A stretch of 64,000 bases of DNA, from IMG/VR virus record IMGVR_UViG_3300025450_000013. One strand, 5' to 3'. A model generated the notes under the pieces. That model saw only the letters and a list, made by a program, of their open reading frames with translations, did no database searches and was not told the origin of the DNA. Source of the DNA: a virus. Positions 1 through 64,000 of the stretch are shown here, one piece after another. Position 1 is the stretch's first letter, and every line of letters begins with the position of its first letter. The translations under genes were made by a program, and so were the position numbers.

Positions 1-1045
1 CTATATTAGTTCCATTTGTTCTTATATAGACAGGTGTGTTTATATCTGTTCCTAAACTAAGTGCTCCACCATTTACAACAACTGATCCCCACTGTGTTGA
101 CTGATATTGGTCAGTGAATTGTAGAATACCAGAACCACTTGAACCCGGATAAATTCTAATACCGTAGTTTCCACCACCTGTTCTGAAAACACCACCATTA
201 CCATCAATATAACTATAAGTACCAAAAGTTGCTGAACTATCAACAGATAAAGATCCTTGAACTCTAAATGATGTATAAGCAATACCATTATATTTTGGAA
301 TTGCTGCTGATCCTAAACTGTAAGCTGCATTGGCCCAAGCATATGCTCCACTCGCAACAGTACCGACATAATTGGAATTATATATTGCAGCATTTGCTTG
401 GTTGAATCCTGCATTAGCAACACCAAATGCGTATCTTAATTGATAACCAATATTATTGGCATAGTTATATGCTGAAGTTGTATTAGCAGTAAGACCGGAT
501 ACTGCACTTACAGTTAATCCTAAAGTGCTATTAGATTGATCAAATGAACTTGAAACATAATATTGCAATGCATTTGCTTGATCAAAAGCGGCCGCTGCAT
601 TGATTGTAGCACCATAGGCGATAGAATTTATAGAATTTGCAAATGTTCCTACTGAATTAACGGAACCAAATGCACTATTAGATGTTAAATAAGCAACGTT
701 TAATTTATCACTTGTTGATGAGATTAAATCATATGAAGCATTAGCAGCTGCCCATGCGGCATTAGCAGTATTGGCAATAACAAATGATGTTTGTGCGGCA
801 AAGTAAATTCCATTGGCCCAATTAAAAGCAGCATTAGCAGTATTATAAGCCTCGACGGTCTTATTCTGAATTTCACCACCAAAGTTAATAAAGATGCCTG
901 ATATATTTTCTAAATTAGCAGTAAGATTAGCGACAGAAGTATAAAGTTCACTAAAGTTATTATCAACCTTAGTAAAAGATACTCTCATTACATCGCCGGT
1001 ACCGTCATTAGGAACTGTACCTATGTTAATATATTGTTGTGCCAT
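1..1045 (-). CDS. Virion fibre/baseplate-associated protein with gp9/gp10-like N-terminal motif (runs off window start)
   Basis: ATG at 1045 reads MAQQYINIGTVPNDGTGDEMRVSFTKVDNNFSELY, the T4 gp9/gp10 N-terminal motif, followed by Ala/Asn-rich heptads; late promoter at 1072-1079; not in ORF track because truncated. Confidence 0.75.
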   Translation of the reverse strand, partial: MAQQYINIGTVPNDGTGDVMRVSFTKVDNNFSELYTSVANLTANLENISGIFINFGGEIQNKTVEAYNTANAAFNWANGIYFAAQTSFVIANTANAAWAAANASYDLISSTSDKLNVAYLTSNSAFGSVNSVGTFANSINSIAYGATINAAAAFDQANALQYYVSSSFDQSNSTLGLTVSAVSGLTANTTSAYNYANNIGYQLRYAFGVANAGFNQANAAIYNSNYVGTVASGAYAWANAAYSLGSAAIPKYNGIAYTSFRVQGSLSVDSSATFGTYSYIDGNGGVFRTGGGNYGIRIYPGSSGSGILQFTDQYQSTQWGSVVVNGGALSLGTDINTPVYIRTNGTNI

Positions 1046-1071
1046 TGTGATTTTTCCGCTGTTTGTTTACT

Positions 1072-1079
1072 TATTTATA
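1072..1079 (-). promoter_or_regulatory. T4-type late promoter TATAAATA
   Basis: Exact TATAAATA on minus strand, 26 nt upstream of ATG 1045. Confidence 0.75.
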
Positions 1080-1085
1080 CCACTA

Positions 1086-2345
1086 TTAGGTCAGACCAGT
1101 TCCTGACATTACAAATGTATTACCACTAGATCCAATACCTTGAACGCAAATTATATGTGCTAGGCCGTTTGCAGCAAGAGTTCTATTACCAGTGGTAAGA
1201 CCACCTGCTCTTAATGATACGTTTGTATTCTGTGTAATGGTAATTGATGATGATGTATTGTTAAAAATATACATTGTATTACCAGCAGAGAATACAGCAT
1301 TAGGAACAAAAATTGTTCCTGTAGCAGCAACTACGGAACCAACATCAGAAATAGTTAAACCATATGGGCTCGCTTTAGAAGAAACGAAACGATTATTTGA
1401 CAGTGCGGTGTTTGCCACACCAAAGGCCGCATTAATAACACCAAAGGCACTATTAACTGCCGTATAAGTTGTATTGGTAAGACCAAAAGCAGCAATAGTG
1501 TTGGTTGATACACCATTAGCAAAACCAAATGCCGAACTTAAAGTTGATAGAACATTTTGACCTGCAACAAACAATGAACTAGAAACGTTTGTTGATCCTG
1601 CAACATCAAGTGTATATTGTGGATTAGTGGTACCTATACCAACATTAGCACCACCTGCAAAGTCCTGAATACGCATTGCTTCATTGACTGCAAGAGAACC
1701 GCCTACGAAGAAATTTATAAACTTGAAAGTAGAAGTTGAATTAGCCGTACCAATTGAAAGATTGCCATCAGATGTGTAGAGATAACCATCATTATTAGCA
1801 TTAATAGTCCATGTTGGTAGGCTATACTTAGAACTATTAATACCAAGATCAATATAGTTTGTGGTATCTGTACCATTATCTGCGGTTGCAACAATGTCTG
1901 TGGAAGAGTTTACACCAGCATAAGCATTACGAATCTGTAATTGGACTGTATTGTTTTGTGTACCTTCAGCATCAATAATATCACCAAAGAGAGCAATTGG
2001 AGTTACAGAACCTTGAACGATTGTTAGTGGTGCGGCCGCTGTTGTTGTTCCTATACCGACGTTACCTGTTGGAAAATATAGAGTTCCACTGAACTTAGAA
2101 CCTGATGTATTTGGTAAAGCAGTATTGGCAATACCATATGCATTATTTGTCAGAGTATAAACGTTTGCAATTAAAGAACCGTTTACATCTAATCCTATTA
2201 ATAAGTCTGAACTACTAGCAAAAAGAGATGATGTAAAACCATATAATTCATTAAAATTAGCATTTACTTTGATAAACGCATCTCTTAATTTATCACCGGT
2301 ACCATCATCGGCTGTTGTTCCTGTATTAATTACTTGTTCCGACAT
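1086..2345 (-). CDS. Fibre protein with gp9/gp10-like N-terminus
   Basis: MSEQVINTGTTADDGTGDKLRDAFIKVNANFNELY motif; GNVGIGT fibre repeats; C-terminal beta module; paralogous segment in 22213-27810. Confidence 0.7.
   Translation of the reverse strand: MSEQVINTGTTADDGTGDKLRDAFIKVNANFNELYGFTSSLFASSSDLLIGLDVNGSLIANVYTLTNNAYGIANTALPNTSGSKFSGTLYFPTGNVGIGTTTAAAPLTIVQGSVTPIALFGDIIDAEGTQNNTVQLQIRNAYAGVNSSTDIVATADNGTDTTNYIDLGINSSKYSLPTWTINANNDGYLYTSDGNLSIGTANSTSTFKFINFFVGGSLAVNEAMRIQDFAGGANVGIGTTNPQYTLDVAGSTNVSSSLFVAGQNVLSTLSSAFGFANGVSTNTIAAFGLTNTTYTAVNSAFGVINAAFGVANTALSNNRFVSSKASPYGLTISDVGSVVAATGTIFVPNAVFSAGNTMYIFNNTSSSITITQNTNVSLRAGGLTTGNRTLAANGLAHIICVQGIGSSGNTFVMSGTGLT
1404..1529. repeat. 126-bp exact dispersed repeat, copy 1 (copy 2 at 22978-23103; partial copy 23138-23214)
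   Basis: Base-by-base identity read from sequence; encodes FGFANGVSTNTIAAFGLTNTTYTAVNSAFGVINAAFGVANTA. Confidence 0.9.
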
Positions 2346-2368
2346 TTACTTGCTCCACTTTTGTCGTT

Positions 2369-3373
2369 TTATTCTATTTCTGGCCACTCAATGATATCTG
2401 TCGTATAACCATAATCGTCCGTTGGTTTTGCATTAATAGGATCTGGAGTTATTTTTATACTTACTAATTCTAATGGTTTGGTATAAAATGACGCTAAGGT
2501 ACAAACACCATTGGTAGACACTGCATGTATGGTATTATTTACTTTAAATATACCTTGAGTAGCACCTAGTACCAACTGATTAGATTGACTATTATAACTT
2601 ATAACAATTGCAGTTGCAGTTGCGGTCCCGTAATTATTACCTTGAAAGACAAAATCATTTATCTTAAATGTACCGTTTGCGTTTGATGTATTTATCCTTG
2701 TTATATATCCAGATTGTAAACTTGTATCGTTCCAGATATTTGCATAAACAGTGCGAATAATCTTTGGATAACTGATAGGTCCATAATAATACATCTTCAT
2801 GGTAAAGTTAAGGGTCCAATTTACATACCTTACAGTATCAAAATCTCCCTCATATTGAATGTCATTTGATACGTTATTAAGTATGATAGGAACATCTTTT
2901 AATGCTCCTAGGTCTGGTATCATATTGGTAGATACGGTAAAATCTGGATTAAAGAATGGTAAAATCTGTTCAACAATCTGAGTACCATCGTCAATGTTCC
3001 GTGTGTAGATGTTCAACTGAAAGTTAATATCATATGGAACACCCATATAGGATGCTGAGACATGTGTGGTTGTATTGGATCTGGCCGCTTTCAATAAAGA
3101 GTTTTGTTTTCTTGTGGCGTCATATGTGATACCAGTTATTTCAAAAGACATTCTAGGTAATATAACTTGAACTGACTTCAATAAATCTGGATCTGAAAAT
3201 AAACGAGTAATCATTTTCTCTTTTGGAGAATAAATAATAGGAACTAAAAAACGATTGGTTTCTGCACCAGTTTGATCATTTGTTCTAACCAACGTAATGT
3301 CATCAAACAAACGACCAAAAAGGACGACTGCTTTACGGGTTAATTGATGATAAAATGGATCGTTACCTAACAT
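2369..3373 (-). CDS. gp15: Tail sheath stabiliser/terminator
   Basis: FYHQLTRKAVVLFGRLFDDI, VPIIYSPKEK, LPRMSFE, QIVEQILPFFNP motifs; synteny with gp13/gp14. Confidence 0.95.
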   Translation of the reverse strand: MLGNDPFYHQLTRKAVVLFGRLFDDITLVRTNDQTGAETNRFLVPIIYSPKEKMITRLFSDPDLLKSVQVILPRMSFEITGITYDATRKQNSLLKAARSNTTTHVSASYMGVPYDINFQLNIYTRNIDDGTQIVEQILPFFNPDFTVSTNMIPDLGALKDVPIILNNVSNDIQYEGDFDTVRYVNWTLNFTMKMYYYGPISYPKIIRTVYANIWNDTSLQSGYITRINTSNANGTFKINDFVFQGNNYGTATATAIVISYNSQSNQLVLGATQGIFKVNNTIHAVSTNGVCTLASFYTKPLELVSIKITPDPINAKPTDDYGYTTDIIEWPEIE

Positions 3374-4260
3374 TATGCTTTTCCAAATGGGTTATTTTCT
3401 GACAAGTCAAGTATAATACCAGCATCATTATAAACATTTTGATTATCTGTTAAATTATAAGTGGATTGATCATATTCATCAACCAATAGTATGGAATAAT
3501 TTGCTCTACTTGTATTACCAATAATATTAGCATTATTCTGGAATTCACCTACAATGTTATACAACCAAATTGTATCATTTGAAGCCATCCATTGTGTGAC
3601 TGTACCAGAGGCGGTAGAATTTGCCAGAGTACCATCGGGAGATTGATAAACTTGTTCTCCAACATAATAGTCATCCGCAATAATTCCTGGTGTTAATTTA
3701 AGTGAAATGGTGTAGTTATTATCAATACCAACTTGATCAATCTCTTCAATACCAGTATTAATAGGTTCCTGAGATGATCGGAATGCCTCACATCTCAACT
3801 CATAAACAAATGGTAATCTTTTACCTAAGGAGTGAAACATTAGTTCCTGTTCAACAAACTTAATCTCATACATTTTATGAAGCACAGGAACATATAGTAA
3901 ATCTCCTTCTCTAGGCCTCATTCTAATAGAACCTGGTAGTATATTAAGAAAAGACCTACGTGAAAGGACGAACGTATCTGTGTCCCTGATCTCTAGTCCA
4001 AACTTGGAGAAGAAATCACCTTGACCCTCATGCCCGGTGACATTGGATAGGTAGGCTTCAATAAGGTATGCTTTATTAAATGCACTTTTGGAATACTCAC
4101 CAAAGACCATATCACCTTCATCAAAGGACTCTCTAGGAACATAGTAGATATTGTGACCCATCATCTGTATGGATTCCACGATTATATCTTCCATGACTAG
4201 GTATTCGTTTGTTATTCTTTCCTGCGATGGATAGTTGTTTATGTAACGGTTGACTGCCAT
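3373..4260 (-). CDS. gp14: Neck protein
   Basis: ESIQMMGHNIYYVPR, FSKFGLEIRD, RPREGDLLY, C-terminal ENNPFG. Confidence 0.95.
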   Translation of the reverse strand: MAVNRYINNYPSQERITNEYLVMEDIIVESIQMMGHNIYYVPRESFDEGDMVFGEYSKSAFNKAYLIEAYLSNVTGHEGQGDFFSKFGLEIRDTDTFVLSRRSFLNILPGSIRMRPREGDLLYVPVLHKMYEIKFVEQELMFHSLGKRLPFVYELRCEAFRSSQEPINTGIEEIDQVGIDNNYTISLKLTPGIIADDYYVGEQVYQSPDGTLANSTASGTVTQWMASNDTIWLYNIVGEFQNNANIIGNTSRANYSILLVDEYDQSTYNLTDNQNVYNDAGIILDLSENNPFGKA

Positions 4261-4261
4261 A

Positions 4262-5011
4262 TTATCCTACAAGAAACTGAGGCGGCGCCTGGTATGTTGT
4301 CTCAATGTATTGCTCAATCTCTTTAATCTCATTTACAGCTTCTTCAAAGATTTGTTGACCGTTCATTGTAATACCGCCTGGTAACTGCATACCACCAAAC
4401 TTTTTAAGATTGTTACCCCATTGTTTTTTAACATATGCTACTGCTAGTTTTTTTAACATACGGTCATTATAAGCCTTATTATATGCTTCTGGATCAGTAA
4501 TAATGTATCCTTCAGCAACAATCCACTGGCCTGAGGTAATGTCTGATGACCAATCCCAGTCAATATAAAGGTTTTCACTAACACGATTAAAACGGACAGG
4601 AGTTTCACCAGAGAAGATCATGTCTAAGGTACGCATATGCTGCATAGTTAGAGCATAGTTTACATAAGAGGTTGATGAAAGGTCCCAAAGGTCGTTAAGG
4701 CGTAACTGGTATCGAAGGTCAAAGAAGGTCATTGACTGGTTCGTACCACCAACTGGAAATATGTTGGTTACGCCAATGACATTAGGATTCATTGTGATAT
4801 ATTGATTAGTTATATCGGTATCGGTAATAAGATGCTTTAGATATGTTCTTTCGGTTCCATCATAATGAAACTCTTGCCAATACTGAAAGGCAAGATTGAT
4901 AGCATCTTCAACCTGGACATCATCTACGTTAATTGTGATTACAGGGTAACCTAGCTGACGTAGGCAGAAATCTTTAAGTTCTTGTCTAGATGCTGGTGCT
5001 GACTGAGCCAT
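4262..5011 (-). CDS. gp13: Neck protein / head-tail adaptor
   Basis: SRQELKDFCLRQLGYPVITINVDDVQVED, KKQWGNNLKKFGGMQLPGGITMNG. Confidence 0.95.
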   Translation of the reverse strand: MAQSAPASRQELKDFCLRQLGYPVITINVDDVQVEDAINLAFQYWQEFHYDGTERTYLKHLITDTDITNQYITMNPNVIGVTNIFPVGGTNQSMTFFDLRYQLRLNDLWDLSSTSYVNYALTMQHMRTLDMIFSGETPVRFNRVSENLYIDWDWSSDITSGQWIVAEGYIITDPEAYNKAYNDRMLKKLAVAYVKKQWGNNLKKFGGMQLPGGITMNGQQIFEEAVNEIKEIEQYIETTYQAPPQFLVG

Positions 5012-5052
5012 AGTAATCCCTTTATATGGTATTTCATACTATTTAGGATTAT

Positions 5053-5658
5053 TTACCTGAACTTAGGACCTTCTACCCATATAACAATTGACTTACGAAT
5101 ACCTAAGTGTACCGGTTTCACTCTATGGATCAGAAAAGATGGAAATGCTATAATCTTACCTCTAGTCATTTCAGGTGTTCTTGCATCTTCTTCCATTCCA
5201 AGGTTTATTTGAAATTCACCCCCTGAGAAATGAACTTGTGGTTCTGATAGTAACATAACCAAAGTTAATTTTCTGACAGAATCGGTACAATCATTATCAC
5301 CTAATACCGTATCCATATGCCAGTCATACATTCCTTTATTCAAAGAATCATAAACAGTGTATTGAAAATCTTTATAACCATAAAGGTCAAATCCAAAATA
5401 AGTTGAATTTATTCTATCAATCACACCGTTAAATTTATCAAAAATCCAATAATTCTCTTCATTTCTGCTGATAAATTTTACCTTAGATTTTCTATGCTGT
5501 TCACAATCTTCACCTTTACCGACTGTTGTGGATCTATGTAATTCTTCTTTTTGACATAATTTTTCAATGTCATTCAATTCATTTTCAACAAATAAATTTT
5601 CCCACAAAATATAACTAGGTATATTTTTTCTAAAATTCACAGGATCATTTGAAATCAT
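5053..5658 (-). CDS. 2OG-Fe(II) oxygenase (prolyl-4-hydroxylase/PKHD-like)
   Basis: YDWHMD (HxD), RKLT, FPSFLIHRVKPV..G.RKSIVIW; start chosen at ATG 5658, which overlaps the upstream stop (TAATG). Confidence 0.9.
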   Translation of the reverse strand: MISNDPVNFRKNIPSYILWENLFVENELNDIEKLCQKEELHRSTTVGKGEDCEQHRKSKVKFISRNEENYWIFDKFNGVIDRINSTYFGFDLYGYKDFQYTVYDSLNKGMYDWHMDTVLGDNDCTDSVRKLTLVMLLSEPQVHFSGGEFQINLGMEEDARTPEMTRGKIIAFPSFLIHRVKPVHLGIRKSIVIWVEGPKFR

Positions 5659-6119
5659 TATGTATTGGCCACCACCATTTTGTTTGATATCATGTAATTT
5701 ATTACGTTGTTTACCACATTTGGCATACATTTATTTGCCACATCATTAATTTCATCAAGTTGTGTTTTAAGTATTAGATTGTTAGCATCATTTGCTGAAT
5801 AACTATTTACATTGTATAAAAATGTATTAACATTTGTAAAATTAACAACTGTATTAACTTTTGGTGTAATAGCCCAAAAAGGAGTTGCTGATTGTATAAG
5901 ATTTAAAATATCATTAGATGAAGTATTTGCAGTATCATATATTGTTAAATTTGTGTCGGTAGAACAATGAATAGGATAACCATTACTGGTTAACATAATA
6001 TCCCCACGAACATCAATGGAGGTTGATAGTGTATTTTCAGAAACCTTATCACTCCAATATCTAACAGTAAATGTATTTTCCTCTGGGAAAACATCTATAA
6101 TTCTAAAAAATACGTTCAT
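5658..6119 (-). CDS. Hypothetical protein, possible adhesin assembly/accessory factor
   Basis: 153-aa ORF between the Gly-rich adhesin and the oxygenase, translationally coupled to the latter. Confidence 0.55.
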   Translation of the reverse strand: MNVFFRIIDVFPEENTFTVRYWSDKVSENTLSTSIDVRGDIMLTSNGYPIHCSTDTNLTIYDTANTSSNDILNLIQSATPFWAITPKVNTVVNFTNVNTFLYNVNSYSANDANNLILKTQLDEINDVANKCMPNVVNNVINYMISNKMVVANT

Positions 6120-6129
6120 TTTATCCCCT

Positions 6130-7878
6130 TTAGACCTTAGGTCCGTTGATTGTACCCATATTTATATACTTAATATTTGAGTTACCACATATTGCGGATC
6201 CTTGAGTACCTGGTGAACCTGATGCTCCCGAAGATCCTGGTGAACCTGGTGATCCTTGAGAACCGGCATTTCCTGGATGCCCTGTTGCTCCTGGTGAACC
6301 GGCATTTCCTGGTTGACCTGATGGCCCAGAATTTCCTGCTGATCCTGGGGATCCAGCATTTCCTGGTTGACCTGAATGCCCGGCCCCACCTGTTGATCCG
6401 GCTGAACCGGCTGGACCAGGTTGACCAGAATGACCAGCTGGTCCTCCACCACCACCGCCTCCTGGATATCCTGGTTGATTTAAGTCACCGCCTCCACCAC
6501 CACCATTTGGACCGGATCTACCAAAATGATGGCTGCATCCGTGATGGTTAGCAGGTTGATGACTTGCTCCGTGATAACATCCTGAAGCGTGGTGCCCATT
6601 ATATCCACAATGGGCACAATTTACTTGGCCAGCACCTTGATGATTTGCGCTATAATGTGCTGCTGGTTGGTGCTGACCCCATCCACCACCTTGATGAGAA
6701 TGACCGGGAGGTCCATGAGGACCACCACAAGCACTACCGCCTGGGCCTGGAGGTATACCTGCACCACCTCCACCGCCGCCTCTATGACCGGAAGCTCCGC
6801 CGCCGCCGCCTCCAGGTCCTCCTGGTCCAGAATTTCCACCTGAACCACCTGGTCCGGCACTTCCTCCAGAACCACCTGGTCCTGCATTTCCACCTGAACC
6901 ACCTGATCCAGCATAACCGCCTACGCCACCAGGTCCGGCATTTCCACCTGAACCACCTGGACCTCCCGGACCCGCAGCTCCACCTGGTCCTCCAGATCCA
7001 CCAGGACCAGATGATCCTCCAGAACCTCCTGGACCAGATGATCCTCCACTTATTGTTGATGTATTGTTGAGAATTATACTAACACCATATACGGCACATG
7101 CTTTAAGTGATACACCACCAGGTTGCCCGGTGCCTCCTGTACCACCAGGTTGCCCGGTGCCTCCTGCACCTCCTGGTTGACCACATCCACCTCGGACACC
7201 TGAACCTCCCGGTTGACCACAACCACCTAGGCCGCCTGAACCTCCTGGTTGGCCTGCACCTCCTGGTTGACCACAACCACCTCGGCCACCTGGTTGACCA
7301 TAACCACCTGGTTGACCGTGACCACCTGTACCTCCTGTGCCTCCTGGAGTACCGCCTCCACCATGGTGGCCTCCACCGAACCATCCGGGTCCGTGACCTC
7401 CACCACCACCAGCACCAAATGCACCTGTACCACCTGGTTGACCGTGTGCTCCTGTGTATCCTGGTTGACCGTGTGCTCCTGTACCACCTGGGTTACCGTG
7501 ACGACCTGCTCCACCTGGTTGACCGTGTGACCCTGTACCACCTGGTGTACCTACAGATCCTGAACTACCTGTAGCACCTGGATTTCCTGTAGAACCTACA
7601 GATCCTGGAGCACCTGGTGTGCCTGTAGCACCTGTAGTACCAGCTGCACCTGCTATGGTTGCTGAATTTTTAATATAAATTAGAGTACCTGGCCTCCAAC
7701 TGGAACCTGTCTGTAAAGCAGGTGTTGAAGTTGAGGTACTTCCTATGTTAGCATTGATAAAAACAAATATATTACCAGGGTAGGATGGGCTACCTGATTG
7801 ATTGTAGAGATTAACATTATTAGTCGCGGAACTAATATTAATAATTTTTGTTGGTCTGGTAATAGGAAACAAGAACAT
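6130..7878 (-). CDS. gp38-like glycine-rich adhesin with greatly extended polyglycine-II segments and His/Cys-rich loop
   Basis: gp38-like spacers (INANIGSTSTSTPALQTG..IYIKNSATIAG; IILNNTSTISGG; GGGGAGIP; C-terminal GSAICGNSNIKYINMGTINGPKV) separated by four long Gly-triplet runs. Confidence 0.7.
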   Translation of the reverse strand: MFLFPITRPTKIINISSATNNVNLYNQSGSPSYPGNIFVFINANIGSTSTSTPALQTGSSWRPGTLIYIKNSATIAGAAGTTGATGTPGAPGSVGSTGNPGATGSSGSVGTPGGTGSHGQPGGAGRHGNPGGTGAHGQPGYTGAHGQPGGTGAFGAGGGGGHGPGWFGGGHHGGGGTPGGTGGTGGHGQPGGYGQPGGRGGCGQPGGAGQPGGSGGLGGCGQPGGSGVRGGCGQPGGAGGTGQPGGTGGTGQPGGVSLKACAVYGVSIILNNTSTISGGSSGPGGSGGSSGPGGSGGPGGAAGPGGPGGSGGNAGPGGVGGYAGSGGSGGNAGPGGSGGSAGPGGSGGNSGPGGPGGGGGGASGHRGGGGGGAGIPPGPGGSACGGPHGPPGHSHQGGGWGQHQPAAHYSANHQGAGQVNCAHCGYNGHHASGCYHGASHQPANHHGCSHHFGRSGPNGGGGGGDLNQPGYPGGGGGGGPAGHSGQPGPAGSAGSTGGAGHSGQPGNAGSPGSAGNSGPSGQPGNAGSPGATGHPGNAGSQGSPGSPGSSGASGSPGTQGSAICGNSNIKYINMGTINGPKV

Positions 7879-7933
7879 TAATTACACCTTATGAGCATAT
7901 ACTATATACTATTTAGTTACTATGGAGTTTGCT

Positions 7934-9103
7934 ATGAAAATTGGTCTTATAGGTGATCATATTACCGATATTTATATATATGGGAAAATGACTAGGTTTT
8001 CACCGGAGTCTCCTATTCCTATCTTTGACATAGAGAGAGAAGAAAGTCGTTCTGGCGGTGCTTCCAATGTCAATAACAATCTAATGGCCCTTGGTGCTTC
8101 TGTTGATTACCACTGTGACAAAATAAACTATTCTATCAAAAAACGATATGTCTGTGACGGCCACATAATGTTCCGTGTGGATGCCGATAAGACCAGCACC
8201 GTTGATCCATGTCTTGCCGAATTTACCGAAGAAACCAAGTATGTCATCCTTTCCGACTATGGTAAGGGTATTTTGACATATAGTTCTGAAGTTATTGATA
8301 AACTGAAGCAAGATGGTAAGATCGTCATTGTTGATCCTAAAAGGCATATCAGTCATTATGAAGGTGCTGATATTGTCAAGATGAATGAGAAAGAATATTA
8401 TCAGTTCTGCCCACAGGGAAAAGGTGCTTTAAAGTATTATGATATAGGAACTTTTGTGATAACCTTGGGTGGCAAAGGTGTTAGAATTATTAATGAAAAT
8501 GGTGATACAACAATTCCAGGTCTAGGATTACAAGTATCTGATGTGACAGGCGCCGGTGATGTGTTCATTGCTGCTATGACATACTACCTAGCAAAAGGTA
8601 AAGACATATATCAGGCCTGTGATATTGCGAACAAGTATGCGGCTAAGTCCGTAACCAAGTTTGGTACCTATACAATTACCGAAGATGATAAAAGAGAGAT
8701 TGAAGGTAAGATAGTATTCACCAACGGTTGCTTTGATATTCTACACCGTGGCCACATTGAATATCTACAAAAGTCTAAAAAATTAGGAACTAAGTTAATT
8801 GTAGCTTTAAACTCAGATGAATCAGTTGCTAGACTAAAAGGCACTGTCAGACCACACAATAAGCAGGAAGATCGTAAGAGAGTATTAGAGGCTCTTGATT
8901 GTGTTGATGAGGTTATTATCTTTAATGGTGACACACCATATGAAATAATTAAAGATTTGAAGCCTGACATTATAACAAAAGGTGGTGATTATAAGACTAA
9001 AGAAGAAGTGGTCGGGCATGATCTTGCTGAGGTCGTTATATTACCTTTTGTTGATGGATATTCTACTACTAAAACATTGGAGTATATGAATGGAGATTGT
9101 TGA
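7934..9103 (+). CDS. hldE: Bifunctional heptose-7-phosphate kinase / heptose-1-phosphate adenylyltransferase
   Basis: PfkB kinase (RFSPESPIP, SGGASNV, LSDYGKG, DVTGAGD) fused to nucleotidyltransferase (FTNGCFDILHRGH, NSDESV.RLKG..RP, KGGDY, FVDGYSTT); RBS GGAG before ATG 7934. Confidence 0.92.
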   Translation: MKIGLIGDHITDIYIYGKMTRFSPESPIPIFDIEREESRSGGASNVNNNLMALGASVDYHCDKINYSIKKRYVCDGHIMFRVDADKTSTVDPCLAEFTEETKYVILSDYGKGILTYSSEVIDKLKQDGKIVIVDPKRHISHYEGADIVKMNEKEYYQFCPQGKGALKYYDIGTFVITLGGKGVRIINENGDTTIPGLGLQVSDVTGAGDVFIAAMTYYLAKGKDIYQACDIANKYAAKSVTKFGTYTITEDDKREIEGKIVFTNGCFDILHRGHIEYLQKSKKLGTKLIVALNSDESVARLKGTVRPHNKQEDRKRVLEALDCVDEVIIFNGDTPYEIIKDLKPDIITKGGDYKTKEEVVGHDLAEVVILPFVDGYSTTKTLEYMNGDC

Positions 9104-9440
9104 GAAGAAATGGGGTAGAGAGATAATCTTTGCCAATAATGATAAGTATTGTGGTAAACTTCTTATACATGATAAATCCGGTTCTAAAGGTTCTATGCAT
9201 TTCCATATGAAGAAACATGAGACCTTTTATGTCCAGAAAGGTATATTCAAGATACACTGGATTGAAACCAATGATGCAAAGATACATAATACTATCCTTA
9301 GAGAAGGTGATACATGGGTCAATGAACCTGGGCAACCGCATCAGATTGAGGCTTTAGAGGACAACTCAACTATAATCGAGGTATCTACAACACACTTTGA
9401 CAATGACAGTTATAGAGTTATGCCAGGAGACGGTCAATGA
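9090..9440 (+). CDS. Cupin protein (sugar-phosphate isomerase-like)
   Basis: KKWGREI..YCGKLL..SMHFHMKKHETFYV..PHQI..IIEVST..DSYRV cupin motifs. Confidence 0.8.
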   Translation: MEIVEKKWGREIIFANNDKYCGKLLIHDKSGSKGSMHFHMKKHETFYVQKGIFKIHWIETNDAKIHNTILREGDTWVNEPGQPHQIEALEDNSTIIEVSTTHFDNDSYRVMPGDGQ

Positions 9441-9739
9441 AGTATATAATGGATATCGACGGAACAATCTGTACCAATACTAATGGTGATTATGAGAAGG
9501 CAACTCCTTATCTAGACCGCATAGATTATATCAATCACCTATATGATAAAGGGCATGAGATACATTACTGGACGGCCAGAGGTGGTAACTCAAGGAGAGA
9601 TTTATCAGAACTAACCAAAAAACAATTAAAAGAATGGGGATGCAAATACACCTCACTAAGATGTGATAAACCAGCATATGATTACTGGATAGATGACAAG
9701 GCATTTAATGATAGAGATTTCTTTGGAGTTAATTTATGA
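9437..9739 (+). CDS. Small HAD-family phosphatase (candidate GmhB substitute)
   Basis: DIDGT motif I, WTARG motif II, KP..DYWIDDKA motifs III/IV. Confidence 0.8.
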   Translation: MKYIMDIDGTICTNTNGDYEKATPYLDRIDYINHLYDKGHEIHYWTARGGNSRRDLSELTKKQLKEWGCKYTSLRCDKPAYDYWIDDKAFNDRDFFGVNL

Positions 9740-10527
9740 TATTGATAACTGGTCATAAAGGATTTATCGGTCAAAACCTTGTTAATAGATTAAATGATAA
9801 ACTCTTTTGCCTTTCTGATATTGACAGTTGCTTCAAAGACCTTTATTTAACACCTTGGGAAGATATAGAAGAAATATGGCATATGGGTGCCATCTCTGAT
9901 ACTACTTGTACCGATTTAAATAAAATCCATACTTATAACATAGAATATACCATAAATCTATTTGAACTTGCTATTCAATATAAGATACCAGTAAAGTATG
10001 CCTCGTCCGCGTCCGTGTATGGAAACACTAACTATCGTAGAGAGATTAATCCACTAAACTTCTATGCTATGTCTAAGGCTACTATTGATCGTTGGGTAAT
10101 GGATAATTTATACAAGTTTGAATCTATACAAGGTTATCGTTTCTATAATGTATATGGTAAGCATGAAGACCATAAAGGTGGCCAGGCCAGTCCGATACAT
10201 ACATTCATCAAGCAGGCAAAAGAAACAGGAACGATTAAACTATTTGAAAACTCGGTTGCCTATATGAGAGACTTTATTTGGGTTGAAGATGTTATAAATT
10301 GTATGCTGTATGATAAACCAAGTGGTATATATGATCTAGGAACTGGAGTAGCAAGGTCGTTTGAAAGAGTGGCTGAAATCATAGCAGACAGATATAATGC
10401 CAAGTTAGAGTATGTTCCATTTCCAAAACACCTTGAAGACAAGTATCAATACTTCACTTGTTCATTAAATCACTTTGATCATACATTCACATCAATAGAG
10501 GAATATGTTAATGAAAGAGGAGTATAA
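9736..10527 (+). CDS. hldD: ADP-L-glycero-D-manno-heptose 6-epimerase
   Basis: TGHKGFIG, HMGAISDTT, YASSASVYG, PLNFYAMSK, RFYNVYG..E.HKG..AS, RDFIWVED, KYQYFT. Confidence 0.9.
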   Translation: MILITGHKGFIGQNLVNRLNDKLFCLSDIDSCFKDLYLTPWEDIEEIWHMGAISDTTCTDLNKIHTYNIEYTINLFELAIQYKIPVKYASSASVYGNTNYRREINPLNFYAMSKATIDRWVMDNLYKFESIQGYRFYNVYGKHEDHKGGQASPIHTFIKQAKETGTIKLFENSVAYMRDFIWVEDVINCMLYDKPSGIYDLGTGVARSFERVAEIIADRYNAKLEYVPFPKHLEDKYQYFTCSLNHFDHTFTSIEEYVNERGV

Positions 10528-11122
10528 AGAGATTGCACCTGGCTGGTTATGGCAGTCTAATGTCACTAGTGATCTTATGAAATATGATGAGAACTATGTA
10601 AAACCATACACTAAGTATGATGATACTCTCTCATATATTAGACTCAACTTTTGTCAAAAGTATGCCAAGTTTTATTCGGTTCTTGATGTTGGATATGGCG
10701 ACGGTAACTTTCTCAAAGTATGTAATCGTGAAGGATACAAATGTTTTGGTAATGATATATCAGGATATTCTTTATCAGACGGAATAACTTTTACTGAAAA
10801 TAGAAATATACCTGTTGACCTTGTTACGTTCTTTGATTGTATTGAACACTTTCCACAAGAAAATGTTGAAGAGGTATTAAAAGAACTAAATTGTAAGTAT
10901 ATCTGCATTTCGATTCCTTGGTGTCATTTTGATAATTTTGAAATATGGAAACACCGCAAGCCTAATGAACATTTCCATCATTTTGGTGTTAGAGGTGTTA
11001 CTGAGTTATTGAATAGAGGTGGGTTTGATTTGATTGTTTCTGCTTCAATTGAAGATCAAGTTAGGTCAAACAAAGGCGGAATACCAAATATTTTAACTGT
11101 TATTGGAAAGAAAAGATGTTAA
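10511..11122 (+). CDS. Class I SAM-dependent methyltransferase
   Basis: VLDVGYGDG, VTFFDCIEHF, KPNEHFHHF. Confidence 0.8.
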   Translation: MKEEYKEIAPGWLWQSNVTSDLMKYDENYVKPYTKYDDTLSYIRLNFCQKYAKFYSVLDVGYGDGNFLKVCNREGYKCFGNDISGYSLSDGITFTENRNIPVDLVTFFDCIEHFPQENVEEVLKELNCKYICISIPWCHFDNFEIWKHRKPNEHFHHFGVRGVTELLNRGGFDLIVSASIEDQVRSNKGGIPNILTVIGKKRC

Positions 11123-11796
11123 ATTTATATTATTCGCATAGGACAGATGTTGAAAAAGCATACATTATTACAATAAAGGGTAATAATATGTCCGAAAAAT
11201 ATTCAAAAAGATGTCAAGAATCGTGTAAAAATGTTGGTATGCAATATCAAGTATGGGACGCATTTGATGGAACTGGTGATGAAATAATAATACCAGAACA
11301 CTCTAAGAATAATCCCATTTTTAAAATGGTGAAAATACAAGATCATCATATGACAAAAAGTGAACTTAGTTGTTTTCTTAGTCATTTAAGTTTATGGGCT
11401 AGATGTGTCGAGATAGACCAACCAATAGTTATACTTGAACATGATGCTATAATGGTAAAAAAGTTTGAAAATAAAACTAGTTATAATTCTATTGTATATC
11501 TTGGTTGTGAAATATGGGCAAAAAAAGGATCTAATATAGAAGATATTCCAATATATGGATCTGGTGGAATGAATAATCTTTATATATATAAAGGACATGC
11601 ATATTGTATAGATCCACAAGTTGCTAAGAATATGTTATCAGATGTTTTTAAGCGTGGTATATGGACAATTGCAGATAGATTTATGAAAGCAGATTTATAT
11701 AACATAACTCATCAAGGATTATATGCTTTTGAAAATAAATTTAACGATGAAGATTCTACTATAGTTCCAAGAGAGAAAGATGAATATACATGTTAG
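11116..11796 (+). CDS. Glycosyltransferase family 25-like
   Basis: ELSCFLSHLSLW..C......VILEHDA, GHAYCIDP.VAK. Confidence 0.8.
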   Translation: MLNLYYSHRTDVEKAYIITIKGNNMSEKYSKRCQESCKNVGMQYQVWDAFDGTGDEIIIPEHSKNNPIFKMVKIQDHHMTKSELSCFLSHLSLWARCVEIDQPIVILEHDAIMVKKFENKTSYNSIVYLGCEIWAKKGSNIEDIPIYGSGGMNNLYIYKGHAYCIDPQVAKNMLSDVFKRGIWTIADRFMKADLYNITHQGLYAFENKFNDEDSTIVPREKDEYTC

Positions 11797-12626
11797 ATGA
11801 AAATATGCAAAATTATTTAAGTCATATGTTTGACATGGTTAGTGATTTAAGAGACTTAAAGTTATATGAAAGAACCAATACATCTAAGAATCCTTTAAAT
11901 CATTATGGTCGTAGGGCTTTCAGTCAGTCAGACGAAGATGGTATTACACAAGAGATTATGAAACGTATAGGAGTTGATAATGGAGTTTTTGCTGAATTTG
12001 GAGTAGGATCAGGTTTAGAATGTAATACATTATTGTTAGCTGGATTAGGTTGGTCAGGGTTTTGGGTTGACGCTGGAAACATATTACCTAAAATTGAACA
12101 ATCTGCAAATCCAAAATTTTCATTTTTTAAACGTCATATAACATTAAATAACGTATTAGAAACATACTTACAGTGTTTGAAATATATTAATAAAGAAGAA
12201 ACAGATTTTATTTCTTTTGATTTTGAAGGTAATGATTATTATTTAATTGAGAGATTATTGCAATCTGGAGTATCTCCTAAAGTATTCGTAGTTGAATATA
12301 ACGCTAAATTTATACCACCCATTGAATGGAAAGTTAAATATCATGAAAATCTAATATGGGAATATGATGATTATTTTGGTGCTTCTCTTATGTCATATGT
12401 TAAATTGTTTGAAAAACATAATTATTTTCTTGCATGTTGTAATAGTTTTACAGGAGCAAATGCTTTCTTTATTAAAAACAAATATAAAGAATTTTTTAGT
12501 GATATTCCAAAATCAATCAATGATATTTGGGTTGAGCCTAGATATTATATTACTAAAAAGTATGGTCATAAGAGTTCTGTTAGGACTGTAGAATTGTTGC
12601 TTAATAATTTAAACTCTTGTCAATAA
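11790..12626 (+). CDS. FkbM-like methyltransferase
   Basis: FSQSDEDGI, FAEFGVG.G.ECNT, GW.G.WVD, SFDFEGNDY, VVEYNA, GANAFF. Confidence 0.7.
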   Translation: MLDENMQNYLSHMFDMVSDLRDLKLYERTNTSKNPLNHYGRRAFSQSDEDGITQEIMKRIGVDNGVFAEFGVGSGLECNTLLLAGLGWSGFWVDAGNILPKIEQSANPKFSFFKRHITLNNVLETYLQCLKYINKEETDFISFDFEGNDYYLIERLLQSGVSPKVFVVEYNAKFIPPIEWKVKYHENLIWEYDDYFGASLMSYVKLFEKHNYFLACCNSFTGANAFFIKNKYKEFFSDIPKSINDIWVEPRYYITKKYGHKSSVRTVELLLNNLNSCQ

Positions 12627-13827
12627 CAGATATCCAATCACCCATCTTCTGTTGACGCCAAACAGTAACATCAGGAAACCAATCTGATTTACCTCCGTTT
12701 TCGGCAGCACACCAAGTAAAATAACCAACCACAATATCATAAAGATATGTTTTAATACCTAATGCGCCAGCAGCGACCGAAACGCTTGAACTACTGGTAT
12801 AACACATTTTACACAAGCTAAGAATAGCAAGCGTATCATCCCAATCTTTTATATCTTTTGTTAAATCAATTACGCCTTCTGGACATGTTTCTGCTCCCAT
12901 ACAAACAGAAATTAGTGTTCCTTGGTGCTTAATCTTATCAATAAGGTATTCAATTGGTATTGTTCTCAGATCATTTTCTGAGTGTTCTTTATCACCCGTC
13001 CAATTTAAAGCAATTAAATTGTCATACATTTTAAGTTTTTGTTTCCACTTTGCTAGATAAACTGGATTAGGTTCTAAATATTTTTCATTACCAGGTTTTT
13101 CTACTTTCAAATTAAATGGTAAACTCATAGAAGGTACCCAATAATCATATTTGATTGTTGGATCTACTGGAAAAACTTTAAAGTTTCTTGATATAACATT
13201 CTTTAAACTATTATCAGTGTAGTAATATACAAAAGCACCCATGTCTTTTAACATAGGAATCCATCTACTGAATATCATTTCGTCGCCAAGCCCAGCTTCT
13301 CCTATGACGCATATTTTAGATCCTTTAATATTTTGATAACCAAACCATCTATCTACATTTGGAGGAGGAAGTTTTTCATTAGTCCAAAACGCACCATTTC
13401 TTCCAATCTCCGTTTCAATAAACGCTTCTTTAAATTTACCCTTTCTGTGTAAAAACCATCCTATATCTAAGTGTTTATCCTCACATTCTATTTGATTGTT
13501 TTTGATATACTCGTAACCTTCGTCATATCTACCAAGTCTAGTTAGATATTGAGCGTATTGCCTTATATCCGTTTTATCTTTAGATTTAGTTATATCCATG
13601 TATTCTTGAAATAGTTCTAAAGATTTGTCAATTTCACAAAGATTGTAATGACAAATTGCTGAATTTTTAAGAACATCAGGATGTCTATATTCTAATAAAT
13701 CTAATGTTAGTAGATTCTGATTAATAGACTCCCGAAACATTTTTTTATTATAATATTCTATTGATAATGATTCGGAAGCCTCAACAGATTTATTTATTTG
13801 AAAAGTATTCATCAATCGCTCTATCAA
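12601..13827 (-). CDS. TPR + GT-B (GT9/heptosyltransferase-like) glycosyltransferase
   Basis: N-terminal TPR-like helices; EAGLGDEMIFSRW, DYWVPSMSLP, IALNWTG, WDDTLAIL, TSSSSVSVAAGALG, WFPDVTVWRQ. Confidence 0.75.
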   Translation of the reverse strand: MIERLMNTFQINKSVEASESLSIEYYNKKMFRESINQNLLTLDLLEYRHPDVLKNSAICHYNLCEIDKSLELFQEYMDITKSKDKTDIRQYAQYLTRLGRYDEGYEYIKNNQIECEDKHLDIGWFLHRKGKFKEAFIETEIGRNGAFWTNEKLPPPNVDRWFGYQNIKGSKICVIGEAGLGDEMIFSRWIPMLKDMGAFVYYYTDNSLKNVISRNFKVFPVDPTIKYDYWVPSMSLPFNLKVEKPGNEKYLEPNPVYLAKWKQKLKMYDNLIALNWTGDKEHSENDLRTIPIEYLIDKIKHQGTLISVCMGAETCPEGVIDLTKDIKDWDDTLAILSLCKMCYTSSSSVSVAAGALGIKTYLYDIVVGYFTWCAAENGGKSDWFPDVTVWRQQKMGDWISVIDKSLNY

Positions 13828-15508
13828 TATCTACTTGACTATATCTCGGCGGTTTGTGAACCTGAACCAATATTTTAGTCAAAGCAGCAACATTATTATA
13901 ATTATTAAGAGAGAAAGAAACATCCTCTTGTGTAGCTTTGTTTTTTTCAAACATTTCTAACCAATTCGTATTGTAGATATATTCAACTAAACAAACCTCT
14001 ATATCTATATTATTTTGAAGACATAGAATTGCTTCTGAAGGAGCTTTAGAGAATTTATCCATACAAAATTTCATATCAAACATTTTAAATGTGTCTGGAT
14101 GAATTAATCTTTTATGTGTCGGATCAATCAAAGCCAAATCACTACGATGATGTGGAACTTGAATTTCCCAAATTGCACCATGTTTACTGATTCTATACAT
14201 TTCCTTAATGACATTAACTGTATCATCAAGATGTTCAATTATATCTTTAGCGACAATGTGATCGTATTCACCATCAGGAATGTCCCAATTTTTAGAATTG
14301 AGATCCACAATTCTATCTGGTCTTACTATTGGAGAATAATCAACATTATCATAACCTTTCACTTTATCAAAACCACAACCAAGGTTTATCTTTTTACATT
14401 CTTTATCACAGCTTGGTAGGTCGATGTGTTTTAAATTAAACTCATTTTCAAGATCTTGATACATTTCCTGAAACACATCATTCCATTTTGTTGGATTAGT
14501 TTGCCTATAAACCCTAACAGATTTATAAAATGGTGAAGTTTTTGATTCTGGAGCACCAAGAGTCCATGTGTGATAAGGGAGCGTTGGTGTGAATACCCAA
14601 GTCTCTTTACCAAGAGCAGCTGCCGCATGAGCGATACTTGTGCAAGAGGTTATAATAAGATCCAATTGTGATAATGCAGAAAGAGTGTCTTCCCATGAAA
14701 TTAATAGATATTGAAGATCAGTTATATTTTCAGGAAGAATTTGTAGATTATGATCTCTCTGTAGGCTATAGATATCCAAATCTTCATGTTTAGCAAGGTT
14801 TATCATAAACTCTGGAGGAAATCTACGAAACTGTTGATGTTCAAATTTTGGATTACCAGACCATCTAATTCCAACTTTTTTCTTTCCATTATTTTTAATA
14901 ATGGAAGACCAAACTTCATAAGAAGAAGGTATCGGAGATAGATATGGTTCATTTGGTAAATTATCATATGTATGACCTAAAACCCAACCAGCACTGAAAC
15001 CCGGAATCCAGTAATCATGTTGGACCGTATGTGATTGGTCTCTCTGAATAACACCATCTACGCCAGGAACTCTTGTGAAAATTGAAGCAATTTCAGGAGC
15101 AGCTGCTAAATAAACCTTATTGGCTCCTAATTTTTTTGCAGTTTGTGCAAAACGAGAATGAATAATTTCATCGCCATAACCACCTTCAAGAGAGATGATA
15201 ATAGATTTTCCTTTAATATCATGTTCTTCTGGATTGTATATTGGTGCAGAAGTTTGTAGATGACCACTACCGTAGACGTTAATGAATCTACCAGATTCTA
15301 AAAGTTGAGAACCTTCACGATAATTTCCTTGCTGTAAAAGAAACCAACCTCTGTTGAAATTATGTCTAAGCCACATCTCAGGATTTTTATTTCCTTGCGG
15401 GTCAAGAATATTATCTTTACCCAAAGCCTGTAATTTTTCAGATATTTTCCAACCTTCTTCAAACTCACCCTTTAACATATGCTCAAGTTGCAAATCAATA
15501 TCATGCAT
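13790..15508 (-). CDS. GT9-like glycosyltransferase fused to C-terminal SAM methyltransferase
   Basis: EGGYGDEIIHSRF, VGIRWSGNP, ITSCTSIAHAAAALGK, SPFYKSVRVYRQ; then INLGCG..KGYDNVD, IIEHL, DPTH. Confidence 0.78.
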   Translation of the reverse strand: MHDIDLQLEHMLKGEFEEGWKISEKLQALGKDNILDPQGNKNPEMWLRHNFNRGWFLLQQGNYREGSQLLESGRFINVYGSGHLQTSAPIYNPEEHDIKGKSIIISLEGGYGDEIIHSRFAQTAKKLGANKVYLAAAPEIASIFTRVPGVDGVIQRDQSHTVQHDYWIPGFSAGWVLGHTYDNLPNEPYLSPIPSSYEVWSSIIKNNGKKKVGIRWSGNPKFEHQQFRRFPPEFMINLAKHEDLDIYSLQRDHNLQILPENITDLQYLLISWEDTLSALSQLDLIITSCTSIAHAAAALGKETWVFTPTLPYHTWTLGAPESKTSPFYKSVRVYRQTNPTKWNDVFQEMYQDLENEFNLKHIDLPSCDKECKKINLGCGFDKVKGYDNVDYSPIVRPDRIVDLNSKNWDIPDGEYDHIVAKDIIEHLDDTVNVIKEMYRISKHGAIWEIQVPHHRSDLALIDPTHKRLIHPDTFKMFDMKFCMDKFSKAPSEAILCLQNNIDIEVCLVEYIYNTNWLEMFEKNKATQEDVSFSLNNYNNVAALTKILVQVHKPPRYSQVDIDRAIDEYFSNK

Positions 15509-15546
15509 AAATATTTACTCCTTCATAATTATCATTTAATGTAATA

Positions 15547-15554
15547 TATTTATA
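15547..15554 (-). promoter_or_regulatory. T4-type late promoter TATAAATA for the glycosyltransferase pair
   Basis: Exact TATAAATA upstream of RBS GAAGGAG and ATG 15508. Confidence 0.7.
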
Positions 15555-15562
15555 AAATATAT

Positions 15563-18500
15563 TTATCTTGTCAATCCAACTGCTGTAAAACTGAAACTAG
15601 CGGATACAGCCGCCCAACTACTGCTTCCCAATTGCGTAGGAGAAAAGACGTTTCCTGAAATAGTTCCATTACCTAATTCTCCATAACCAGAACTATTATA
15701 ACCCCATACAAATAAAGCACTGTCGGATCTTATACCATAGCTAGAATATTGACTAGCATAAACAGCTGTCCAACTACTATTTCCTATTTTTGTAGGTGAT
15801 GTTATGGTACTTCCTCTTGCTGGATTTCCAGTGTAAGCTGCTCCACCAGTATATAGTGCGCCATTGTTACCAATTGCGGCAGCAGTTGAACCACCGTTGC
15901 AGTTTGGTATAAAGCTAAACCCTGTACCAATTTGTGTTGGAGAACTGAGAATAAAAGTTGATGTATCGGTTCCTCCCAAATAATTAGATCCACTAGATGC
16001 ATTAAGACCAGTACCAAATAAAACACCATCTATTCTTAACATCCAACTAGAATAATCTCCACTACTGCCGTTTTGGATACAAACAGCAGTCCACGAACTT
16101 GTTCCAATTTGAACAGGTGATGAATAGGAGGTGAGATTACCAGTACCTAAATATCCATATCCCCAGTAAGCTTGATATCCCCATCCCCATAATGTACCAT
16201 CTAATTTAATTCCTAAAGAACCGAAGCCACCACAAGAAACAGCTTTCCATGAACTTGTTCCAATTTGAACAGGTGATGAATATGTAGTAGCATTGTTGGT
16301 TCCTAGAGTGTTATAAAAATTATAACCCCATCCCCATAATGTCCCGTCTGCTCTAATTGCAAGCGCACAACTACTTCCAACAGACACTAATGTCCAAGAA
16401 CTAGTTCCAACCTGAACAGGTGATGAATAAAATGCAGTTGCAGTATTAACACCCAATGCTCCAGATGCATTGTAACCCCATGAAAATAGGCTTCCTCCGC
16501 TTCTAATTCCTGCGGATTGATTAACACCTGTGGATATTGAAGTCCAACTACTAGTACCTACTTGGACAGGAGAAGATACATATGTATATTGTGCTATATT
16601 CTGACCAAGTTCTCCACCTGCATTGTAACCCCAAGACCATAAAGTATTATCCGCTCTTATTGCTAAAACATGACAATAACCAACGGATACTGATTTCCAA
16701 CTACTAGTACCTACTTGAACAGGAGAATAATATGATAAATTGTTATTCTGTCCTAATTGCCCGTATGCTCCGTTACCCCATCCAAACAAAGCACCATCGT
16801 TTCTGATAGCAAAATTTGCATATAGTCCTAAACTAATTGCTGACCAACTGTTAGTTCCAAGTTGAGCCAAAGATCCAGTAACATCAGTTGCTAGAGCACC
16901 ATAAGTACTTGTACCCCATGCCCATAAAGAACCATCAGTAGTTACGCCAAGCACATGCGCATGGCCTAATGACACAGCATTCCATGAACTTGTTCCAATC
17001 TGGACTGGAGATGAAGTTGCTGTAGTGTTTCCATTACCAAGTTGATAAAAAACATTATATCCCCATGCCCATAATGTCCCATCTGCTCTAATTGCTACTG
17101 TTGTTCCGCTAACATTATTACCATTTAATCCTAAAACTTTCCAACTATTTGTTCCTACTTGAACTGGAGTTTGAACTACTAAAGTACTGTTTAATCCTAG
17201 CGAACCGTTTGTGTTGGATCCCCACATAAAAAGACCACCATCTGATCTAATTGCACCAACATGAGAAGCACCAGCCGCAACAGAAGTCCAACTACTTTTT
17301 GATATTTGGTATGGAGCGTCCGAAAATGCCTGTCCTGATATAAGAGTAGTATAACCCCAAGACCATAAAGTATTATCCGAACTTATTGCTAAAGCTGTGC
17401 TATGTCCTATAGAAACAGCTTTCCATGAACTTGTTCCAATCTGGACTGGAGAGTTTATTGTAGTAGGTATAATTCTTCCAACTGTAATCGTATTACCACC
17501 ATAACCACCCCAAGTATAAAGAGCTCCTAAAGAATCAATAACTCCACCACCACAAAAATTATCAGTATTACCTGAACCACCTCCAGTTGGAAGCACAGAC
17601 CAGCTGGAGGTTCCTATTTGTACTGGAGAAGATATAGAAAAAATACCAGCACCACCGCCTACCGCTGAGTTGATAGCGCAAGTTTGAAACAACAATCCAT
17701 CAGTTCTTAGAAGTAAACTAGAATAACCACCAAGAACTGATACAGCTTTCCACGAACTTGTTCCGATTTGAACAGGTGATGAATATGTAGTAGCATTATT
17801 AGTACCTAACTGACCGTATGTATTGGTTCCCCACGCAAACAAAGCACCATCAGATCTGATGGCCATCACTGTTGATAAAGAAACACTCACAGATGTCCAA
17901 CTACTTGTTCCGATTTGAACAGGTGATGATTGAGTCGTTATGCTATTAGTACCTAAAGTTCCAGTACCGCCGTATCCCCAAGTAAATAAAGCACCATCAG
18001 ATCTGATAGCTGAAGAAACCCAAAAACTGGCTGAAATAGCTTTCCATGAACTTGTTCCAATTTGCGAAAATGATCCCCTATTAACCAAATCATTGGTACC
18101 TAACTGACCGTATGTTGCTTGTGCTCCAGTGGCAAACAAACCACCATCAGATCTGATAGCCATTGTATATGAATAACCACAAGAGACAGCTGTCCAACTA
18201 CTGAAACCAATTTGAGATAATGTTTGAATTGTAGTTCCTGCTGGAGATCCCAATTGAGCGCCAACTCCCCATGTAAATAAAGATCCAGTAGAATTTATTG
18301 CTCCTGCAATAGCACTATTTCTAAAATCTCCTATAACATATACACCTGCTGGCTGACTGAAATTTCCTGTTGAAATTTGTACAGGAGAGGATTGATTAGT
18401 ACTAGTTCCAGTACCAACTGTATAAGAAATGTTGGCACCCCAACCCCATAAACTAAAATCACCAGCCCTCACCGCAAAAAGTGCGTTATCATAATTACTT

Positions 18501-19852
18501 CCGGTATTACTTAATCCGATAGCCACCCAGCTACTTGCTCCAACCTGAACAGGTGATGATTGATTCGTTGTGTTATTATTACCTAATTCACCAGCTGAAC
18601 CATAACCCCAAGTCCATACTGTATTATCTGCTCTTAATGCTATTGCACTATTAAAACCAGACATTATAGCTTTCCATGAACTTGTTCCAACCTGAACAGG
18701 CGATGAATATGAAGTAGTATTATTTGTTCCGAGAGTAGGATAAAAACTTTGGCTTCCCCAAGCAAATAAAGCACCGTCTACCCTGATCGCATGCCCATAA
18801 GTTCCACCAGTATTATCCCCAACACTTGCCATTACCCAACTACTTGTTCCAACATGAGTTGGTAATGTAACGTATGATGAATTTGTTGGTGTATAAGTAG
18901 TATAACCCCAAAAAAATAAAGCACCAGTTGTTGTTATACCGACGGTTGTTGAACTAGCGGCTGCTATACTCGACCAACTACTTGTTCCAATCTGGACTGG
19001 AGATGAATAGTTAGTATTAACACCATTACCAAGCTGCCATACGTTATTATTACCCCATGCCCACAGTGTTCCGTCTGATCTAATTGCGTATGTTTGTAAT
19101 GTTCCACAAGAAACAGCTTTCCATGAACTTGATCCAATTTGAATAGGGGATGCATACGTTAAAGTGTTATTAACACCTAACTGACCGCTACTACCAATAC
19201 CCCATCCCCATAAAGAACCATCTGATCTTATTGCCATTGTATGACTAGTGCCAGAAGATACTGATTTCCAACTTAAATTTCCTATCTGTGTTGGTGTGTA
19301 ACCAGCATTTAAACCTAACTGACCGGAATTGTTATTACCACATCCCCACAAAGTATTATCTGATGCAATTGCACAGGCATGAGAGTCACCTCCGGAAACA
19401 GCTTTAAAACTCATTCCGACTCCAATTTGAATTGGAGATGAAGTTGATGTAGTGTTTCCATTACCAAATTGGTAATAAGTATTAAAACCCCATGCCCACA
19501 GTGTTCCGTCAGTTTTTATTCCATAACCAGTTGATGAACCGATAGAAACAGCTGTCCAGCTTGTGGAACCAGGAGAAGGAGCCTTTGTTGCTATAAAAAG
19601 TAAACCTTGACCTAAAGTGTAATTGTTAGTGGCACCCCATGTGAACAAAGCACCATCAGATCTAATTGCCGCTGTAACGTTTAATCCTGCACTGACTACA
19701 GACCAACTACTTGTTCCAATTAAAACAGGCGATGAATAGCTAGTAGTAGTTCCATAACCAATAGTTCCTGATGTTCCACGACCCCAGGTAAATAGATTTT
19801 TTTTAGTAGAACCTCCAGAACTTGATTTTAATAATAGTTCATGTAATAGCAT
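15563..19852 (-). CDS. RCC1/BLIP-II repeat multi-propeller protein (putative adhesin)
   Basis: Roughly 27 repeats of ~52 aa: AIRSDGALFAWG.N..GQLG.......SSPVQIGTSSW..VS.G. Confidence 0.88.
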   Translation of the reverse strand: MLLHELLLKSSSGGSTKKNLFTWGRGTSGTIGYGTTTSYSSPVLIGTSSWSVVSAGLNVTAAIRSDGALFTWGATNNYTLGQGLLFIATKAPSPGSTSWTAVSIGSSTGYGIKTDGTLWAWGFNTYYQFGNGNTTSTSSPIQIGVGMSFKAVSGGDSHACAIASDNTLWGCGNNNSGQLGLNAGYTPTQIGNLSWKSVSSGTSHTMAIRSDGSLWGWGIGSSGQLGVNNTLTYASPIQIGSSSWKAVSCGTLQTYAIRSDGTLWAWGNNNVWQLGNGVNTNYSSPVQIGTSSWSSIAAASSTTVGITTTGALFFWGYTTYTPTNSSYVTLPTHVGTSSWVMASVGDNTGGTYGHAIRVDGALFAWGSQSFYPTLGTNNTTSYSSPVQVGTSSWKAIMSGFNSAIALRADNTVWTWGYGSAGELGNNNTTNQSSPVQVGASSWVAIGLSNTGSNYDNALFAVRAGDFSLWGWGANISYTVGTGTSTNQSSPVQISTGNFSQPAGVYVIGDFRNSAIAGAINSTGSLFTWGVGAQLGSPAGTTIQTLSQIGFSSWTAVSCGYSYTMAIRSDGGLFATGAQATYGQLGTNDLVNRGSFSQIGTSSWKAISASFWVSSAIRSDGALFTWGYGGTGTLGTNSITTQSSPVQIGTSSWTSVSVSLSTVMAIRSDGALFAWGTNTYGQLGTNNATTYSSPVQIGTSSWKAVSVLGGYSSLLLRTDGLLFQTCAINSAVGGGAGIFSISSPVQIGTSSWSVLPTGGGSGNTDNFCGGGVIDSLGALYTWGGYGGNTITVGRIIPTTINSPVQIGTSSWKAVSIGHSTALAISSDNTLWSWGYTTLISGQAFSDAPYQISKSSWTSVAAGASHVGAIRSDGGLFMWGSNTNGSLGLNSTLVVQTPVQVGTNSWKVLGLNGNNVSGTTVAIRADGTLWAWGYNVFYQLGNGNTTATSSPVQIGTSSWNAVSLGHAHVLGVTTDGSLWAWGTSTYGALATDVTGSLAQLGTNSWSAISLGLYANFAIRNDGALFGWGNGAYGQLGQNNNLSYYSPVQVGTSSWKSVSVGYCHVLAIRADNTLWSWGYNAGGELGQNIAQYTYVSSPVQVGTSSWTSISTGVNQSAGIRSGGSLFSWGYNASGALGVNTATAFYSSPVQVGTSSWTLVSVGSSCALAIRADGTLWGWGYNFYNTLGTNNATTYSSPVQIGTSSWKAVSCGGFGSLGIKLDGTLWGWGYQAYWGYGYLGTGNLTSYSSPVQIGTSSWTAVCIQNGSSGDYSSWMLRIDGVLFGTGLNASSGSNYLGGTDTSTFILSSPTQIGTGFSFIPNCNGGSTAAAIGNNGALYTGGAAYTGNPARGSTITSPTKIGNSSWTAVYASQYSSYGIRSDSALFVWGYNSSGYGELGNGTISGNVFSPTQLGSSSWAAVSASFSFTAVGLTR

Positions 19853-19861
19853 AATTGACCT

Positions 19862-20356
19862 TTATTGCGGAGGAGTTGGCCAGCTAACACTATTAGTTGC
19901 TGGAGGAAATTCAGTTGGACCGAAAGTGAAAGATGCTGGAAAATCTCTCAATTGTTGTCTATAAGTTTGCCATTCTGTGAACCAAGTATCATTTTTCATT
20001 TTTAAAATATCAGCAGCCATAGTCCAATCGCTCTCAAATAATTTTCCATCTCTTTCCAATCTAATCTGCCTTAAAAACATTTGTTGAGTGATTAATGGAT
20101 CTTCTTTTTGTATTGTATTTAGTGTATAATTAGATGTTACTTTTTCACCATCAAACGAAAATGTTGGAGTATTTAAAGTGTAAATTGTTGAGTCGTAATC
20201 GGGAACATCGTCTATGACAATATACCAACCAAAAGTAAGTAAAGTTTCTGGGTCATCACCAATTAAATTGAATCCGCTTACATTTCTCCAATTCATTGGT
20301 AATGCATAATGGATTTCTTTAATTTCATTATCTTCTATAAAAGCATATATTGTCAT
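19862..20356 (-). CDS. Tail fibre assembly chaperone-like protein
   Basis: C-terminal IRLERDGKL.ESDWT...W.TYRQQLRDFP......WPTPP motif. Confidence 0.8.
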   Translation of the reverse strand: MTIYAFIEDNEIKEIHYALPMNWRNVSGFNLIGDDPETLLTFGWYIVIDDVPDYDSTIYTLNTPTFSFDGEKVTSNYTLNTIQKEDPLITQQMFLRQIRLERDGKLFESDWTMAADILKMKNDTWFTEWQTYRQQLRDFPASFTFGPTEFPPATNSVSWPTPPQ

Positions 20357-20369
20357 TTAATAATTCCTC

Positions 20370-21200
20370 TTATACGCCTGTCATGGAGGCGACGCCTTTC
20401 CATGTTGTTCCGCCATCGTCAGTTACGAAAGTTAAAATATCAATACCAGATGTTGTTAGTGTGGGTGCTGTACCACCTGACCATTTTACGGCGGCTGGCC
20501 ATACCTGTGTTCCTGTGCCGCCGTTTGTTAGTTTGAATATAAAACCATAAGTTCTATTGGTAGGAACGTTTGTGAATGACCAGGTGACACCACCAGAGGC
20601 GGTGAATGTATAATAATTTCCTTGCGAACAATCAATGGTACCGGATGAAGCCGCCACCGTTTTCATAGTATAGTTACCAAAGATATCAAAGTTAGATGGT
20701 GAGGCTGCTGTATTACCGATACTTACGTTGGAAGTAATATACAGTTTACCATTAAATACTACACCCGTTGTATTCTGTAGTGCGGTATTTGCTATACCAA
20801 ACGCAGCGTTAGTAACAGCCCAGTTCTGTCCTAACTGAGTTAGTGTAGAGTATGTGGCAGATGTATAGTTGTTGGTTGATGTGGTTGATGTATTGGTATA
20901 ACTATTAGCAGGTGTTAAATCTACCGTAATGGCAGAACCATTTACCAAAACAGCAGAAGCATTAATTGAACCAACAACGTCTAAGGCATAAACAGCACTA
21001 CTTCTTCCAATACCTAAACTACCTGTTGGAAAGTATAAACTACCGTTATATACCGTTCCAGATGTATTCTGAAGAAAAGGAAAACTATTGCCAGAATATA
21101 TCCACTTAGTTGATGCTGACACATATACATACTGATTACCACTAGTGGAATCATAATATACTTGCCCGTTTGTCGGTGATGCTGGGAAATTAAGTGCCAT
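20370..21200 (-). CDS. Short fibre/adaptor protein
   Basis: N-terminal MALNFPASPTNGQVY; C-terminal WPAAVKWSGGTAPTLT.SGIDILTFVTDDGGTTW module. Confidence 0.7.
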   Translation of the reverse strand: MALNFPASPTNGQVYYDSTSGNQYVYVSASTKWIYSGNSFPFLQNTSGTVYNGSLYFPTGSLGIGRSSAVYALDVVGSINASAVLVNGSAITVDLTPANSYTNTSTTSTNNYTSATYSTLTQLGQNWAVTNAAFGIANTALQNTTGVVFNGKLYITSNVSIGNTAASPSNFDIFGNYTMKTVAASSGTIDCSQGNYYTFTASGGVTWSFTNVPTNRTYGFIFKLTNGGTGTQVWPAAVKWSGGTAPTLTTSGIDILTFVTDDGGTTWKGVASMTGV

Positions 21201-21231
21201 ATATTTGTTCCATTTTCCTTGTTATTTAGGT

Positions 21232-22203
21232 TTATTTTATTGCTATTCCTACTGGAGCAGCACCACTAGCCAACGTAGCCCATGCTTGAGTAACTACACC
21301 AGCAGGAGTAATCTTGGATACGGTACCGTTACCAAGATTAGCAGTATAAACATTACCAGAACTATCTATTGCTATTCCATATGGACCAGCACCACTAGCC
21401 AACGTAGCCCATGCTTGAGTAACTACACCAGCAGGAGTAATCTTGGATACGGTATTGTTAGAATAATTAGCAGTATAAACATTACCAGAACTATCTATTG
21501 CTATTGCTACTGGAGCAGCACCACTAGCCAACGTAGCCCATGCTTGAGTAACTACACCAGCAGGAGTAATCTTGGATACGGTACCGTTAGAATAATTAGC
21601 AGTATAGAAATTACCAGAACTATCTATTGCTAATCCAGCTGGATTAGCACCGCTAGCCAATGTAGCCCATGCTTGAGTAACTACACCAGCAGTAGTAATC
21701 TTGGATACGGTATTGTTACCAAGATTAGCAGTATAAACATTACCAGAACTATCTATTGCTATTCCATATGCAGCAGCACCACTAGCCAACGTAGCCCATG
21801 CTTGAGTAACTACACCAGCAGGAGTAATCTTGGATACGGTATCGTTAAGTTGGTTAGCAGTATAAACATTACCAGAACTATCTATTGCTATTCCATATGG
21901 ACCAGCACCACTAGCCAACGTAGCCCATGCTTGAGTAACTACACCAGCAGGAGTAATTTTAGATACGGTATTGTTAGAATAATTAGCAGTATAAACATTA
22001 CCAGAACTATCTATTGCTATTGCTACTGGAGCACCACTAGCCAATGTAGCCCATGCTTGAGTAACTACACCAGCAGTAGTAATCTTGGATACGGTACCGT
22101 TACCATTATTAACCGTATAGACACTAGGAATAAGTTTAAAAAGATTAGCAGCAAACCCTAATGCTCTAGCAGACATTGATCCTATAGTTGTAATACTTGG
22201 CAT
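21232..22203 (-). CDS. Seven-bladed NHL beta-propeller with near-identical blades
   Basis: Seven copies of GVVTQAWATLASG within a ~42-aa unit (P..IAIDSSGNVYTAN..N.TVSKIT). Confidence 0.88.
   Translation of the reverse strand: MPSITTIGSMSARALGFAANLFKLIPSVYTVNNGNGTVSKITTAGVVTQAWATLASGAPVAIAIDSSGNVYTANYSNNTVSKITPAGVVTQAWATLASGAGPYGIAIDSSGNVYTANQLNDTVSKITPAGVVTQAWATLASGAAAYGIAIDSSGNVYTANLGNNTVSKITTAGVVTQAWATLASGANPAGLAIDSSGNFYTANYSNGTVSKITPAGVVTQAWATLASGAAPVAIAIDSSGNVYTANYSNNTVSKITPAGVVTQAWATLASGAGPYGIAIDSSGNVYTANLGNGTVSKITPAGVVTQAWATLASGAAPVGIAIK
21240..22110. repeat. Tandem ~126-bp repeat x7 (coding)
   Basis: Near-identical units, e.g. gtagcccatgcttgagtaactacaccagcag recurring every ~126 nt. 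Confidence 0.92.
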
Positions 22204-22212
22204 TTATATCTC

Positions 22213-25200
22213 CTAGAATTGTGTCAACGAAGCAAGAACTGTATAAGTTGCTGAACCTGTCTTTACTATGGTGTATGTGTAAACATCTATACCATTAGAA
22301 TTACCAGAACTAGGAGGGGATGCTCCTTGCCAGTAAGGAGTAACCGACGTACCATCAATTTGGAATCCTGTTTGATAATATGCTATTGCACCTTGTGTGG
22401 CCATAAATGCTAATGTTACGGTACTTCCGATATTTACTGCTGCATTGTATGTTGAACCTAACCATCCAACATTTATTGTCCAGTTAGCTGTAGAGTTTGC
22501 TGTGTAATAAATAATAGATCCTTGGTTTGGATTAAAACTTATAGTTCCTGTTGCACCAGAAGCAACGATCTTAGTAGTTTCCATTACACTGTTAGCAACC
22601 ATATTAGGTATGGTAACAGTTCCTGAGAATGTGGCACCGCTTAGTGGTGCATAACCACTTGAGGATGTATTGGCAGAATAACCAGAAGGAGATGCCTGAA
22701 CCCATTGGGATCCGTTTGTATCGGTATAGTAGATAAACAAAATTCCTGTATTACTATCCCACCACATATTACCAACACTAGGTGAAGAAGGTGGTGTAGA
22801 ACCAACATTGACAGAAGAACCTGAACCTGTGGATATAACATTTCCATTTATAAGAATGTTAGCAGCATTAATGGTACCATTAACGTCTAGTTTATAACCA
22901 GCAGTTGTTCTACCAATAGCAACGTTACCAGGAATATATAAATCGCCTGCAAGAGAAACACCAGAGGTATTCTGTAATGCGGTGTTTGCCACACCAAAGG
23001 CCGCATTAATAACACCAAAGGCACTATTAACTGCCGTATAAGTTGTATTGGTAAGACCAAAAGCAGCAATAGTGTTGGTTGATACACCATTAGCAAAACC
23101 AAAAGCGGCAGCACCATTAGTTGAAGTATAAGCATTATTTGCCACACCAAAGGCCGCATTAATAACACCAAAGGCACTATTAACTGCCGTATAAGTTGTA
23201 TTGGTAAGACCAAAGGCCGCAGCACCATTTGCTATAGTATAAAATGTAGCATTGGCATAATTGTTTGCATTAGTACCTACAGTATTAGCATATACGTTTG
23301 ACCAGTTATTGGCACCAATACCAGCATTTACAACGTCTGTATTGGATGCAATATAGGTTGTAATAGGTGCTGCATCATTAGAGGTAAATGACCAAGCATT
23401 TGCAGACTCAATCCATAGAATTGCCGCATTAGAGTTTCTTGCACCCCTATTAATTTCTATACCAGCATTTTCTACAGGAACAACACTACTAGGAATATCG
23501 GCATTTAGAGTAATCATATTATCGCCGATATACAAGTTACTTGTATTCAGGGATGTAGAAAGTCCTGAAATGGTAAGGTTACCTTGAACGACAAGATCCC
23601 CTGTAATGGTATCACCGGCCTTCTTTACATAGGTAGAACCAGCATATGTATTAGCATTGTTGGCAACTGTACCTGCTTGGTTAGCAGCACCAAATGCGGC
23701 ATTTGCAATTGTACCTGCTCCGTTTGCCATAACACCGGCATAATTATTTGCTGATGTGGCAATTGTGTTGGCGTATGTATTAGCATTAACACCAACGGTA
23801 TTAGAGTAAACATTAGACCAGTTATTTGTTGAAGCAAACGATGGAACAACATTTACGCCATTGACAACCAATGCGTTTGCTATATTAGCAGTACCAGCAA
23901 CATCCAACTTATACTGTGGATTTGTTGTACCGATACCAACATTGGCACCACCAACAGAATCCTGAATACGCATAGCTTCGTTTGATGCTAAAGTTCCACG
24001 AACGAAGAATGAAACATATTTGTTTGTTACTGATGTATTGGCAGTACCAATTGAGAGAGCACCATCAGATGTATAAACATATCCGTCATCTGCACCGTTG
24101 ATTGTCCAACCTGCCTGATTATATCCGGAACTATTGATACCAACGTCAATAAAGTTTGTAGTATCTGTACCGTTATCGGCAGTTGCAACCAAGTCAGATG
24201 AAGAACCAACACCGTTTGTTGCGTTGCGGATATTCAACTGAGTTGTAAAGTTTGATGTACCTTCAGCATCAAAGATAGCACCGGCAAGTGTGGTTGATGT
24301 GGCACTACCTGTAATAATTTGAACTGGATATGCAGGATTTGCTGTACCAAGACCAATGTAACCAGATGGTGTCAAAGACATAAGAATGTTTGTACCAACA
24401 CCACCAGCAAAGAATTGTAGGCCATCGGATGTACCGACACTGATACGACCATTGCCTGTTACATAATCAACAACAATACCATCTGTAAATGAACCGGTGA
24501 AATTATTTCCTGAATATAGACCGTTATTAGCAGTAATATAACCAGTATGAATTAGATTTCCGTTAAATACAGTGCCACTGGTATTTGATAATTTTGTTGA
24601 TGCATAACCATTGGCACTATTGGCCATAACACCTGCATAGTTATTAGCTGCTGCTACTGAATTATTGACATATGGATAATCCATACCAGGGCTTACAGCA
24701 ACATTTGCAGCGGAAGTCAAACGACCATAGGCATCAACAGTAATTACTGGAATTGATGTAGAACCACCATATGTAGCTGCTGTAACACCAGTAGAAATTA
24801 GATTGATTGTAGGTGTTGTACCACCAGAGCTAAAGATTTGTCCTGATGTACCAGTAACGGATGCTACTTTGGTTGCAGCAACGGCATTTGCAGCATTGGC
24901 CATTGCACCAGCATAACCATTAGCACTATTAGCCATAGCACCAGCATAATTGTTTGCAGATGTGACACCTACTTGTGCAATATCGTTGGCCGCAGCACCA
25001 ACTGATACTGCATATCCATTAGAGGAGTTAGCCATAACACCAGCATAGTTGTTTGCTGCTACGGCAATTGTGTTAGCATATGAATTAGCATATACCGCAA
25101 CCTGATTGGCCAAAGAGTTGGAACTATTGGCCATAGAACCGGCAAAGTTATTAGCAGATCCGGCAGATGTTGCTGTATAACCATTGGCAGCATTTGCCAT

Positions 25201-27810
25201 TGCACCAGCATAATTATTGGCTGATGTTGTGGATGCATTTGTATAGTTATTTGCAGCAATTGCTATTGTATTAGAATATCCGTTAGCAGCAATGGTAGCA
25301 AAGTTTACGTAAGCATTTCCTGCCGTACCAACAAAGTTAGCATATGCATTGCCTGAAGCACCAATTGTTATAGCATAAGCATTTGCTGATGTGGTTGACA
25401 GGTTGACATAAGCATTTCCAGAAATACCTACGGTATTACTATAGGCATTAGATGCTGCTAAACCAACATTGGCATTATTGTATGCTGCATTAGCAACACC
25501 AAAGGCCGCATTGGTAACATTAAATGCTACGTTATCTTGAGCACCTAAAGCATTAGCACCACCAAATACGGTATTTACAAGGTTAAATGCCGCAACTCCG
25601 ATATTGGCTTGTAAAGTTCCATATTCGGACGCTGTTAGATGGAAGAACTCTGTGTTTGGTAACCCACCTTGAATACCAGCCAAAGAGTTATGCGCAGGAT
25701 TGGTAGGAACACTGGCAGATGGTGCAGTTGTAATGTTTAGCGCACGAGGAGCAACGGCAAGTTGTGCTTTACCGGATGTGTTAAATGAGTTTTTTGCGAA
25801 CCATGTAAATTGGTATGCAAAGACATACTCAACACCTTGTAGTGATGACCAATCCCATGTTGTAATGTCTTCCAACTGTGCCGCAGAAGATGAACCAAAT
25901 TCACCTCTACCATTGACGAATATAAAACGACCGGCACCTTGATAGGTTGTAAATAACAAATAAGAGTTATAATAATTATTATTTTTTCCTGCTGTCAGTG
26001 TACCATTATTATCCCACTGGATGATACCACCATCGTGATAATAAGGCATATCGGAAAAACCCCAGGTCCATACATCAGGACCTGAAGATAATCTATAATA
26101 TGTGATATAGTTATTACTTGCAACACCTGTAACGTTCAATGCTGATTGAGTTTTTGTTAAGGACTCTTCTTGTAATATGGTGGTACTAACACTAATAAGA
26201 TTATTAGCATTTGATGTACCACCTACAGTATATCCGCTTAATGCACCTACAGTTGTTGCTCTTGTACCAAGAACAGTATGTAAATAATAATCTAATGTTG
26301 TTGTTGAAGAAGATAAGAACCTTTTATCATCCAAATGGAACATTGGGCTAGTATAAGAATTATATTGAATGAAGGCAACTGGAACAGTGGTTGGGTCATT
26401 CATATTCCATGCTGTTGTAGAAACTGTTAGTGTGCCATTTGTATCGTTATTAATACTAACCCAATAATTACCATTAGCGGCAGGTGCTGATATCGCAAGA
26501 TTTGCAGTTCTGGCACCATAACAAACATATCGCTGGCCATTCATATAGTAAGCCCAACCATTGTTTGTATTAGCAAGAGTGAATGTATTGTTTTGATATC
26601 CACCAAGTGAAATGGATGTATCACTTTGCCTTACAAAACCACGCATCTGGAGATCGTATGTGGTATTGGCAGAGGTTGATGCTGCTACGTTTGAGATTCC
26701 GTATACGGTATTGACAATACCAAATACAGCGTTTGTTAGTGTATAGTTAGCATTTCCTGAAACATAACCAGCATTAGCAACACCAAATGCAGCATTAGAA
26801 ACTTGATAAGCACCTATAGTAGCATAAGATGCCTCAGTATAAGCATTGACCGCATTTGCCATTGCACCAGCATAGTTATTAGCTGCCGATGTGGAAACAT
26901 TTACATAGGCATTACCTGAAACACCAACGGTATTAGCCCAGGTATTAGATGCTGAGGTTGATAAGTTGACATAAGCATTTACTGCCGCAACCGCAACGTT
27001 TGTATAGTTATTGGATGCTATTGCTACTGTATTGGCATAGGCATTGGCATTTACTCCAATTGATCCGGAATAAGCATTAGCAGCAGCACCTACAAAGTTA
27101 GCATAAGCATTACCGGAGATACCAATGGTATAAGCATAACCATTGGAACTATTTGCCATGATTCCAGCATAGTTATTACCTGATGCACCAACTGATACTG
27201 CATAACCATTGGAAGCATTTGCCATAGCACCGGCATAATTATTAGCACTTTGAGTTGCTGTATTTACATAAACATTACCTGAGGCACCAACTGTATTTGC
27301 CCAGTTGTTAGCAGCAACAGAGATAGCATTAGCATTACCGTAGGCAGCATTGGCAACAATAAAAGCAGCATTAGCAATTCCACCAACTGTGTTGGCATAA
27401 CCACCAACTGTATTTGTTGACCCAAAAGATGCATTAATAACACCAAATGCACTATTAACTGCGGCATAAGTCGTATTGGTTAAACCAAATGCTACATTGG
27501 TAGTATCATATGACGAATTAGCAACTGTGTATGCCGCATTAGCCTTATTAAATGCAGGAGAAAGATCCGGTGTCAAAGATGCTGCATAAGCATTAGCACT
27601 ATTAGCCATAGCACCTGCATAGTTATTTGCAGCATTTGTAGATGTGTATGTATAAGCATTAGAGGAATTTGCCATATAACCAGCATAGTTATTGGCAGAA
27701 ATGATTGATGCTAGAACGTTTTGCCCGGCAACCAACAGTGTTGGATTTGTGATGTTTGCATTAGCAGTGACAACTAGCCCATTGCGGACTACAAATTCTT
27801 TGTTTGACAC
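22213..27810 (-). CDS. Long tail fibre-like protein (1865 aa)
   Basis: GTG start, N-terminal KEFVVRNGL; long Ala/Asn heptads; TGVTAATYG..IPVITVDAYGR; GIGT repeats; C-terminal GIDVYTYTIVKTGSATYTVLASLTQF module. Confidence 0.8.
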   Translation of the reverse strand: MSNKEFVVRNGLVVTANANITNPTLLVAGQNVLASIISANNYAGYMANSSNAYTYTSTNAANNYAGAMANSANAYAASLTPDLSPAFNKANAAYTVANSSYDTTNVAFGLTNTTYAAVNSAFGVINASFGSTNTVGGYANTVGGIANAAFIVANAAYGNANAISVAANNWANTVGASGNVYVNTATQSANNYAGAMANASNGYAVSVGASGNNYAGIMANSSNGYAYTIGISGNAYANFVGAAANAYSGSIGVNANAYANTVAIASNNYTNVAVAAVNAYVNLSTSASNTWANTVGVSGNAYVNVSTSAANNYAGAMANAVNAYTEASYATIGAYQVSNAAFGVANAGYVSGNANYTLTNAVFGIVNTVYGISNVAASTSANTTYDLQMRGFVRQSDTSISLGGYQNNTFTLANTNNGWAYYMNGQRYVCYGARTANLAISAPAANGNYWVSINNDTNGTLTVSTTAWNMNDPTTVPVAFIQYNSYTSPMFHLDDKRFLSSSTTTLDYYLHTVLGTRATTVGALSGYTVGGTSNANNLISVSTTILQEESLTKTQSALNVTGVASNNYITYYRLSSGPDVWTWGFSDMPYYHDGGIIQWDNNGTLTAGKNNNYYNSYLLFTTYQGAGRFIFVNGRGEFGSSSAAQLEDITTWDWSSLQGVEYVFAYQFTWFAKNSFNTSGKAQLAVAPRALNITTAPSASVPTNPAHNSLAGIQGGLPNTEFFHLTASEYGTLQANIGVAAFNLVNTVFGGANALGAQDNVAFNVTNAAFGVANAAYNNANVGLAASNAYSNTVGISGNAYVNLSTTSANAYAITIGASGNAYANFVGTAGNAYVNFATIAANGYSNTIAIAANNYTNASTTSANNYAGAMANAANGYTATSAGSANNFAGSMANSSNSLANQVAVYANSYANTIAVAANNYAGVMANSSNGYAVSVGAAANDIAQVGVTSANNYAGAMANSANGYAGAMANAANAVAATKVASVTGTSGQIFSSGGTTPTINLISTGVTAATYGGSTSIPVITVDAYGRLTSAANVAVSPGMDYPYVNNSVAAANNYAGVMANSANGYASTKLSNTSGTVFNGNLIHTGYITANNGLYSGNNFTGSFTDGIVVDYVTGNGRISVGTSDGLQFFAGGVGTNILMSLTPSGYIGLGTANPAYPVQIITGSATSTTLAGAIFDAEGTSNFTTQLNIRNATNGVGSSSDLVATADNGTDTTNFIDVGINSSGYNQAGWTINGADDGYVYTSDGALSIGTANTSVTNKYVSFFVRGTLASNEAMRIQDSVGGANVGIGTTNPQYKLDVAGTANIANALVVNGVNVVPSFASTNNWSNVYSNTVGVNANTYANTIATSANNYAGVMANGAGTIANAAFGAANQAGTVANNANTYAGSTYVKKAGDTITGDLVVQGNLTISGLSTSLNTSNLYIGDNMITLNADIPSSVVPVENAGIEINRGARNSNAAILWIESANAWSFTSNDAAPITTYIASNTDVVNAGIGANNWSNVYANTVGTNANNYANATFYTIANGAAAFGLTNTTYTAVNSAFGVINAAFGVANNAYTSTNGAAAFGFANGVSTNTIAAFGLTNTTYTAVNSAFGVINAAFGVANTALQNTSGVSLAGDLYIPGNVAIGRTTAGYKLDVNGTINAANILINGNVISTGSGSSVNVGSTPPSSPSVGNMWWDSNTGILFIYYTDTNGSQWVQASPSGYSANTSSSGYAPLSGATFSGTVTIPNMVANSVMETTKIVASGATGTISFNPNQGSIIYYTANSTANWTINVGWLGSTYNAAVNIGSTVTLAFMATQGAIAYYQTGFQIDGTSVTPYWQGASPPSSGNSNGIDVYTYTIVKTGSATYTVLASLTQF
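22978..23103. repeat. 126-bp exact dispersed repeat, copy 2
   Basis: Identical to 1404-1529. Confidence 0.9.
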
Positions 27811-27843
27811 TTGGTTCCCTTTCCCCTAAATGTCTATTTGATC

Positions 27844-27851
27844 TATTTATA
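27844..27851 (-). promoter_or_regulatory. T4-type late promoter TATAAATA
   Basis: Exact match upstream of the long fibre gene. Confidence 0.78.
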
Positions 27852-27871
27852 TAATTTTTATTTTTAATACC

Positions 27872-29797
27872 TTAATCATCAAGTGTTGTTCTTAATACTC
27901 TAATTGTAGAAGAAGCATACTTAGGAACAACATTTAATCTAACTTCACCTAAAGTAACAGATGCACTAAATGTAGCAAGAATGTTGGAAGTATATAACAA
28001 TCCATATTCTGTAATAAATGTATCTGTGCTATTATGAATTAGAGAAATCTGTGTGGTTTCCCATTCAACACCAGCGTCAATTGTAATAGTATAATGAGCC
28101 GAACGATATGAAGTTGTTTGGAAATGGTCTAGAATTTGGTCATTATTTGAAGATGTTGTTAATGTAAAGTTTGTAAGTTTGGAAGATCCTACTGTTACAC
28201 TTCCTGTAATTATCAGGTCACCATTAAATACACTACCAGAATTATTTGCAAGAGCATTGTTAGCAGTTGTAAATGCCGTGTTGATAACACCAAATGCTGA
28301 ATTAACAGCGGTATAGGTTGCATTTGTCAGATTATATGAAGTATTGGAATTATCAAATGCTGCATTAGCAATTGTCATAGAGGTGTTTACATAACCATAT
28401 ACGGTATTTGATAAATATCCAGCATAGTTATTTGCGGAAGATGTGGATAAATTTGTATATGAATTACCTGATGTTCCAATTAAATTGGCATATACATTAC
28501 CTGAAATACCTACTGTAGTAGCATAACCATTAGCACTATTGGCCATCTGACCTGAATAGTTATTGGAAGATTCAATGTCTGTATTAGAAGCTATGTATAA
28601 TTCTTTAGAACCATCATTAGTAAAAGCCCACTTAGTTGCTGATTCATCCCAAACAAGATATGTATTAGAACTTGTGCCTCTATTAATTGATAAACCACTA
28701 TTTACACCGAGTGGTGCTGAACCTGATGGTAGTTCAGCATTTAAGACAATAGTGTTATCACCTACTAAAAGTTTCTGAACATTGGCATAAAGAGTGGTAC
28801 CTTTGACGGTAAGATTACCAGATACAGAAACATCACCTGTAACTGTTCCACCCGCATAAGGAAAATATGTTGCAGATGCATAGGCATTAGCAGAATTGAC
28901 CATTGCACCGGAATGGTTATTAGATGAGGCGGTGGATAGGTCCGTATAAGAATTACCAGAGGTACCAATTAGATTAGCATAAGCATTGCCCGAGGCACCA
29001 ACGGTATTGGCCCAAGTGTTTGCATTTACACCTACCGTATTTGCAAACGTTCTAGCATAAGAATTGGAACTATTTGCCATCTGGCCGGAATAGTTATTAG
29101 CAGCATTTGTGGATGTATCTGTATAACTATTAGCAGATGTTCCTACAAGATTTGCATAAGCATTACCGGCAGCACCAACTGAAACTGTATATCCATTAGC
29201 ACCTATACCAGTATTGTATGCTAGAGAATTTGCAGAGTTTGCTTTATCAAATGCTGCATTAGCAGTATTAAATGCAGGAGCAACCTGAGGAGCAACATTA
29301 TTGGCAGATTCAAAGGCAGCATTAGCAACATCATAAACAGAATTAGCAGCAAAATAAGCAGCAGCAGCAATGTCAAATGCTGCATTTGCTCCATCTAAAG
29401 CAAGGTTTGCTCTATTACTAATGTCTGTAAAATTTAATCCACCTGAAAGAGTATTAGCATAGTCAAACGCGACATTGGCAATGTCAAATGCTGGTTTTAG
29501 ATTAGCACTAATAGTTATGATGTCGTTGATAATATCGGAAGTAATACCAATATTTTGACCTGGAACTATAGAAAGAACTGAACTATTACTTAGTGCTGTA
29601 ATAAGAGAGTTATTGGCATTAATAGTAGCAAAACTATAAACATTACCAGAACCAGAAAAACTTACAATTTGTCCTGTAACGTTTTTATAATAAAATTTAC
29701 CATCAGCATAGTTAAGAGCAATCTCACCATTGGACAGGCTATTTGGTATATGAGACGGTACGCCGGAACTTTTAAGTTGAATTACTGTGTTTGACAT
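27872..29797 (-). CDS. Fibre/virion structural protein
   Basis: N-terminal IQLKSS...P.SL.NGEIALNYADGK; Ala/Asn heptads; C-terminal YRSAHY..TEYG..LATF..VRL domain. Confidence 0.75.
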   Translation of the reverse strand: MSNTVIQLKSSGVPSHIPNSLSNGEIALNYADGKFYYKNVTGQIVSFSGSGNVYSFATINANNSLITALSNSSVLSIVPGQNIGITSDIINDIITISANLKPAFDIANVAFDYANTLSGGLNFTDISNRANLALDGANAAFDIAAAAYFAANSVYDVANAAFESANNVAPQVAPAFNTANAAFDKANSANSLAYNTGIGANGYTVSVGAAGNAYANLVGTSANSYTDTSTNAANNYSGQMANSSNSYARTFANTVGVNANTWANTVGASGNAYANLIGTSGNSYTDLSTASSNNHSGAMVNSANAYASATYFPYAGGTVTGDVSVSGNLTVKGTTLYANVQKLLVGDNTIVLNAELPSGSAPLGVNSGLSINRGTSSNTYLVWDESATKWAFTNDGSKELYIASNTDIESSNNYSGQMANSANGYATTVGISGNVYANLIGTSGNSYTNLSTSSANNYAGYLSNTVYGYVNTSMTIANAAFDNSNTSYNLTNATYTAVNSAFGVINTAFTTANNALANNSGSVFNGDLIITGSVTVGSSKLTNFTLTTSSNNDQILDHFQTTSYRSAHYTITIDAGVEWETTQISLIHNSTDTFITEYGLLYTSNILATFSASVTLGEVRLNVVPKYASSTIRVLRTTLDD

Positions 29798-30450
29798 TAA
29801 AAATCGTCAGCTTTCTCTTCCGGTTCTACAGATGAAACAATGTTTTTGGTATTTATACTTTTTTTAGGAAAAGATTGAGACGATTTTTTAACATTTTGAT
29901 TTTCAAGTATTTCTATTTGTTTTTCTTTTTCATCAAGTAATTTTTTCAGTTCATCTAATTCAGTAGATAAGTTTTGTAAACTATCATATTTTTCTTTTAA
30001 AGAATTAAATTCATTATTTTTATCAATAAGTTGCTTTTTTACATCATTGAATTGATTAGTCAAAGTATCTAAAACTGATACTTTATTTTTCAATGCATTA
30101 CATTCATCTTCCCATCTTTTGGCATCTTTACGAGCATTATTTATTTGCTCATTGTCAATTGTTTTAGTTTTTTGCAGTTCTGTGCGAGTATTACTTAATT
30201 TTCCTTCCAAATCGGAACGAGTAAAGTCCAACTTTGATTGTAGGTCGGACTTACTCATTTCCAATTCGGATTTAACTTTATTCAACTCTTCTTGGAGTTT
30301 TATTACTTCTTCAACTTTTGCTTTTGCTATATCATTTGATAATTTTGTCTGCGTTTTTAATTGTAGAATGGTACTTATATTTTCATGTAACATTCCAATC
30401 GCATTTTCAATATAAGAATTAACAAAAGCACTTGAATCCGACATAACCAA
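29797..30450 (-). CDS. Coiled-coil hypothetical protein
   Basis: Lys/Glu/Leu-rich heptads over most of the length; coupled to next gene. Confidence 0.65.
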   Translation of the reverse strand: MVMSDSSAFVNSYIENAIGMLHENISTILQLKTQTKLSNDIAKAKVEEVIKLQEELNKVKSELEMSKSDLQSKLDFTRSDLEGKLSNTRTELQKTKTIDNEQINNARKDAKRWEDECNALKNKVSVLDTLTNQFNDVKKQLIDKNNEFNSLKEKYDSLQNLSTELDELKKLLDEKEKQIEILENQNVKKSSQSFPKKSINTKNIVSSVEPEEKADDF

Positions 30451-30473
30451 TCTCCAGTTTACGAGTTAAAAAA

Positions 30474-31604
30474 TTAGAAAGAACCTCCGTCTAGCATACC
30501 GAAGAATGGAACACCGAGTGTATCAGCCTGTAATACTTGACCTGATGTACCAGCAGCAGTTACGTTCAAAGGACCTGTTGTATTACCGTATAGTATACCG
30601 TTTACGGTGAATGTACCTACTCCTGTACCGCCATAAGAAACTGCTAGTGTTCCTGTATTAATGTAGGATGCATTAGCAGCATTTGTATTTGCAGCTGATC
30701 CTACTCCATCGGCATAAACATTAGCAGATACACCAACTGCCGCAGCATAAACGTTAGCAGCAACGCCAACTGCTGATGCATAAGAATTACCGGCCTCAAT
30801 GTCTGTATTAGAAGCAATGAATAGTTCAGTTAGACCGTCATTTGAAAAGGCCCATTTAGTAAATGATTCGTCCCAAACGAGATATGTATTGGTAGATGAA
30901 CCACGGTTAACTTGGAAACCAGATTGCAACATATATGGTGCATCTGTGCTTGGTAACTCTGCATCCAAAATAAGAAGATTAGTGCCTACTTGAGCTGTTG
31001 TTGTATTAACATAAGTGGTTGTACCAGTTACATTAAGATTACCTGTAATAGCAATATCACTTGCAATCGTTTGTGTTTGTCCAGGTAAAGACAATTTTAC
31101 AAATGTTGTATTTGCCCAAGTATTAGATGCGTTTGCATAACCATAAGCAGCATTTGCTACATCAAAGTTAGCATTGGCCAGTGTATATGCTGCATTGGTA
31201 ACGTCAAAATTAGCATTGGCAAGAGTGTATGCTGCATTGGTAACATCATAATTGGAATTTGCTAATCCATATGCCGCATTGGTAACATCAAAGTTAGCAT
31301 TAGCAAGAGTGTATGCAGAATTAGTGGTATTAAATGTTACATTTAATAGGTCAAATATAAAAGCTGTATCAGAAGAAGTATTTGCTTGTGCATAAGCAGC
31401 ATTAACTAAATCGTAAATACTGTTCTGTTGATCAATGAAAAACTGACCGCCAATGGCTATAACGCCATCGCCAGCTGCATTACCTATAAATAGTTTTTCA
31501 GAATTATAGGAATACGCAAGTTCCGCTGGATTTAGTGATCCATCTATTGGAACTGGTGTTGATGAAGATCGTTTGATCTGGATGATTGTATTACTTGCTG
31601 TCAT
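30474..31604 (-). CDS. Fibre/virion structural protein
   Basis: IQIKRSS...P..GSL..AELAYSY..EKLFIG N-terminus; 14-aa repeats; GTLAVSYGGTG; C-terminal LDGGSF. Confidence 0.75.
   Translation of the reverse strand: MTASNTIIQIKRSSSTPVPIDGSLNPAELAYSYNSEKLFIGNAAGDGVIAIGGQFFIDQQNSIYDLVNAAYAQANTSSDTAFIFDLLNVTFNTTNSAYTLANANFDVTNAAYGLANSNYDVTNAAYTLANANFDVTNAAYTLANANFDVANAAYGYANASNTWANTTFVKLSLPGQTQTIASDIAITGNLNVTGTTTYVNTTTAQVGTNLLILDAELPSTDAPYMLQSGFQVNRGSSTNTYLVWDESFTKWAFSNDGLTELFIASNTDIEAGNSYASAVGVAANVYAAAVGVSANVYADGVGSAANTNAANASYINTGTLAVSYGGTGVGTFTVNGILYGNTTGPLNVTAAGTSGQVLQADTLGVPFFGMLDGGSF
31140..31325. repeat. 42-bp (14-aa) tandem coding repeat TNAAYTLANANFDV, about 4 copies
   Basis: Visible in the translation of 30474-31604. 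Confidence 0.8.
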
Positions 31605-31607
31605 ATC

Positions 31608-31817
31608 TTAAAATTCTCCTCCGTCTAAGATGGGCAATGTTTCTATTTTAAACTTTCCACTTTGCGCATCGTAAACGACAGTTTCGTTATTTGCTATATG
31701 GCTAGCGTCAACATCTTTAAGTTGAACGAGTTCCTGCACTCCGCCAGCACCCACGCCATTAAAGGTATTTATCAAAATACGATTTTTAGGTGTGGTAGTT
31801 ACTGTTATCTTAGCCAT
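31608..31817 (-). CDS. Small virion protein ending LDGGEF
   Basis: L..LKDVDAS......VVYD..SGKF and DGGxF terminus. Confidence 0.65.
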   Translation of the reverse strand: MAKITVTTTPKNRILINTFNGVGAGGVQELVQLKDVDASHIANNETVVYDAQSGKFKIETLPILDGGEF

Positions 31818-31827
31818 GTTCGTTTAC

Positions 31828-32169
31828 CTATTGTGTTATTGATGGTGTTACAAACATAAGACCTTCAATAAGTCTGGATCTTAATCCAGCAACAGTATCA
31901 TTCACTTTAACATCAAAGAAATATGTTCCAGCCTCTATATTGGCCGTATTAGCAGCATCTAGTTCTACAAAGATTTCACCAGAATTAGCATATGGAATAG
32001 TGCAAACCAAGGTAGCAGTTATATTTTGAGAAAGAATAGACTTCCTCATCGTGCTTGTTACAATATATCCAGTCAAATTTTGTGCTAAATTATTATCTTC
32101 ACTATTAATTTGAATTGTGGTACTGAAATCGGTACCCTGATCCATATAGAGTTCTACGTATTCGGACAA
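31828..32169 (-). CDS. Virion structural protein (BppU-like Ig fold)
   Basis: ELYMDQGTDFS, NLTGY, AGTYFFDV, RLIEG.MFVTPSIT. Confidence 0.7.
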   Translation of the reverse strand: MSEYVELYMDQGTDFSTTIQINSEDNNLAQNLTGYIVTSTMRKSILSQNITATLVCTIPYANSGEIFVELDAANTANIEAGTYFFDVKVNDTVAGLRSRLIEGLMFVTPSITQ

Positions 32170-32170
32170 T

Positions 32171-34057
32171 TTATCCTACTCCTGGTAAGAATGATCCATA
32201 AAGATAAGTTCCATCACAAATGAATGAGAAGATATCATGTGCACCAGCTGATGTGGATAAAGGAGGTGCAGCAGCTCCTGGCCATTTAAATGCGGTACTA
32301 AATGAAAGTGTTCTAGAACCTGTTGAATCTTGATATACATGGAGTATATATGTTCCTACTTTTAAATTGGTAGGTGTAGCGAGTGTAGCATTACCTGTGA
32401 GTGTTACAGTTGCAACTGTACCTGAAGACGTATTCCAATTAATTGTGCTTCCGTATGTCAAAGTTTGCTGTAAGAACCCTGCACCGGACATATTTATGGT
32501 TCCGGTAAAAGTTGGGCTAGAAATGGTCGGGCTAGCAAGAGGTGCATAAGTGCTTGCTGCTACTGCGCTTGATAAGAAATTAGAAGATGTCCAATTTTGA
32601 AGATATGTATTAGTTGTTTGTATGAAACTGTTAGCACTTAGTGCAACACTATTTGCTCTATTAAATGCAGCAACAACGTTTGAGGATAATGCAATACTAT
32701 CATAATTATAACCATCATTTGTTACAGACCAGAAACCTGTTGATTCAATCCATCCTAAGAATGTATTTGGGCTTGTACCACGATTGATAACTATACCTGA
32801 GTTGACAGATAAAGGTGGTGAATTGTTGGCCAATTGAGCATTAATAACAACAATGTTATCACCAATGAGCAATTGCTGACTACTAGCATACGTTGTAGCA
32901 CCAGAAACGATAAGGTTACCTGCAACAGAAATATCACCAGAAATAGCACCACCACTCTTTTTGAAGTATGTTGCTGCTGAATATGAGTTGGAACTATTAG
33001 CCATGAATCCAGCATAACCGTTGGAACTATTAGACATAGCACCAGCATAGTTATTGGCTGAAATAGCAGTATTTGAAATATTATTAGCATTTGTATTTGC
33101 TTTTGCGAATACAGCATTAGTGGTTAAATAATTACTATTGCCCATAACATATGCTGCGTTAGTAACCGTAAAGTTCATGTTGGCCATTACATATGCAGCG
33201 GACAAACGGACGTTATCCGTATTTGACTGTGTAAATGCGGCGTTAGTTACCACATAGTTAGCATTGGCCATGGTATAAGCAGAATTGATTACAACAAATT
33301 CGGAATTTGATTGGTTGAAGCAAGCAAGGTTTGTTGCAATTGTAGTAACACCCTGAGAGTTAAGAGCATTACAAAAAGCGAGAGCAATATTTGCTTGATT
33401 ATATCCTAGGTTTGCTGTGGTATACGATGAATTAGTTGTGATAAAATTGATATTTACAGAATTGTATGCTGCGGTAAGTCTTACGTTATCCGTATTTGAC
33501 TGTGTAAATACGGAATTGGTTACGACATAATTTGCATTGGCCATAATATATGCTGAATTAACCACCACATAAGCAGAGTTAGAACTTGTATAAGCAGCAT
33601 TAGTAACCGTAAAGTTCATGTTGGCCATTACATAGGCCGCAGACAAACGGACGTTATCTGTATTAGATTGCCCAAATACGGAATTGGTTACCACATAGTT
33701 AGCATTACCCATGGTATATGCTGCATTGATTACACCAAATGCTGAGTTTACTGCATTATAAGTAGCATTGGTTAAAAGATAACCAGAATTAGCGGTTCTA
33801 TATGAAGAATTGGTTACATCAAAGGCTGCATTTGTTAATGTATAAGCAGAATTGGTGGTATCAAAAGCAATATTAGTTACTACGTAGTTAGCATTAGCCA
33901 TTGTATAACAGGCGTTTGTAGTATCAAAAGCAATATTAGTTGTGTCAAAAATCAGATTTGCAAATGCGTTCAACTCACCAGCATATAAAATTACCTGGTT
34001 TGTTTTAGAAAGCCAGGTACCAAATGTATCAGTTAGGTTAACGTTTGCGATTCCCAT
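32171..34057 (-). CDS. Baseplate-attached fibre protein
   Basis: N-terminal V.LTDTFGTW.SKTN; internal repeats; C-terminal FKWPGAAAPPLST.AGAHDIFSFICDGTYLYG. Confidence 0.75.
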   Translation of the reverse strand: MGIANVNLTDTFGTWLSKTNQVILYAGELNAFANLIFDTTNIAFDTTNACYTMANANYVVTNIAFDTTNSAYTLTNAAFDVTNSSYRTANSGYLLTNATYNAVNSAFGVINAAYTMGNANYVVTNSVFGQSNTDNVRLSAAYVMANMNFTVTNAAYTSSNSAYVVVNSAYIMANANYVVTNSVFTQSNTDNVRLTAAYNSVNINFITTNSSYTTANLGYNQANIALAFCNALNSQGVTTIATNLACFNQSNSEFVVINSAYTMANANYVVTNAAFTQSNTDNVRLSAAYVMANMNFTVTNAAYVMGNSNYLTTNAVFAKANTNANNISNTAISANNYAGAMSNSSNGYAGFMANSSNSYSAATYFKKSGGAISGDISVAGNLIVSGATTYASSQQLLIGDNIVVINAQLANNSPPLSVNSGIVINRGTSPNTFLGWIESTGFWSVTNDGYNYDSIALSSNVVAAFNRANSVALSANSFIQTTNTYLQNWTSSNFLSSAVAASTYAPLASPTISSPTFTGTINMSGAGFLQQTLTYGSTINWNTSSGTVATVTLTGNATLATPTNLKVGTYILHVYQDSTGSRTLSFSTAFKWPGAAAPPLSTSAGAHDIFSFICDGTYLYGSFLPGVG

Positions 34058-34255
34058 TTACTTTACCAATCCTTTTAACAAATTCTTAATTTCTTCTATA
34101 TCTTTTTTTAGTTCAGAAACATCTTCTCGTAAGATGTCCGTTTCTTTCATCTTTTGCATTTTTATTTTATATGCCTGAAGTGCATCTATATCCTTATTTA
34201 TCAGAACTCCTTCACGCTCTTTGTAAATACCATGAATTTCAGTTTTTTTAGACAT
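34058..34255 (-). CDS. Small conserved protein downstream of VrlC-like wedge
   Basis: GVLINKD..A...YK then short coiled coil ending IKNLLKGLVK. Confidence 0.7.
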   Translation of the reverse strand: MSKKTEIHGIYKEREGVLINKDIDALQAYKIKMQKMKETDILREDVSELKKDIEEIKNLLKGLVK

Positions 34256-34263
34256 GTTTCACC

Positions 34264-37200
34264 TTATAATTGTAATGCGATTGCTCTTAGTTCGGATGCC
34301 TTTGGAACCGAAGCAGGATTATTGGCCAACAATACAATCTTAATAGCAAAGTATTGGAAGTTTGTATAAGTTGTTCCATTAAGAGTATATTGAAATTCCC
34401 CACTAGGCCCTGTCAAGACTGATGTTGGTAATACATATGAGAAGTCAATATAGTTTGATGTATCGGAAGCTGATGAATATACCTGACCACTATTACCTTG
34501 ATATGGCATTAGAATCCAAGGTTTATTATCAAAATTATCCGTATCATATTGGTTCATTAACTTACAGTAAACCAAAATATCTGTTCCCGGTGGGCGATAG
34601 TTGGTTAGATAAACATTCAAGTCATTAGCCGCTTGACCTGGAGCAAGTGTAATTGTTTCTGAAATATATTTATTAAGTGCTGAACCACCTCTTGGATTAG
34701 TTTCACCTGTTGCATCAGCATTAACTAGATTATCAATAAGAACAGAATATGTTGAAGACAAATCTAATAAAGGAGATGTATATATTGAGTTGCTTTCAAA
34801 TTGAACTTGAACTTTATTTGAACGATTACCAGATAATGCGGATGATTCCAATGATTTGGAATAAATTTGCATTTCGTTTTTAAAGAATGTTGCAGAAGAA
34901 TCTGTAACATTAACATACCCATTGTCACTCAAAGCACCTACTTGATAAGTATCCATAGCATATTGAGAACCTGTTTTAGTAAAATTCAGAATATCAGGCT
35001 GGAATTGAGCACCGGAATATGTGTAATTTAAAATATCCGTGATTTTGGCATGAAATGCATATCCACCAGACCTTGTGTCTTGTATCCAATCACCTACTTT
35101 GAAACCACCTGTTGAGTGTGACATTTCAACATAGACATTGGAATAATTATCATTATAGAATGTCAATACTGCTGAATTATTGGCAATTCCTGCTACGATA
35201 CCCTGACCACCGGATGTAGCAGTTACTTTCTCACCCAACTGATAACGAGTATTGGATGTTTGATAATTGGATCCACTAACCGAAATTAATTGGCCTGCTG
35301 CGGTAGCACCAGAAACGTTTCCTGTTAGAGTATCTCCTACCGTAATAGTTCCACTTACGCCTGATAATGTTAATGTATCACCCGACACAAAATGGTCATT
35401 AATAAGGCTACCAAATGATGCACTGACATCCGAAAGATACCATTTCTCAATACCTTGTTCACCTAAGGTACATGTTGCAACACCTTGATTAAATGTGGCT
35501 GTATAAACGTTAATAGTAAGGTCGGTATCTGTAATGAGATTCCATGTGATATTATCATTTGTAAAATAGAAATTTCCGTATTGCTGTCTGTTATTGAAAG
35601 AAGCGCCGTTATTTCTATCTTGTTGACCTAATTGAGCCACCCATAAGTATGTGTCAGGGTCAACAAGACCTCCTGCTCCAGCAGTACCGTGTATTGTAAA
35701 TGCATAAGAACGGTTATTATTTAAGAATACCGGATAAGGGAATCTTATTTGTAATGGATTGTTAATACCATTAGTAGATACTGGAATATCTGCATTTTTA
35801 ATATAAACATAACTTCCAGGTAATTGTGTATTAGTAATCTGCCCTGCTGCATCCAATGTTCTAATTTCAAACCAAAGGTCTCTAGTGGCTGATTTTGCCT
35901 GAACAAACACATCATAACCTAAGCAATAAACACCTTCTTCATCGGATGGAACTTTGATATTAACATTATAAGCCATACAACAGTTATGAACCACATAACC
36001 TTCGACGATATATGTGGAGTCACCGCTAAGTGTTAGATCGTAAACTGTGTAGTCTGGATCAAAGTCAACGATTTCGGTACCTAGTGTTTTATAATCAACA
36101 AATTTAAAGTTGATCTTGTCATCTGACTCCATGTCAACAATTTTTAGTTTATCAAGTGGATCAATACCCTCTTCACGGTTTTCACCTTCGAGAATATGCT
36201 GGTTGGTACCATTCTTTCTAATGACACTCTTTGGATCCCAAGTTTTCCAACCCTTGTCAGTTAGGAAGATGTGATCGTCTGTGGCATAGAATCCTTCCTG
36301 GAACTTAACCATCTTACGGTCACCGACGTTAATTGTCCTTGACTTCATAACGGTATTAATGTCACCATTCGCACCGATTACCTTTTCACCAATATTAACA
36401 TCAGAGATCGGTTTCCAGGTCTTGTCGGCCATCAACACCTTTGCTTCTGGATTGAAGCAGGAGTAAGGAGGAGGCGTTGTATTGACGATAGTGGTGTTAG
36501 CATATGATAGATAGCTTTGTTGCAAAGGAGTTGAGGTATATTGAACTGAATTAGTTGAATATACCGTTTCTTGTAAAGTTTGTTGTGTTCCTTGTGCAAA
36601 GAAATATGCTTGTGCCCATGTGGTAACATCTTGAGCAACAGAAAGAGTTCCTGGATTAAGAGCCAAATCATCTTGAATGAGCATAACCCTTTGACCTGTT
36701 TGGAATTTAGGTGTTCCGGGATTCTTTACTGTATCAAAAATCTTAAAAGAAAAATAAAGTGTTCCATCAGGATTAACAATAAGAGGATCACCCATTTTAG
36801 CCCATCCACTAGTCGATAACAATGTAGAAACTTGTGGATTCTGGACACCAGCTGTTGTGTATGTGTTCACCCTAGAAACAGCATTAAATTGTTCTTCGGT
36901 AAGAGGTGTGCAGTATGCATCAACATGTACCGTGTCAAAAAAAGAATACATACGACTATTTGGTTTTAAATTAGAAACATTAACAATAATATCTTGTGGT
37001 TGAATATATGGTATAATAGAAGTATCAATAACATTATAACCACCAACAGCTTGACCGCTTTGATAGGTAACAAAGTTACTTGCACCAATTCGGTCATTTT
37101 CGGTGGTTTGAACTATAGTAGCACCACCTTTTCCGTAACTATGAACCCAAGTATCTACATAACTTGCAGCATCGGCATAGGTTGAGAACGTTTTAGATGG

Positions 37201-40200
37201 TTCATTTGTTGCTGCCCATCCTGTACCATAAACGGTATAACCAGTAATAAACTGAGTCCAAGCACCCCAAGTTTCACCTAACCACTGTGTTGTTTGAACT
37301 GCGGTAGAAACAGGAACTGCTGGACCTGTACCAACAGTTACGTCGATGAGTGCACCTTGTGATGTTATGTTGACGTATTGATCTGGAGCATACTGAGTAT
37401 CAACCCAAACGTCATCGGATGGGTTCAATGTCATTCTACCAACATAATAATAAGCGTTTCTTTCCAAATTCATCCATCTTGTTACCCAAGGCTGGCTAAA
37501 ATATTGATTTTCTGTATATGTAAAAGTAATCTTACCATTACTCATTACTGTTTCAGAACCACCCAAATAATCGTAGTAAATTGGCTTAGATGAATAAATT
37601 GGTCTGATACACAACTCAATAGGATCAAATGAAATCCTCATATCAGGGTTTGTTAATATAGCTGATGAAGAGGAATCTTTAAAATTATCAACAAAAATAC
37701 CATTCTTAAACCTGTTTAATCCATTAGCATTGGTAATATTCATATTGATTGCTGAGGATTCTAACAATGTCAATGAAGCATAGTATTCTAGATTAGAGAT
37801 ACGGTTATCAAGGATACCAAGGTCTCTCATAGTATAAATTTTTGTTGAAACTGTCTGTACCGAACATGCAAGGTCCTGACGGCCTATTAGGTTACCATAT
37901 GCTGGTGACAATGATGGATACGGAGCCAAACTAATAATAGCAATAGCCATCTGTGTATCAAGGGCTGTTGGTGGAACCGGAGTGACCGCAGGAGTTCCTT
38001 TCAATACAGATAGAACACCATTTTTATTACCAACAAGAACATCTTGACGACCAAGATAATATGAATAACTGTATGTTAGCTGTGTTGATGGAACAGGGAA
38101 AAACAATTCATTTGAATAATAGAATGATGTTGATTTTATAGGATTAACCGATAATGATGGTGAAGAAGCAGATGTAACATCATTAGCAATATTTAATTTT
38201 ACAGGTCTAAAATCCAAATAGTTTCTTAGATCATATGATTTTCTATATGATGGAGAAATATAAATTGGAATTTGTTCTGTTCTAATAGCATTTGTTGGTG
38301 TAGGAACAGTAAAGTCATCGATGTTATAAGAGTCGATGGTAAAATAACCTGAGTAATTACCGAAGTTTGGTAAGAAGTAATCAAAATAAACCAAGAGATA
38401 ATCACTAGCACCTGGTACAAATCCTGCAATAGGAACAATACTTGCTGTGTCATACATTGTATCTCTTTGGCCATTATCTAATTTAAAATACGATGTGACA
38501 TCTGTACCATCGTTCAGACTAGTAGGTTGAGAACCTGACTTTCTAATAACATTTCTAATTTTGTAAACATCTGAGAATCCTAATGGATATGGACCTGTTA
38601 TACCATTAGGATGTGAACCAACGCTGATAAGAACATATCTTCCAGGTGTTAAAGTTTTAGGAACTTCTTGAATGCCTTCAGTAGCCATTCTATAAGTAAC
38701 TGTTACAGGAACAGTATTTGAATAACCTTCTTGCATATCAATCAGTAATGTTGTTGGTGTTGCAATAACAACTCTTTGTAGTCCGTTTCTGACACCGACA
38801 CCGTTTAGATTAGCAATATCACCAGTTTTATATGCTTTAAAGATACTGTTGGTCGTCACTGTTGCAGGAACAGGAGCAGAAAGTGTCATAACACTATCAT
38901 TAGCAATTGCTGTGATATAATAAGTGTTTGATAGACCTGTAATCTCAACTTTATCACCAACATTTAGATAGGTAAAATATGTTGAAACACCGTGAATAGT
39001 GGTACAAGCACTACCAAGGGTAGAAACTGTGGCTCCGCCCCACAAAGGACCAATGTTTGTTGATGCTTGGTATGTTAGTATGATATCATCTGCTATTTCT
39101 GTCTCAGAAAGATAACCATTTCCGTAAGGAAGAGTTTGCGTACCTGATAGACCGGTTGCAATTGTAAGTGAAACATTACCAAAAGTTGTTAAAGATAAAG
39201 ATGATCCTGTTTGATTATAGTAATAAGTTACAGAACCTCCACCATCAACGTTACGAACTGTTTTTGTTGATGATGAACCAACATAGTATAACAAAGGTTG
39301 AGGATATGTAGCTTGAATAACAGTATTGGCTGTTCCAAATGTAGCACCAACAATATCAGCACCTGAATGAGCACCACTACCAATATAATATAAACTTAAA
39401 ACTTGTGAGAAATTATAACCTGAGTTCATGGTGATGTCGGTCAAATAGACATTATAGACCGCATCATATCCTTTTGTACCAGAAACATATTCAACAGATG
39501 ATACAATTGCAGAACCGATCTGATTACCTACTACAGCACCAGTTGACCATTTCTGACCGTATGGTGCTCCACCATTAGTAATTCTTTGGTTCGGTGTATC
39601 GTAGAAATAAACTCTAGAACCTACGTCAGCATACCATGTACCAACAAACTCATTAACTGTTACATATTGTCCCATAGCTGTTGATGATACTTGAATACCA
39701 ACATTTTGATAATCTAGTGGCTTGGTAATTGTAATATCATATTTTCCAGGATTGGTTAGTGAATAACCTTTTACATATGCTCTACCAGCACTTACAGAGG
39801 TAATCAACAAGTCCGTATTACCACCTTGTGCAGGTGTATAACGACCATTATTGACACCATTATTTTCATGTTCTTGTAACTGAACACCTAACCCACTAAC
39901 AACAAAGTCACCATCAACGTCATACATTCTTTGTGCCATAGCATCATTAATACTATTGAACTGAGTTTGATCATTTAAGATTTGAATGTTGCCGTTTGCA
40001 ATAGCAAATAATGTAATAAAATCGGCAGGTGGTGTTGTTCCATATGGAAGGACTGTTAATTCTGGATCTAATCTTAGACGGTCGGCACCTGGTGCACCAT
40101 AGTTTGATGACTGTAATGCAGGATCTAATAGGGAAGAATCTGTAGAAGATGTTACGATATCTTCATATACGTAGAAACCAACAAGAGAAGATGGATTTGG

Positions 40201-40890
40201 ATTATATCTCTCAAGGATTGTTGACTGAGTTGGAAAGTATATAAAGTGGTCTTTAGCAAAGAATACACCTTCTGAAATCTCAAACCAAGAAGCATAGCCT
40301 GTGTTAGCAACAGGGTCATTATCCAATACAATAGCAGTGGTTATTGTATTTGCTATTGTTAAAGTTTCACCAGCTGGAAATACTCGTTGCTGAGAATTTG
40401 CGGATGAAGCAGTGAGATACTGAACATATAATGTTTTGGTATTTGTAGATGTACCATCAGTATCTAATACTGTGATAACCTGAGCAGAAATATTACTGGA
40501 TGCGCCTGTTACTGTCTGACCGATAAAGGTCTGAACGTTTACGGTATTACCTAAAGGAGTTGTATTTTTAATTTTAACATAAGGAAGTGGATTACCTTTT
40601 ACATCTCCGTAATTTGATCGGATATTAAAAGCACCAGGAATAATGATAGAACCGTCTTTGTAGATATTTGTACCAAATCGTTTGATCTGGCTTTGTATCA
40701 TTGTCTGTAATTGTGTTAGTTCACGGGCCTGAACTGAATAACCAGGTTTAAAAAGGATGCGATAGTATTCTTTTGCTGGATCGTAGTCATCATAATAAGG
40801 TAGAACGTTAAAATTGGTTGACAAACTACTTTGAATCTGGTTTGCAGAATTTGAATATGTATTTGCACCGTTAAAATCTGTGAATGACAT
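34264..40890 (-). CDS. Large baseplate/virion protein (VrlC/DUF4815-like) containing an intein
   Basis: NFNVLPYYDDYD.AKEYYRILFKPGYSVQARELTQLQ, APGADRL, YTMRDLG.LD.RI.NLEYY.SL, FKNGIFVDNF, C-terminal LRAIAL. Confidence 0.88.
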   Translation of the reverse strand: MSFTDFNGANTYSNSANQIQSSLSTNFNVLPYYDDYDPAKEYYRILFKPGYSVQARELTQLQTMIQSQIKRFGTNIYKDGSIIIPGAFNIRSNYGDVKGNPLPYVKIKNTTPLGNTVNVQTFIGQTVTGASSNISAQVITVLDTDGTSTNTKTLYVQYLTASSANSQQRVFPAGETLTIANTITTAIVLDNDPVANTGYASWFEISEGVFFAKDHFIYFPTQSTILERYNPNPSSLVGFYVYEDIVTSSTDSSLLDPALQSSNYGAPGADRLRLDPELTVLPYGTTPPADFITLFAIANGNIQILNDQTQFNSINDAMAQRMYDVDGDFVVSGLGVQLQEHENNGVNNGRYTPAQGGNTDLLITSVSAGRAYVKGYSLTNPGKYDITITKPLDYQNVGIQVSSTAMGQYVTVNEFVGTWYADVGSRVYFYDTPNQRITNGGAPYGQKWSTGAVVGNQIGSAIVSSVEYVSGTKGYDAVYNVYLTDITMNSGYNFSQVLSLYYIGSGAHSGADIVGATFGTANTVIQATYPQPLLYYVGSSSTKTVRNVDGGGSVTYYYNQTGSSLSLTTFGNVSLTIATGLSGTQTLPYGNGYLSETEIADDIILTYQASTNIGPLWGGATVSTLGSACTTIHGVSTYFTYLNVGDKVEITGLSNTYYITAIANDSVMTLSAPVPATVTTNSIFKAYKTGDIANLNGVGVRNGLQRVVIATPTTLLIDMQEGYSNTVPVTVTYRMATEGIQEVPKTLTPGRYVLISVGSHPNGITGPYPLGFSDVYKIRNVIRKSGSQPTSLNDGTDVTSYFKLDNGQRDTMYDTASIVPIAGFVPGASDYLLVYFDYFLPNFGNYSGYFTIDSYNIDDFTVPTPTNAIRTEQIPIYISPSYRKSYDLRNYLDFRPVKLNIANDVTSASSPSLSVNPIKSTSFYYSNELFFPVPSTQLTYSYSYYLGRQDVLVGNKNGVLSVLKGTPAVTPVPPTALDTQMAIAIISLAPYPSLSPAYGNLIGRQDLACSVQTVSTKIYTMRDLGILDNRISNLEYYASLTLLESSAINMNITNANGLNRFKNGIFVDNFKDSSSSAILTNPDMRISFDPIELCIRPIYSSKPIYYDYLGGSETVMSNGKITFTYTENQYFSQPWVTRWMNLERNAYYYVGRMTLNPSDDVWVDTQYAPDQYVNITSQGALIDVTVGTGPAVPVSTAVQTTQWLGETWGAWTQFITGYTVYGTGWAATNEPSKTFSTYADAASYVDTWVHSYGKGGATIVQTTENDRIGASNFVTYQSGQAVGGYNVIDTSIIPYIQPQDIIVNVSNLKPNSRMYSFFDTVHVDAYCTPLTEEQFNAVSRVNTYTTAGVQNPQVSTLLSTSGWAKMGDPLIVNPDGTLYFSFKIFDTVKNPGTPKFQTGQRVMLIQDDLALNPGTLSVAQDVTTWAQAYFFAQGTQQTLQETVYSTNSVQYTSTPLQQSYLSYANTTIVNTTPPPYSCFNPEAKVLMADKTWKPISDVNIGEKVIGANGDINTVMKSRTINVGDRKMVKFQEGFYATDDHIFLTDKGWKTWDPKSVIRKNGTNQHILEGENREEGIDPLDKLKIVDMESDDKINFKFVDYKTLGTEIVDFDPDYTVYDLTLSGDSTYIVEGYVVHNCCMAYNVNIKVPSDEEGVYCLGYDVFVQAKSATRDLWFEIRTLDAAGQITNTQLPGSYVYIKNADIPVSTNGINNPLQIRFPYPVFLNNNRSYAFTIHGTAGAGGLVDPDTYLWVAQLGQQDRNNGASFNNRQQYGNFYFTNDNITWNLITDTDLTINVYTATFNQGVATCTLGEQGIEKWYLSDVSASFGSLINDHFVSGDTLTLSGVSGTITVGDTLTGNVSGATAAGQLISVSGSNYQTSNTRYQLGEKVTATSGGQGIVAGIANNSAVLTFYNDNYSNVYVEMSHSTGGFKVGDWIQDTRSGGYAFHAKITDILNYTYSGAQFQPDILNFTKTGSQYAMDTYQVGALSDNGYVNVTDSSATFFKNEMQIYSKSLESSALSGNRSNKVQVQFESNSIYTSPLLDLSSTYSVLIDNLVNADATGETNPRGGSALNKYISETITLAPGQAANDLNVYLTNYRPPGTDILVYCKLMNQYDTDNFDNKPWILMPYQGNSGQVYSSASDTSNYIDFSYVLPTSVLTGPSGEFQYTLNGTTYTNFQYFAIKIVLLANNPASVPKASELRAIALQL
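35983..36459 (-). mobile_element. Mini-intein (Hint domain, 159 aa, no homing endonuclease)
   Basis: Block A CFNPEAKVLMAD, block B ATDDHIFLT, blocks F/G VYDLTLSGDSTYIVEGYVVHN followed by Cys+1. Confidence 0.88.
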
Positions 40891-40905
40891 TTTCTATCTA
40901 TCCTT

Positions 40906-42228
40906 TTAGAAACTTAGAACTATTTTGAAATCTTCATTTTGATCTGTAGCACGTTCAATGGATGTGATGTTGTCCTTATATAGGATATACCCCTTATAAG
41001 GTTGACAGTCAGGTTGTTGTACCGAACTAAGGTATCTGGCCGCAGCAGATTTATAACCTGTTAGCAATGATGAAGTTGGAGTACCTTGAATATTATTTAC
41101 TTTTATTATAGAATTTGCAGAATCCCATGCAGCAACCACACCTGTAAATGTAGCATTGGCCAAGCTGGTTCCCTGATAAACTGTTTCATCTAATAAATAA
41201 TTCGTTGTTGAACTACTCTGACTCAAAGTTATTGAAGTTAATTGCGAAAACGCAGTATTTGTCATAGGAGTCGTTGTACCATATACTATAGGTTCTTGTA
41301 GTAAAGAAATCTGTCTATAATTACCTTGAGTATTAATTACACCATTTTCATCACCATCTAATTGTATGTCTATCATGACATAAGAACCACCTAATTCATA
41401 TAATGCGTCAGAACCATGCCCACCTGGAGGGCTGATGATCGCTCTTGCGGTCGCACCTACACCCACAGGTGAACTGATTGTTACATTGGCCCATGTATAT
41501 CCTGAACCAAAGTTATCAACAATGACACTTTCTACCTTTTCTGTTTGAGTATTAACCATAGGATAAGCATTAGCAAAACGACCATCACCTACTATAGAAA
41601 TTGAAACAATATCATCATAGACATATCCTTCACCTCCATTAGTAATTAAAATACTATTAATAGCACCAGGAACAGCGTCCAATTGAACTTGATACTGTAG
41701 AGAGTTATCATCCGATAAGATTGTTTTTACAGGCATAAAACTATCCGATAAAAATCTTTGTTGTTCATCACCCGTTAAGGTATACATGTATTTCCAAAAA
41801 TATAAATCAGCAGTTTGAAAAATAATACCTGGGTTAGCAGATGTTGGTTTATAGGTAGAAGGTTGACCGTAGTTGTTAGCAATACATTTATAGACGTTGA
41901 AATCATCTGTCAAAACATAATAGGAAGTATTAGCACCTTTAGTTAAAGAATCCTGATTTTGATCATATGCAATATATGTGGTATTTGCTGCCCAATTTAT
42001 ACGTGGAATAACATGTCGGACATCAGCACCATTAATAAGTTTACCACCAATCATGTTCCACCAGGTTTCATAATAAGATGAAACTGAAGTGTTGGCCTGT
42101 GGAGGATAAAGTTCACTGTCCCAAGGAGTTTGATAACCAAATGTTAAATAGACGTTTGAGGATTCAATGCTTTTTATGAATTGTTCTGCTGTGAAAACTT
42201 CAAGGTCTTTAGAGTATGTTGATGCCAT
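40906..42228 (-). CDS. gp8: Baseplate wedge subunit
   Basis: W.NMIGGK.I, VIPRINW, YVLTDDFNVYKCI.N, D.YFWKYMY, PPGGHGSD...ELG, EDFKIVLSF. Confidence 0.92.
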   Translation of the reverse strand: MASTYSKDLEVFTAEQFIKSIESSNVYLTFGYQTPWDSELYPPQANTSVSSYYETWWNMIGGKLINGADVRHVIPRINWAANTTYIAYDQNQDSLTKGANTSYYVLTDDFNVYKCIANNYGQPSTYKPTSANPGIIFQTADLYFWKYMYTLTGDEQQRFLSDSFMPVKTILSDDNSLQYQVQLDAVPGAINSILITNGGEGYVYDDIVSISIVGDGRFANAYPMVNTQTEKVESVIVDNFGSGYTWANVTISSPVGVGATARAIISPPGGHGSDALYELGGSYVMIDIQLDGDENGVINTQGNYRQISLLQEPIVYGTTTPMTNTAFSQLTSITLSQSSSTTNYLLDETVYQGTSLANATFTGVVAAWDSANSIIKVNNIQGTPTSSLLTGYKSAAARYLSSVQQPDCQPYKGYILYKDNITSIERATDQNEDFKIVLSF

Positions 42229-42250
42229 AATTTCTCTCTTAATTATATTC

Positions 42251-42258
42251 TATTTATA
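42251..42258 (-). promoter_or_regulatory. T4-type late promoter TATAAATA
   Basis: Exact match upstream of gp8. Confidence 0.72.
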
Positions 42259-42883
42259 TGCCAAATCTACCACGATAACGACTGAAACTCTGAAAAATCT
42301 CGCTATTTGAAAGAACTTTATTATAGAATTGAATTATTCCAATCTTACCATCCATTATACTGGTAAGATTAGCACTATTGTTTGCAGTATATCTTCCACC
42401 AATGTAAATAGGTTGGTCTGTATCGGTTGCTGAGTTAGCATGGCCAGAGGAAACGTTTGTTAGATTTCCGTTTAGATATCCTTTGATGTTTACACCATCA
42501 TAGGTAAATGCACCCATAACCCAGGTATTTGCGTTTATAGTATTAGCAACCACAATCTTATTATTAGAGGTCATTGGGCTAACAACGACTTCAAGGTTCT
42601 TCCCGTAGTTATAAAAATCATAACCCCTTGAACCATCTTTAGCAGTTTTAGATACTAGGCTTCTTCCATTACTTGCTGTATTAGCAACATAAAACCATGT
42701 AATAACTGTTAGTAAGTTTGCAACATTCATTGATGGTTGATGTGTCATAATAACAGATGAATGATTACCATCAAACAAGATTCCACCACCATAATAGTAG
42801 GTATCATTATTCATTAGAGTAGCAGATTGGTTGGTATTAGCACTATTATACCAAACATTTGGTGAAAGTGAAGAGAATCCCAT
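42254..42883 (-). CDS. LamG/concanavalin A-like lectin domain protein
   Basis: GILFDG, TVITWF, W....TYDG...K.YLNG, IGG, GKIG.IQFYNKVLS.SEI.Q.F...RGRFGI. Confidence 0.82.
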   Translation of the reverse strand: MGFSSLSPNVWYNSANTNQSATLMNNDTYYYGGGILFDGNHSSVIMTHQPSMNVANLLTVITWFYVANTASNGRSLVSKTAKDGSRGYDFYNYGKNLEVVVSPMTSNNKIVVANTINANTWVMGAFTYDGVNIKGYLNGNLTNVSSGHANSATDTDQPIYIGGRYTANNSANLTSIMDGKIGIIQFYNKVLSNSEIFQSFSRYRGRFGI

Positions 42884-42887
42884 ATGT

Positions 42888-45281
42888 TTACCTCTGATCC
42901 ACTGTTACACGGCTGCTATCAGCTGTTGGTACCGATTCATCTGTTGTAATCATAGCAAAGTATTCAATATTATCCCCATGGTCTACTGTATATTGTGCAG
43001 CATCCAAAGAAATAATGAGATTTCTAGTATGAACACCAGATTGAATAGCGGAGTTAATGACATTAACGGTATTCATTAAAGTCTGGTTATTATCTTCAAA
43101 CAGATATTCACCGTAAAGTTTAAAACCAGCAGGATGAATTAAATCTTTTAAAGGTTTTCTATATTTATTTAAGGGTTCTGAAATCTTTACAACGTAAGAA
43201 TAATTCTGATAATAATCTCTATTTTGAATAACATAAGGTGAACTCAACTGGCCTGCCTGATCAAGGTATCGGCCTGGATAGGTGTAAATGCCTGTAACAA
43301 TATTAGCATATGCCTGAGCAGTACCGTCACCTTGTGTTGATAGATCAAGGATTGGTGGGTATTGGTAACCTAAACCACCTGAAATAATTTTAAGTGAAGC
43401 AATAGATCCGATAACGTTTGAATATGCATTTAGAACCGCGTCATCTGCAATAACTGCTGAGACAACGATATTAGCACCTACACCATTTGCAGTATTGATT
43501 ACCGCAGTAGGAAGCATATCTGCACGATAACCATAACCACCAGGTAACATACCTGGATCTGCTATGAAGTTTACTTGCTGAATTGTTCCATTAGCATCTA
43601 CAACCGATACCTGACCGTTAGCACCATAACCGTATGTTCCGTGAGGATTGACAAATAGTATTTGATCACCGTTAGCATAACCGAACCCACCATTGGCAAT
43701 GTCCATTCTACCTAGGATTCCTATAGAACGAACAGTGGTATTTGATAGCACCGAAACTGTAGGTAATTCAACATATCCAGTACCTGGATTTTCAATGGCA
43801 GTAGCAATAATTGGTCCGCAAGGTCCATATGTCCAATAATTAAAAGAATTGGCTAATATTGTATTAGCATTTGGTTTCTTTAAAACAGTAAATGAAACGT
43901 TATTGAGACCGCCGGCAAGACCTGGTTCAATTGTTAGGTACCAATCATATTTGTTACTTGCTACGATATATTGATACGTATCTTGGACAAAAAGAACATC
44001 ACCAGTTTCAAAATAAACGTTTGAATTGGCTAAGTTTTTATTTAATGTTACTTCATTTATCCTACTACCAAATTCGGTACTAATATCAAGATTTGATGTG
44101 GTTGTATAAATGGTTGCTAAGTTGGTGTATGCTTGAGTTTCCCATATATCACCTATAGCATTTTGAATTATAGTATCAGCAACTTGATCAATAGTTGAAC
44201 CAATAATTTTGTAATTTGCAGCATGGTAATGTTCTAGTGTATCAACAGAATACACATTAGCCGCGGCATTTGAACCACCACCACCTACGAACAATAATTG
44301 GTCATTTGCTTTATAACCTGCACCAGCAAAAATCACACTGACATTTTTGATTTTACCTTCAAGATGACTTTTAGCAACTTTACCAATAATGATCTGCCCA
44401 CCAAACCCAAATTCTAATGTTCCGTTTGAAACACCTTGACCAAATTGATTAGTTGGTATTACAGGTACAGATGCACCTTCAACATAACCAGAACCTGGAG
44501 ATGTAACAGTGGTACTAGTAATAATACCAGAATAAACATTAGCAGACAGAGTTTTAAAAATGCCTTGATCTTCAATTGTTGCAGTAATTGCCTCACCATC
44601 TAAGAAGTCTTTTAATACATTTGATAATACCAATTCAGTTACTAGAACACCGTTTTGATAATATGGATTAACACTCTCTACTGTTGCAGAAGAATTTGAT
44701 GTAGCACCAGTAATTGTGGTATTAACAAACCTAGAAAATGCAATACTATTAGCAACGTTATTAACGGTAACGTTTTTAATGTTAAGGGTTCTTTGTATAA
44801 ACCAATTACCATCCGAGGCTTTTAAAATATTATTTTGTGGATAATAAACAGAAGATTCTTTGTTAAAAAGAATACGTGTTAAAAATCTGATAGATTTTTC
44901 TGAACCTCTAGAACGATAGAAATCCTTAGAATGTTTAAGAACTGTTATAGGATTCGCTAATAAATCTGAAGGAATAAATTTACTAAAGTTATTGAAAATT
45001 TGAGTGTTTAGAAGATGATATTTTTCATCTTCAGGTACCGAAAAAGCAAATTCATGACTAAATCTATTTTCAACTTGATCTTCTAGATAATCTTCATTTA
45101 ATGTATCAACATCAAAGAAGTCAGGAAATCTTTTGGTGGTATACATCAAACCACCATCTTGTTCCAAGAACTTATAATAAGCCTCTAAAAACTCAACAAA
45201 CCTAGGATGGTCCCTTCTTACAAACTCAGGAACTTGTGTATTGACTAAGTATGATGTTTTATTATTGGATGAATCAACCAT
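42888..45281 (-). CDS. gp7: Baseplate wedge initiator
   Basis: QVPEFVR.DHP.FVEFLEAYYKFLE, KDFYRSRGSEKS..FL.RILF, DYYQNYSYV, HPAGFKLYG. Confidence 0.85.
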   Translation of the reverse strand: MVDSSNNKTSYLVNTQVPEFVRRDHPRFVEFLEAYYKFLEQDGGLMYTTKRFPDFFDVDTLNEDYLEDQVENRFSHEFAFSVPEDEKYHLLNTQIFNNFSKFIPSDLLANPITVLKHSKDFYRSRGSEKSIRFLTRILFNKESSVYYPQNNILKASDGNWFIQRTLNIKNVTVNNVANSIAFSRFVNTTITGATSNSSATVESVNPYYQNGVLVTELVLSNVLKDFLDGEAITATIEDQGIFKTLSANVYSGIITSTTVTSPGSGYVEGASVPVIPTNQFGQGVSNGTLEFGFGGQIIIGKVAKSHLEGKIKNVSVIFAGAGYKANDQLLFVGGGGSNAAANVYSVDTLEHYHAANYKIIGSTIDQVADTIIQNAIGDIWETQAYTNLATIYTTTSNLDISTEFGSRINEVTLNKNLANSNVYFETGDVLFVQDTYQYIVASNKYDWYLTIEPGLAGGLNNVSFTVLKKPNANTILANSFNYWTYGPCGPIIATAIENPGTGYVELPTVSVLSNTTVRSIGILGRMDIANGGFGYANGDQILFVNPHGTYGYGANGQVSVVDANGTIQQVNFIADPGMLPGGYGYRADMLPTAVINTANGVGANIVVSAVIADDAVLNAYSNVIGSIASLKIISGGLGYQYPPILDLSTQGDGTAQAYANIVTGIYTYPGRYLDQAGQLSSPYVIQNRDYYQNYSYVVKISEPLNKYRKPLKDLIHPAGFKLYGEYLFEDNNQTLMNTVNVINSAIQSGVHTRNLIISLDAAQYTVDHGDNIEYFAMITTDESVPTADSSRVTVDQR

Positions 45282-47356
45282 TATGCTTGTGGAACCATAT
45301 TTAACTGAACAGCTTGAATATTATTTGTATCAATAGCCAACAATCTATTTCTTAAAGGAGGTATAACGGTTAGCTCAGGAACAACGTTTACTGTTAATAT
45401 ATCCTGATCATAGTATGGATTTAAAACCAATCCTAATACATTAAAACTTGTTAATGTGATAATACCATTTAGATAATCAATTGTTCCTGCATTATTATTA
45501 ACATATACTTTTTGACCGTTTGTAGCATAATAATACGATCTGAGAGTACCTTTATTTGCTGCTAATGTCACAGAAAGGGATGCTTCAGTACCAGTCAAAT
45601 CGGTAATATTAGCATATGCTACAGTATAATTAACACCTGGATTAGTGATAACGACACTAATTATTCTTCCATTTAAAATGGATGCAGCTGCTGTGGCCCC
45701 TGTTCCATCACCTGTAATGGTAACAGTTGGATTGATATAGTTAAAACCAGGGTTAACAATTGATATTGAACCTATACCAGTATATGCCTGAGGTACTTCT
45801 TCCAGATATACGTTCTGTGGGTTTCCGGCTGAGTCAGGAACTGTGACTTGAGGATATGTATATAGTTTCTGATACTGGTCACCTTTTCTAATAGGTGTGT
45901 TGAAATTAATTGTATAAGACTGAGTTGTTCCTGGTACCAGCTTAGCTCTGTTTTGTAAATAGATATTAATATCAGATGCGGTGATAGATGGATCGGAACT
46001 TTCAATAAAATTTTGTAATTTAGACAAAATGAATGTTGACTGGAAATTATACAAATATTGTTGAGCATATTTAAAAATTGCTGAAGAAACTTCATTTGCA
46101 AGATATGCAGATGACTGAGTTGTTAAAGATGGATTGTAATAAACATTTCCTTGTACCTGAACAAAAATATATTCTGGGTCAATAATCTCTGGAATAACAG
46201 TCAATACGTTTCTATTCTTGGTCAAATAGTTTTTAATGTTTTGTTTTTCCAACTGAGTTAGTGTATAATAACCACGGGTCTTTAGTGATAGATAAACTTT
46301 ACCATAAACAGGTGGAATGTTTTCTTCACCACCCCAAACAGACACAGCCTCAATATCTGGAAAGTCTTTTGTAACCAATGCTTCATAATCGTTTACTGTA
46401 ACGCAACGGTTTTGTGCAGTATAAAAGTATGGAGCACGGAATCGGATGGCCTCAATGTCTTCTTTATTGGTACCACCATATGATCCAATTGAGGTGGTAA
46501 CTTTAACATTACTTCTAAACAGTCCTGCAATAGGATCGGTGAAAATATATTTCTGAATACCATTAGCAATGGCACCAACCGTATCAAGATATGTTACCTG
46601 TATAATATTACCATTGGAAGGAGGATTACCTAGAATACCATCACCAAAGTAGATTGTATAGTTTAGGTCTTGGTCTTCTTCCAAAAAATATACAGTAGAG
46701 TTGGCTTGAATTTGTGTAAGGTCTTGTGCTTGGAAATATTGTGTCGTCTGTGTATTTGATGCTGATTCCTGGACAGTAACGGTCAATGTGGAGGTGTCAA
46801 CGTTAGCAGATGGAATCTGATATCGGCCTGTAAGGTTATTAGCAGTGACCAAATACTGATAGGTCATAACCTCACCTTGTTTAATCACAACGTTAGCAAA
46901 TGTGAATGAACCATTAACCTTATATGCGGTATTAGCATTTACTGTAGCAAATGGATAATTGACACCATTAATATCGGATCCAACCAATCTGGTATATTGG
47001 TTCATAATAATATAACTGACGATTGGATTTTCACTAGCACCAGGTGTTACTTTAACATTAACCAAAGATTGTGCACCGTGTGCGGATTCTGGAACGTAGT
47101 TAATCAACTTTGCATGTGAAAGGATATTCTTACGATCCTGTGCGGTATCAAGAAACGCTTCATTAGCAATCATATTGAGATAGAAAGCATTATAATAGGT
47201 GTTATATGCCAAAATATCCAATAGAATAGACATACCAGAACCAGCAAAGTTATAATCGCTGAAGGTATCCTGACTTTGTAGAAAGGTAATAAGATTATTC
47301 TTAATGGTGGAAAAATCTAAATCTGTTACCCTAAGTGATGTATTGCCGGTTGCCAT
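45281..47356 (-). CDS. gp6: Baseplate wedge subunit
   Basis: LDFSTIK.NL..FL..Q..FSDYNF.GS, LAYNTYYN, AQNRCVT..DY, VWGGE...PP.YGKV. Confidence 0.95.
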   Translation of the reverse strand: MATGNTSLRVTDLDFSTIKNNLITFLQSQDTFSDYNFAGSGMSILLDILAYNTYYNAFYLNMIANEAFLDTAQDRKNILSHAKLINYVPESAHGAQSLVNVKVTPGASENPIVSYIIMNQYTRLVGSDINGVNYPFATVNANTAYKVNGSFTFANVVIKQGEVMTYQYLVTANNLTGRYQIPSANVDTSTLTVTVQESASNTQTTQYFQAQDLTQIQANSTVYFLEEDQDLNYTIYFGDGILGNPPSNGNIIQVTYLDTVGAIANGIQKYIFTDPIAGLFRSNVKVTTSIGSYGGTNKEDIEAIRFRAPYFYTAQNRCVTVNDYEALVTKDFPDIEAVSVWGGEENIPPVYGKVYLSLKTRGYYTLTQLEKQNIKNYLTKNRNVLTVIPEIIDPEYIFVQVQGNVYYNPSLTTQSSAYLANEVSSAIFKYAQQYLYNFQSTFILSKLQNFIESSDPSITASDINIYLQNRAKLVPGTTQSYTINFNTPIRKGDQYQKLYTYPQVTVPDSAGNPQNVYLEEVPQAYTGIGSISIVNPGFNYINPTVTITGDGTGATAAASILNGRIISVVITNPGVNYTVAYANITDLTGTEASLSVTLAANKGTLRSYYYATNGQKVYVNNNAGTIDYLNGIITLTSFNVLGLVLNPYYDQDILTVNVVPELTVIPPLRNRLLAIDTNNIQAVQLNMVPQA

Positions 47357-47764
47357 TTATCGGATTCTCTCTAAGAATAATGTTGATACTACTGGTAAAT
47401 CTCTATTTATTATGGTATATTGCAAAGTGACATTAAAAGCATAATTTTGTTGATCTTCGGTTACCGTAACACTTTGTAAACTAACTCTTGGTTCAAAGTT
47501 ATTTATAACTGCTGAAATAGCGTCTTGGAGGTATATTGCAGTCAAAGGAGTAATGAGATCAAACAATAGAGCATTGGTATCTGAACCAATATATGATTGA
47601 AACTTCCTCTCATAGAAATTGGTTAGAATTAAATTCCTAACTGATCGCTTAATGTCTTGAACACCATTTAGTATGTTAATATCACCAGTAGAAGGATTAA
47701 TAACAAAATCCAGATCCAAATCTGAATAGTCTGGTTCTCTACTTACGAATGGAGTGGTAGCCAT
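47357..47764 (-). CDS. gp25: Baseplate wedge subunit
   Basis: YSDLDLDF, IKRSVRNLILTN.YER.F, NFEPRV, LERIR. Confidence 0.93.
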   Translation of the reverse strand: MATTPFVSREPDYSDLDLDFVINPSTGDINILNGVQDIKRSVRNLILTNFYERKFQSYIGSDTNALLFDLITPLTAIYLQDAISAVINNFEPRVSLQSVTVTEDQQNYAFNVTLQYTIINRDLPVVSTLFLERIR

Positions 47765-47793
47765 GGAAGTCCCTTAATGTTTCCTTATTTAGC

Positions 47794-49101
47794 TTACAAC
47801 CAACTGTTTATTTCTGAAGATGCATCTGGTTCTTGTGTTGGTTGATTTGCTTGTGTGCCTTGCAATGTTGGTGGTGTTTGTGCTTGTGAAGCCTCAGTAA
47901 TATTAAATGGTAAACTTATACCTAACGCTGACATTATAGTTGCGATACCACCATTAAGATTGAGTAATGAACCCAAAGAATCCAAAGCAACACCAGCACT
48001 TCCTGCCATACCAAGTAATCCACTTAAAGCATTAATATTTAAAGTTCCACCTGCAATATTTGTAGCACCAGCTGGCGCTCTAATTTCAACACTACCGGTG
48101 GTGGCGGTGTGTGAAATACTACCGGTCTGTGCAGTATGGATAATATGTCCGCTAGTAGCGGTATGTGAAATACCTGCACCTGCTTTGGTAGATTTTTGTC
48201 CCGTAATATCTTTTGTTTCATTCATACCAATCATTTTATTAACACTACCTTGAACTTTTCGCATTTCATCATGTGCTACCATTGTATGCAGGCCTGCGGC
48301 ATCAACTAATACCTTCTTTTGATATAATGATCCTGGAGTTCCAACTCCATATTTGTGGTGCGGCCCACCTACTGTGCTTAAAGAATAATAAGTTCCATTA
48401 AATGTTTTACCACTATTCTGATACATATCGCCAGCGCCGGCCATAACAAATTTGCTACTCTTACCTAAAGCATGAACTCCAAGATCACCTGATGCAGCCA
48501 CTACCTGAACCTTACCTTTACCAGTAGATGCTAAAGCCGTATCACCACTGGCCAAATATGTCTGGGCACCTTGAGAATTATATGTCAAACTACCTTCAAC
48601 TCTTTTATTTACGGTTTTGGCCTCGGTGTCCATGGTACCGCGAATAGAACGATTGAGGTTCTTGGCAGTCATATTCATATTACCTAAAACGGTAAGGTTA
48701 TAATCTTTATGAACCGTGACGTTATAATCACCATAAACACGGAAAGAGGCATCACCTTTTACTGTAATATCCTGTGCACCTGATACTGTAACACGGTCTT
48801 CACCAAAAACTACCTCATACTTACCGTTATGTGTAGTCATTGTAACACCACCATCTGGTTTCATTTGAATAGCAGAACCAGAACGGTGTTGTAAGGTTAC
48901 AGTTTCATTACCTGGTGTATCATCCATAATAAAAGAATGGCCGGACCTGGTCTTGTGTGACCAATAATTAGGATAAGTTCCACCACCTTGTTCTGAACGA
49001 GCATCTTTATTTACAGTAAAGGCTTTAGGTGTTGTACCTGCTGTATCACTATTAAAAGGATCGGAAGTTGCAAAATCCACACTACCTGTTACGTCACTCA
49101 T
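47794..49101 (-). CDS. gp5-like spike, C-terminal beta-helix part
   Basis: YP.....TRSGH.F.MDDTPG.E....HRSG, then V.G repeats; position just before gp25. Confidence 0.75.
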   Translation of the reverse strand: MSDVTGSVDFATSDPFNSDTAGTTPKAFTVNKDARSEQGGGTYPNYWSHKTRSGHSFIMDDTPGNETVTLQHRSGSAIQMKPDGGVTMTTHNGKYEVVFGEDRVTVSGAQDITVKGDASFRVYGDYNVTVHKDYNLTVLGNMNMTAKNLNRSIRGTMDTEAKTVNKRVEGSLTYNSQGAQTYLASGDTALASTGKGKVQVVAASGDLGVHALGKSSKFVMAGAGDMYQNSGKTFNGTYYSLSTVGGPHHKYGVGTPGSLYQKKVLVDAAGLHTMVAHDEMRKVQGSVNKMIGMNETKDITGQKSTKAGAGISHTATSGHIIHTAQTGSISHTATTGSVEIRAPAGATNIAGGTLNINALSGLLGMAGSAGVALDSLGSLLNLNGGIATIMSALGISLPFNITEASQAQTPPTLQGTQANQPTQEPDASSEINSWL

Positions 49102-49113
49102 TTAATTATTCCT

Positions 49114-50490
49114 TTATTGTGTTGTTACCGAGAAAGATGAAGCTGCTTGTTGTAGAATAGAGGTTACATCTCCACCTTGTTGTGTTGTTTTATTTACTTG
49201 ATTTTGTGTTTGTGCATTATCATTTGATGTTAGGTCTTGGTGTAGTTGTTTAGCATTTTGTTCTTGTGTCATTGCCAAACGTTTCCACATTTCTTGCATA
49301 GTTTGAGATGCTGTACCGAATATGCTACCAAAAGATGAACTGCCAGATCCTCCTCCACCTCCACTAGATGATGCAGGAGCACTAACTGCGGCACCACCTC
49401 CACCTGTATTAGGGCTAAAATAAGTATTAGCATAATGTATTTGAGAATTAGCATTTGCATAGGTTACTGTAATATATCCGTTTGAATAAACCTTTTGTGT
49501 ACCGACACCCCACGCATTGTCTATCTGAACCAAAACAGTATCAAGAGGTTCGCTTAATGTAGAATCCCACTGTAGTTGTTGTAGGACATTCATAAGGTCA
49601 TCAATATTAGTAACCTGACTTAGTAATTGAACCGCACTTTCTAAATATGAACCATAGTGAACTGCACCACCTACAACATATCCAACACCACTTGTTTCAT
49701 GTGATTGAATTAATAAACTAAGACTATTAAGAGCAGCCTGCATATTTGGAGGAAGTGCATCTAAGATATCCTGAAAATAACTCTGGCCATTTCCTAATCC
49801 ACCACCGGAACCAGCATTACCACCACCTCCACCAGAACCATTTTTCATTAGACCTTGGAACATTTGACCTAAGGACATAAGTTGCCCTGGTAATTGTTCC
49901 AACATGGAGTCTGTCATCATTTGGTCGTTGGTTTGTTTAGCCGTTGGAATATTAGGCAATTCTGGTAATCTAAAACCGGACATGTTAAACAAAGCGCCGT
50001 GATTAGGTAGACCATCTAATAAACTTAAACTATGTTGTTGACCTAATTCTTCAATCATACGAACAGCAACGCCGTCTCTAGGGCTTGTTTGTTCTACAAT
50101 TTTAGGGGGAATATTAACATTAATTGTTTGATTAATTAATTCTTGGACAGCACCGGTGATAAGGCTTTGACCACCACCTGCACCCTGGCCTGCACCACTA
50201 TTTCTCATAGCATTGGCTTGACCTAAAATAATACCACCATTTTGGCCTAGACCTTTAAGATAATATACCATAGAACCTGGATCCATAACACCAGGAAATG
50301 ATTGCTGACCGGTCTGTGTAGGATTTAATGCAGAACCCCATAATCCTAGGTCTTCATTATTAACATCTGGGCCATGGTCACAACTACGAACGGATTGATT
50401 ACAAGCATGGGACTTATCTTCATCCACATTTGCTGTAAATCCAATTCTTACTGCACCTTGTAATCTGCTAATCAGATCATCGTCGGCCAT
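49114..50490 (-). CDS. Baseplate hub protein, possible gp5 N-terminal (OB-fold-like) part
   Basis: Position between hub and gp5-C; short N-terminal beta region ending GIILGQ; Gly/Gln-rich remainder. Confidence 0.45.
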   Translation of the reverse strand: MADDDLISRLQGAVRIGFTANVDEDKSHACNQSVRSCDHGPDVNNEDLGLWGSALNPTQTGQQSFPGVMDPGSMVYYLKGLGQNGGIILGQANAMRNSGAGQGAGGGQSLITGAVQELINQTINVNIPPKIVEQTSPRDGVAVRMIEELGQQHSLSLLDGLPNHGALFNMSGFRLPELPNIPTAKQTNDQMMTDSMLEQLPGQLMSLGQMFQGLMKNGSGGGGGNAGSGGGLGNGQSYFQDILDALPPNMQAALNSLSLLIQSHETSGVGYVVGGAVHYGSYLESAVQLLSQVTNIDDLMNVLQQLQWDSTLSEPLDTVLVQIDNAWGVGTQKVYSNGYITVTYANANSQIHYANTYFSPNTGGGGAAVSAPASSSGGGGGSGSSSFGSIFGTASQTMQEMWKRLAMTQEQNAKQLHQDLTSNDNAQTQNQVNKTTQQGGDVTSILQQAASSFSVTTQ

Positions 50491-50505
50491 TAATATACTC
50501 CTATA

Positions 50506-51720
50506 TTAAGCATTTACTGTGTCTGTAATACAATCAAGTGTAGTGGTAGCAAAACCACCTAATTGTATGTTATGTTTTAGTGATACAATTAAATAATTAC
50601 CTGAACCGTATATAGGTGTGGCTACATTGTATGTTCTATCAGATTTATTAACCCAATTAAAACTTATCTTTTGGCCAACATGTAATTTAGAGTTCCAAGG
50701 AACGGTGATACGTAAAGCGATCTTATCTTTTTCCAATAGACCCATTCTAGCCTGTCTAAGAAGGAGATACTGTTCAACTCCAAGGTCACAACTGTTTTGC
50801 TGTTGAGAGGTACCTGAATTGGTTATTGCGGTCTTATGATTACCTTTACCAATACCACATCCACCTACAGAACCACCAAAAACATTTGCGTCTTGTGTCA
50901 TTGTATTAATGGTACTCAAACTATTACCACCAACTGCACCGTTCATTAAATCTGACAAATAATCAAAGACACATGGAAAACTGAAAGAGATTGCAAGGTT
51001 CATATTGTAAAGATCACCGTCACCTTCAGCATTTGAGAAATTAAATAAAGGAGAAGTACCTTGTATCAATTCTCCTAGTGATTTAAAATAGTGTATTGGT
51101 TCCCAGTTTTGAATATTACCACTATCATCCACCAGACCGTATGTCATATAATGGAGAAAAGATGGATCATCACCTCTATATAAAGCAACATTACATTGTT
51201 GTTGAACGACCTGGAATGGATGTATATTTTCTGCAATATAATCTCTGGCCGGGCCTGCTGAAGTTACTTTTAAATTTCTCTCAGGAACATTAGCACATGA
51301 CATTAGAGCATATTTGACAATCTCTGATGGTGCGGTACATTTCCATGATTTTGAAATTAAAGATTGAGCATCATTTAATAGTGACTCGTCACATGCATGG
51401 AGAGTTAATGTTTCGGTCTGACCTATGTTTACGTCCAATTCTCTATTGTCTATTCTGTATATTTTTTGCCTGGTATACATGGTTCTGGTTTCAAAACCAG
51501 TTTGGTCAGTCATGTTAATTGTCACATCTTTATTCTTATAATCACCCCAAATCTTTTGTGGATTACTATATGCCCATGACTGTAGGGTTATTGCGGTCTG
51601 TAACCCTGGTGTAAGCAGGCTTTCACCTAGTATTACCTCTTTTACAGTAATATCATTAAATGTTTGACCAGCAATACTTATTGTCGCATCAACTCGGAGG
51701 TTATCATAACTAGCCGGCAT
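50506..51720 (-). CDS. Baseplate hub protein (gp27-like)
   Basis: ESLLTPG, YRIDNR, ISKSW, HYFKSL..L, GSGNYLIVSLKH.I; position after gp53. Confidence 0.65.
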   Translation of the reverse strand: MPASYDNLRVDATISIAGQTFNDITVKEVILGESLLTPGLQTAITLQSWAYSNPQKIWGDYKNKDVTINMTDQTGFETRTMYTRQKIYRIDNRELDVNIGQTETLTLHACDESLLNDAQSLISKSWKCTAPSEIVKYALMSCANVPERNLKVTSAGPARDYIAENIHPFQVVQQQCNVALYRGDDPSFLHYMTYGLVDDSGNIQNWEPIHYFKSLGELIQGTSPLFNFSNAEGDGDLYNMNLAISFSFPCVFDYLSDLMNGAVGGNSLSTINTMTQDANVFGGSVGGCGIGKGNHKTAITNSGTSQQQNSCDLGVEQYLLLRQARMGLLEKDKIALRITVPWNSKLHVGQKISFNWVNKSDRTYNVATPIYGSGNYLIVSLKHNIQLGGFATTTLDCITDTVNA

Positions 51721-51721
51721 A

Positions 51722-52570
51722 TCAGAATCCTAATAGATAACGTGGTTGCTTTTTGGTAATATTTTTAAATTCATTCATAATTTGTGGATAATATTCCTGT
51801 TTGACAATCTTAATAAGTCTTTTTTTATCATTTTGTTGAAGTTCATAATCATACATACTAACAGATTGACCATCAACCGTAACCGTAATAGTTTTGTCGT
51901 CAATTTCAAATGTCTGATAACTTTTAATGGTCGGAATAGAACCAGACCTGGTGATCGTTTCAAGGTCGTCGTAGGTCAAGTCAGCTGTCATGAAAGGTCT
52001 TTCATAATCATCCGCGGTGAATATGTCACTGTCTGAAGTTCTATATGTTTGTGCGGTCCATGGTTTAAAGTAAGCATATGCTACACCTGGAACCTGGTTT
52101 GTTTTTCTTTTTGTATCTATAACAAAGTTTGTTGTAGATGAAGTTCCGAAAAATTGGTTAGTTCTGGTAATAGTCATCTCACAATGATGTATTGTTTCTT
52201 GAGCCTGTTCAACTGATCCATATTTGTCAATGATCATCTTTTTAAAAGCATCATAATTTAATGGCCAGTCAAACTGTGCATCAAAAATCTGATTGGCATA
52301 AAGAATAATCCAACCTGCTCCACGGTCATTATAAACTTGTTCAGCTAATACCTCAGGTGTGTCGGTATCCGAAATATTATAGACATAATAAGAAGATGTA
52401 TTATAAACTATATTCCTTAAAATAGAAAATCGGAAAAATATATCGGTTACTGTTTCGGTTGAACCTGAGGATCCTATTGTGCTATTGATATCATACTGTA
52501 TAGTTGGAAATAATCCAAATAGTGGAGTATTGGCGGATACAGTTGGTATAGCAGTGTTAGCAATTAACAT
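51722..52570 (-). CDS. gp53: Baseplate wedge subunit
   Basis: FPTIQYD, D.DTPEVLA..VY.D....WIIL.AN, DWPL, YDYE...ND.KR.IK. Confidence 0.88.
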   Translation of the reverse strand: MLIANTAIPTVSANTPLFGLFPTIQYDINSTIGSSGSTETVTDIFFRFSILRNIVYNTSSYYVYNISDTDTPEVLAEQVYNDRGAGWIILYANQIFDAQFDWPLNYDAFKKMIIDKYGSVEQAQETIHHCEMTITRTNQFFGTSSTTNFVIDTKRKTNQVPGVAYAYFKPWTAQTYRTSDSDIFTADDYERPFMTADLTYDDLETITRSGSIPTIKSYQTFEIDDKTITVTVDGQSVSMYDYELQQNDKKRLIKIVKQEYYPQIMNEFKNITKKQPRYLLGF

Positions 52571-52572
52571 CT

Positions 52573-53082
52573 TTACCTCTTAAATACCCAGTCTTCTACT
52601 GGGAGTTGGATTGCTTTATCAAACTCATCAACGTTAATCTCAATAAACTGAGACCTTACCTGCGTATAAAGATATCTTTTGATACAAGGTTTTGCCAAAG
52701 ACTCTAATCGTCTTGAACCTTGTAATAACTGATAACTCAATTTTAATCTGGTATTTTCATCCATCTTTTTATCATTAGCAAACTTCATCAATTGACCTAA
52801 TAATGCTTGGCGTTCTCTTATATTGAGATAGTGTAGGTTTAAACCAAGAAAACCATCTCCATACATTTCAATTGGAAATGCCATTGGAAACTTATCATAC
52901 TTTGCTAGTGTCGCCTTGCCTTTTGGATCATACTTAAAGAAGAATAACTTTCCAATAACAGTATCATCACGACCTCTTTGATCGGATGCCAATAATAGTT
53001 TACGGGCCTTAGGTGCCGCAGCATCCAAGGCCTTGTCAAATAACCACTTTTGTAGGTCTTTGGATGTATATTTTTCTGCCAT
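52573..53082 (-). CDS. gp2: DNA end protector protein
   Basis: FFKYDPKGK..L..YDKFP, GFLGLNLHYL, PCIKRYL. Confidence 0.92.
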   Translation of the reverse strand: MAEKYTSKDLQKWLFDKALDAAAPKARKLLLASDQRGRDDTVIGKLFFFKYDPKGKATLAKYDKFPMAFPIEMYGDGFLGLNLHYLNIRERQALLGQLMKFANDKKMDENTRLKLSYQLLQGSRRLESLAKPCIKRYLYTQVRSQFIEINVDEFDKAIQLPVEDWVFKR

Positions 53083-53087
53083 GTAGG

Positions 53088-53095
53088 TATTTATA
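53088..53095 (-). promoter_or_regulatory. T4-type late promoter TATAAATA
   Basis: Exact match immediately upstream of gp2 ATG (near-leaderless mRNA). Confidence 0.7.
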
Positions 53096-53542
53096 TCACT
53101 TTTTGAATAGGTCTGATTCCGTTATAACCTTAAATTCCCATCCTTTATGACGGCAATAGTCCTCTGCGGCCTTCCATTTGGCCTGATTAACACCATAAGT
53201 CATCACCTCGGTAATATATCTTTTAGTAGTCCTTTGTGGTCTTTTTGGTTCTTGGGTCTGGGCCTTTGGTTTCACCTCTAAAAGCATCTTACGTGTCTCA
53301 CCGTCTCTCCCAACCGCCTCCACATAAAAGTCCGTAAAGTATCGGTGGAGTTTATTATCTATCGGTGAGATATAAGGAATGACTATCTCTTCCGAACCCC
53401 AACGGACAATATTGGGGTTAGTGTCAAACATTTGCATACACCTATGTTCCCATCCGGAACGGTAAACAATGTTGGTCGGGTCTCCGATATATTTCTTAGG
53501 ATTCTGTGGCTTGAAGAAGCCTTGCTTGTAATGTGGTGCCAT
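53096..53542 (-). CDS. gp4: Head completion nuclease
   Basis: KQG.FKP.NPKKY.GD..NIVYRS.WE, HRYF.DF, EVKP..QT, N.AKW.AA; start at ATG 53542 (ORF-track extension overlaps gp48). Confidence 0.93.
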   Translation of the reverse strand: MAPHYKQGFFKPQNPKKYIGDPTNIVYRSGWEHRCMQMFDTNPNIVRWGSEEIVIPYISPIDNKLHRYFTDFYVEAVGRDGETRKMLLEVKPKAQTQEPKRPQRTTKRYITEVMTYGVNQAKWKAAEDYCRHKGWEFKVITESDLFKK

Positions 53543-53572
53543 AAATACTATGTAGCATTTCCGGAGGAATAA

Positions 53573-54367
53573 ATGGCAATAAATGTACCAAATAATGGGC
53601 CAACTGGTAGAACTATATTTCAGTTTCCACAAGATTTGGGTAGTGCAACTCAAGGTCACTGGATGCTTATTAGTGCAAAAGCAACTGGCAGTGATCAAAC
53701 GATAGCATCGGTTGCTCTATTCATGCCTGGTCAATCAGGTGGTAGTAACATTGTAATTTCTTCAAACCATGAATATGCTGAATCTAAATTGACAAAAGTA
53801 GCATTGGATATGGCCTCTAATATTCCTATTGTAGGTACTGCGATAGGTGCTTTAGGTAATGCGGCCGCAGGTGCAGCACCAATGGTTGGTGGTGCTATCA
53901 ATCCAAAGGTTGAGGTTTTATATAGAGATACCTCCCTTAGAGATTTTGAATTTAATTTAATACTAGCACCAACTTCATCAGATGAATCCGATAATTTAAA
54001 AAATATTGTCAAAACGCTTAGAATGTTTGCGGCACCAACACTTGTAGGTGGAAGTAGTGACCCAAGAGCAAGTTATATTGGTGTAGCAAATCAGTTTGAT
54101 TATCTTGGTACAAGTGGTGGTGGAATATTTACCACACCTAATGAATTTATTATTCAGTTTTTCTATTTGGATCAAAATGGTAATCAAGTAGAAAACTTAA
54201 ACATACCAAAGATAGGTAGATGTGTGCTTACTTATATTCAATTAACATACAATCCAAATTCAGAATGGAATACATTCTTTGATGGTAATCCATTATCAGC
54301 TCAGCTATACATGAAATTCAAAGAAATGCGTGTTATTGATAGCAGCAACATAGCACAAGGTTACTAA
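53573..54367 (+). CDS. gp48: Baseplate tail-tube cap
   Basis: FP.DL, ALFMP, INP..EVLY....LR.F.F...L.P....E, PKIGRCVLT.I..Y.P, FKE. Confidence 0.88.
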   Translation: MAINVPNNGPTGRTIFQFPQDLGSATQGHWMLISAKATGSDQTIASVALFMPGQSGGSNIVISSNHEYAESKLTKVALDMASNIPIVGTAIGALGNAAAGAAPMVGGAINPKVEVLYRDTSLRDFEFNLILAPTSSDESDNLKNIVKTLRMFAAPTLVGGSSDPRASYIGVANQFDYLGTSGGGIFTTPNEFIIQFFYLDQNGNQVENLNIPKIGRCVLTYIQLTYNPNSEWNTFFDGNPLSAQLYMKFKEMRVIDSSNIAQGY

Positions 54368-54368
54368 C

Positions 54369-54992
54369 ATGGGAACATATTCAGCAACTAATCTTCCATC
54401 CAATCTATCATTAAATGATTTAAAGTCAGCAGCCGATAATGCTGGTCAATATGCTAAGTCGTGTCGTTTTGTTGTTATTGTTCAACCACAAGGTAATAGT
54501 GTTTTAAATCTTATGAATGGTACAAGAGATTTCATTTATATGTGTGAAGCAGTAGAATTTCCTGGTCGTGGTTTTGACGTAACACAAGTCCGTTATAATG
54601 GACCTTCTCAGGTGTTTCCGAGTAATGTTATGTACCAACAGGCCACACTATCTTTTATCTGTAGAACGCAAAGCCCAGAGCGAGCCTTTTTTGACGATTG
54701 GATGGACATTATAAATCCTACATCAAATTGGAATTATGAATATGCTGACAACTATTATGGATCTATTAAGATTTACCAATTAGCAGAATATGCACAAAAA
54801 CCTGATTGGAACTACATCAATGATCCTAATCATAATCCTCAGAATCCATTGGCAACATATGGATGGGCTTTAAATAAGGCCTGGCCTACATTGGTAGCAC
54901 CACAACAAGTCACATGGGCCGACCAAGACATTCTAAGATTACAAGTAACATTCGCTTACAAGTATTGGGATAGACCAGATTATAAAAAATAA
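54369..54992 (+). CDS. gp54: Tail tube initiator (gp54/gp19-like)
   Basis: MCEAVEFPGR, FFDDWMD.I, AWP..V....TW, LQVTFAYKYW; follows gp48. Confidence 0.75.
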   Translation: MGTYSATNLPSNLSLNDLKSAADNAGQYAKSCRFVVIVQPQGNSVLNLMNGTRDFIYMCEAVEFPGRGFDVTQVRYNGPSQVFPSNVMYQQATLSFICRTQSPERAFFDDWMDIINPTSNWNYEYADNYYGSIKIYQLAEYAQKPDWNYINDPNHNPQNPLATYGWALNKAWPTLVAPQQVTWADQDILRLQVTFAYKYWDRPDYKK

Positions 54993-55003
54993 TGGAGTAA
55001 ATT

Positions 55004-55723
55004 ATGTTACCTAAGATTGATATGCCAACATATGAAATTGAAATACCATCTAATAAAGAAAAGATTACGGTAAGGCCATTTACAGTTAAAGAGGAAAAAC
55101 TCCTGCTAATGGCTATGGAGTCAAAAGATGTAAATGAGATTATTAACACTGTTAAACAAGTTATTAATAACTGTATTATCAAAGGTGAGGTAAGTGTTGA
55201 TAAATTACCATTCTTTGATATTGATTTTTTGTTTATCTTTCTAAGGGCCAAATCTATTGGTGAATCCATAGAAGTAAACCTAACATGCAATAATGAATTG
55301 GAAGGTAAAGTATGTGGTAACGTTTTTCCTGCTATGATGGATATTGCTAAGTGTGAGATTGTATATCCTGAACAGGTCAGCCCTGACATTAAATTAAATG
55401 CAAAACAAGGTGTTAAAATGAGATATCCAAACTATGCTGCAATGAAAAGAGTGGAGTTTGGTAACGAGGTAGATGCTAAGACAAATACCATTGTAGGTGC
55501 TATTGACCATATTCATGATGCTAAAGGGATGTATTCTTATAAGGACTATTCCAAAGAGGAACTAAAAGAATTTGTGGAAGGTTTAACTGAAGCAAACTAT
55601 AACCAGATGATGGAGTTTGTTGATAACTTTCCAACATTTGTAGTGAAGATGGAGGCCACTTGTGATAAATGTGGATTCCATCATGTCGTGAGGTATACAG
55701 ATTTCTATGATTTTTTTATGTGA
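55004..55723 (+). CDS. gp26: Baseplate hub subunit
   Basis: LPKI..PTY...IPS, RPF.VKEEK.LLMA.ES, FD....F..LRAKSIGE, terminal C..C and DFF. Confidence 0.92.
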   Translation: MLPKIDMPTYEIEIPSNKEKITVRPFTVKEEKLLLMAMESKDVNEIINTVKQVINNCIIKGEVSVDKLPFFDIDFLFIFLRAKSIGESIEVNLTCNNELEGKVCGNVFPAMMDIAKCEIVYPEQVSPDIKLNAKQGVKMRYPNYAAMKRVEFGNEVDAKTNTIVGAIDHIHDAKGMYSYKDYSKEELKEFVEGLTEANYNQMMEFVDNFPTFVVKMEATCDKCGFHHVVRYTDFYDFFM

Positions 55724-55944
55724 TAATGGGCCACGATAAACTGGCCAATCATTATAAAACCCAGTTTGGTTTGGTTCAACATCACCACTGGGATTTGACC
55801 ACACTGGAAGAAATGATGCCATGGGAACGATACATATATGTTGATCTATTACATGCCTTCCTTAAAGAAGAGGAACAAAAGGCTAAAGACCGTGAGAATG
55901 AATTGAGAAATAGATATAATCACGCTAACCGGAAAAGAATGTAA
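55720..55944 (+). CDS. gp51: Baseplate hub assembly catalyst
   Basis: YKTQF.LVQHH.W.L..LE.MMPWER.IYV.LL. Confidence 0.9.
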   Translation: MIMGHDKLANHYKTQFGLVQHHHWDLTTLEEMMPWERYIYVDLLHAFLKEEEQKAKDRENELRNRYNHANRKRM

Positions 55945-58907
55945 TGGCCAACAAGGTAAATAAATCGGTATTCAAAGCACTAAAGAAAATAACACCAGCA
56001 AGACGACCACAGATAGCATCAAGCCCTGTAGGTAAATCTATGCTGGCTCTATTAACACCTTCTGAGTTTGCTGATCTATTTCCAAAACAATACGAAAAAG
56101 CATTACCTGACGTAGCAGGTTTTCGTGAAGCCATATCCAAAAAATCTCAGCAAAAGCAACAAGACATTTTAACTGGTCTGGCTTCTGGTGGTGGTACAAC
56201 TGTAGACCAAGCAGAAAAGGTTGGCCGTACCATCAGAGAAGGTGGTACTGGAGGTGGATATGCAGGAGGAAAAGGTGGTGGTGTTCCAAATGTAGATAAC
56301 ATGACTGAATCCGAGAAAAACTTTTTAGGTTTGGTTTTAAAATATGAATCAGGAAACAGAAATATTCCTAATTATATTAATGATAAAACACATACTGCAC
56401 AAGGATACTTTCAGTTAACCAATACAAATTGGAGAAACATTGCACCCAAATTAGGCATCACCTCACCAAACGCCATGTCTGCAACGAAAGAAGAACAAAC
56501 AAGAGTTGCATTAGCACTGTTGCGCCAGACCGGCCAAGGAAACTGGACAAGTTTTAATCCATCATTAAACGCCGCGGTGAGAAGAGGAGAAGTAGCACAA
56601 TACGATGTTCCTGATACAGGTGCAACACCATCTGGTCCAGGTCAAGGTACAACAACTACCGACTTTTCAAAGTATGCATTGAACAGAGGAGTTAATAATT
56701 ATCAAGGTGAGTGTGGTGTAGGTACCAGAAAAATGGCCGCAAGAATGTTTGGCTATGATGGGTTTGATAGTAAAGGTTTGGGTGGTAATGCACATACATT
56801 ATCAGAAGGCAACACCTATTTCCAAGATTCCGGTTTATTTCATGCTGGTAAACCTGTTCATAACGGAGCACTTACACAACAATACTTGGATAGCCTACCA
56901 ATTGGTACCGTTGTATCATCATCAGGTGGTAATGCATCGGGTCAAGGTCACGTTCAGATTAAAATAGGACCTGGTAAATGGGCATCCGATACTGTTCAAA
57001 GTGGATTTTTAGGACCAGACCATGGATATAATAACTTTATGGTTCACATGCCTAATGAACAAGGTATGGCCAGATTACAGCAACACGGTGTTCAAACAAG
57101 TTATACAACACCAGATCAACAACCTACGGTAAATGTTAAACCAACTCAACAAGCAGCACCACCTACTCCACCTACGGTAGCACCTAGTGTTGCTCCACCG
57201 CCACCTGAAATTAAAGATGATGGTAGAAATACCAAATCTGCTACGGTTAATAAACCAGCGGGCCCAAAATCTTTTGATCTAAGTCGTTCAGGATTAATTT
57301 CTGCGGTCAAAAAAACCGATGAATTTAAGAATACATGGGGTTCATCTTTAGCATCAGATGACCAGATTTATAATGGGTTCTTAGATAATCCAGATGTGCA
57401 AGCAATACTAGCAAAAACTAAAACAACTGTAGACCGTCAAACAGGTAGAGTTACATCCGAAAAACCTGAAGAATTGATGAAATCTTTTGGTGTGGATACA
57501 AAAGGTGTTTTAATACCTAGAAGTGATAAAAGGTCGGATGTAAAATCCAATAAACAAACTGCTTCATTATCCTCTGACGAAGATTATTTGACAAGGATGA
57601 GAAAGAGAGACCTTGCTAATAATGCACAATATGCTATGAATGATACTGGTACTATGAGTGATGCTAGCCCTACAGTTTCAACCAAACAGAATAAAATTGT
57701 AGAGGTGCTTGAAGCAGGAAAAGGATATACAACTGTAAAATATGAAGATGGTCGTGTAGAAAAAAGAACTGGCCATTTCGGATGGCGTCAGAATAATCCT
57801 GGTAATATTGTATATACCGGTTCAGATTGGCAAAAAGAACTTGGTGCAATGCCTGGTGGTGCTAAGAAAGGTGCACCTGGAAAATTTGCTGTATTTCCGA
57901 CTCCTGAAGCCGGTCATAAAGCAAGAGAACATTTAATGTTTGAATCCGATTCTTATAAAAATCTAACGATTGATAAAGCAATAGATAGATATGCTCCTCG
58001 TAGAGAGAATCCGCAGAACCCAAGATATAAAACGGAGACTGCGAAAGCCGCAGGTGTTCATACTGGTTACAGAATGGGTGACCTTAATGCTGAACAACGA
58101 CAGGCATTTATGGAGACACAACATAGGCTTGAAGGTAATAAAGTTGGAAAAATTGATGTGTTGCAAGAAGGTACTCCTTCATCAGAGATAGCTGCTGCAC
58201 CACAATCAACTCCACCTATTCCAACACCTACACCACAAACTCCGCCTACTATTATGGACAGACTTAAAAGTGCGGAACAGAAGGTTGCTGGTACAGTTCA
58301 AAAGACTATTGGTATTAGCCCTGCGGAAGCAGCAACTAAACCAACAGCAACGGTACAAGCACCTACACCTGCACCAGCACCTGCTCCACCTCCACAAGCA
58401 CAACCTGGAAAACCTGATGAAGCATCACAACAAAACTTCCTAAGATCACAAGGAATACCTGGTGCTTCAGGTGGTGGTTCATTTAATGTTGGTGGTGATG
58501 TTTCTTTCTATCCAATGGACAAGAGAGATAACATGGCTGCGGTTGATACTAAAACTCAACAGCCTTTGTTTACTGCTAGAGGTGGTGAGAGAATAGATGT
58601 GACACCATCACCTAAGGTTAGAGGTGAAATGGGACCATCAAATAATGGATTAAGAAGTGAATTTGAAGCATTGCATAGTAAAATAGATAACGCACCTCCT
58701 GTCACTGCTGAACCACCAAGAACATCAATGAGACAGACAACCTCTGAAAGAAGTCAGACACCAAATTTAAATGACCGTTTAGTTAAACAAAATGAAAAAG
58801 GTCAATGGTTGAATCCAACTTTTGACCGTGCAATGAATAGAACACGTTTGAAGGAAACAGGTGACAATCTCAACGGTCACTTCTCAGGTGGTAATAGCAA
58901 CTATTAA
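55944..58907 (+). CDS. Tape-measure/gp29-position protein with multiple peptidoglycan hydrolase-like domains
   Basis: Follows gp26-gp51; lysozyme-like YESGNRN..TAQGYFQ.T..NW; CHAP-like GECG..GHVQI..W.SD; RQNNPGNI..FA.F.T.E.G domain; Pro-rich linkers. Confidence 0.7.
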   Translation: MANKVNKSVFKALKKITPARRPQIASSPVGKSMLALLTPSEFADLFPKQYEKALPDVAGFREAISKKSQQKQQDILTGLASGGGTTVDQAEKVGRTIREGGTGGGYAGGKGGGVPNVDNMTESEKNFLGLVLKYESGNRNIPNYINDKTHTAQGYFQLTNTNWRNIAPKLGITSPNAMSATKEEQTRVALALLRQTGQGNWTSFNPSLNAAVRRGEVAQYDVPDTGATPSGPGQGTTTTDFSKYALNRGVNNYQGECGVGTRKMAARMFGYDGFDSKGLGGNAHTLSEGNTYFQDSGLFHAGKPVHNGALTQQYLDSLPIGTVVSSSGGNASGQGHVQIKIGPGKWASDTVQSGFLGPDHGYNNFMVHMPNEQGMARLQQHGVQTSYTTPDQQPTVNVKPTQQAAPPTPPTVAPSVAPPPPEIKDDGRNTKSATVNKPAGPKSFDLSRSGLISAVKKTDEFKNTWGSSLASDDQIYNGFLDNPDVQAILAKTKTTVDRQTGRVTSEKPEELMKSFGVDTKGVLIPRSDKRSDVKSNKQTASLSSDEDYLTRMRKRDLANNAQYAMNDTGTMSDASPTVSTKQNKIVEVLEAGKGYTTVKYEDGRVEKRTGHFGWRQNNPGNIVYTGSDWQKELGAMPGGAKKGAPGKFAVFPTPEAGHKAREHLMFESDSYKNLTIDKAIDRYAPRRENPQNPRYKTETAKAAGVHTGYRMGDLNAEQRQAFMETQHRLEGNKVGKIDVLQEGTPSSEIAAAPQSTPPIPTPTPQTPPTIMDRLKSAEQKVAGTVQKTIGISPAEAATKPTATVQAPTPAPAPAPPPQAQPGKPDEASQQNFLRSQGIPGASGGGSFNVGGDVSFYPMDKRDNMAAVDTKTQQPLFTARGGERIDVTPSPKVRGEMGPSNNGLRSEFEALHSKIDNAPPVTAEPPRTSMRQTTSERSQTPNLNDRLVKQNEKGQWLNPTFDRAMNRTRLKETGDNLNGHFSGGNSNY

Positions 58908-58935
58908 AAAAAAAGGGGCCCATAGGCCCCTTCTT
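58906..58935. terminator. Bidirectional intrinsic terminator between convergent genes
   Basis: A9-GGGGCC-CATA-GGCCCC-TTCTT; strong U-tract on minus strand. Confidence 0.85.
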
Positions 58936-58955
58936 AATACTCATCTTGTAAAGTC

Positions 58956-59942
58956 TCAGTCCTCAGCCAACTTGCGAAACATTGCGAGGTCTTCATCCTC
59001 TTCATCTTCCACAACTGGTGCCTTAGCAGACACAGGTTGAGGCGAGGATATAGGCTTTGAGTTCTTGAAAGGGACATCATCTTCCTGCGCCGCAGGAGAA
59101 TAACTTGATGCCTTTGTTTCAGTTAAGGTGATTGTGTTTACTGGTTGTGAACCTGTGTAACCATTAACATCATCAAGGCGGGCCTTGAGTTCAGCATAGG
59201 TCTTGAAGTTCTTACGGTCAACAATCTCCTTGAGAGAATGTTCACGCTTCCAGATTGCTTCCATCTCATCATCGTCCTTTGATAGAGGACCTGGTGCGAG
59301 GAACACGGACTCGTCATAGTTAGGGAATGATACGTTACGACCACCCATATTAACATTCTGACGGGTTACCTTCAACTTGAAATGAGCACCTTGCCAAAGA
59401 TCAAAAGGATTTACCTTACCCTCGGACTCAAGGTCTGGGTTCATCATCTTTGTGATCTTATCAAAGATTTTCTTGCCATACTTGAACAAGAATACCTTGC
59501 CTTCATTCTCAGGATTCTTAGGATCACTCACCACATAGATATTGGAAACGTAGTGAAGACGACGCTTCTGGTCACGGGCTTGCTTCCGCTCAGGAGAGTT
59601 ATCGTCTTGTGTGGAGTTCCAGAGTGTTGAGTTATACTCTGATACAGGATCCTTCTCATCGAAGGTTGTTAGGGACTTTTCAATATACCACTTTCCAGTA
59701 ACCTTGTTCTGGAAACCATGATCAAAGTAACGGACCCAAGGAAGGGCGTCGTCACCATCAACGGCAGGACCTGGAAGGAAACGAATAACAGCCAAGGCAT
59801 TGCCTGTCTTGTCTGGTGTTGGCTTCCAATAGTTGTCGGTATCTTCCTTCTCGAAGTTACCACCACCGCCATTCATCTTTTCAACCTGCTTTAAAAGCCC
59901 GTTGAAATCCTTAGATTGCTTTTTTAGATTTGCAAAGTTCAT
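58956..59942 (-). CDS. gp32: Single-stranded DNA-binding protein
   Basis: DKTGN..AVIRFLP, WYIEKSLTT...DPVSE, NIYVVSDP.NPENEGKVFLFKYGKKIFDKI, acidic tail; RBS AAGGAG before ATG 59942. Confidence 0.96.
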   Translation of the reverse strand: MNFANLKKQSKDFNGLLKQVEKMNGGGGNFEKEDTDNYWKPTPDKTGNALAVIRFLPGPAVDGDDALPWVRYFDHGFQNKVTGKWYIEKSLTTFDEKDPVSEYNSTLWNSTQDDNSPERKQARDQKRRLHYVSNIYVVSDPKNPENEGKVFLFKYGKKIFDKITKMMNPDLESEGKVNPFDLWQGAHFKLKVTRQNVNMGGRNVSFPNYDESVFLAPGPLSKDDDEMEAIWKREHSLKEIVDRKNFKTYAELKARLDDVNGYTGSQPVNTITLTETKASSYSPAAQEDDVPFKNSKPISSPQPVSAKAPVVEDEEDEDLAMFRKLAED

Positions 59943-60058
59943 CGTATTCTCCTTGTATAACGTTGTATGTTGTCTTATCCACATTATCATGATGTAACAG
60001 AGTATGGATTTACCAAGCCCGTATCCCGAACCGGTTTTATACCATACTCTATTCTTGT

Positions 60059-60087
60059 ATTATAACAGGGCCCGAAGGCCCTGTCAA
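60059..60087 (-). promoter_or_regulatory. Consensus sigma70 promoter for gp32 (TTGACA-N17-TATAAT)
   Basis: TTGACA GGGCCTTCGGGCCCTGT TATAAT on minus strand; spacer forms a C(UUCG)G hairpin. Confidence 0.85.
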
Positions 60088-60090
60088 GTA

Positions 60091-60267
60091 TTAATATGAA
60101 CCTAAAAGTGATCCATTTTTTTTATAAATTATACGACCGTTAGAAATTTGATAATTAGCATGATCCATCCATAGAGTCCAAATTAAATCGGAAGCATCCT
60201 TAGGATCTTTATTATTTGTTATAAGAATTTGCATTGCTAGTAGCAAGTCGTCTTTTGTCATCTTCAT
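60091..60267 (-). CDS. Small hypothetical protein (58 aa)
   Basis: RBS AAGGAG then MKMTKDDLLLAMQIL...; translated by hand. Confidence 0.5.
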   Translation of the reverse strand: MKMTKDDLLLAMQILITNNKDPKDASDLIWTLWMDHANYQISNGRIIYKKNGSLLGSY

Positions 60268-60328
60268 TTCTCCTTATAAGATGTTTGCTAGATATCTCAC
60301 AAGAAAACATAAAAATAATATACCTTAT

Positions 60329-60502
60329 TTATATAAGCAGTAAAAACAACTCTAGGTAAAATTCTACCTCTTCTGTTACTGCCAAAACTTCTGTTGTTGC
60401 TTCGTGTATTAGAACCAATTTGCCATTGTGGTGTTTAATATTATAAAGCCCATCGGCAAAGTCTCTTAGGATATCTGATGCGTTACCTTCTAGAAGTCTC
60501 AT
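60329..60502 (-). CDS. Small hypothetical protein (57 aa)
   Basis: MRLLEGNASDILRDF...; RBS AAGGAG within the gp59 3' end; translated by hand. Confidence 0.45.
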   Translation of the reverse strand: MRLLEGNASDILRDFADGLYNIKHHNGKLVLIHEATTEVLAVTEEVEFYLELFLLLI

Positions 60503-61088
60503 CTATTTTCTCCTTGAGTATGCGTTTGAATTTATCTTTATCGTATTTTACAAATGGTTTGTATTTACGTAACTTCAACGCCACCTTGGACCAGATGGGA
60601 TCATTGCCACCCATATATTTATCAAACTTGTTGGTGTATCCTATAAAATCATTTAAAATGACCATGGACTCAGGAGAAATACTTCCCCTAAGATAGAGGC
60701 AAACAATATAAGGATACTCGCCGTCCCTAACATCAAAAGGAAGATTAAGGCCATATTTAAAAACTCGCTCAACGTCATTCGTGAAGTGATATGTGAGTGC
60801 CTGTTTTCTTCCTTTGTATTGAATATAGTTTTCTTGTGCTTCGTCTTCCAATAACTCAGTGACATAGTTACGATCCTTCAATCTATTGGCAATAAAAAAA
60901 TCTCGTAGTTCTCTGTCTTCATACTCTTTGGCAACCTTATCAAAGAACCATTTGTCTGGTCGTTTCTCATAGGTAGCCTTAGATGCTTTTACTTTATGGT
61001 GCGTAAAGAGGTCAAATGTTGGGCTCTCAAAGTGAGTTCTGATCGTAACAAAGACCACGTATGCACCATACGCGGAAAAGTGGCTCAT
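60483..61088 (-). CDS. gp59: Helicase loader
   Basis: AY..F..IRTHF....D.F, Y.KR.D..FF, G.IS.E...IL, KY.PF; adjacent to gp32/gp33. Confidence 0.85.
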   Translation of the reverse strand: MSHFSAYGAYVVFVTIRTHFESPTFDLFTHHKVKASKATYEKRPDKWFFDKVAKEYEDRELRDFFIANRLKDRNYVTELLEDEAQENYIQYKGRKQALTYHFTNDVERVFKYGLNLPFDVRDGEYPYIVCLYLRGSISPESMVILNDFIGYTNKFDKYMGGNDPIWSKVALKLRKYKPFVKYDKDKFKRILKEKIDETSRR

Positions 61089-61309
61089 ATTGGTAGTTTA
61101 GCAGTTTTAGATTTCTTAAGGAAGTTGAGGTCTTCAGCCTCTAGTTGGATCTTGGCCTTGAGGACACCTGATACAAGTTTACCAGCCGTCTCTACCTCAA
61201 GGTTGTTGGTTTCACAGAATAAACAGATGGCGTCAATGTAAGGAATGTCCTTCATGTATACCAGTTCTTCAATAGCCATGGAAAACTTATTGATATCTTC
61301 AGCGTTCAT
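61085..61309 (-). CDS. gp33: Late transcription coactivator
   Basis: FS..IE..V....I.YIDAI..FCE.N..E.E...KL....LK.KI..EA..LNFL. Confidence 0.9.
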   Translation of the reverse strand: MNAEDINKFSMAIEELVYMKDIPYIDAICLFCETNNLEVETAGKLVSGVLKAKIQLEAEDLNFLKKSKTAKLPI

Positions 61310-61330
61310 CTCAGTTCCTTTTTTCTCATG

Positions 61331-61954
61331 TCAAAAATATGTTTCAGATACACCACCTCTACCTAAACACCCTTTTATATTGACATCAAATCCTATACAA
61401 AATCTGGTGATGGTAGATATATTTTTTTCCGTTGCATGACTCAGTTCAGATGGAAACAATATTAACATATTATTTTTAGGAAGAATAGAGTAATTATCAC
61501 AATTATAAATGTTATAATTTTTAATATTCCATTTAAACCATTCTCTAATAGGAGGTATTTGTTTTCTCATAAAGAATAATTTTCCTGTTTCATCATCAAC
61601 ACATAGATATAAAACTCCACTAAACACTGATCTTTCATGGGTATGTAATTCATTACACTCACCGACACCAACTCTCATAACCCAAGAACTTTTTATATAA
61701 AAATTATAATCATCGGATATCTCTATACCATGAACATTCTCTACATAATAATTTATTTTCTCCATCATATTGTTTTTTAGTTGACTGCATACTGCATGAT
61801 CCAAAACTTTTTTATCGGATGACATTAGTGCTTGTCTGTTATCCATTTTTTCAAACGGAAGATTTATCAGGTGATTTTTAACATCATCTTCAACATAAAC
61901 TTCCGTGATGGATATAGGTGTGGAAAATAGAGGTATAGTTTCAATATTTTCCAT
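61331..61954 (-). CDS. 2OG-Fe(II) oxygenase-like (TIGR02466-type)
   Basis: LFSTPI, SW......N..H.H..S.FSGVLY, LILFPS.L.H....N.....R..I.F. Confidence 0.8.
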   Translation of the reverse strand: MENIETIPLFSTPISITEVYVEDDVKNHLINLPFEKMDNRQALMSSDKKVLDHAVCSQLKNNMMEKINYYVENVHGIEISDDYNFYIKSSWVMRVGVGECNELHTHERSVFSGVLYLCVDDETGKLFFMRKQIPPIREWFKWNIKNYNIYNCDNYSILPKNNMLILFPSELSHATEKNISTITRFCIGFDVNIKGCLGRGGVSETYF

Positions 61955-61967
61955 TACCTATTACTTC

Positions 61968-62099
61968 CTATCGGATTACGTGGGTGTTTTTACCTTTGAA
62001 AGATTTCTTGAGGAGTTTAAACCAAAACTTCCTCTCCTTCTTGGCATCTTTGTCTAGTATAGCACGATAGAACTTTAAAATCAACTTTTTTGTTTTCAT
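61968..62099 (-). CDS. Small basic hypothetical protein (43 aa)
   Basis: MKTKKLILKFYRAILDKD..., RBS AAGGA upstream; translated by hand. Confidence 0.5.
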   Translation of the reverse strand: MKTKKLILKFYRAILDKDAKKERKFWFKLLKKSFKGKNTHVIR

Positions 62100-62109
62100 C
62101 TTAGTGTCC

Positions 62110-62355
62110 TTTGTGAGGTGCCGGCATTCTGTTCCGAGGCCGCCGGCGGCCCGTAGGATTATGCTGCTAGAGCAAGATCCTGATATGCTGAATTATCGTT
62201 AGCATTTACGATTGCTTTTGGTCTCCTTCAGCCTTTACCACATCAGTCGATCCTACTTCCGGCCCCCAAAAGACACCTTAATGTCCTTTGGTGGACCGGC
62301 TGGGTAACGCTCCCAGGTCCTGCCTGCTTATTCTACCGTTCTCAACGACCTAAGC
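62110..62355 (-). ncRNA. ssrA: Circularly permuted two-piece tmRNA, tag ANDNSAYQDLALAA
   Basis: Acceptor piece ends CCGGTCCACCA (3' end 62289); intervening hairpin; coding piece starts GGGCCGGAAGTAGGATCGAC (62265) giving a G3.U70 Ala stem; tag ORF at 62159-62203; outer ends approximate. Confidence 0.92.
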
Positions 62356-62360
62356 AAGTA

Positions 62361-62391
62361 TATTTATAACATATAATGAGATTTTTGGCAA
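62361..62391 (-). promoter_or_regulatory. Overlapping sigma70-like (TTGCCA-N17-TATAAA) and late (TATAAATA) promoter for the tmRNA
   Basis: TTGCCA at 62391-62386; TATAAATA at 62368-62361. Confidence 0.65.
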
Positions 62392-62460
62392 GTTTATTCT
62401 ACTTGGTTCTCGAACTCTTCCATCTGTGGCGCCGAAACACCACGATGGTCTACGGAACCT

Positions 62461-62574
62461 TTAGTTACAGGGGCGACTAGTGTTGTCCCGTATAAGGCAG
62501 TCCGCGATGGTGATAGTGTTACAGCTAGCCAACCCAAGACAAAGAAACACCATTATTGGTAGAAAGTATTTCAT
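62461..62574 (-). CDS. Small predicted lipoprotein (37 aa)
   Basis: MKYFLPIMVFLCLGLASCNTITIADCLIRDNTSRPCN: signal peptide with LASC lipobox; ATGA overlap with exonuclease stop. Confidence 0.55.
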   Translation of the reverse strand: MKYFLPIMVFLCLGLASCNTITIADCLIRDNTSRPCN

Positions 62575-63260
62575 AGTTCATATTCCTCTCTAAACTGGAC
62601 AATCTTATCATATAATCCTTTAACATAATCTGTCCGTCTCTTGACGAATACCTGTGGATGGATTTCGTGATCTACGGATATCAATACAACAATCTGTCTG
62701 GCCTGGATGCCAGTCATATCCTCATACATCAAAGAGTATGCGGTACATTGTTCAAAGTAGTTTAAAATCCATTCTTCTTTTTTAGGTTTCAATGAGGTCT
62801 TGAAGTCAATAATGGAAGTGAGACCATCAAACTCGGCAATACAATCAACCTGACCTGCTAGCCCGATGGCCTCACTATACAGCATTGCCTCAACATAATG
62901 GACGTTATCAATACGTTCCAATGTTGGCAACATATTACGGAATGCCTGTTTCATATCAGGCATAAGAGCATCGTTATAGTATGTGGAATATTCCTCGTTC
63001 TTGATGTAAGATTCCATCAATGAGTGGAACTTGGTACCCCTAGAAGATGCTCTTGCAGAAACTCTATTTGCTTCTTCTTCACCAACCCGTTTCCGCCACT
63101 TTGCAATGCTATCGCCTTTAAAATGAGACAAGAAGGTTGTAACAGATGGCAATTTAGTGCCATTTGGAGAGATGTAGTATCGTTTTCCATTATATTCTTC
63201 CCTTTTCAGAGTAGTTAGAAAGTGGTCATGGTTTATATGATTAAAAGTTTTCACTAGCAT
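62571..63260 (-). CDS. PD-(D/E)XK exonuclease
   Basis: PSVTT.L, W.KRVG.EEA, RGT.FH..ME, AG.VDCIAE, IIDFKTS, YF.Q..AY. Confidence 0.88.
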   Translation of the reverse strand: MLVKTFNHINHDHFLTTLKREEYNGKRYYISPNGTKLPSVTTFLSHFKGDSIAKWRKRVGEEEANRVSARASSRGTKFHSLMESYIKNEEYSTYYNDALMPDMKQAFRNMLPTLERIDNVHYVEAMLYSEAIGLAGQVDCIAEFDGLTSIIDFKTSLKPKKEEWILNYFEQCTAYSLMYEDMTGIQARQIVVLISVDHEIHPQVFVKRRTDYVKGLYDKIVQFREEYEL

Positions 63261-63293
63261 CCAACATCAAAGTCGTCCTCAATTGTTTCATCC

Positions 63294-63322
63294 ATAATAC
63301 TACACCTCTCCGTAAATGTCAA
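63294..63322 (-). promoter_or_regulatory. sigma70-type promoter (TTGACA-N17-TATTAT) upstream of exonuclease
   Basis: TTGACA at 63322-63317, TATTAT at 63299-63294. Confidence 0.65.
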
Positions 63323-63495
63323 CCTATAACTGTAATTCCTTGAGCAGTCAAAGAAGTATCAAATTCTTCCTTACATTGAATATTAAATTTTGCCCAAAAA
63401 TCCAGACTATGATTATTTTCAGTTATTGTGGACATTTGACTTACTATATATTTTCTTAATTGTTCATTATATTGATCTTCTGTTATAGTATTCAT
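63319..63495 (-). CDS. Small hypothetical protein (58 aa)
   Basis: MNTITEDQYNEQLRK..., ATG directly follows phoH stop; translated by hand. Confidence 0.45.
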   Translation of the reverse strand: MNTITEDQYNEQLRKYIVSQMSTITENNHSLDFWAKFNIQCKEEFDTSLTAQGITVIG

Positions 63496-64000
63496 TTATA
63501 ACCCCATTTCGGTCTTCTGTATTATATATTCTTTCACCACACCGCTTCGCACGATGTCCTCAATGTTAAACTCAATATGATCAAACGATGGCATACGGCG
63601 AGTAACGGCCATCAATTCTTTAATACCAGTTTTCTCATGTGGTTTATGTAAATCAGTTTGGCGATAATCACCACAAAATATAATACGAGAGTTTTGACCT
63701 ATACGAGTCATAACTGTATCAATCTCTTGGAATGTCATATTATTGCACTCGTCAACAATGATAATACAATCGTTAAATGTCATACCACGTAGAAAGGAAG
63801 TAGTAGTAAATTCTACTAAGCCCTTTAACTTCAAAATCTTCCATCCATCGCCACGACCAAATAAGTCATCACAGATTTCTTGGTAAGGTTGTTCGTAAAC
63901 TTCCGATTTTTGTTTGTCGGTTCCTGGTAGGAATCCCATGTCGCGGCTTGGTACGACCGATCGGATGATAACAACCTTCTTATATGTCTTTTCGTGTAGA
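63496..64000 (-). CDS. phoH: PhoH-like ATPase (5' end beyond window)
   Basis: RSVVPSRDMGFLPG, SFLRGMTF...IIIVDE.NN, TRIG.NSRIIFCGD..Q.DL, DIVRSG.VK. Confidence 0.93.
   Translation of the reverse strand, partial: LHEKTYKKVVIIRSVVPSRDMGFLPGTDKQKSEVYEQPYQEICDDLFGRGDGWKILKLKGLVEFTTTSFLRGMTFNDCIIIVDECNNMTFQEIDTVMTRIGQNSRIIFCGDYRQTDLHKPHEKTGIKELMAVTRRMPSFDHIEFNIEDIVRSGVVKEYIIQKTEMGL

Follow-up and report, generated by a model that had tools for sequence, protein, structure and literature searches.

Two-way pairing of GT9-fold transferase and RCC1-propeller genes beside a heptose operon suggests possible fibre glycosylation in a T4-like cyanophage-type virus

Virus-encoded glycosylation of virions is known from the capsid and tail of mycobacteriophages, the capsid glycans of chlorovirus PBCV-1 and the collagen hydroxylase/glycosyltransferase of mimivirus, in which transferases encoded near structural genes modify the particle's own proteins. 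We know of no case of heptose-based or GT9-based virion glycosylation. In bacteria, the TibC/TibA and AAH/AIDA-I systems combine a soluble cytoplasmic transferase with GT9-related GT-B fold, supplied with ADP-heptose, with a neighbouring gene for a large, repetitive, Ser/Thr-rich adhesin. The flagellin O-glycosyltransferase FlmG of Caulobacter crescentus binds its substrate through its TPR part (PMC7591256). Cyanophage sugar-gene clusters of a type similar to the one described here have already been annotated as 'LPS genes' (PMC1079782, PMC3037559, PMC7378029), and published work interprets these cassettes as serving LPS remodelling or as 'stuffer DNA' rather than as genes for virion decoration (PMC1079782, PMC3037559).

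The locus analyzed here lies in a stretch of 64,000 nucleotides (the window) from the IMG/VR virus record IMGVR_UViG_3300025450_000013. The source virus is of the T4-like cyanophage type, with sugar genes set amid tail-fibre genes in the neck/fibre region. The locus shares with the mycobacteriophage, PBCV-1 and mimivirus systems the placement of transferases near structural genes, whereas the enzyme families, sugars and hosts differ. Its features are as follows.

5053..5730, minus strand: 2OG-Fe(II) oxygenase, prolyl-hydroxylase-like (PF13640, Pfam E 8.3e-12; HxD...H...R in the translation)
5658..6119, minus strand: open reading frame for a 153-aa protein, between the collagen-like gene and the oxygenase
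6130..7878, minus strand: 582-aa Gly-rich collagen-like protein (Pfam Collagen, E 3e-12)
7910..7916, minus strand: CTAAATA late-promoter-like motif, starting 38 nt upstream of the collagen-like gene
7922..9103, plus strand: compact HldE-type fused heptose-7-phosphate kinase/heptose-1-phosphate adenylyltransferase, 393 aa (PfkB and CTP_transf_like domains)
9090..9440, plus strand: metal-type cupin (HxH...E...H), 116 aa (profile matches; model pLDDT 92.7)
9437..9739, plus strand: minimal HAD phosphatase with a DIDxT motif, 100 aa (phrog_1238, E 5e-28)
9736..10527, plus strand: HldD-type ADP-heptose 6-epimerase, a compact SDR of 263 aa (TIGR02197, 215 bits against a cut-off of 274.6)
10505..11122, plus strand: class I SAM methyltransferase (Methyltransf_23, E 3.7e-11; phrog_6564)
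11116..11796, plus strand: GT25-family (GT-A) glycosyltransferase (PF01755, E 2.9e-16)
11790..12626, plus strand: putative FkbM-like methyltransferase, 278 aa (ESM Atlas features and structure)
12601..13827, minus strand: TPR and GT9-fold transferase, 408 aa (AlphaFold model, structural matches)
13790..15508, minus strand: fusion of a GT9-fold transferase (residues 1-350) with a class I methyltransferase domain (about 370-480) (profile matches, paralogy)
15547-15554, minus strand: TATAAATA, a late-promoter-like site 39 nt 5' of the ATG at 15508
15563..19852, minus strand: RCC1-repeat protein, 1429 aa (Pfam WD40_RLD/RCC1)
19862..20356, minus strand: protein resembling tail-fibre assembly chaperones, encoded immediately 5' of the RCC1 gene (PF16778, E 3e-13; tail-fibre assembly PHROGs)

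The seven plus-strand reading frames, which run from HldE through the cupin, the minimal HAD phosphatase, the HldD-type epimerase, a methyltransferase and GT25 to the FkbM-like methyltransferase, form one operon with overlaps of 14, 4, 4, 23, 7 and 7 nt between successive genes. The operon is convergent with two minus-strand GT9-fold paralogues (29% identity over 300 aa), and this pair lies immediately downstream of the Ser/Thr-rich RCC1-propeller gene. All genes named in an earlier sequence-only reading of this DNA were found at the positions it gave, and the translational coupling that it had proposed for the operon fits the 4-23 nt overlaps. Its placement of the block inside the virion gene region is also supported.

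The AlphaFold model of the 408-aa protein (pLDDT 93.3; 403 aa from the probable start, the ATG at 13812) comprises a TPR array in residues 1-145 and a GT9-fold transferase domain in residues 164-408. The TPR part has eight helices in residues 2-143 and matches TPR profiles, so the suspected TPR-like domain is real. The best non-TPR structural matches of the GT9 domain are all GT9 enzymes, namely 3tov (Z 17.4), WaaF (16.4), TibC (16.2; rmsd 2.8 over 232 residues) and WaaC (15.5), and superposition on 3tov, WaaF and WaaC aligned 217-229 residues with rmsd 2.5-3.1 (VIA-align). Neither window protein matches the Pfam GT9 family PF01075 at E <= 0.01, and 2 of 22 orthologues match it with E 0.031. 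Three distant relatives (P0085, P0150 and P0101) score 58.8, 40.5 and 30.3 bits, above the cut-off of 22 bits, and some of the 26,683 related clusters pass Pfam GT9; judged by these profile scores, the family is linked to GT9 through intermediate relatives. The GT9-like label of the sequence-only reading therefore holds by fold (Z 15-17) and motif, although both proteins stay below Pfam GT9. The search against GT9 and TibC that had been suggested returned the fold match and neither a PF01075 hit above threshold nor a preference for TibC, which is tied with WaaF and 3tov; the viral protein is no nearer to TibC than to WaaC/WaaF.

Several differences separate the viral transferases from these relatives. 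They carry a TPR array or a fused methyltransferase, both of which are missing from TibC, and their putative acceptor is a beta-propeller instead of the beta-helix of the TibC and AAH systems. Compared with WaaC/WaaF (CAZy GT9), the viral GT9 domain is about 80-100 residues shorter, and its gene has a fibre-region partner, whereas WaaC and WaaF belong to LPS genes. The 408-aa protein also has the layout of FlmG and OGT/SPY, cytoplasmic enzymes acting on proteins: a TPR array at the N-terminus is followed by a GT-B domain at the C-terminus, in a single chain free of predicted membrane segments. FlmG was not among the named matches of the viral transferases. This likeness is one of architecture: OGT-type chains are among the top Foldseek matches owing to the common TPR and GT-B design, but the viral catalytic domain aligns best with GT9 and not GT41 (Thermobaculum OGT, Z 11.8, rmsd 11.2). 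The donors of FlmG and OGT are pseudaminic acid and GlcNAc, respectively, whereas a heptose donor is suggested for the virus by gene adjacency.

The association of the transferases with the RCC1 gene proved very strong. Viral loci collected by the transferase contained an RCC1 gene in 69 of 80 cases (62 within 1 kb, 68 on the same strand), and nine of the 11 contigs without one end on that side. When loci were collected by RCC1, a GT9-like gene was found within 6 kb in 62 of 79, and 13 of the other 17 contigs break off within 1 kb of RCC1. The RCC1 gene lies upstream of the transferase in 50 loci and downstream in 16, indicating that the pairing survives rearrangement. In a set of 50,697 phage records, the RCC1 gene and the transferase gene occur in exactly the same cyano-type phages (BUCT-ZZ01, S-SRM01 and AG-345-E08). 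The co-occurrence of transferases and adhesins that the sequence-only reading proposed to look for is thus present, and the GT9-like and RCC1 genes form a near-obligate pair in both search directions, an association that is new here. These comparative data support a tie of the transferases to the RCC1 protein, not to membrane or LPS machinery. The RCC1 protein, a candidate acceptor or partner of the transferases, has RCC1 repeats throughout (about four propellers) and very little charge, and 26.8% of its residues are Ser or Thr; its gene position suggests a virion component.

The supply of an activated heptose was predicted earlier from an HldE/GmhB/HldD pathway, of which the HldE and HldD parts are well founded. 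Both the kinase and the adenylyltransferase domain were found in the HldE-type protein, which has HldE as its top NCBIfam match (291.7 bits, under the cut-off of 521) and also matches rfaE domains I and II (NCBIfam, under cut-off) and phrog_7878. The HldD-type epimerase shares 35% identity with E. coli RfaD along the entire protein (E 9e-47), retains both GxxGxxG and the catalytic YxxSK, and has TIGR02197 as its best match. The GmhB part is weaker: the 100-aa HAD protein is a candidate GmhB analogue with weak NCBIfam matches to capsule phosphatase and HAD-IIIA, and its DIDxT motif is also seen in homologues. Its family, phrog_1238, is misnamed 'phosphoheptose isomerase' in PHROGs. No SIS domain, the fold of the sedoheptulose-7-phosphate isomerase GmhA, was found in any cluster protein with Pfam or NCBIfam, so heptose synthesis may need the host or a putative role of the cupin. 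The fold of this cupin, a constant member of phage heptose cassettes, ranks closest to the CapF cupin (Z 16.1), followed by PMI (14.4) and lyxose isomerase (13.7). It may be a sugar epimerase of the CapF/WbuC type or a ketol isomerase replacing GmhA, with the likeness to epimerases at least equal.

Across relatives, the distance between hldE and the GT9-like gene is 1.3-3.6 kb in 14 of 80 loci, and hldE is near in seven of the 13 whose flanks both reach 8 kb or more; of the loci with long flanks, roughly one third to one half have heptose genes alongside the pair. Most GT9-like loci have no heptose genes within 10 kb, and the complete genome of BUCT-ZZ01 encodes the RCC1 protein and the GT9-methyltransferase without hldE, suggesting that the donor sugar may differ between phages. 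In 16 of 80 loci, homologues of GT25 adjoin the GT9-like/RCC1 pair, and they are often immediately 5' of hldE. The 278-aa product of the last operon gene has no Pfam match; its resemblance to FkbM-named clusters (0.97-0.98 by ESM Atlas features, TM 0.83-0.85 by structure) provides a lead toward an FkbM-like methyltransferase.

The late-promoter-like site noted earlier at 15547-15554 is present 39 nt 5' of the ATG of the transferase pair, which has a GAAGGAG ribosome-binding site. The same TATAAATA sequence occurs 46 nt upstream of the 153-aa gene; the window contains 12 copies against 11.1 expected by chance, with 11 of the 12 on the structural-gene strand, and the exact sequence was found in none of 64 distinct regions upstream of homologues, a point against the decoration reading given below. 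CTAAATA is depleted in the window (nine copies versus 20 expected), and four of its five minus-strand copies sit 22-38 nt before gene starts. Overall, 13 gene heads on the minus strand have (A/C)TAAATA in front of them, and all seven sugar genes lack it. The presence of late-type motifs before the transferase pair and structural gene heads, and their absence before the sugar genes, was counted for late timing of the transferases.

Our best reading, to which we give an even chance of being right, is that these genes supply soluble cytoplasmic enzymes with which the phage attaches a modified sugar to proteins of its own fibre region, chiefly the RCC1 protein, before they are assembled. Activated heptose would come from the plus-strand operon, which lacks a late-type motif: HldE would provide both the kinase and the adenylyltransferase activity, the phosphatase would be the minimal HAD protein, and the HldD-type epimerase, possibly together with the cupin, would tailor the sugar. 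Both GT9-fold paralogues would be made late in infection alongside the structural genes. The TPR domain of one would bind the protein substrate, as in FlmG and OGT, and the GT9-methyltransferase fusion, which has more of the catalytic signature left, would move the sugar onto Ser/Thr; the Ser+Thr content of the RCC1 protein was counted for its role as acceptor. GT25 may then lengthen the glycan, and three methyltransferases may cap it. The decoration of the phage's own fibres had been proposed in the sequence-only reading, and the RCC1 pairing, the TPR domain, the late-type site and the location speak for it, whereas heptose as the donor is weakened by BUCT-ZZ01 and by an Asp-to-Cys replacement described below. 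More tentatively, and with the chances on balance against it, we propose that the phage O-heptosylates and methyl-caps its own receptor-binding, hypervariable RCC1 propellers by a widespread TPR/GT9-like system present in hundreds of aquatic myovirus contigs, and that cyanophage 'LPS genes' and many 2OG oxygenases serve virion decoration. If true, these long-puzzling genes would not be host-surface or metabolic genes.

Alternatively, the cluster may build or alter a glycan of the host envelope (LPS core, exopolysaccharide or surface glycoprotein) during infection, for instance to exclude superinfecting phages or prevent progeny from adhering to lysed cells. We consider this unlikely, even though GT9 and GT25 are classic LPS-core families and the sugar operon has no late-type motifs. 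Against it, LPS of marine Synechococcus has been reported to be without heptose and Kdo. Membrane segments were predicted in none of the cluster proteins, and the cluster has no flippase, polymerase, ligase or lipid-carrier transferase, which argues against a lipid-linked route. Host remodelling would also leave the two-way transferase-RCC1 pairing unexplained, and the TPR domain points to a protein partner. The cyanophage LPS/heptose cassettes of P-SSM2, S-SSM7, S-CAM1, P-TIM68 and SynMITS9220M01 bear on both sides of the question. They share the kinase, adenylyltransferase, cupin, HAD phosphatase and epimerase (31-51% identity) with our locus. Ours differs in having kinase and adenylyltransferase as a single fusion protein, in that its cassette adjoins the RCC1/TPR-GT9 pair, and in carrying methyltransferases in place of a carbamoyltransferase. 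The heptose cassettes of P-TIM68 and S-T4 are found near hli and other auxiliary genes, not fibre genes, and no GT9-like gene is closer to them than 9 kb; this fits host remodelling, as does the treatment of such clusters as LPS genes in the literature (PMC1079782, PMC3037559, PMC7378029). Against it, the S-CAM1 cassette is located between tail-fibre genes, and a small GT9 gene is found 2-7 kb from hldE in S-CAM1, S-CAM3, S-SSM7 and others. Similarly, in the two loci with the closest hldE relatives (L089 and L090, which have a larger HAD protein of 223-225 aa instead of the 100-aa form), the convergent slot directly after the fibre genes holds a different, smaller GT9-type gene and a carbamoyltransferase. 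This positional equivalence was counted for decoration of the virion.

The conservation of catalytic residues bears on another explanation, in which the GT9-like and RCC1 proteins cooperate other than as enzyme and virion substrate. The RCC1 protein would then be a non-structural partner or lectin, or the transferases, especially the TPR paralogue, would be folding or assembly factors, and the heptose operon would serve another transferase such as GT25. A GD motif is invariant in 22 of 22 sequences; its Asp is D182 of the 408-aa protein, which falls at position 13 in the structural alignment of model residues 170-408 with WaaC 1-318. We take Asp13 of WaaC to be the catalytic base, and Asp261 and His266 to be sugar-binding. 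The N-terminal GD is therefore common to the viral proteins and WaaC/WaaF, and the C-terminal D(T/S)GxxH signature also aligns, with viral TSCTSxAH placed on WaaC VDTGLSH (hhalign). At this signature the Asp261 equivalent is replaced by Cys in the transferase family, the GT9-methyltransferase paralogue retains the His, and the distant relative P0024 has canonical VDTCIAH. The clade of the TPR paralogue reads SSSSVSV, with both Cys and His gone, which favours this explanation, as do the translational coupling of GT25 to the heptose genes and the pair without hldE in BUCT-ZZ01. However, the invariant GD motif, the His kept in the GT9-methyltransferase protein and the conservation of this protein at 65-76% identity in over 120 metagenome clusters indicate enzymatic constraint, and the fusions of family members to methyl- and sulfotransferases fit glycan chemistry. 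We regard this explanation as rather improbable, and continue to favour decoration of fibre-region proteins.

Transfer of heptose to a modified base of the phage DNA, as in reported phage clusters in which a HAD-kinase, a cytidylyltransferase and a GT-B enzyme make heptosyl-5hmC (bioRxiv 10.1101/2023.12.21.572611), is extremely unlikely here despite the nearby 2OG oxygenase, since the transferases match GT9 and not enzymes of the T4 beta-glucosyltransferase type, the oxygenase is of the prolyl-hydroxylase type (PF13640) and not TET/JBP, no hydroxymethylase or cytosine methyltransferase was seen in the cluster, and the RCC1 pairing would be left unexplained.

The oxygenase lies at the other end of the locus, beyond the 153-aa protein, which has no Pfam or PHROG match, and the collagen-like protein. 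The latter is 37% Gly, with Gly-X-Y runs in which Pro is found mainly at Y, and has a His/Cys-rich middle. Its former label as a gp38-like adhesin did not survive, as Pfam gives Collagen alone and no gp38 match; weak matches to tail-fibre PHROGs suggest that it is probably a fibre component. The oxygenase gene probably starts at the ATG at 5658, overlapping the stop of the upstream reading frame, and its product matches positions 437-631 of phrog_61.

Comparative genomics provides the main new evidence on the function of this gene cluster. A survey seeded with the transferase covered the best 80 of 196 viral contigs encoding a relative and revealed an RCC1 gene in 69 of the 80 loci, within 1 kb in 62 and on the same strand in 68; nine of the eleven loci without RCC1 are cut at that side. 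In an independent survey with the propeller as query, a GT9-like gene was present within 6 kb in 62 of 79 loci, and in 13 of the 17 exceptions the locus is cut off at a distance of less than 1 kb from RCC1. The check for co-occurrence with adhesin genes in related phages, proposed in the sequence-only reading, gave a positive answer for the pair of transferase and RCC1 genes. The RCC1 gene lies upstream of the transferase in 50 loci and downstream in 16, and therefore the pairing survives rearrangement. The transferase-methyltransferase fusion shows 65-76% identity over more than 120 clusters, the RCC1 proteins merely 30-45%. Among 50,697 phage records, the cyano-type phages with RCC1 are the same as those with the transferase (BUCT-ZZ01, S-SRM01, and the marine single-cell virus AG-345-E08). 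Three Clostridioides phages (LIBA2945, LIBA6276, and ES-S-0173-01), which encode RCC1-domain proteins and no detectable GT9-like gene, are the only isolate set with RCC1 in the absence of the transferase. S-SRM01 (NC_070963.1, 222328-235158) has, directly after the distal long-tail-fibre gene, three single-propeller RCC1 genes interspersed with five others: a TPR-GT9-like gene and genes for a 2OG oxygenase, a sugar epimerase, a sulfotransferase, and a beta-1,4-glycosyltransferase.

The window derives from a divergent cyanophage-type myovirus of the T4-like group. Its sole nucleotide likeness to known phages consists of islands of 70-77% identity in structural genes of Synechococcus phages (Kyanoviridae), and a nucleotide search of the cluster against the 50,697 phage records produced no match. 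The region is flanked by neck/sheath-stabiliser genes (gp14-like and gp15-like) and tail-fibre genes. In the closest relatives of the transferase pair (loci L004-L010), the gene order is RCC1, GT9-methyltransferase, TPR-GT9, neck genes, and therefore the block 5053-12626 represents an insertion relative to these loci. The RCC1 protein upstream of the transferase pair (1429 aa) is composed of RCC1 repeats end to end, with 26.8% Ser+Thr and charged residues nearly absent, and its gene is preceded by a tail-fibre assembly chaperone-like gene.

The two transferases, a 408-aa TPR protein and a 572-aa fusion to a methyltransferase, are paralogues (29% identity) encoded on the minus strand, convergent to the sugar operon. 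Neither matches the Pfam GT9 family, and PDB sequence searches using a transferase or the family profile as query returned TPR proteins only, so a fold comparison was needed. The model of the 408-aa protein (pLDDT 93.3) comprises eight TPR-type helices, in agreement with the TPR-like domains noticed earlier, followed by a GT-B domain whose best structural matches are all GT9 enzymes: 3tov (Z 17.4), WaaF (16.4), TibC (16.2), and WaaC (15.5). The equivalent of WaaC Asp13 is located in an invariant GD motif. In the GT9 C-terminal signature, aligned by profile, the 572-aa paralogue retains the His and has Cys in place of Asp, at the position of the sugar-binding residue Asp261 of WaaC. The TPR paralogue (12601-13812, minus strand) and its orthologues P0004-P0011 contain SSSSVSV in place of the family SCSSVAH, with the Cys and His gone and the GD retained, and the canonical VDTxxxH is present in a distant relative. 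The TPR paralogue may be an adaptor or an altered-specificity enzyme acting with the GT9-methyltransferase paralogue. The earlier label "GT9-like" is therefore fair with regard to fold and motifs, but strict family membership does not hold.

The GT9-like domain belongs to a very large and so far uncharacterised family, for which an exhaustive search gave 26,683 clusters (50% identity); some members pass the Pfam GT9 cut-off. Many are giants with several domain copies and TPRs, and in others the domain is joined to an FkbM methyltransferase or a sulfotransferase. The related proteins P0031-P0179 include sequences of 1,200-3,100 aa with three to six tandem GT9-like copies and TPR arrays between them.

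The coupled plus-strand operon described from sequence is confirmed as seven genes (7922-12626) with successive overlaps of 4-23 nt, encoding the following products.

Genes of the sugar operon (all on the plus strand)
Fused HldE-type kinase/adenylyltransferase; NCBIfam best match, under the curated cut-off
Metal cupin, 116 aa; within 9090-9739
HAD phosphatase core, 100 aa; within 9090-9739
HldD-type epimerase; 35% identity to E. coli RfaD, catalytic YxxSK retained
Class I methyltransferase
GT25 transferase
FkbM-type methyltransferase candidate; link from the ESM Atlas only

HldE and HldD are the top NCBIfam matches for the kinase/adenylyltransferase and the epimerase, both under the curated cut-offs, and the window proteins are therefore compact, divergent versions. 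A SIS-type GmhA was found neither within the cluster nor beside phage heptose cassettes in any locus examined. The cupin has a complete metal site (HxH...E...H), and its best fold match is the C-terminal cupin of CapF, a sugar C3-epimerase (Z 16.1), ahead of phosphomannose isomerase at 14.4 and lyxose isomerase at 13.7; WbuC cupin is the top NCBIfam match. With the isomerases about two Z units lower, the cupin was rejected as a clear substitute for GmhA. The operon product may therefore be a tailored heptose instead of the LPS-type L,D-heptose, and the pathway may need the host for its first step. The small metal cupin and the minimal HAD protein (9090-9739, plus strand, in the window) are constant in phage heptose cassettes, where the database names "cysteine dioxygenase" for the cupin and "phosphoheptose isomerase" for the HAD protein both look wrong.

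In other viruses, a distance of 1.3-3.6 kb separates hldE from the transferase in 14 of the 80 loci, and in seven of the 13 loci with at least 8 kb on both flanks. The distant virus AG-345-E08 carries on one strand three RCC1 genes, an oxygenase, a GT9-like gene, GT25, and the entire heptose cassette. A single-sequence scan of viral contigs for hldE relatives returned three close loci only. In the two closest (L089 and L090, 68% identity), the operon occupies the same position beside neck genes, and the convergent slot, directly after fibre genes, contains a carbamoyltransferase and a different, smaller GT9-type protein, which scores 21.2 bits against PF01075 (cut-off 22).

Small GT9-type protein (308-311 aa, motif GCDSVGQHMA, minus strand)
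L089: 10931-11857
L090: 14714-15649

This small GT9 protein is also encoded 2-7 kb from hldE in S-CAM1 (NC_020837.1, 180260-181399), S-CAM3, S-SSM7, Sf-FS3, and three marine single-cell viruses; in S-CAM1 the cassette is located between tail-fibre genes. None of the loci examined contains both GT9 types. In the complete genome of BUCT-ZZ01, RCC1 and GT9-methyltransferase genes are present and hldE is absent. The heptose cassettes of P-TIM68 and S-T4 are neighbours of hli genes and lack a GT9-type gene within 9 kb.

The cluster proteins show no membrane segment, and the cluster encodes no flippase, ligase, or lipid-carrier enzyme; therefore, the design is in keeping with a soluble acceptor that is glycosylated in the cytoplasm. 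The TPR-GT9 protein has the same TPR plus GT-B design as FlmG, a protein that binds flagellins through its TPR part (PMC7591256), and the RCC1/transferase pair recalls TibA/TibC, an adhesin gene paired with that of its dedicated transferase. On these grounds we prefer the reading that the phage decorates its own RCC1-propeller proteins, and possibly other fibre proteins, which in our estimate has an even chance of being correct. The RCC1 protein would be glycosylated in the cytoplasm, with the GT9-methyltransferase paralogue as the likelier catalyst and the TPR paralogue as a possible adaptor. Heptose as the sugar is made less likely by BUCT-ZZ01 without hldE, the P-TIM68 and S-T4 cassettes without GT9, the altered Asp261 position, the missing GmhA, and the CapF-like cupin.

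Since 2005, no function of the cyanophage "LPS" clusters has been tested, the proposed ideas being host-surface alteration and "stuffer DNA" (PMC1079782, PMC3037559). Remodelling of the host surface by the present cluster would conform to this published view, but we regard it as unlikely. A non-enzymatic or non-virion role of the transferase/RCC1 pair appears quite improbable, and heptosylation of DNA, which has a precedent (bioRxiv 10.1101/2023.12.21.572611) but no support here, is very improbable.

Virus-encoded glycosylation of structural proteins and protein heptosylation are both known kinds of modification, the latter to our knowledge from a few enterobacterial adhesins so far. Cyanophage heptose cassettes are already known, as annotations; we found no paper that describes the pairing of RCC1 with GT9-like genes, the fold of the transferases, or virion decoration. 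If decoration of the phage's receptor-binding proteins is correct, a glycan layer unseen in fibre gene sequences would govern host range and adsorption in abundant aquatic phages, protein heptosylation would be a widespread viral trait, and there would be a first clue to the function of the TPR-GT9-like family with its 26,683 clusters. This hypothesis is directly testable, since culturable carriers exist (BUCT-ZZ01, S-SRM01, and S-CAM1); the literature contains no reported virion proteome of S-SRM01 and mentions BUCT-ZZ01 in a review only.

Late expression had been proposed from the promoter-like motif TATAAATA, which does precede the transferase pair (15547-15554, minus strand) and has 11 of its 12 copies on the structural-gene strand. 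However, 11.1 copies are expected by chance. The exact motif was absent from all 64 distinct regions upstream of transferase homologues in other viruses (NATAAATA in three of 64) and was therefore rejected as a conserved promoter of the transferase gene; the motif argument, and with it the putative late timing, derives from the window alone. Pooled with CTAAATA as (A/C)TAAATA, it precedes 13 minus-strand gene heads, including those of the transferase pair and of the collagen-like gene, but is not found ahead of any of the seven sugar genes. The window contains fewer CTAAATA copies than expected (nine versus 20), yet of the five on the minus strand four are located 22-38 nt upstream of gene starts. 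CTAAATA probably represents a second variant of the late promoter, beside TATAAATA.

CTAAATA copies 22-38 nt upstream of gene starts (minus strand)
5040-5046
7910-7916
21223-21229
47786-47792

The Gly-rich protein at 6130-7878 (minus strand), previously considered a gp38-like adhesin, lost this identity in Pfam, where it has a collagen-like match only; it contains Gly-X-Y runs with Pro mostly at Y and a His/Cys-rich middle. Two genes downstream, a prolyl-hydroxylase-type 2OG oxygenase is encoded (5053-5658, minus strand), which suggests hydroxylation of the fibre. The gene pair is not conserved among related loci, and both genes were rejected as conserved module partners: the collagen-like gene recurs in one of 80 loci, and the oxygenase in one of 80 plus S-SRM01 and AG-345-E08. 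In S-CAM9 (NC_031922.1, 33251-36254), a tail-fibre gene is followed by two prolyl-hydroxylase-type 2OG oxygenases and then by a 613-aa protein in which GT25 is fused to a glycosyltransferase domain of the PLOD type (collagen lysyl hydroxylase). PHROG family 61 covers a GT25 part as well as an oxygenase part. This set resembles a toolkit for collagen modification next to fibre genes.

What the first reader, a model, noticed from the sequence alone, without database searches (positions are those of the whole stretch)
22213..47356. Ala-Asn (often A-N-x-S/T) motif enrichment in surface virion proteins: possible acceptor code
Seen: fibres are saturated with AN/SN motifs, and conserved globular wedge proteins carry them too. 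By hand count gp8 has 9 AN dipeptides in 440 aa, five of them N-x-S/T sequons (ANTS twice, ANTT, ANVT, ANAT), versus 1 in gp32 (328 aa) and 2 in the 987-aa internal tape-measure-like protein. gp6, gp7, gp14, gp15 and the LamG protein appear to follow the same trend. Inference: these Asn sites are selected as acceptors for the island's enzymes (N-glycosylation, or Asn hydroxylation then glycosylation), giving a glycan-coated virion.
Basis: partly seen in the sequence, partly recalled or inferred. Interest (0 to 1): 0.8.

Follow-up and report, generated by a model that had tools for sequence, protein, structure and literature searches.

The report
Ala-Asn excess on phage tail proteins
The outer tail and fibre proteins of this uncultured T4-like phage carry over twice the expected Ala-Asn pairs, a real trait shared by whole related clades. 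It is not a classical sugar-attachment signal and does not depend on the sugar-enzyme island next to it.

Summary
The Ala-Asn (AN) excess is real. AN is the most over-represented of 400 dipeptides in the fibres (185 vs 87) and the outer baseplate (59 vs 24; 0/1000 shuffles each). It is at expectation in inner baseplate, neck and non-virion proteins. It is directional, since NA is not enriched, and it acts at protein level. N-x-S/T, SN, N-T-x-T and D/E-x-N-x-S/T are not enriched. The refined outer-baseplate motif is hydrophobic-A-N-[T/S/G] (4.9x).

In the fibres, about 60% of AN sits in a 7/11-residue shaft repeat. In gp7, gp8 and the VrlC-like protein the excess is clade-specific: gp7 2.64 vs 0.62 and gp8 2.41 vs 1.17 in other T4-like clades; T4, S-RIM8, HTVC008M about 1. 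It persists with almost complete turnover of positions, so the dipeptide itself is under selection.

The link to the island fails. The island is a hypervariable "host recognition cluster". Its enzymes were not found in AN-rich relatives, one spanning the whole cluster and one 90% complete. The one cultured phage with a close homologue of its 572-aa TPR/GT-like-methyltransferase protein is AN-poor.

What reads AN is unknown. A modifying enzyme or assembly factor encoded elsewhere is my best guess; a purely structural habit is nearly as likely. This scan found the same motif before on other DNA.

The parts
22213..27810 (-). 1865-aa tail fibre; AN 88 vs 41.7 expected
   Evidence: The sequence carries repeats such as SANNYAGAMAN and xNxA[FY]xx. 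Asn positions autocorrelate 2.4x at lag 7 and 2.0x at lag 11.
27872..29797 (-). 641-aa fibre; AN 30 vs 11.4
30474..31604 (-). 376-aa fibre protein; AN 15 vs 6.5; built of 14-residue double heptads (TNAAYTL ANANFDV)
32171..34057 (-). 628-aa fibre; AN 21 vs 12.3; Asn autocorrelation 2.9x at lag 7 and 3.1x at lag 14
   Evidence: The AlphaFold model has mean pLDDT 40 and is uninformative.
34264..40890 (-). 2208-aa VrlC-like baseplate protein (DUF4815); AN 16 vs 10.2. It marks one border of the host recognition cluster.
   Evidence: Across the orthologue family the AN ratio is 2.06 in AN-rich lineages and 1.11 in AN-poor ones.
40906..42228 (-). gp8 baseplate wedge protein, 440 aa; AN 9 vs 2.0
   Evidence: In the AlphaFold model (pLDDT 88) the AN sites lie in loops, at strand starts or in one hairpin turn. 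Orthologues give 2.41 in AN-rich lineages vs 1.17 in AN-poor ones.
42254..42883 (-). 209-aa LamG/concanavalin-like protein; AN 8 vs 1.7
42888..45281 (-). gp7-like baseplate wedge protein, 797 aa; AN 16 vs 4.9
   Evidence: Orthologues give 2.64 in AN-rich lineages vs 0.62 in AN-poor ones.
45281..47356 (-). gp6 baseplate wedge protein, 691 aa; AN 10 vs 5.0. The excess is not lineage-specific.
   Evidence: Orthologues give 1.47 vs 1.49.
2..2345 (-).
7922..15508 (.). Genes: HldE-like kinase/nucleotidyltransferase, cupin, small protein matching a phage 'phosphoheptose isomerase' family, epimerase, methyltransferase, GT25, a 278-aa unknown, and two paralogous TPR + GT-B-like proteins (408 aa; 572 aa with a C-terminal methyltransferase).
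   Evidence: Not found in AN-rich relatives, apart from two weak partial matches.
47357..53082 (-). Inner baseplate genes (gp25, gp5-like, gp53 and neighbours). Pooled with the neck, they show no AN excess and serve as an internal control.
   Evidence: 19 vs 17.

Best explanation
The AN excess is a selected, protein-level signature of the outer tail that is shared by whole clades. It is not the acceptor code of this phage's private sugar island, and it is not an N-x-S/T sequon. It has two layers.

(1) Fibres. About 60% of AN is the near-invariant Asn of a 7/11-residue shaft repeat, with Ala as the preferred small residue before it. This layer is structural. The sequence periodicity is shown; the fold is not resolved.

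(2) gp7, gp8, the VrlC-like protein and the LamG protein. Here AN is a short scattered motif, hydrophobic-A-N-[T/S/G]. Its density is kept at 2-3x expectation while its positions turn over almost completely between orthologues. The same orthologues in other T4-like clades lack it.

That pattern points to ongoing, lineage-specific selection on the dipeptide itself. The simplest cause is a trans-acting reader conserved in these clades and encoded outside the window. It could be an Asn-directed modifying enzyme or an assembly factor.

Shown: the enrichment, its directionality, its protein level, its restriction to outer proteins, its clade distribution, the positional turnover and its independence from the island. 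Inferred: that a reader exists, and what it is.
For: - AN is the top dipeptide of 400 in both enriched groups; NA is not enriched.
- 0/1000 shuffles reach the observed count; inner and non-virion proteins are at expectation.
- All synonymous codon pairs are used, and GCNAAY is confined to frame 0.
- Asn shows period 7/11/14 in the fibres, and 111 of 177 fibre AN have another Asn exactly 7 residues away. In the outer baseplate only 15 of 59 do.
- AN[TSG] is 4.9x and ANT 5.9x in the outer baseplate.
- Controls: T4 0.95, S-RIM8 1.16, HTVC008M 1.19, and BUCT-ZZ01 and Ochrobactrum phage OC about 1.
- AN is the top dipeptide in four groups of uncultured relatives (z 11-22) and not among the top seven in three others.
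- Orthologue contrasts are 2.64 vs 0.62 for gp7, 2.41 vs 1.17 for gp8 and 2.06 vs 1.11 for VrlC. gp25 and gp5 are not enriched.
- On the gp8 tree the trait needs 5 changes, against 20.7 for shuffled labels.
- Between AN-rich orthologues at 45% identity or less, only 0.5 of 7.3 AN sites (gp8) and 1.2 of 14.8 (gp7) share a column. The unshared sites alone are 2.2-2.3x expectation, the highest of all dipeptides.
- Coupling of A and N in adjacent columns is the strongest of all dipeptides in the gp8 alignment.
- Independence from the island.
Against: - No modification is shown, and no reader is identified for this phage. Its genome beyond the 64-kb window is not available.
- At conserved A or conserved N columns of gp8, AN-rich and AN-poor lineages do not differ significantly, and gp6 goes the other way.
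- In the gp8 model the AN Asn residues are not placed differently from other Asn residues.
- Poor alignment at low identity inflates apparent positional turnover.
- The only enzyme that co-occurs with the trait is a GT2 found in 5 of 5 long AN-rich genomes. All five were found through close GT2 homologues of G004, so they may be one lineage, and it is confounded with ancestry.
- pf16 has an AN-rich capsid protein (10 vs 3.1) without that GT2.
Confidence: 0.42

Rival explanations
1. A purely structural habit with no reader. AN is a favoured way in these lineages to build the fibre shaft repeat and to cap or begin beta-strands in outer-domain loops. It persists by descent and by exchange of modules among fibre and baseplate genes.
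For: - 63% of fibre AN lies in heptad-spaced Asn repeats.
- In gp8 the AN sites sit in loops, at strand starts and in a hairpin turn.
- AN is often followed by a beta-strand-like alternation of residues.
- There is no difference at conserved columns of gp8.
- The trait is strongly clustered by ancestry.
Against: - Orthologues with the same fold in other clades do without AN: gp7 0.62, and T4, S-RIM8 and HTVC008M about 1.
- Positions turn over almost completely while density stays at 2.2-2.3x.
- Outer-baseplate AN shows no heptad spacing and no extended shared context.
Confidence: 0.33
2. The AN Asn residues are acceptors for the enzymes of the island at 7922-15508, by N-glycosylation or by hydroxylation followed by glycosylation.
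For: - The island sits among structural genes.
- It encodes a nucleotide-heptose pathway and GT25.
- It also encodes two TPR + GT-B-like proteins, an architecture that suggests protein substrates.
- A 2OG-Fe(II) oxygenase lies nearby at 5053-5730.
Against: - Island proteins were not found in AN-rich G001 (whole host recognition cluster covered) or in G004 (90% complete). Twenty AN-rich contigs searched gave only two weak partial matches.
- BUCT-ZZ01 carries the closest homologue of the 572-aa protein and is AN-poor.
- N-x-S/T is not enriched.
- The known protein heptosyltransferases modify Ser, not Asn (PMC4358343).
- The fibre-like gene next to the island (RCC1 repeats) is depleted in AN and rich in Ser/Thr.
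Confidence: 0.06
3. An artefact of composition, local low complexity, DNA-level bias or internal repeats.
For: The fibre repeats inflate the raw counts, and fibre sites are not independent of each other.
Against: - NA is not enriched (0.67 in the outer baseplate).
- All codon pairs are used, and GCNAAY is in frame 0 only.
- Non-repetitive gp7, gp8 and LamG are the most enriched proteins.
- The excess holds across relatives from 31% to 51% GC.
Confidence: 0.03
4. The reader is outside the phage. AN density is selected by the host or the environment, for example by adhesion to a host surface polymer, by evasion of a host protease or defence that senses tail proteins, or by a host enzyme.
For: - The excess is restricted to outward-facing proteins.
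- Density is maintained while positions change.
- Ochrobactrum phage OC, the only cultured and only AN-poor row inside an AN-rich gp8 clade, infects a sewage-derived Ochrobactrum host.
Against: The hosts of the AN-rich clades are unknown, so nothing could be tested here.
Confidence: 0.1

Closest known systems
Chlorovirus PBCV-1 Vp54 N-glycosylation at atypical sites (PMC9614988, PMC5408694)
   Same: It is virus-encoded, independent of the ER, and puts glycans on Asn residues of a virion surface protein outside N-x-S/T. Three of the four sites read N-T-x-T. Here Asn is likewise followed by Thr more often than expected (ANT 5.9x).
   Different: N-T-x-T itself is not enriched here (5 vs 3.4 in the outer baseplate, 5 vs 7.7 in fibres). 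No glycan has been shown. The host is bacterial. The transferase is unknown in both systems, so homology cannot be tested.
Host recognition cluster of pelagimyophages and cyanomyophages (Zaragoza-Solas et al. 2020, PMC7029224)
   Same: The window's island lies between the VrlC gene and gp14. It mixes tail-fibre genes with glycosyltransferases and an rfaE/HldE-type gene, exactly as that paper describes (map).
   Different: That paper attributes the glycosyltransferases to modification of host LPS and says nothing about an AN motif. The AN trait is clade-wide, whereas this cluster is hypervariable.
Bacterial autotransporter heptosyltransferases TibC/AAH (PMC4358343)
   Same: They are cytoplasmic GT-B enzymes that use ADP-heptose to hyper-glycosylate repetitive beta-rich adhesins. 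The island pairs an ADP-heptose-type pathway with two GT9-like GT-B candidates, and it lies next to repetitive fibre genes.
   Different: TibC modifies Ser, not Asn. The window's proteins carry TPR repeats. Their GT9-like fold rests only on language-model and predicted-structure look-alikes.
Mycobacteriophage virion glycosylation (Freeman et al. 2023, as cited in PMC11256854)
   Same: Phage-encoded glycosyltransferases put glycans on virion proteins, forming a glycan shield.
   Different: There the glycans are reported on major capsid proteins. No AN motif or Asn linkage is described in what I read, and the original paper was not read here.
Asn-bearing heptad/hendecad stalks of trimeric fibres (coiled coils with Asn in core positions; recalled from memory)
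   Same: The fibres show Asn periodicities of 7 and 11.
   Different: The residues are beta-prone (V, T, I, Y, F) with few charges. The AlphaFold model is low-confidence and draws short strands rather than helices. A helical fold is therefore not supported.

Membership tests
Canonical N-glycosylation (oligosaccharyltransferase/PglB, or cytoplasmic NGT/HMW1C) | Acceptor sequon N-x-S/T (D/E-x-N-x-S/T for PglB) over-represented on the target proteins | tested here: not met
   N-x-S/T is 0.95 in fibres and 0.88 in the outer baseplate. D/E-x-N-x-S/T is 7 vs 5.0 and 4 vs 5.0.
Canonical N-glycosylation (oligosaccharyltransferase/PglB, or cytoplasmic NGT/HMW1C) | An STT3/PglB or GT41 transferase gene | tested here: not met
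   Pfam scans of all 48 ORFs of at least 100 aa in the window found neither. The rest of the genome was not available.
Chlorovirus-type atypical N-glycosylation | Site motif N-T-x-T or N-I-P-G | tested here: not met
   N-T-x-T is 5 vs 7.7 in fibres and 5 vs 3.4 in the outer baseplate. Only the shorter A-N-T is enriched.
Chlorovirus-type atypical N-glycosylation | Asn-linked glycan shown by mass spectrometry or a structure | not testable with these tools
   No virion material or proteomic data exist for this uncultured phage.
Host recognition cluster (PMC7029224) | A variable island between the VrlC gene and gp14 that holds tail fibres plus glycosyltransferase/LPS-type genes | tested here: met
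   VrlC-like gene at 34264-40890 and gp14 at 3373-4260. Between them lie fibres, GT25, the HldE-like gene and the TPR-GT candidates. Its content is not conserved in G001 or G004.
BAHT (TibC/AAH) protein heptosylation | ADP-heptose supply | tested here: inconclusive
   Present: a PfkB kinase + cytidylyltransferase fusion of the HldE type, an epimerase, and a small protein matching a phage family named phosphoheptose isomerase. The sugar made was not established.
BAHT (TibC/AAH) protein heptosylation | GT-B heptosyltransferase catalytic domain | tested here: inconclusive
   Pfam finds only TPR repeats. Atlas look-alikes are TPR + Glyco_transf_9 proteins, with TM 0.85-0.89 by query. The closest PDB sequence match is only a TPR protein.
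BAHT (TibC/AAH) protein heptosylation | Ser acceptors in beta-helical repeats; iron-finger dodecamer | not tested
   Features taken from PMC4358343. They were not examined in the window's proteins.
Trimeric coiled-coil stalk with core Asn | Heptad or hendecad periodicity | tested here: met
   Asn autocorrelation is 2.0-2.9x at lag 7, about 2x at lag 11 in the two largest fibres, and up to 3.1x at lag 14.
Trimeric coiled-coil stalk with core Asn | Alpha-helical structure | tested here: inconclusive
   The AlphaFold model of the 628-aa fibre has pLDDT 40 and draws short strands. It was folded as a monomer from an 8-sequence alignment.

The most novel reading that the evidence does not exclude
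Hydrophobic-A-N-[T/S/G] is the recognition site of a phage-encoded cytoplasmic Asn-modifying system. The system would be conserved in several uncultured T4-like clades and encoded far from the tail genes. It could be an N-glycosyltransferase of a new specificity, loosely parallel to chloroviruses, or an Asn hydroxylase. It would coat the outer baseplate and fibres. One concrete candidate is a GT2 found in 5 of 5 long AN-rich genomes retrieved through their GT2 gene (relatives of G004). It is absent from 6 AN-poor complete genomes, including Ochrobactrum phage OC, which is nested among AN-rich relatives.
Probability: 0.22. Interest if true: 0.85.

Novelty: new variant of a known kind. Interest (0 to 1): 0.55.

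Why it matters
If AN marks modification sites, T4-like phages abundant in lakes and oceans would decorate their host-recognition apparatus through an Asn-directed chemistry not known in bacteria or phages. That would bear on host range, on adsorption and on how tail proteins are recognised. Other notes from this scan report different short motifs (D-S; S/T-G/A-S) on the same proteins in other clades, which I did not test. Together these would suggest clade-specific codes.

Even if AN is only structural, the finding has practical uses:
- N-x-S/T counting is the wrong test for such claims.
- Sugar genes inside the hypervariable host recognition cluster cannot be assumed to act on the virion.
- Dipeptide signatures can separate outer from inner baseplate proteins in uncultured phages.

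Tried and rejected
- **DNA-level cause.** Rejected: all codon pairs are used and the hexamer occurs in frame only.
- **Local A/N-rich composition.** Rejected: NA is not enriched.
- **GT25 plus the P4H-like oxygenase acting on hydroxylysine of the neighbouring collagen-like protein.** The collagen-like region has Pro in the Y position and no Lys among the commonest X/Y residues, so a collagen galactosyl-hydroxylysine analogy fails. Prolyl hydroxylation remains plausible.
- **The P4H-like oxygenase (5053-5730) as the tracking enzyme.** It is present in AN-rich G001 and G004 at 42-46% identity. AN status was not measured for the cultured cyanophages that carry 29-36% homologues, so orthology is not resolved.
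- **Conserved-column test** (A placed before conserved N, or N after conserved A). No significant difference for gp8, positive for gp7 on very few columns, reversed for gp6.
- **Fold of the fibre repeat.** The model is unusable.
- **Finding the window's own contig or the rest of its genome.** Not held, and no exact match in the viral or metagenome collections. Metagenome relatives are all shorter than 70 kb and cannot be searched by handle.
- **Relatives of the 408-aa TPR-GT protein in IMG/VR.** None found.
- **A cultured AN-rich phage.** None found; the nearest cultured relatives are AN-poor.

Full report
**What the window is.** It is a divergent T4-like myovirus of the aquatic "Kyanoviridae-like" kind. 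Its gp8 is only 29-33% identical to those of Pseudomonas phage pf16, Pelagibacter phage HTVC008M and cyanophages. There is no nucleotide-level match in 50,697 phage records.

The gene map comes:
- 2-2345: two gp9/10-like proteins.
- 2369-5011: gp15, gp14 and gp13.
- 5053-5730: a P4H-like 2OG-Fe(II) oxygenase.
- 5658-6119: an Asn-rich 153-aa protein.
- 6130-7878: a collagen-like protein (37% Gly).
- 7922-15508: the sugar island.
- 15563-19852: a 1429-aa protein with 15 RCC1 repeats.
- 19862-20356: a tail-fibre chaperone.
- 21232-22203: an NHL propeller.
- 22213-34057: the fibres.
- 34264-40890: a 2208-aa VrlC-like protein.
- 40906-47356: gp8, a LamG protein, gp7-like and gp6.
- Beyond 47357: gp25, gp5-like, gp53 and a baseplate hub protein, then gp32, gp59 and PhoH.

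**The observation.** With expectations computed from each protein's own composition, AN is the most over-represented of all 400 dipeptides in two groups:
- Fibres: 185 vs 87.5, z 10.4.
- Outer baseplate group (VrlC-like, gp8, LamG, gp7, gp6): 59 vs 23.9, z 7.2.
- All remaining proteins: 44 vs 45.3.

Within-protein shuffles give 0/1000 for both enriched groups. The control groups sit at expectation:
- Inner baseplate, neck and tail: 19 vs 17.
- Non-virion proteins: 18 vs 16.
- RCC1 protein, collagen-like protein and a 276-aa fibre-like protein: 7 vs 12.

The bias is directional: NA is 0.67 in the outer baseplate. It also acts on the protein. All synonymous Ala-Asn codon pairs are used roughly in proportion to codon usage, and GCNAAY occurs 59 times in frame against 7 out of frame and 10 on the other strand.

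- N-x-S/T is 0.95 and 0.88 of expectation.
- SN is 1.03 and 1.12.
- Given an AN, Ser or Thr at +2 is no more frequent than background.
- The chlorovirus motif N-T-x-T and the PglB motif D/E-x-N-x-S/T are not enriched either.

What is enriched beyond AN is the residue directly after it. ANT is 14 vs 2.4 and AN[TSG] is 30 vs 6.1 in the outer baseplate. A hydrophobic residue often precedes the motif.

**Two layers.** In the fibres, Asn positions show strong periodicity: 2.0-2.9x at lag 7, about 2x at lag 11 in the two largest fibres, and up to 3.1x at lag 14. 111 of 177 AN have another Asn exactly seven residues away. The residue before these periodic Asn is Ala in 41% of cases, then Thr, Ser, Asn or Val (sequences). 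So most fibre AN belongs to a shaft repeat. I could not settle its fold: the model of the 628-aa fibre has pLDDT 40.

In the outer baseplate proteins there is no such periodicity (15 of 59, near chance) and no extended shared context. In a confident gp8 model (pLDDT 88), the nine AN sites lie in loops, at the first residues of strands, at one strand end and in one hairpin turn. They are not placed differently from the other 21 Asn residues.

**A clade trait under selection.** T4 (0.95), S-RIM8 (1.16), HTVC008M (1.19), BUCT-ZZ01 and Ochrobactrum phage OC (both about 1) lack the excess in the same proteins.

I fetched eighty uncultured relatives through gp8. Pooled into seven groups, AN is the top dipeptide in four (z 11-22) and not among the top seven in the other three, across 31-51% GC. 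Comparing AN-rich with AN-poor lineages within orthologue families gives:

| Family | AN-rich | AN-poor |
|---|---|---|
| gp7 | 2.64 | 0.62 |
| gp8 | 2.41 | 1.17 |
| VrlC-like | 2.06 | 1.11 |
| gp6 | 1.47 | 1.49 |
| gp25 | 0.38 | 1.10 |

gp5-like is 0.97 in the AN-rich lineages.

On a gp8 tree the trait occupies three large clades and needs 5 changes, against 20.7 for shuffled labels. The cultured AN-poor phage OC is nested in one AN-rich clade, on a long branch.

Positions are not conserved. Between AN-rich orthologues at 45% identity or less, only 0.5 of 7.3 sites (gp8) and 1.2 of 14.8 sites (gp7) fall in the same alignment column. The unshared sites alone are 2.2-2.3x expectation, the highest of all dipeptides. 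Coupling of Ala and Asn in adjacent columns is also the strongest of all dipeptides in the gp8 alignment (144 vs 107).

These results argue for continuing selection on the density of the dipeptide in certain lineages. There are caveats. Low-identity alignments exaggerate turnover. A test on conserved A or conserved N columns was not significant for gp8 and went the wrong way for gp6.

**The island is not the cause.** The island sits between the VrlC-like gene and gp14. That is the "host recognition cluster" described for pelagimyophages and cyanomyophages: hypervariable, and often carrying glycosyltransferases and rfaE (PMC7029224).

Its content here is as follows:
- an HldE-type kinase/nucleotidyltransferase;
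- a cupin;
- a small protein matching a phage family named phosphoheptose isomerase;
- an epimerase;
- methyltransferases;
- GT25;
- a 278-aa protein of unknown function;
- two paralogous proteins whose look-alikes are TPR + Glyco_transf_9 proteins.

The set resembles a nucleotide-heptose pathway with protein-directed transferases. The known protein heptosyltransferases modify Ser (PMC4358343).

None of these proteins has a homologue in AN-rich G001, whose 69-kb contig spans the whole cluster, or in AN-rich G004, which is 90% complete. Twenty AN-rich contigs searched gave only two weak partial matches: one below the GT25 cut-off, and one 74-residue stretch of the HldE-like protein. The one cultured phage with a close homologue of the 572-aa protein is AN-poor.

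**Search for another enzyme.**
- The P4H-like oxygenase, the 153-aa protein and the collagen-like protein are shared with G001 and G004. Cultured cyanophages carry 29-36% homologues of the oxygenase, but their AN status was not measured.
- G004 has glycosyltransferases elsewhere in its genome: a GT2, a GT1 and a capsule-synthesis-like protein.
- The GT2 occurs in four further long genomes. All four have AN-rich gp7 and gp8 (gp8 1.5-3.0, gp7 1.6-2.5).
- A search with the G004 GT2 protein found no homologue in six AN-poor complete genomes. A Pfam GT2-family search of five of them, not T4, also found nothing above the cut-off. GT1 is present in AN-poor phages too.
- This is a lead only. The five genomes were all found through close GT2 homologues of G004 and may be one lineage, so the association is confounded with ancestry.
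- No contig of the window's own clade reaches the part of the genome where the GT2 would lie.

**Verdict.** The AN excess is real, specific and selected. The sequon flavour and the link to the island are not supported.

My best reading, at 0.42, is a clade-conserved trans-acting reader of hydrophobic-A-N-[T/S/G] on outer tail proteins, laid over a structural fibre repeat. A purely structural habit stands at 0.33.

I found no published description of the motif. The scan's own earlier notes report the same AN signature on other DNA. I treated those notes as leads and tested what I could.

Noticed in passing
window 35983-36459 (-), residues about 1478-1636 of the 2208-aa VrlC-like protein: A mini-intein-like insertion. 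It has a Hint match at its start (Cys-Phe-Asn-Pro...), a T-x-x-H block, and ends His-Asn followed by Cys. Relatives encode the VrlC-like protein as two or three separate ORFs.
   Followed up: partly
window 7922-15508: An ADP-heptose-type pathway (HldE-like fusion, epimerase, small phosphoheptose-isomerase-family match) lies beside two paralogous TPR + GT9-like proteins. One of the two is fused to a methyltransferase. This is a candidate protein-heptosylation system. The Ser/Thr-rich RCC1-repeat protein next door (15563-19852) is a more natural target than AN sites.
   Followed up: partly
window 5053-7878: A trio of collagen-like protein (37% Gly, Pro in the Y position, a His/Cys-rich middle), a 153-aa Asn-rich protein and a P4H-like 2OG-Fe(II) oxygenase. 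The trio is conserved in relatives G001 and G004. The oxygenase ORF as called overlaps the 153-aa ORF by 73 bases (5658-5730), so its true start is probably later.
   Followed up: partly
window 15563-19852: A 1429-aa protein with 15 RCC1 repeats sits among the fibre genes. It is depleted in AN (2 vs 7.5), and N-x-S/T is slightly high (32 vs 24). It has no homologue in the four sequenced relatives.
   Followed up: no
L090:13136-13852 (G004 93136-93852) and L105-L125: A 238-aa GT2 is present in all five long AN-rich genomes examined. It is absent from six AN-poor complete genomes, including the nested Ochrobactrum phage OC. In G004 it lies in a cluster with a methyltransferase, a Capsule_synth-like protein and two unknown proteins.
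   Followed up: partly
L082:38315-39601 (Pseudomonas phage pf16 major head protein): The capsid protein has 10 AN against 3.1 expected, although pf16's gp8 and its large baseplate protein show no excess.
   Followed up: no
L087:308-5160 (G004 20308-25160): The host recognition cluster of this AN-rich relative carries CsgG (a curli secretion component), a FecR-like protein and a CHASE2-adenylate/guanylate cyclase instead of sugar genes.
   Followed up: no
all 80 gp8 loci (L001-L080): The Ser-Gly dipeptide is enriched 1.4-1.9x in the large ORFs of six of the seven groups, whether AN-rich or AN-poor. It looks like a general feature of these tail proteins.
   Followed up: no
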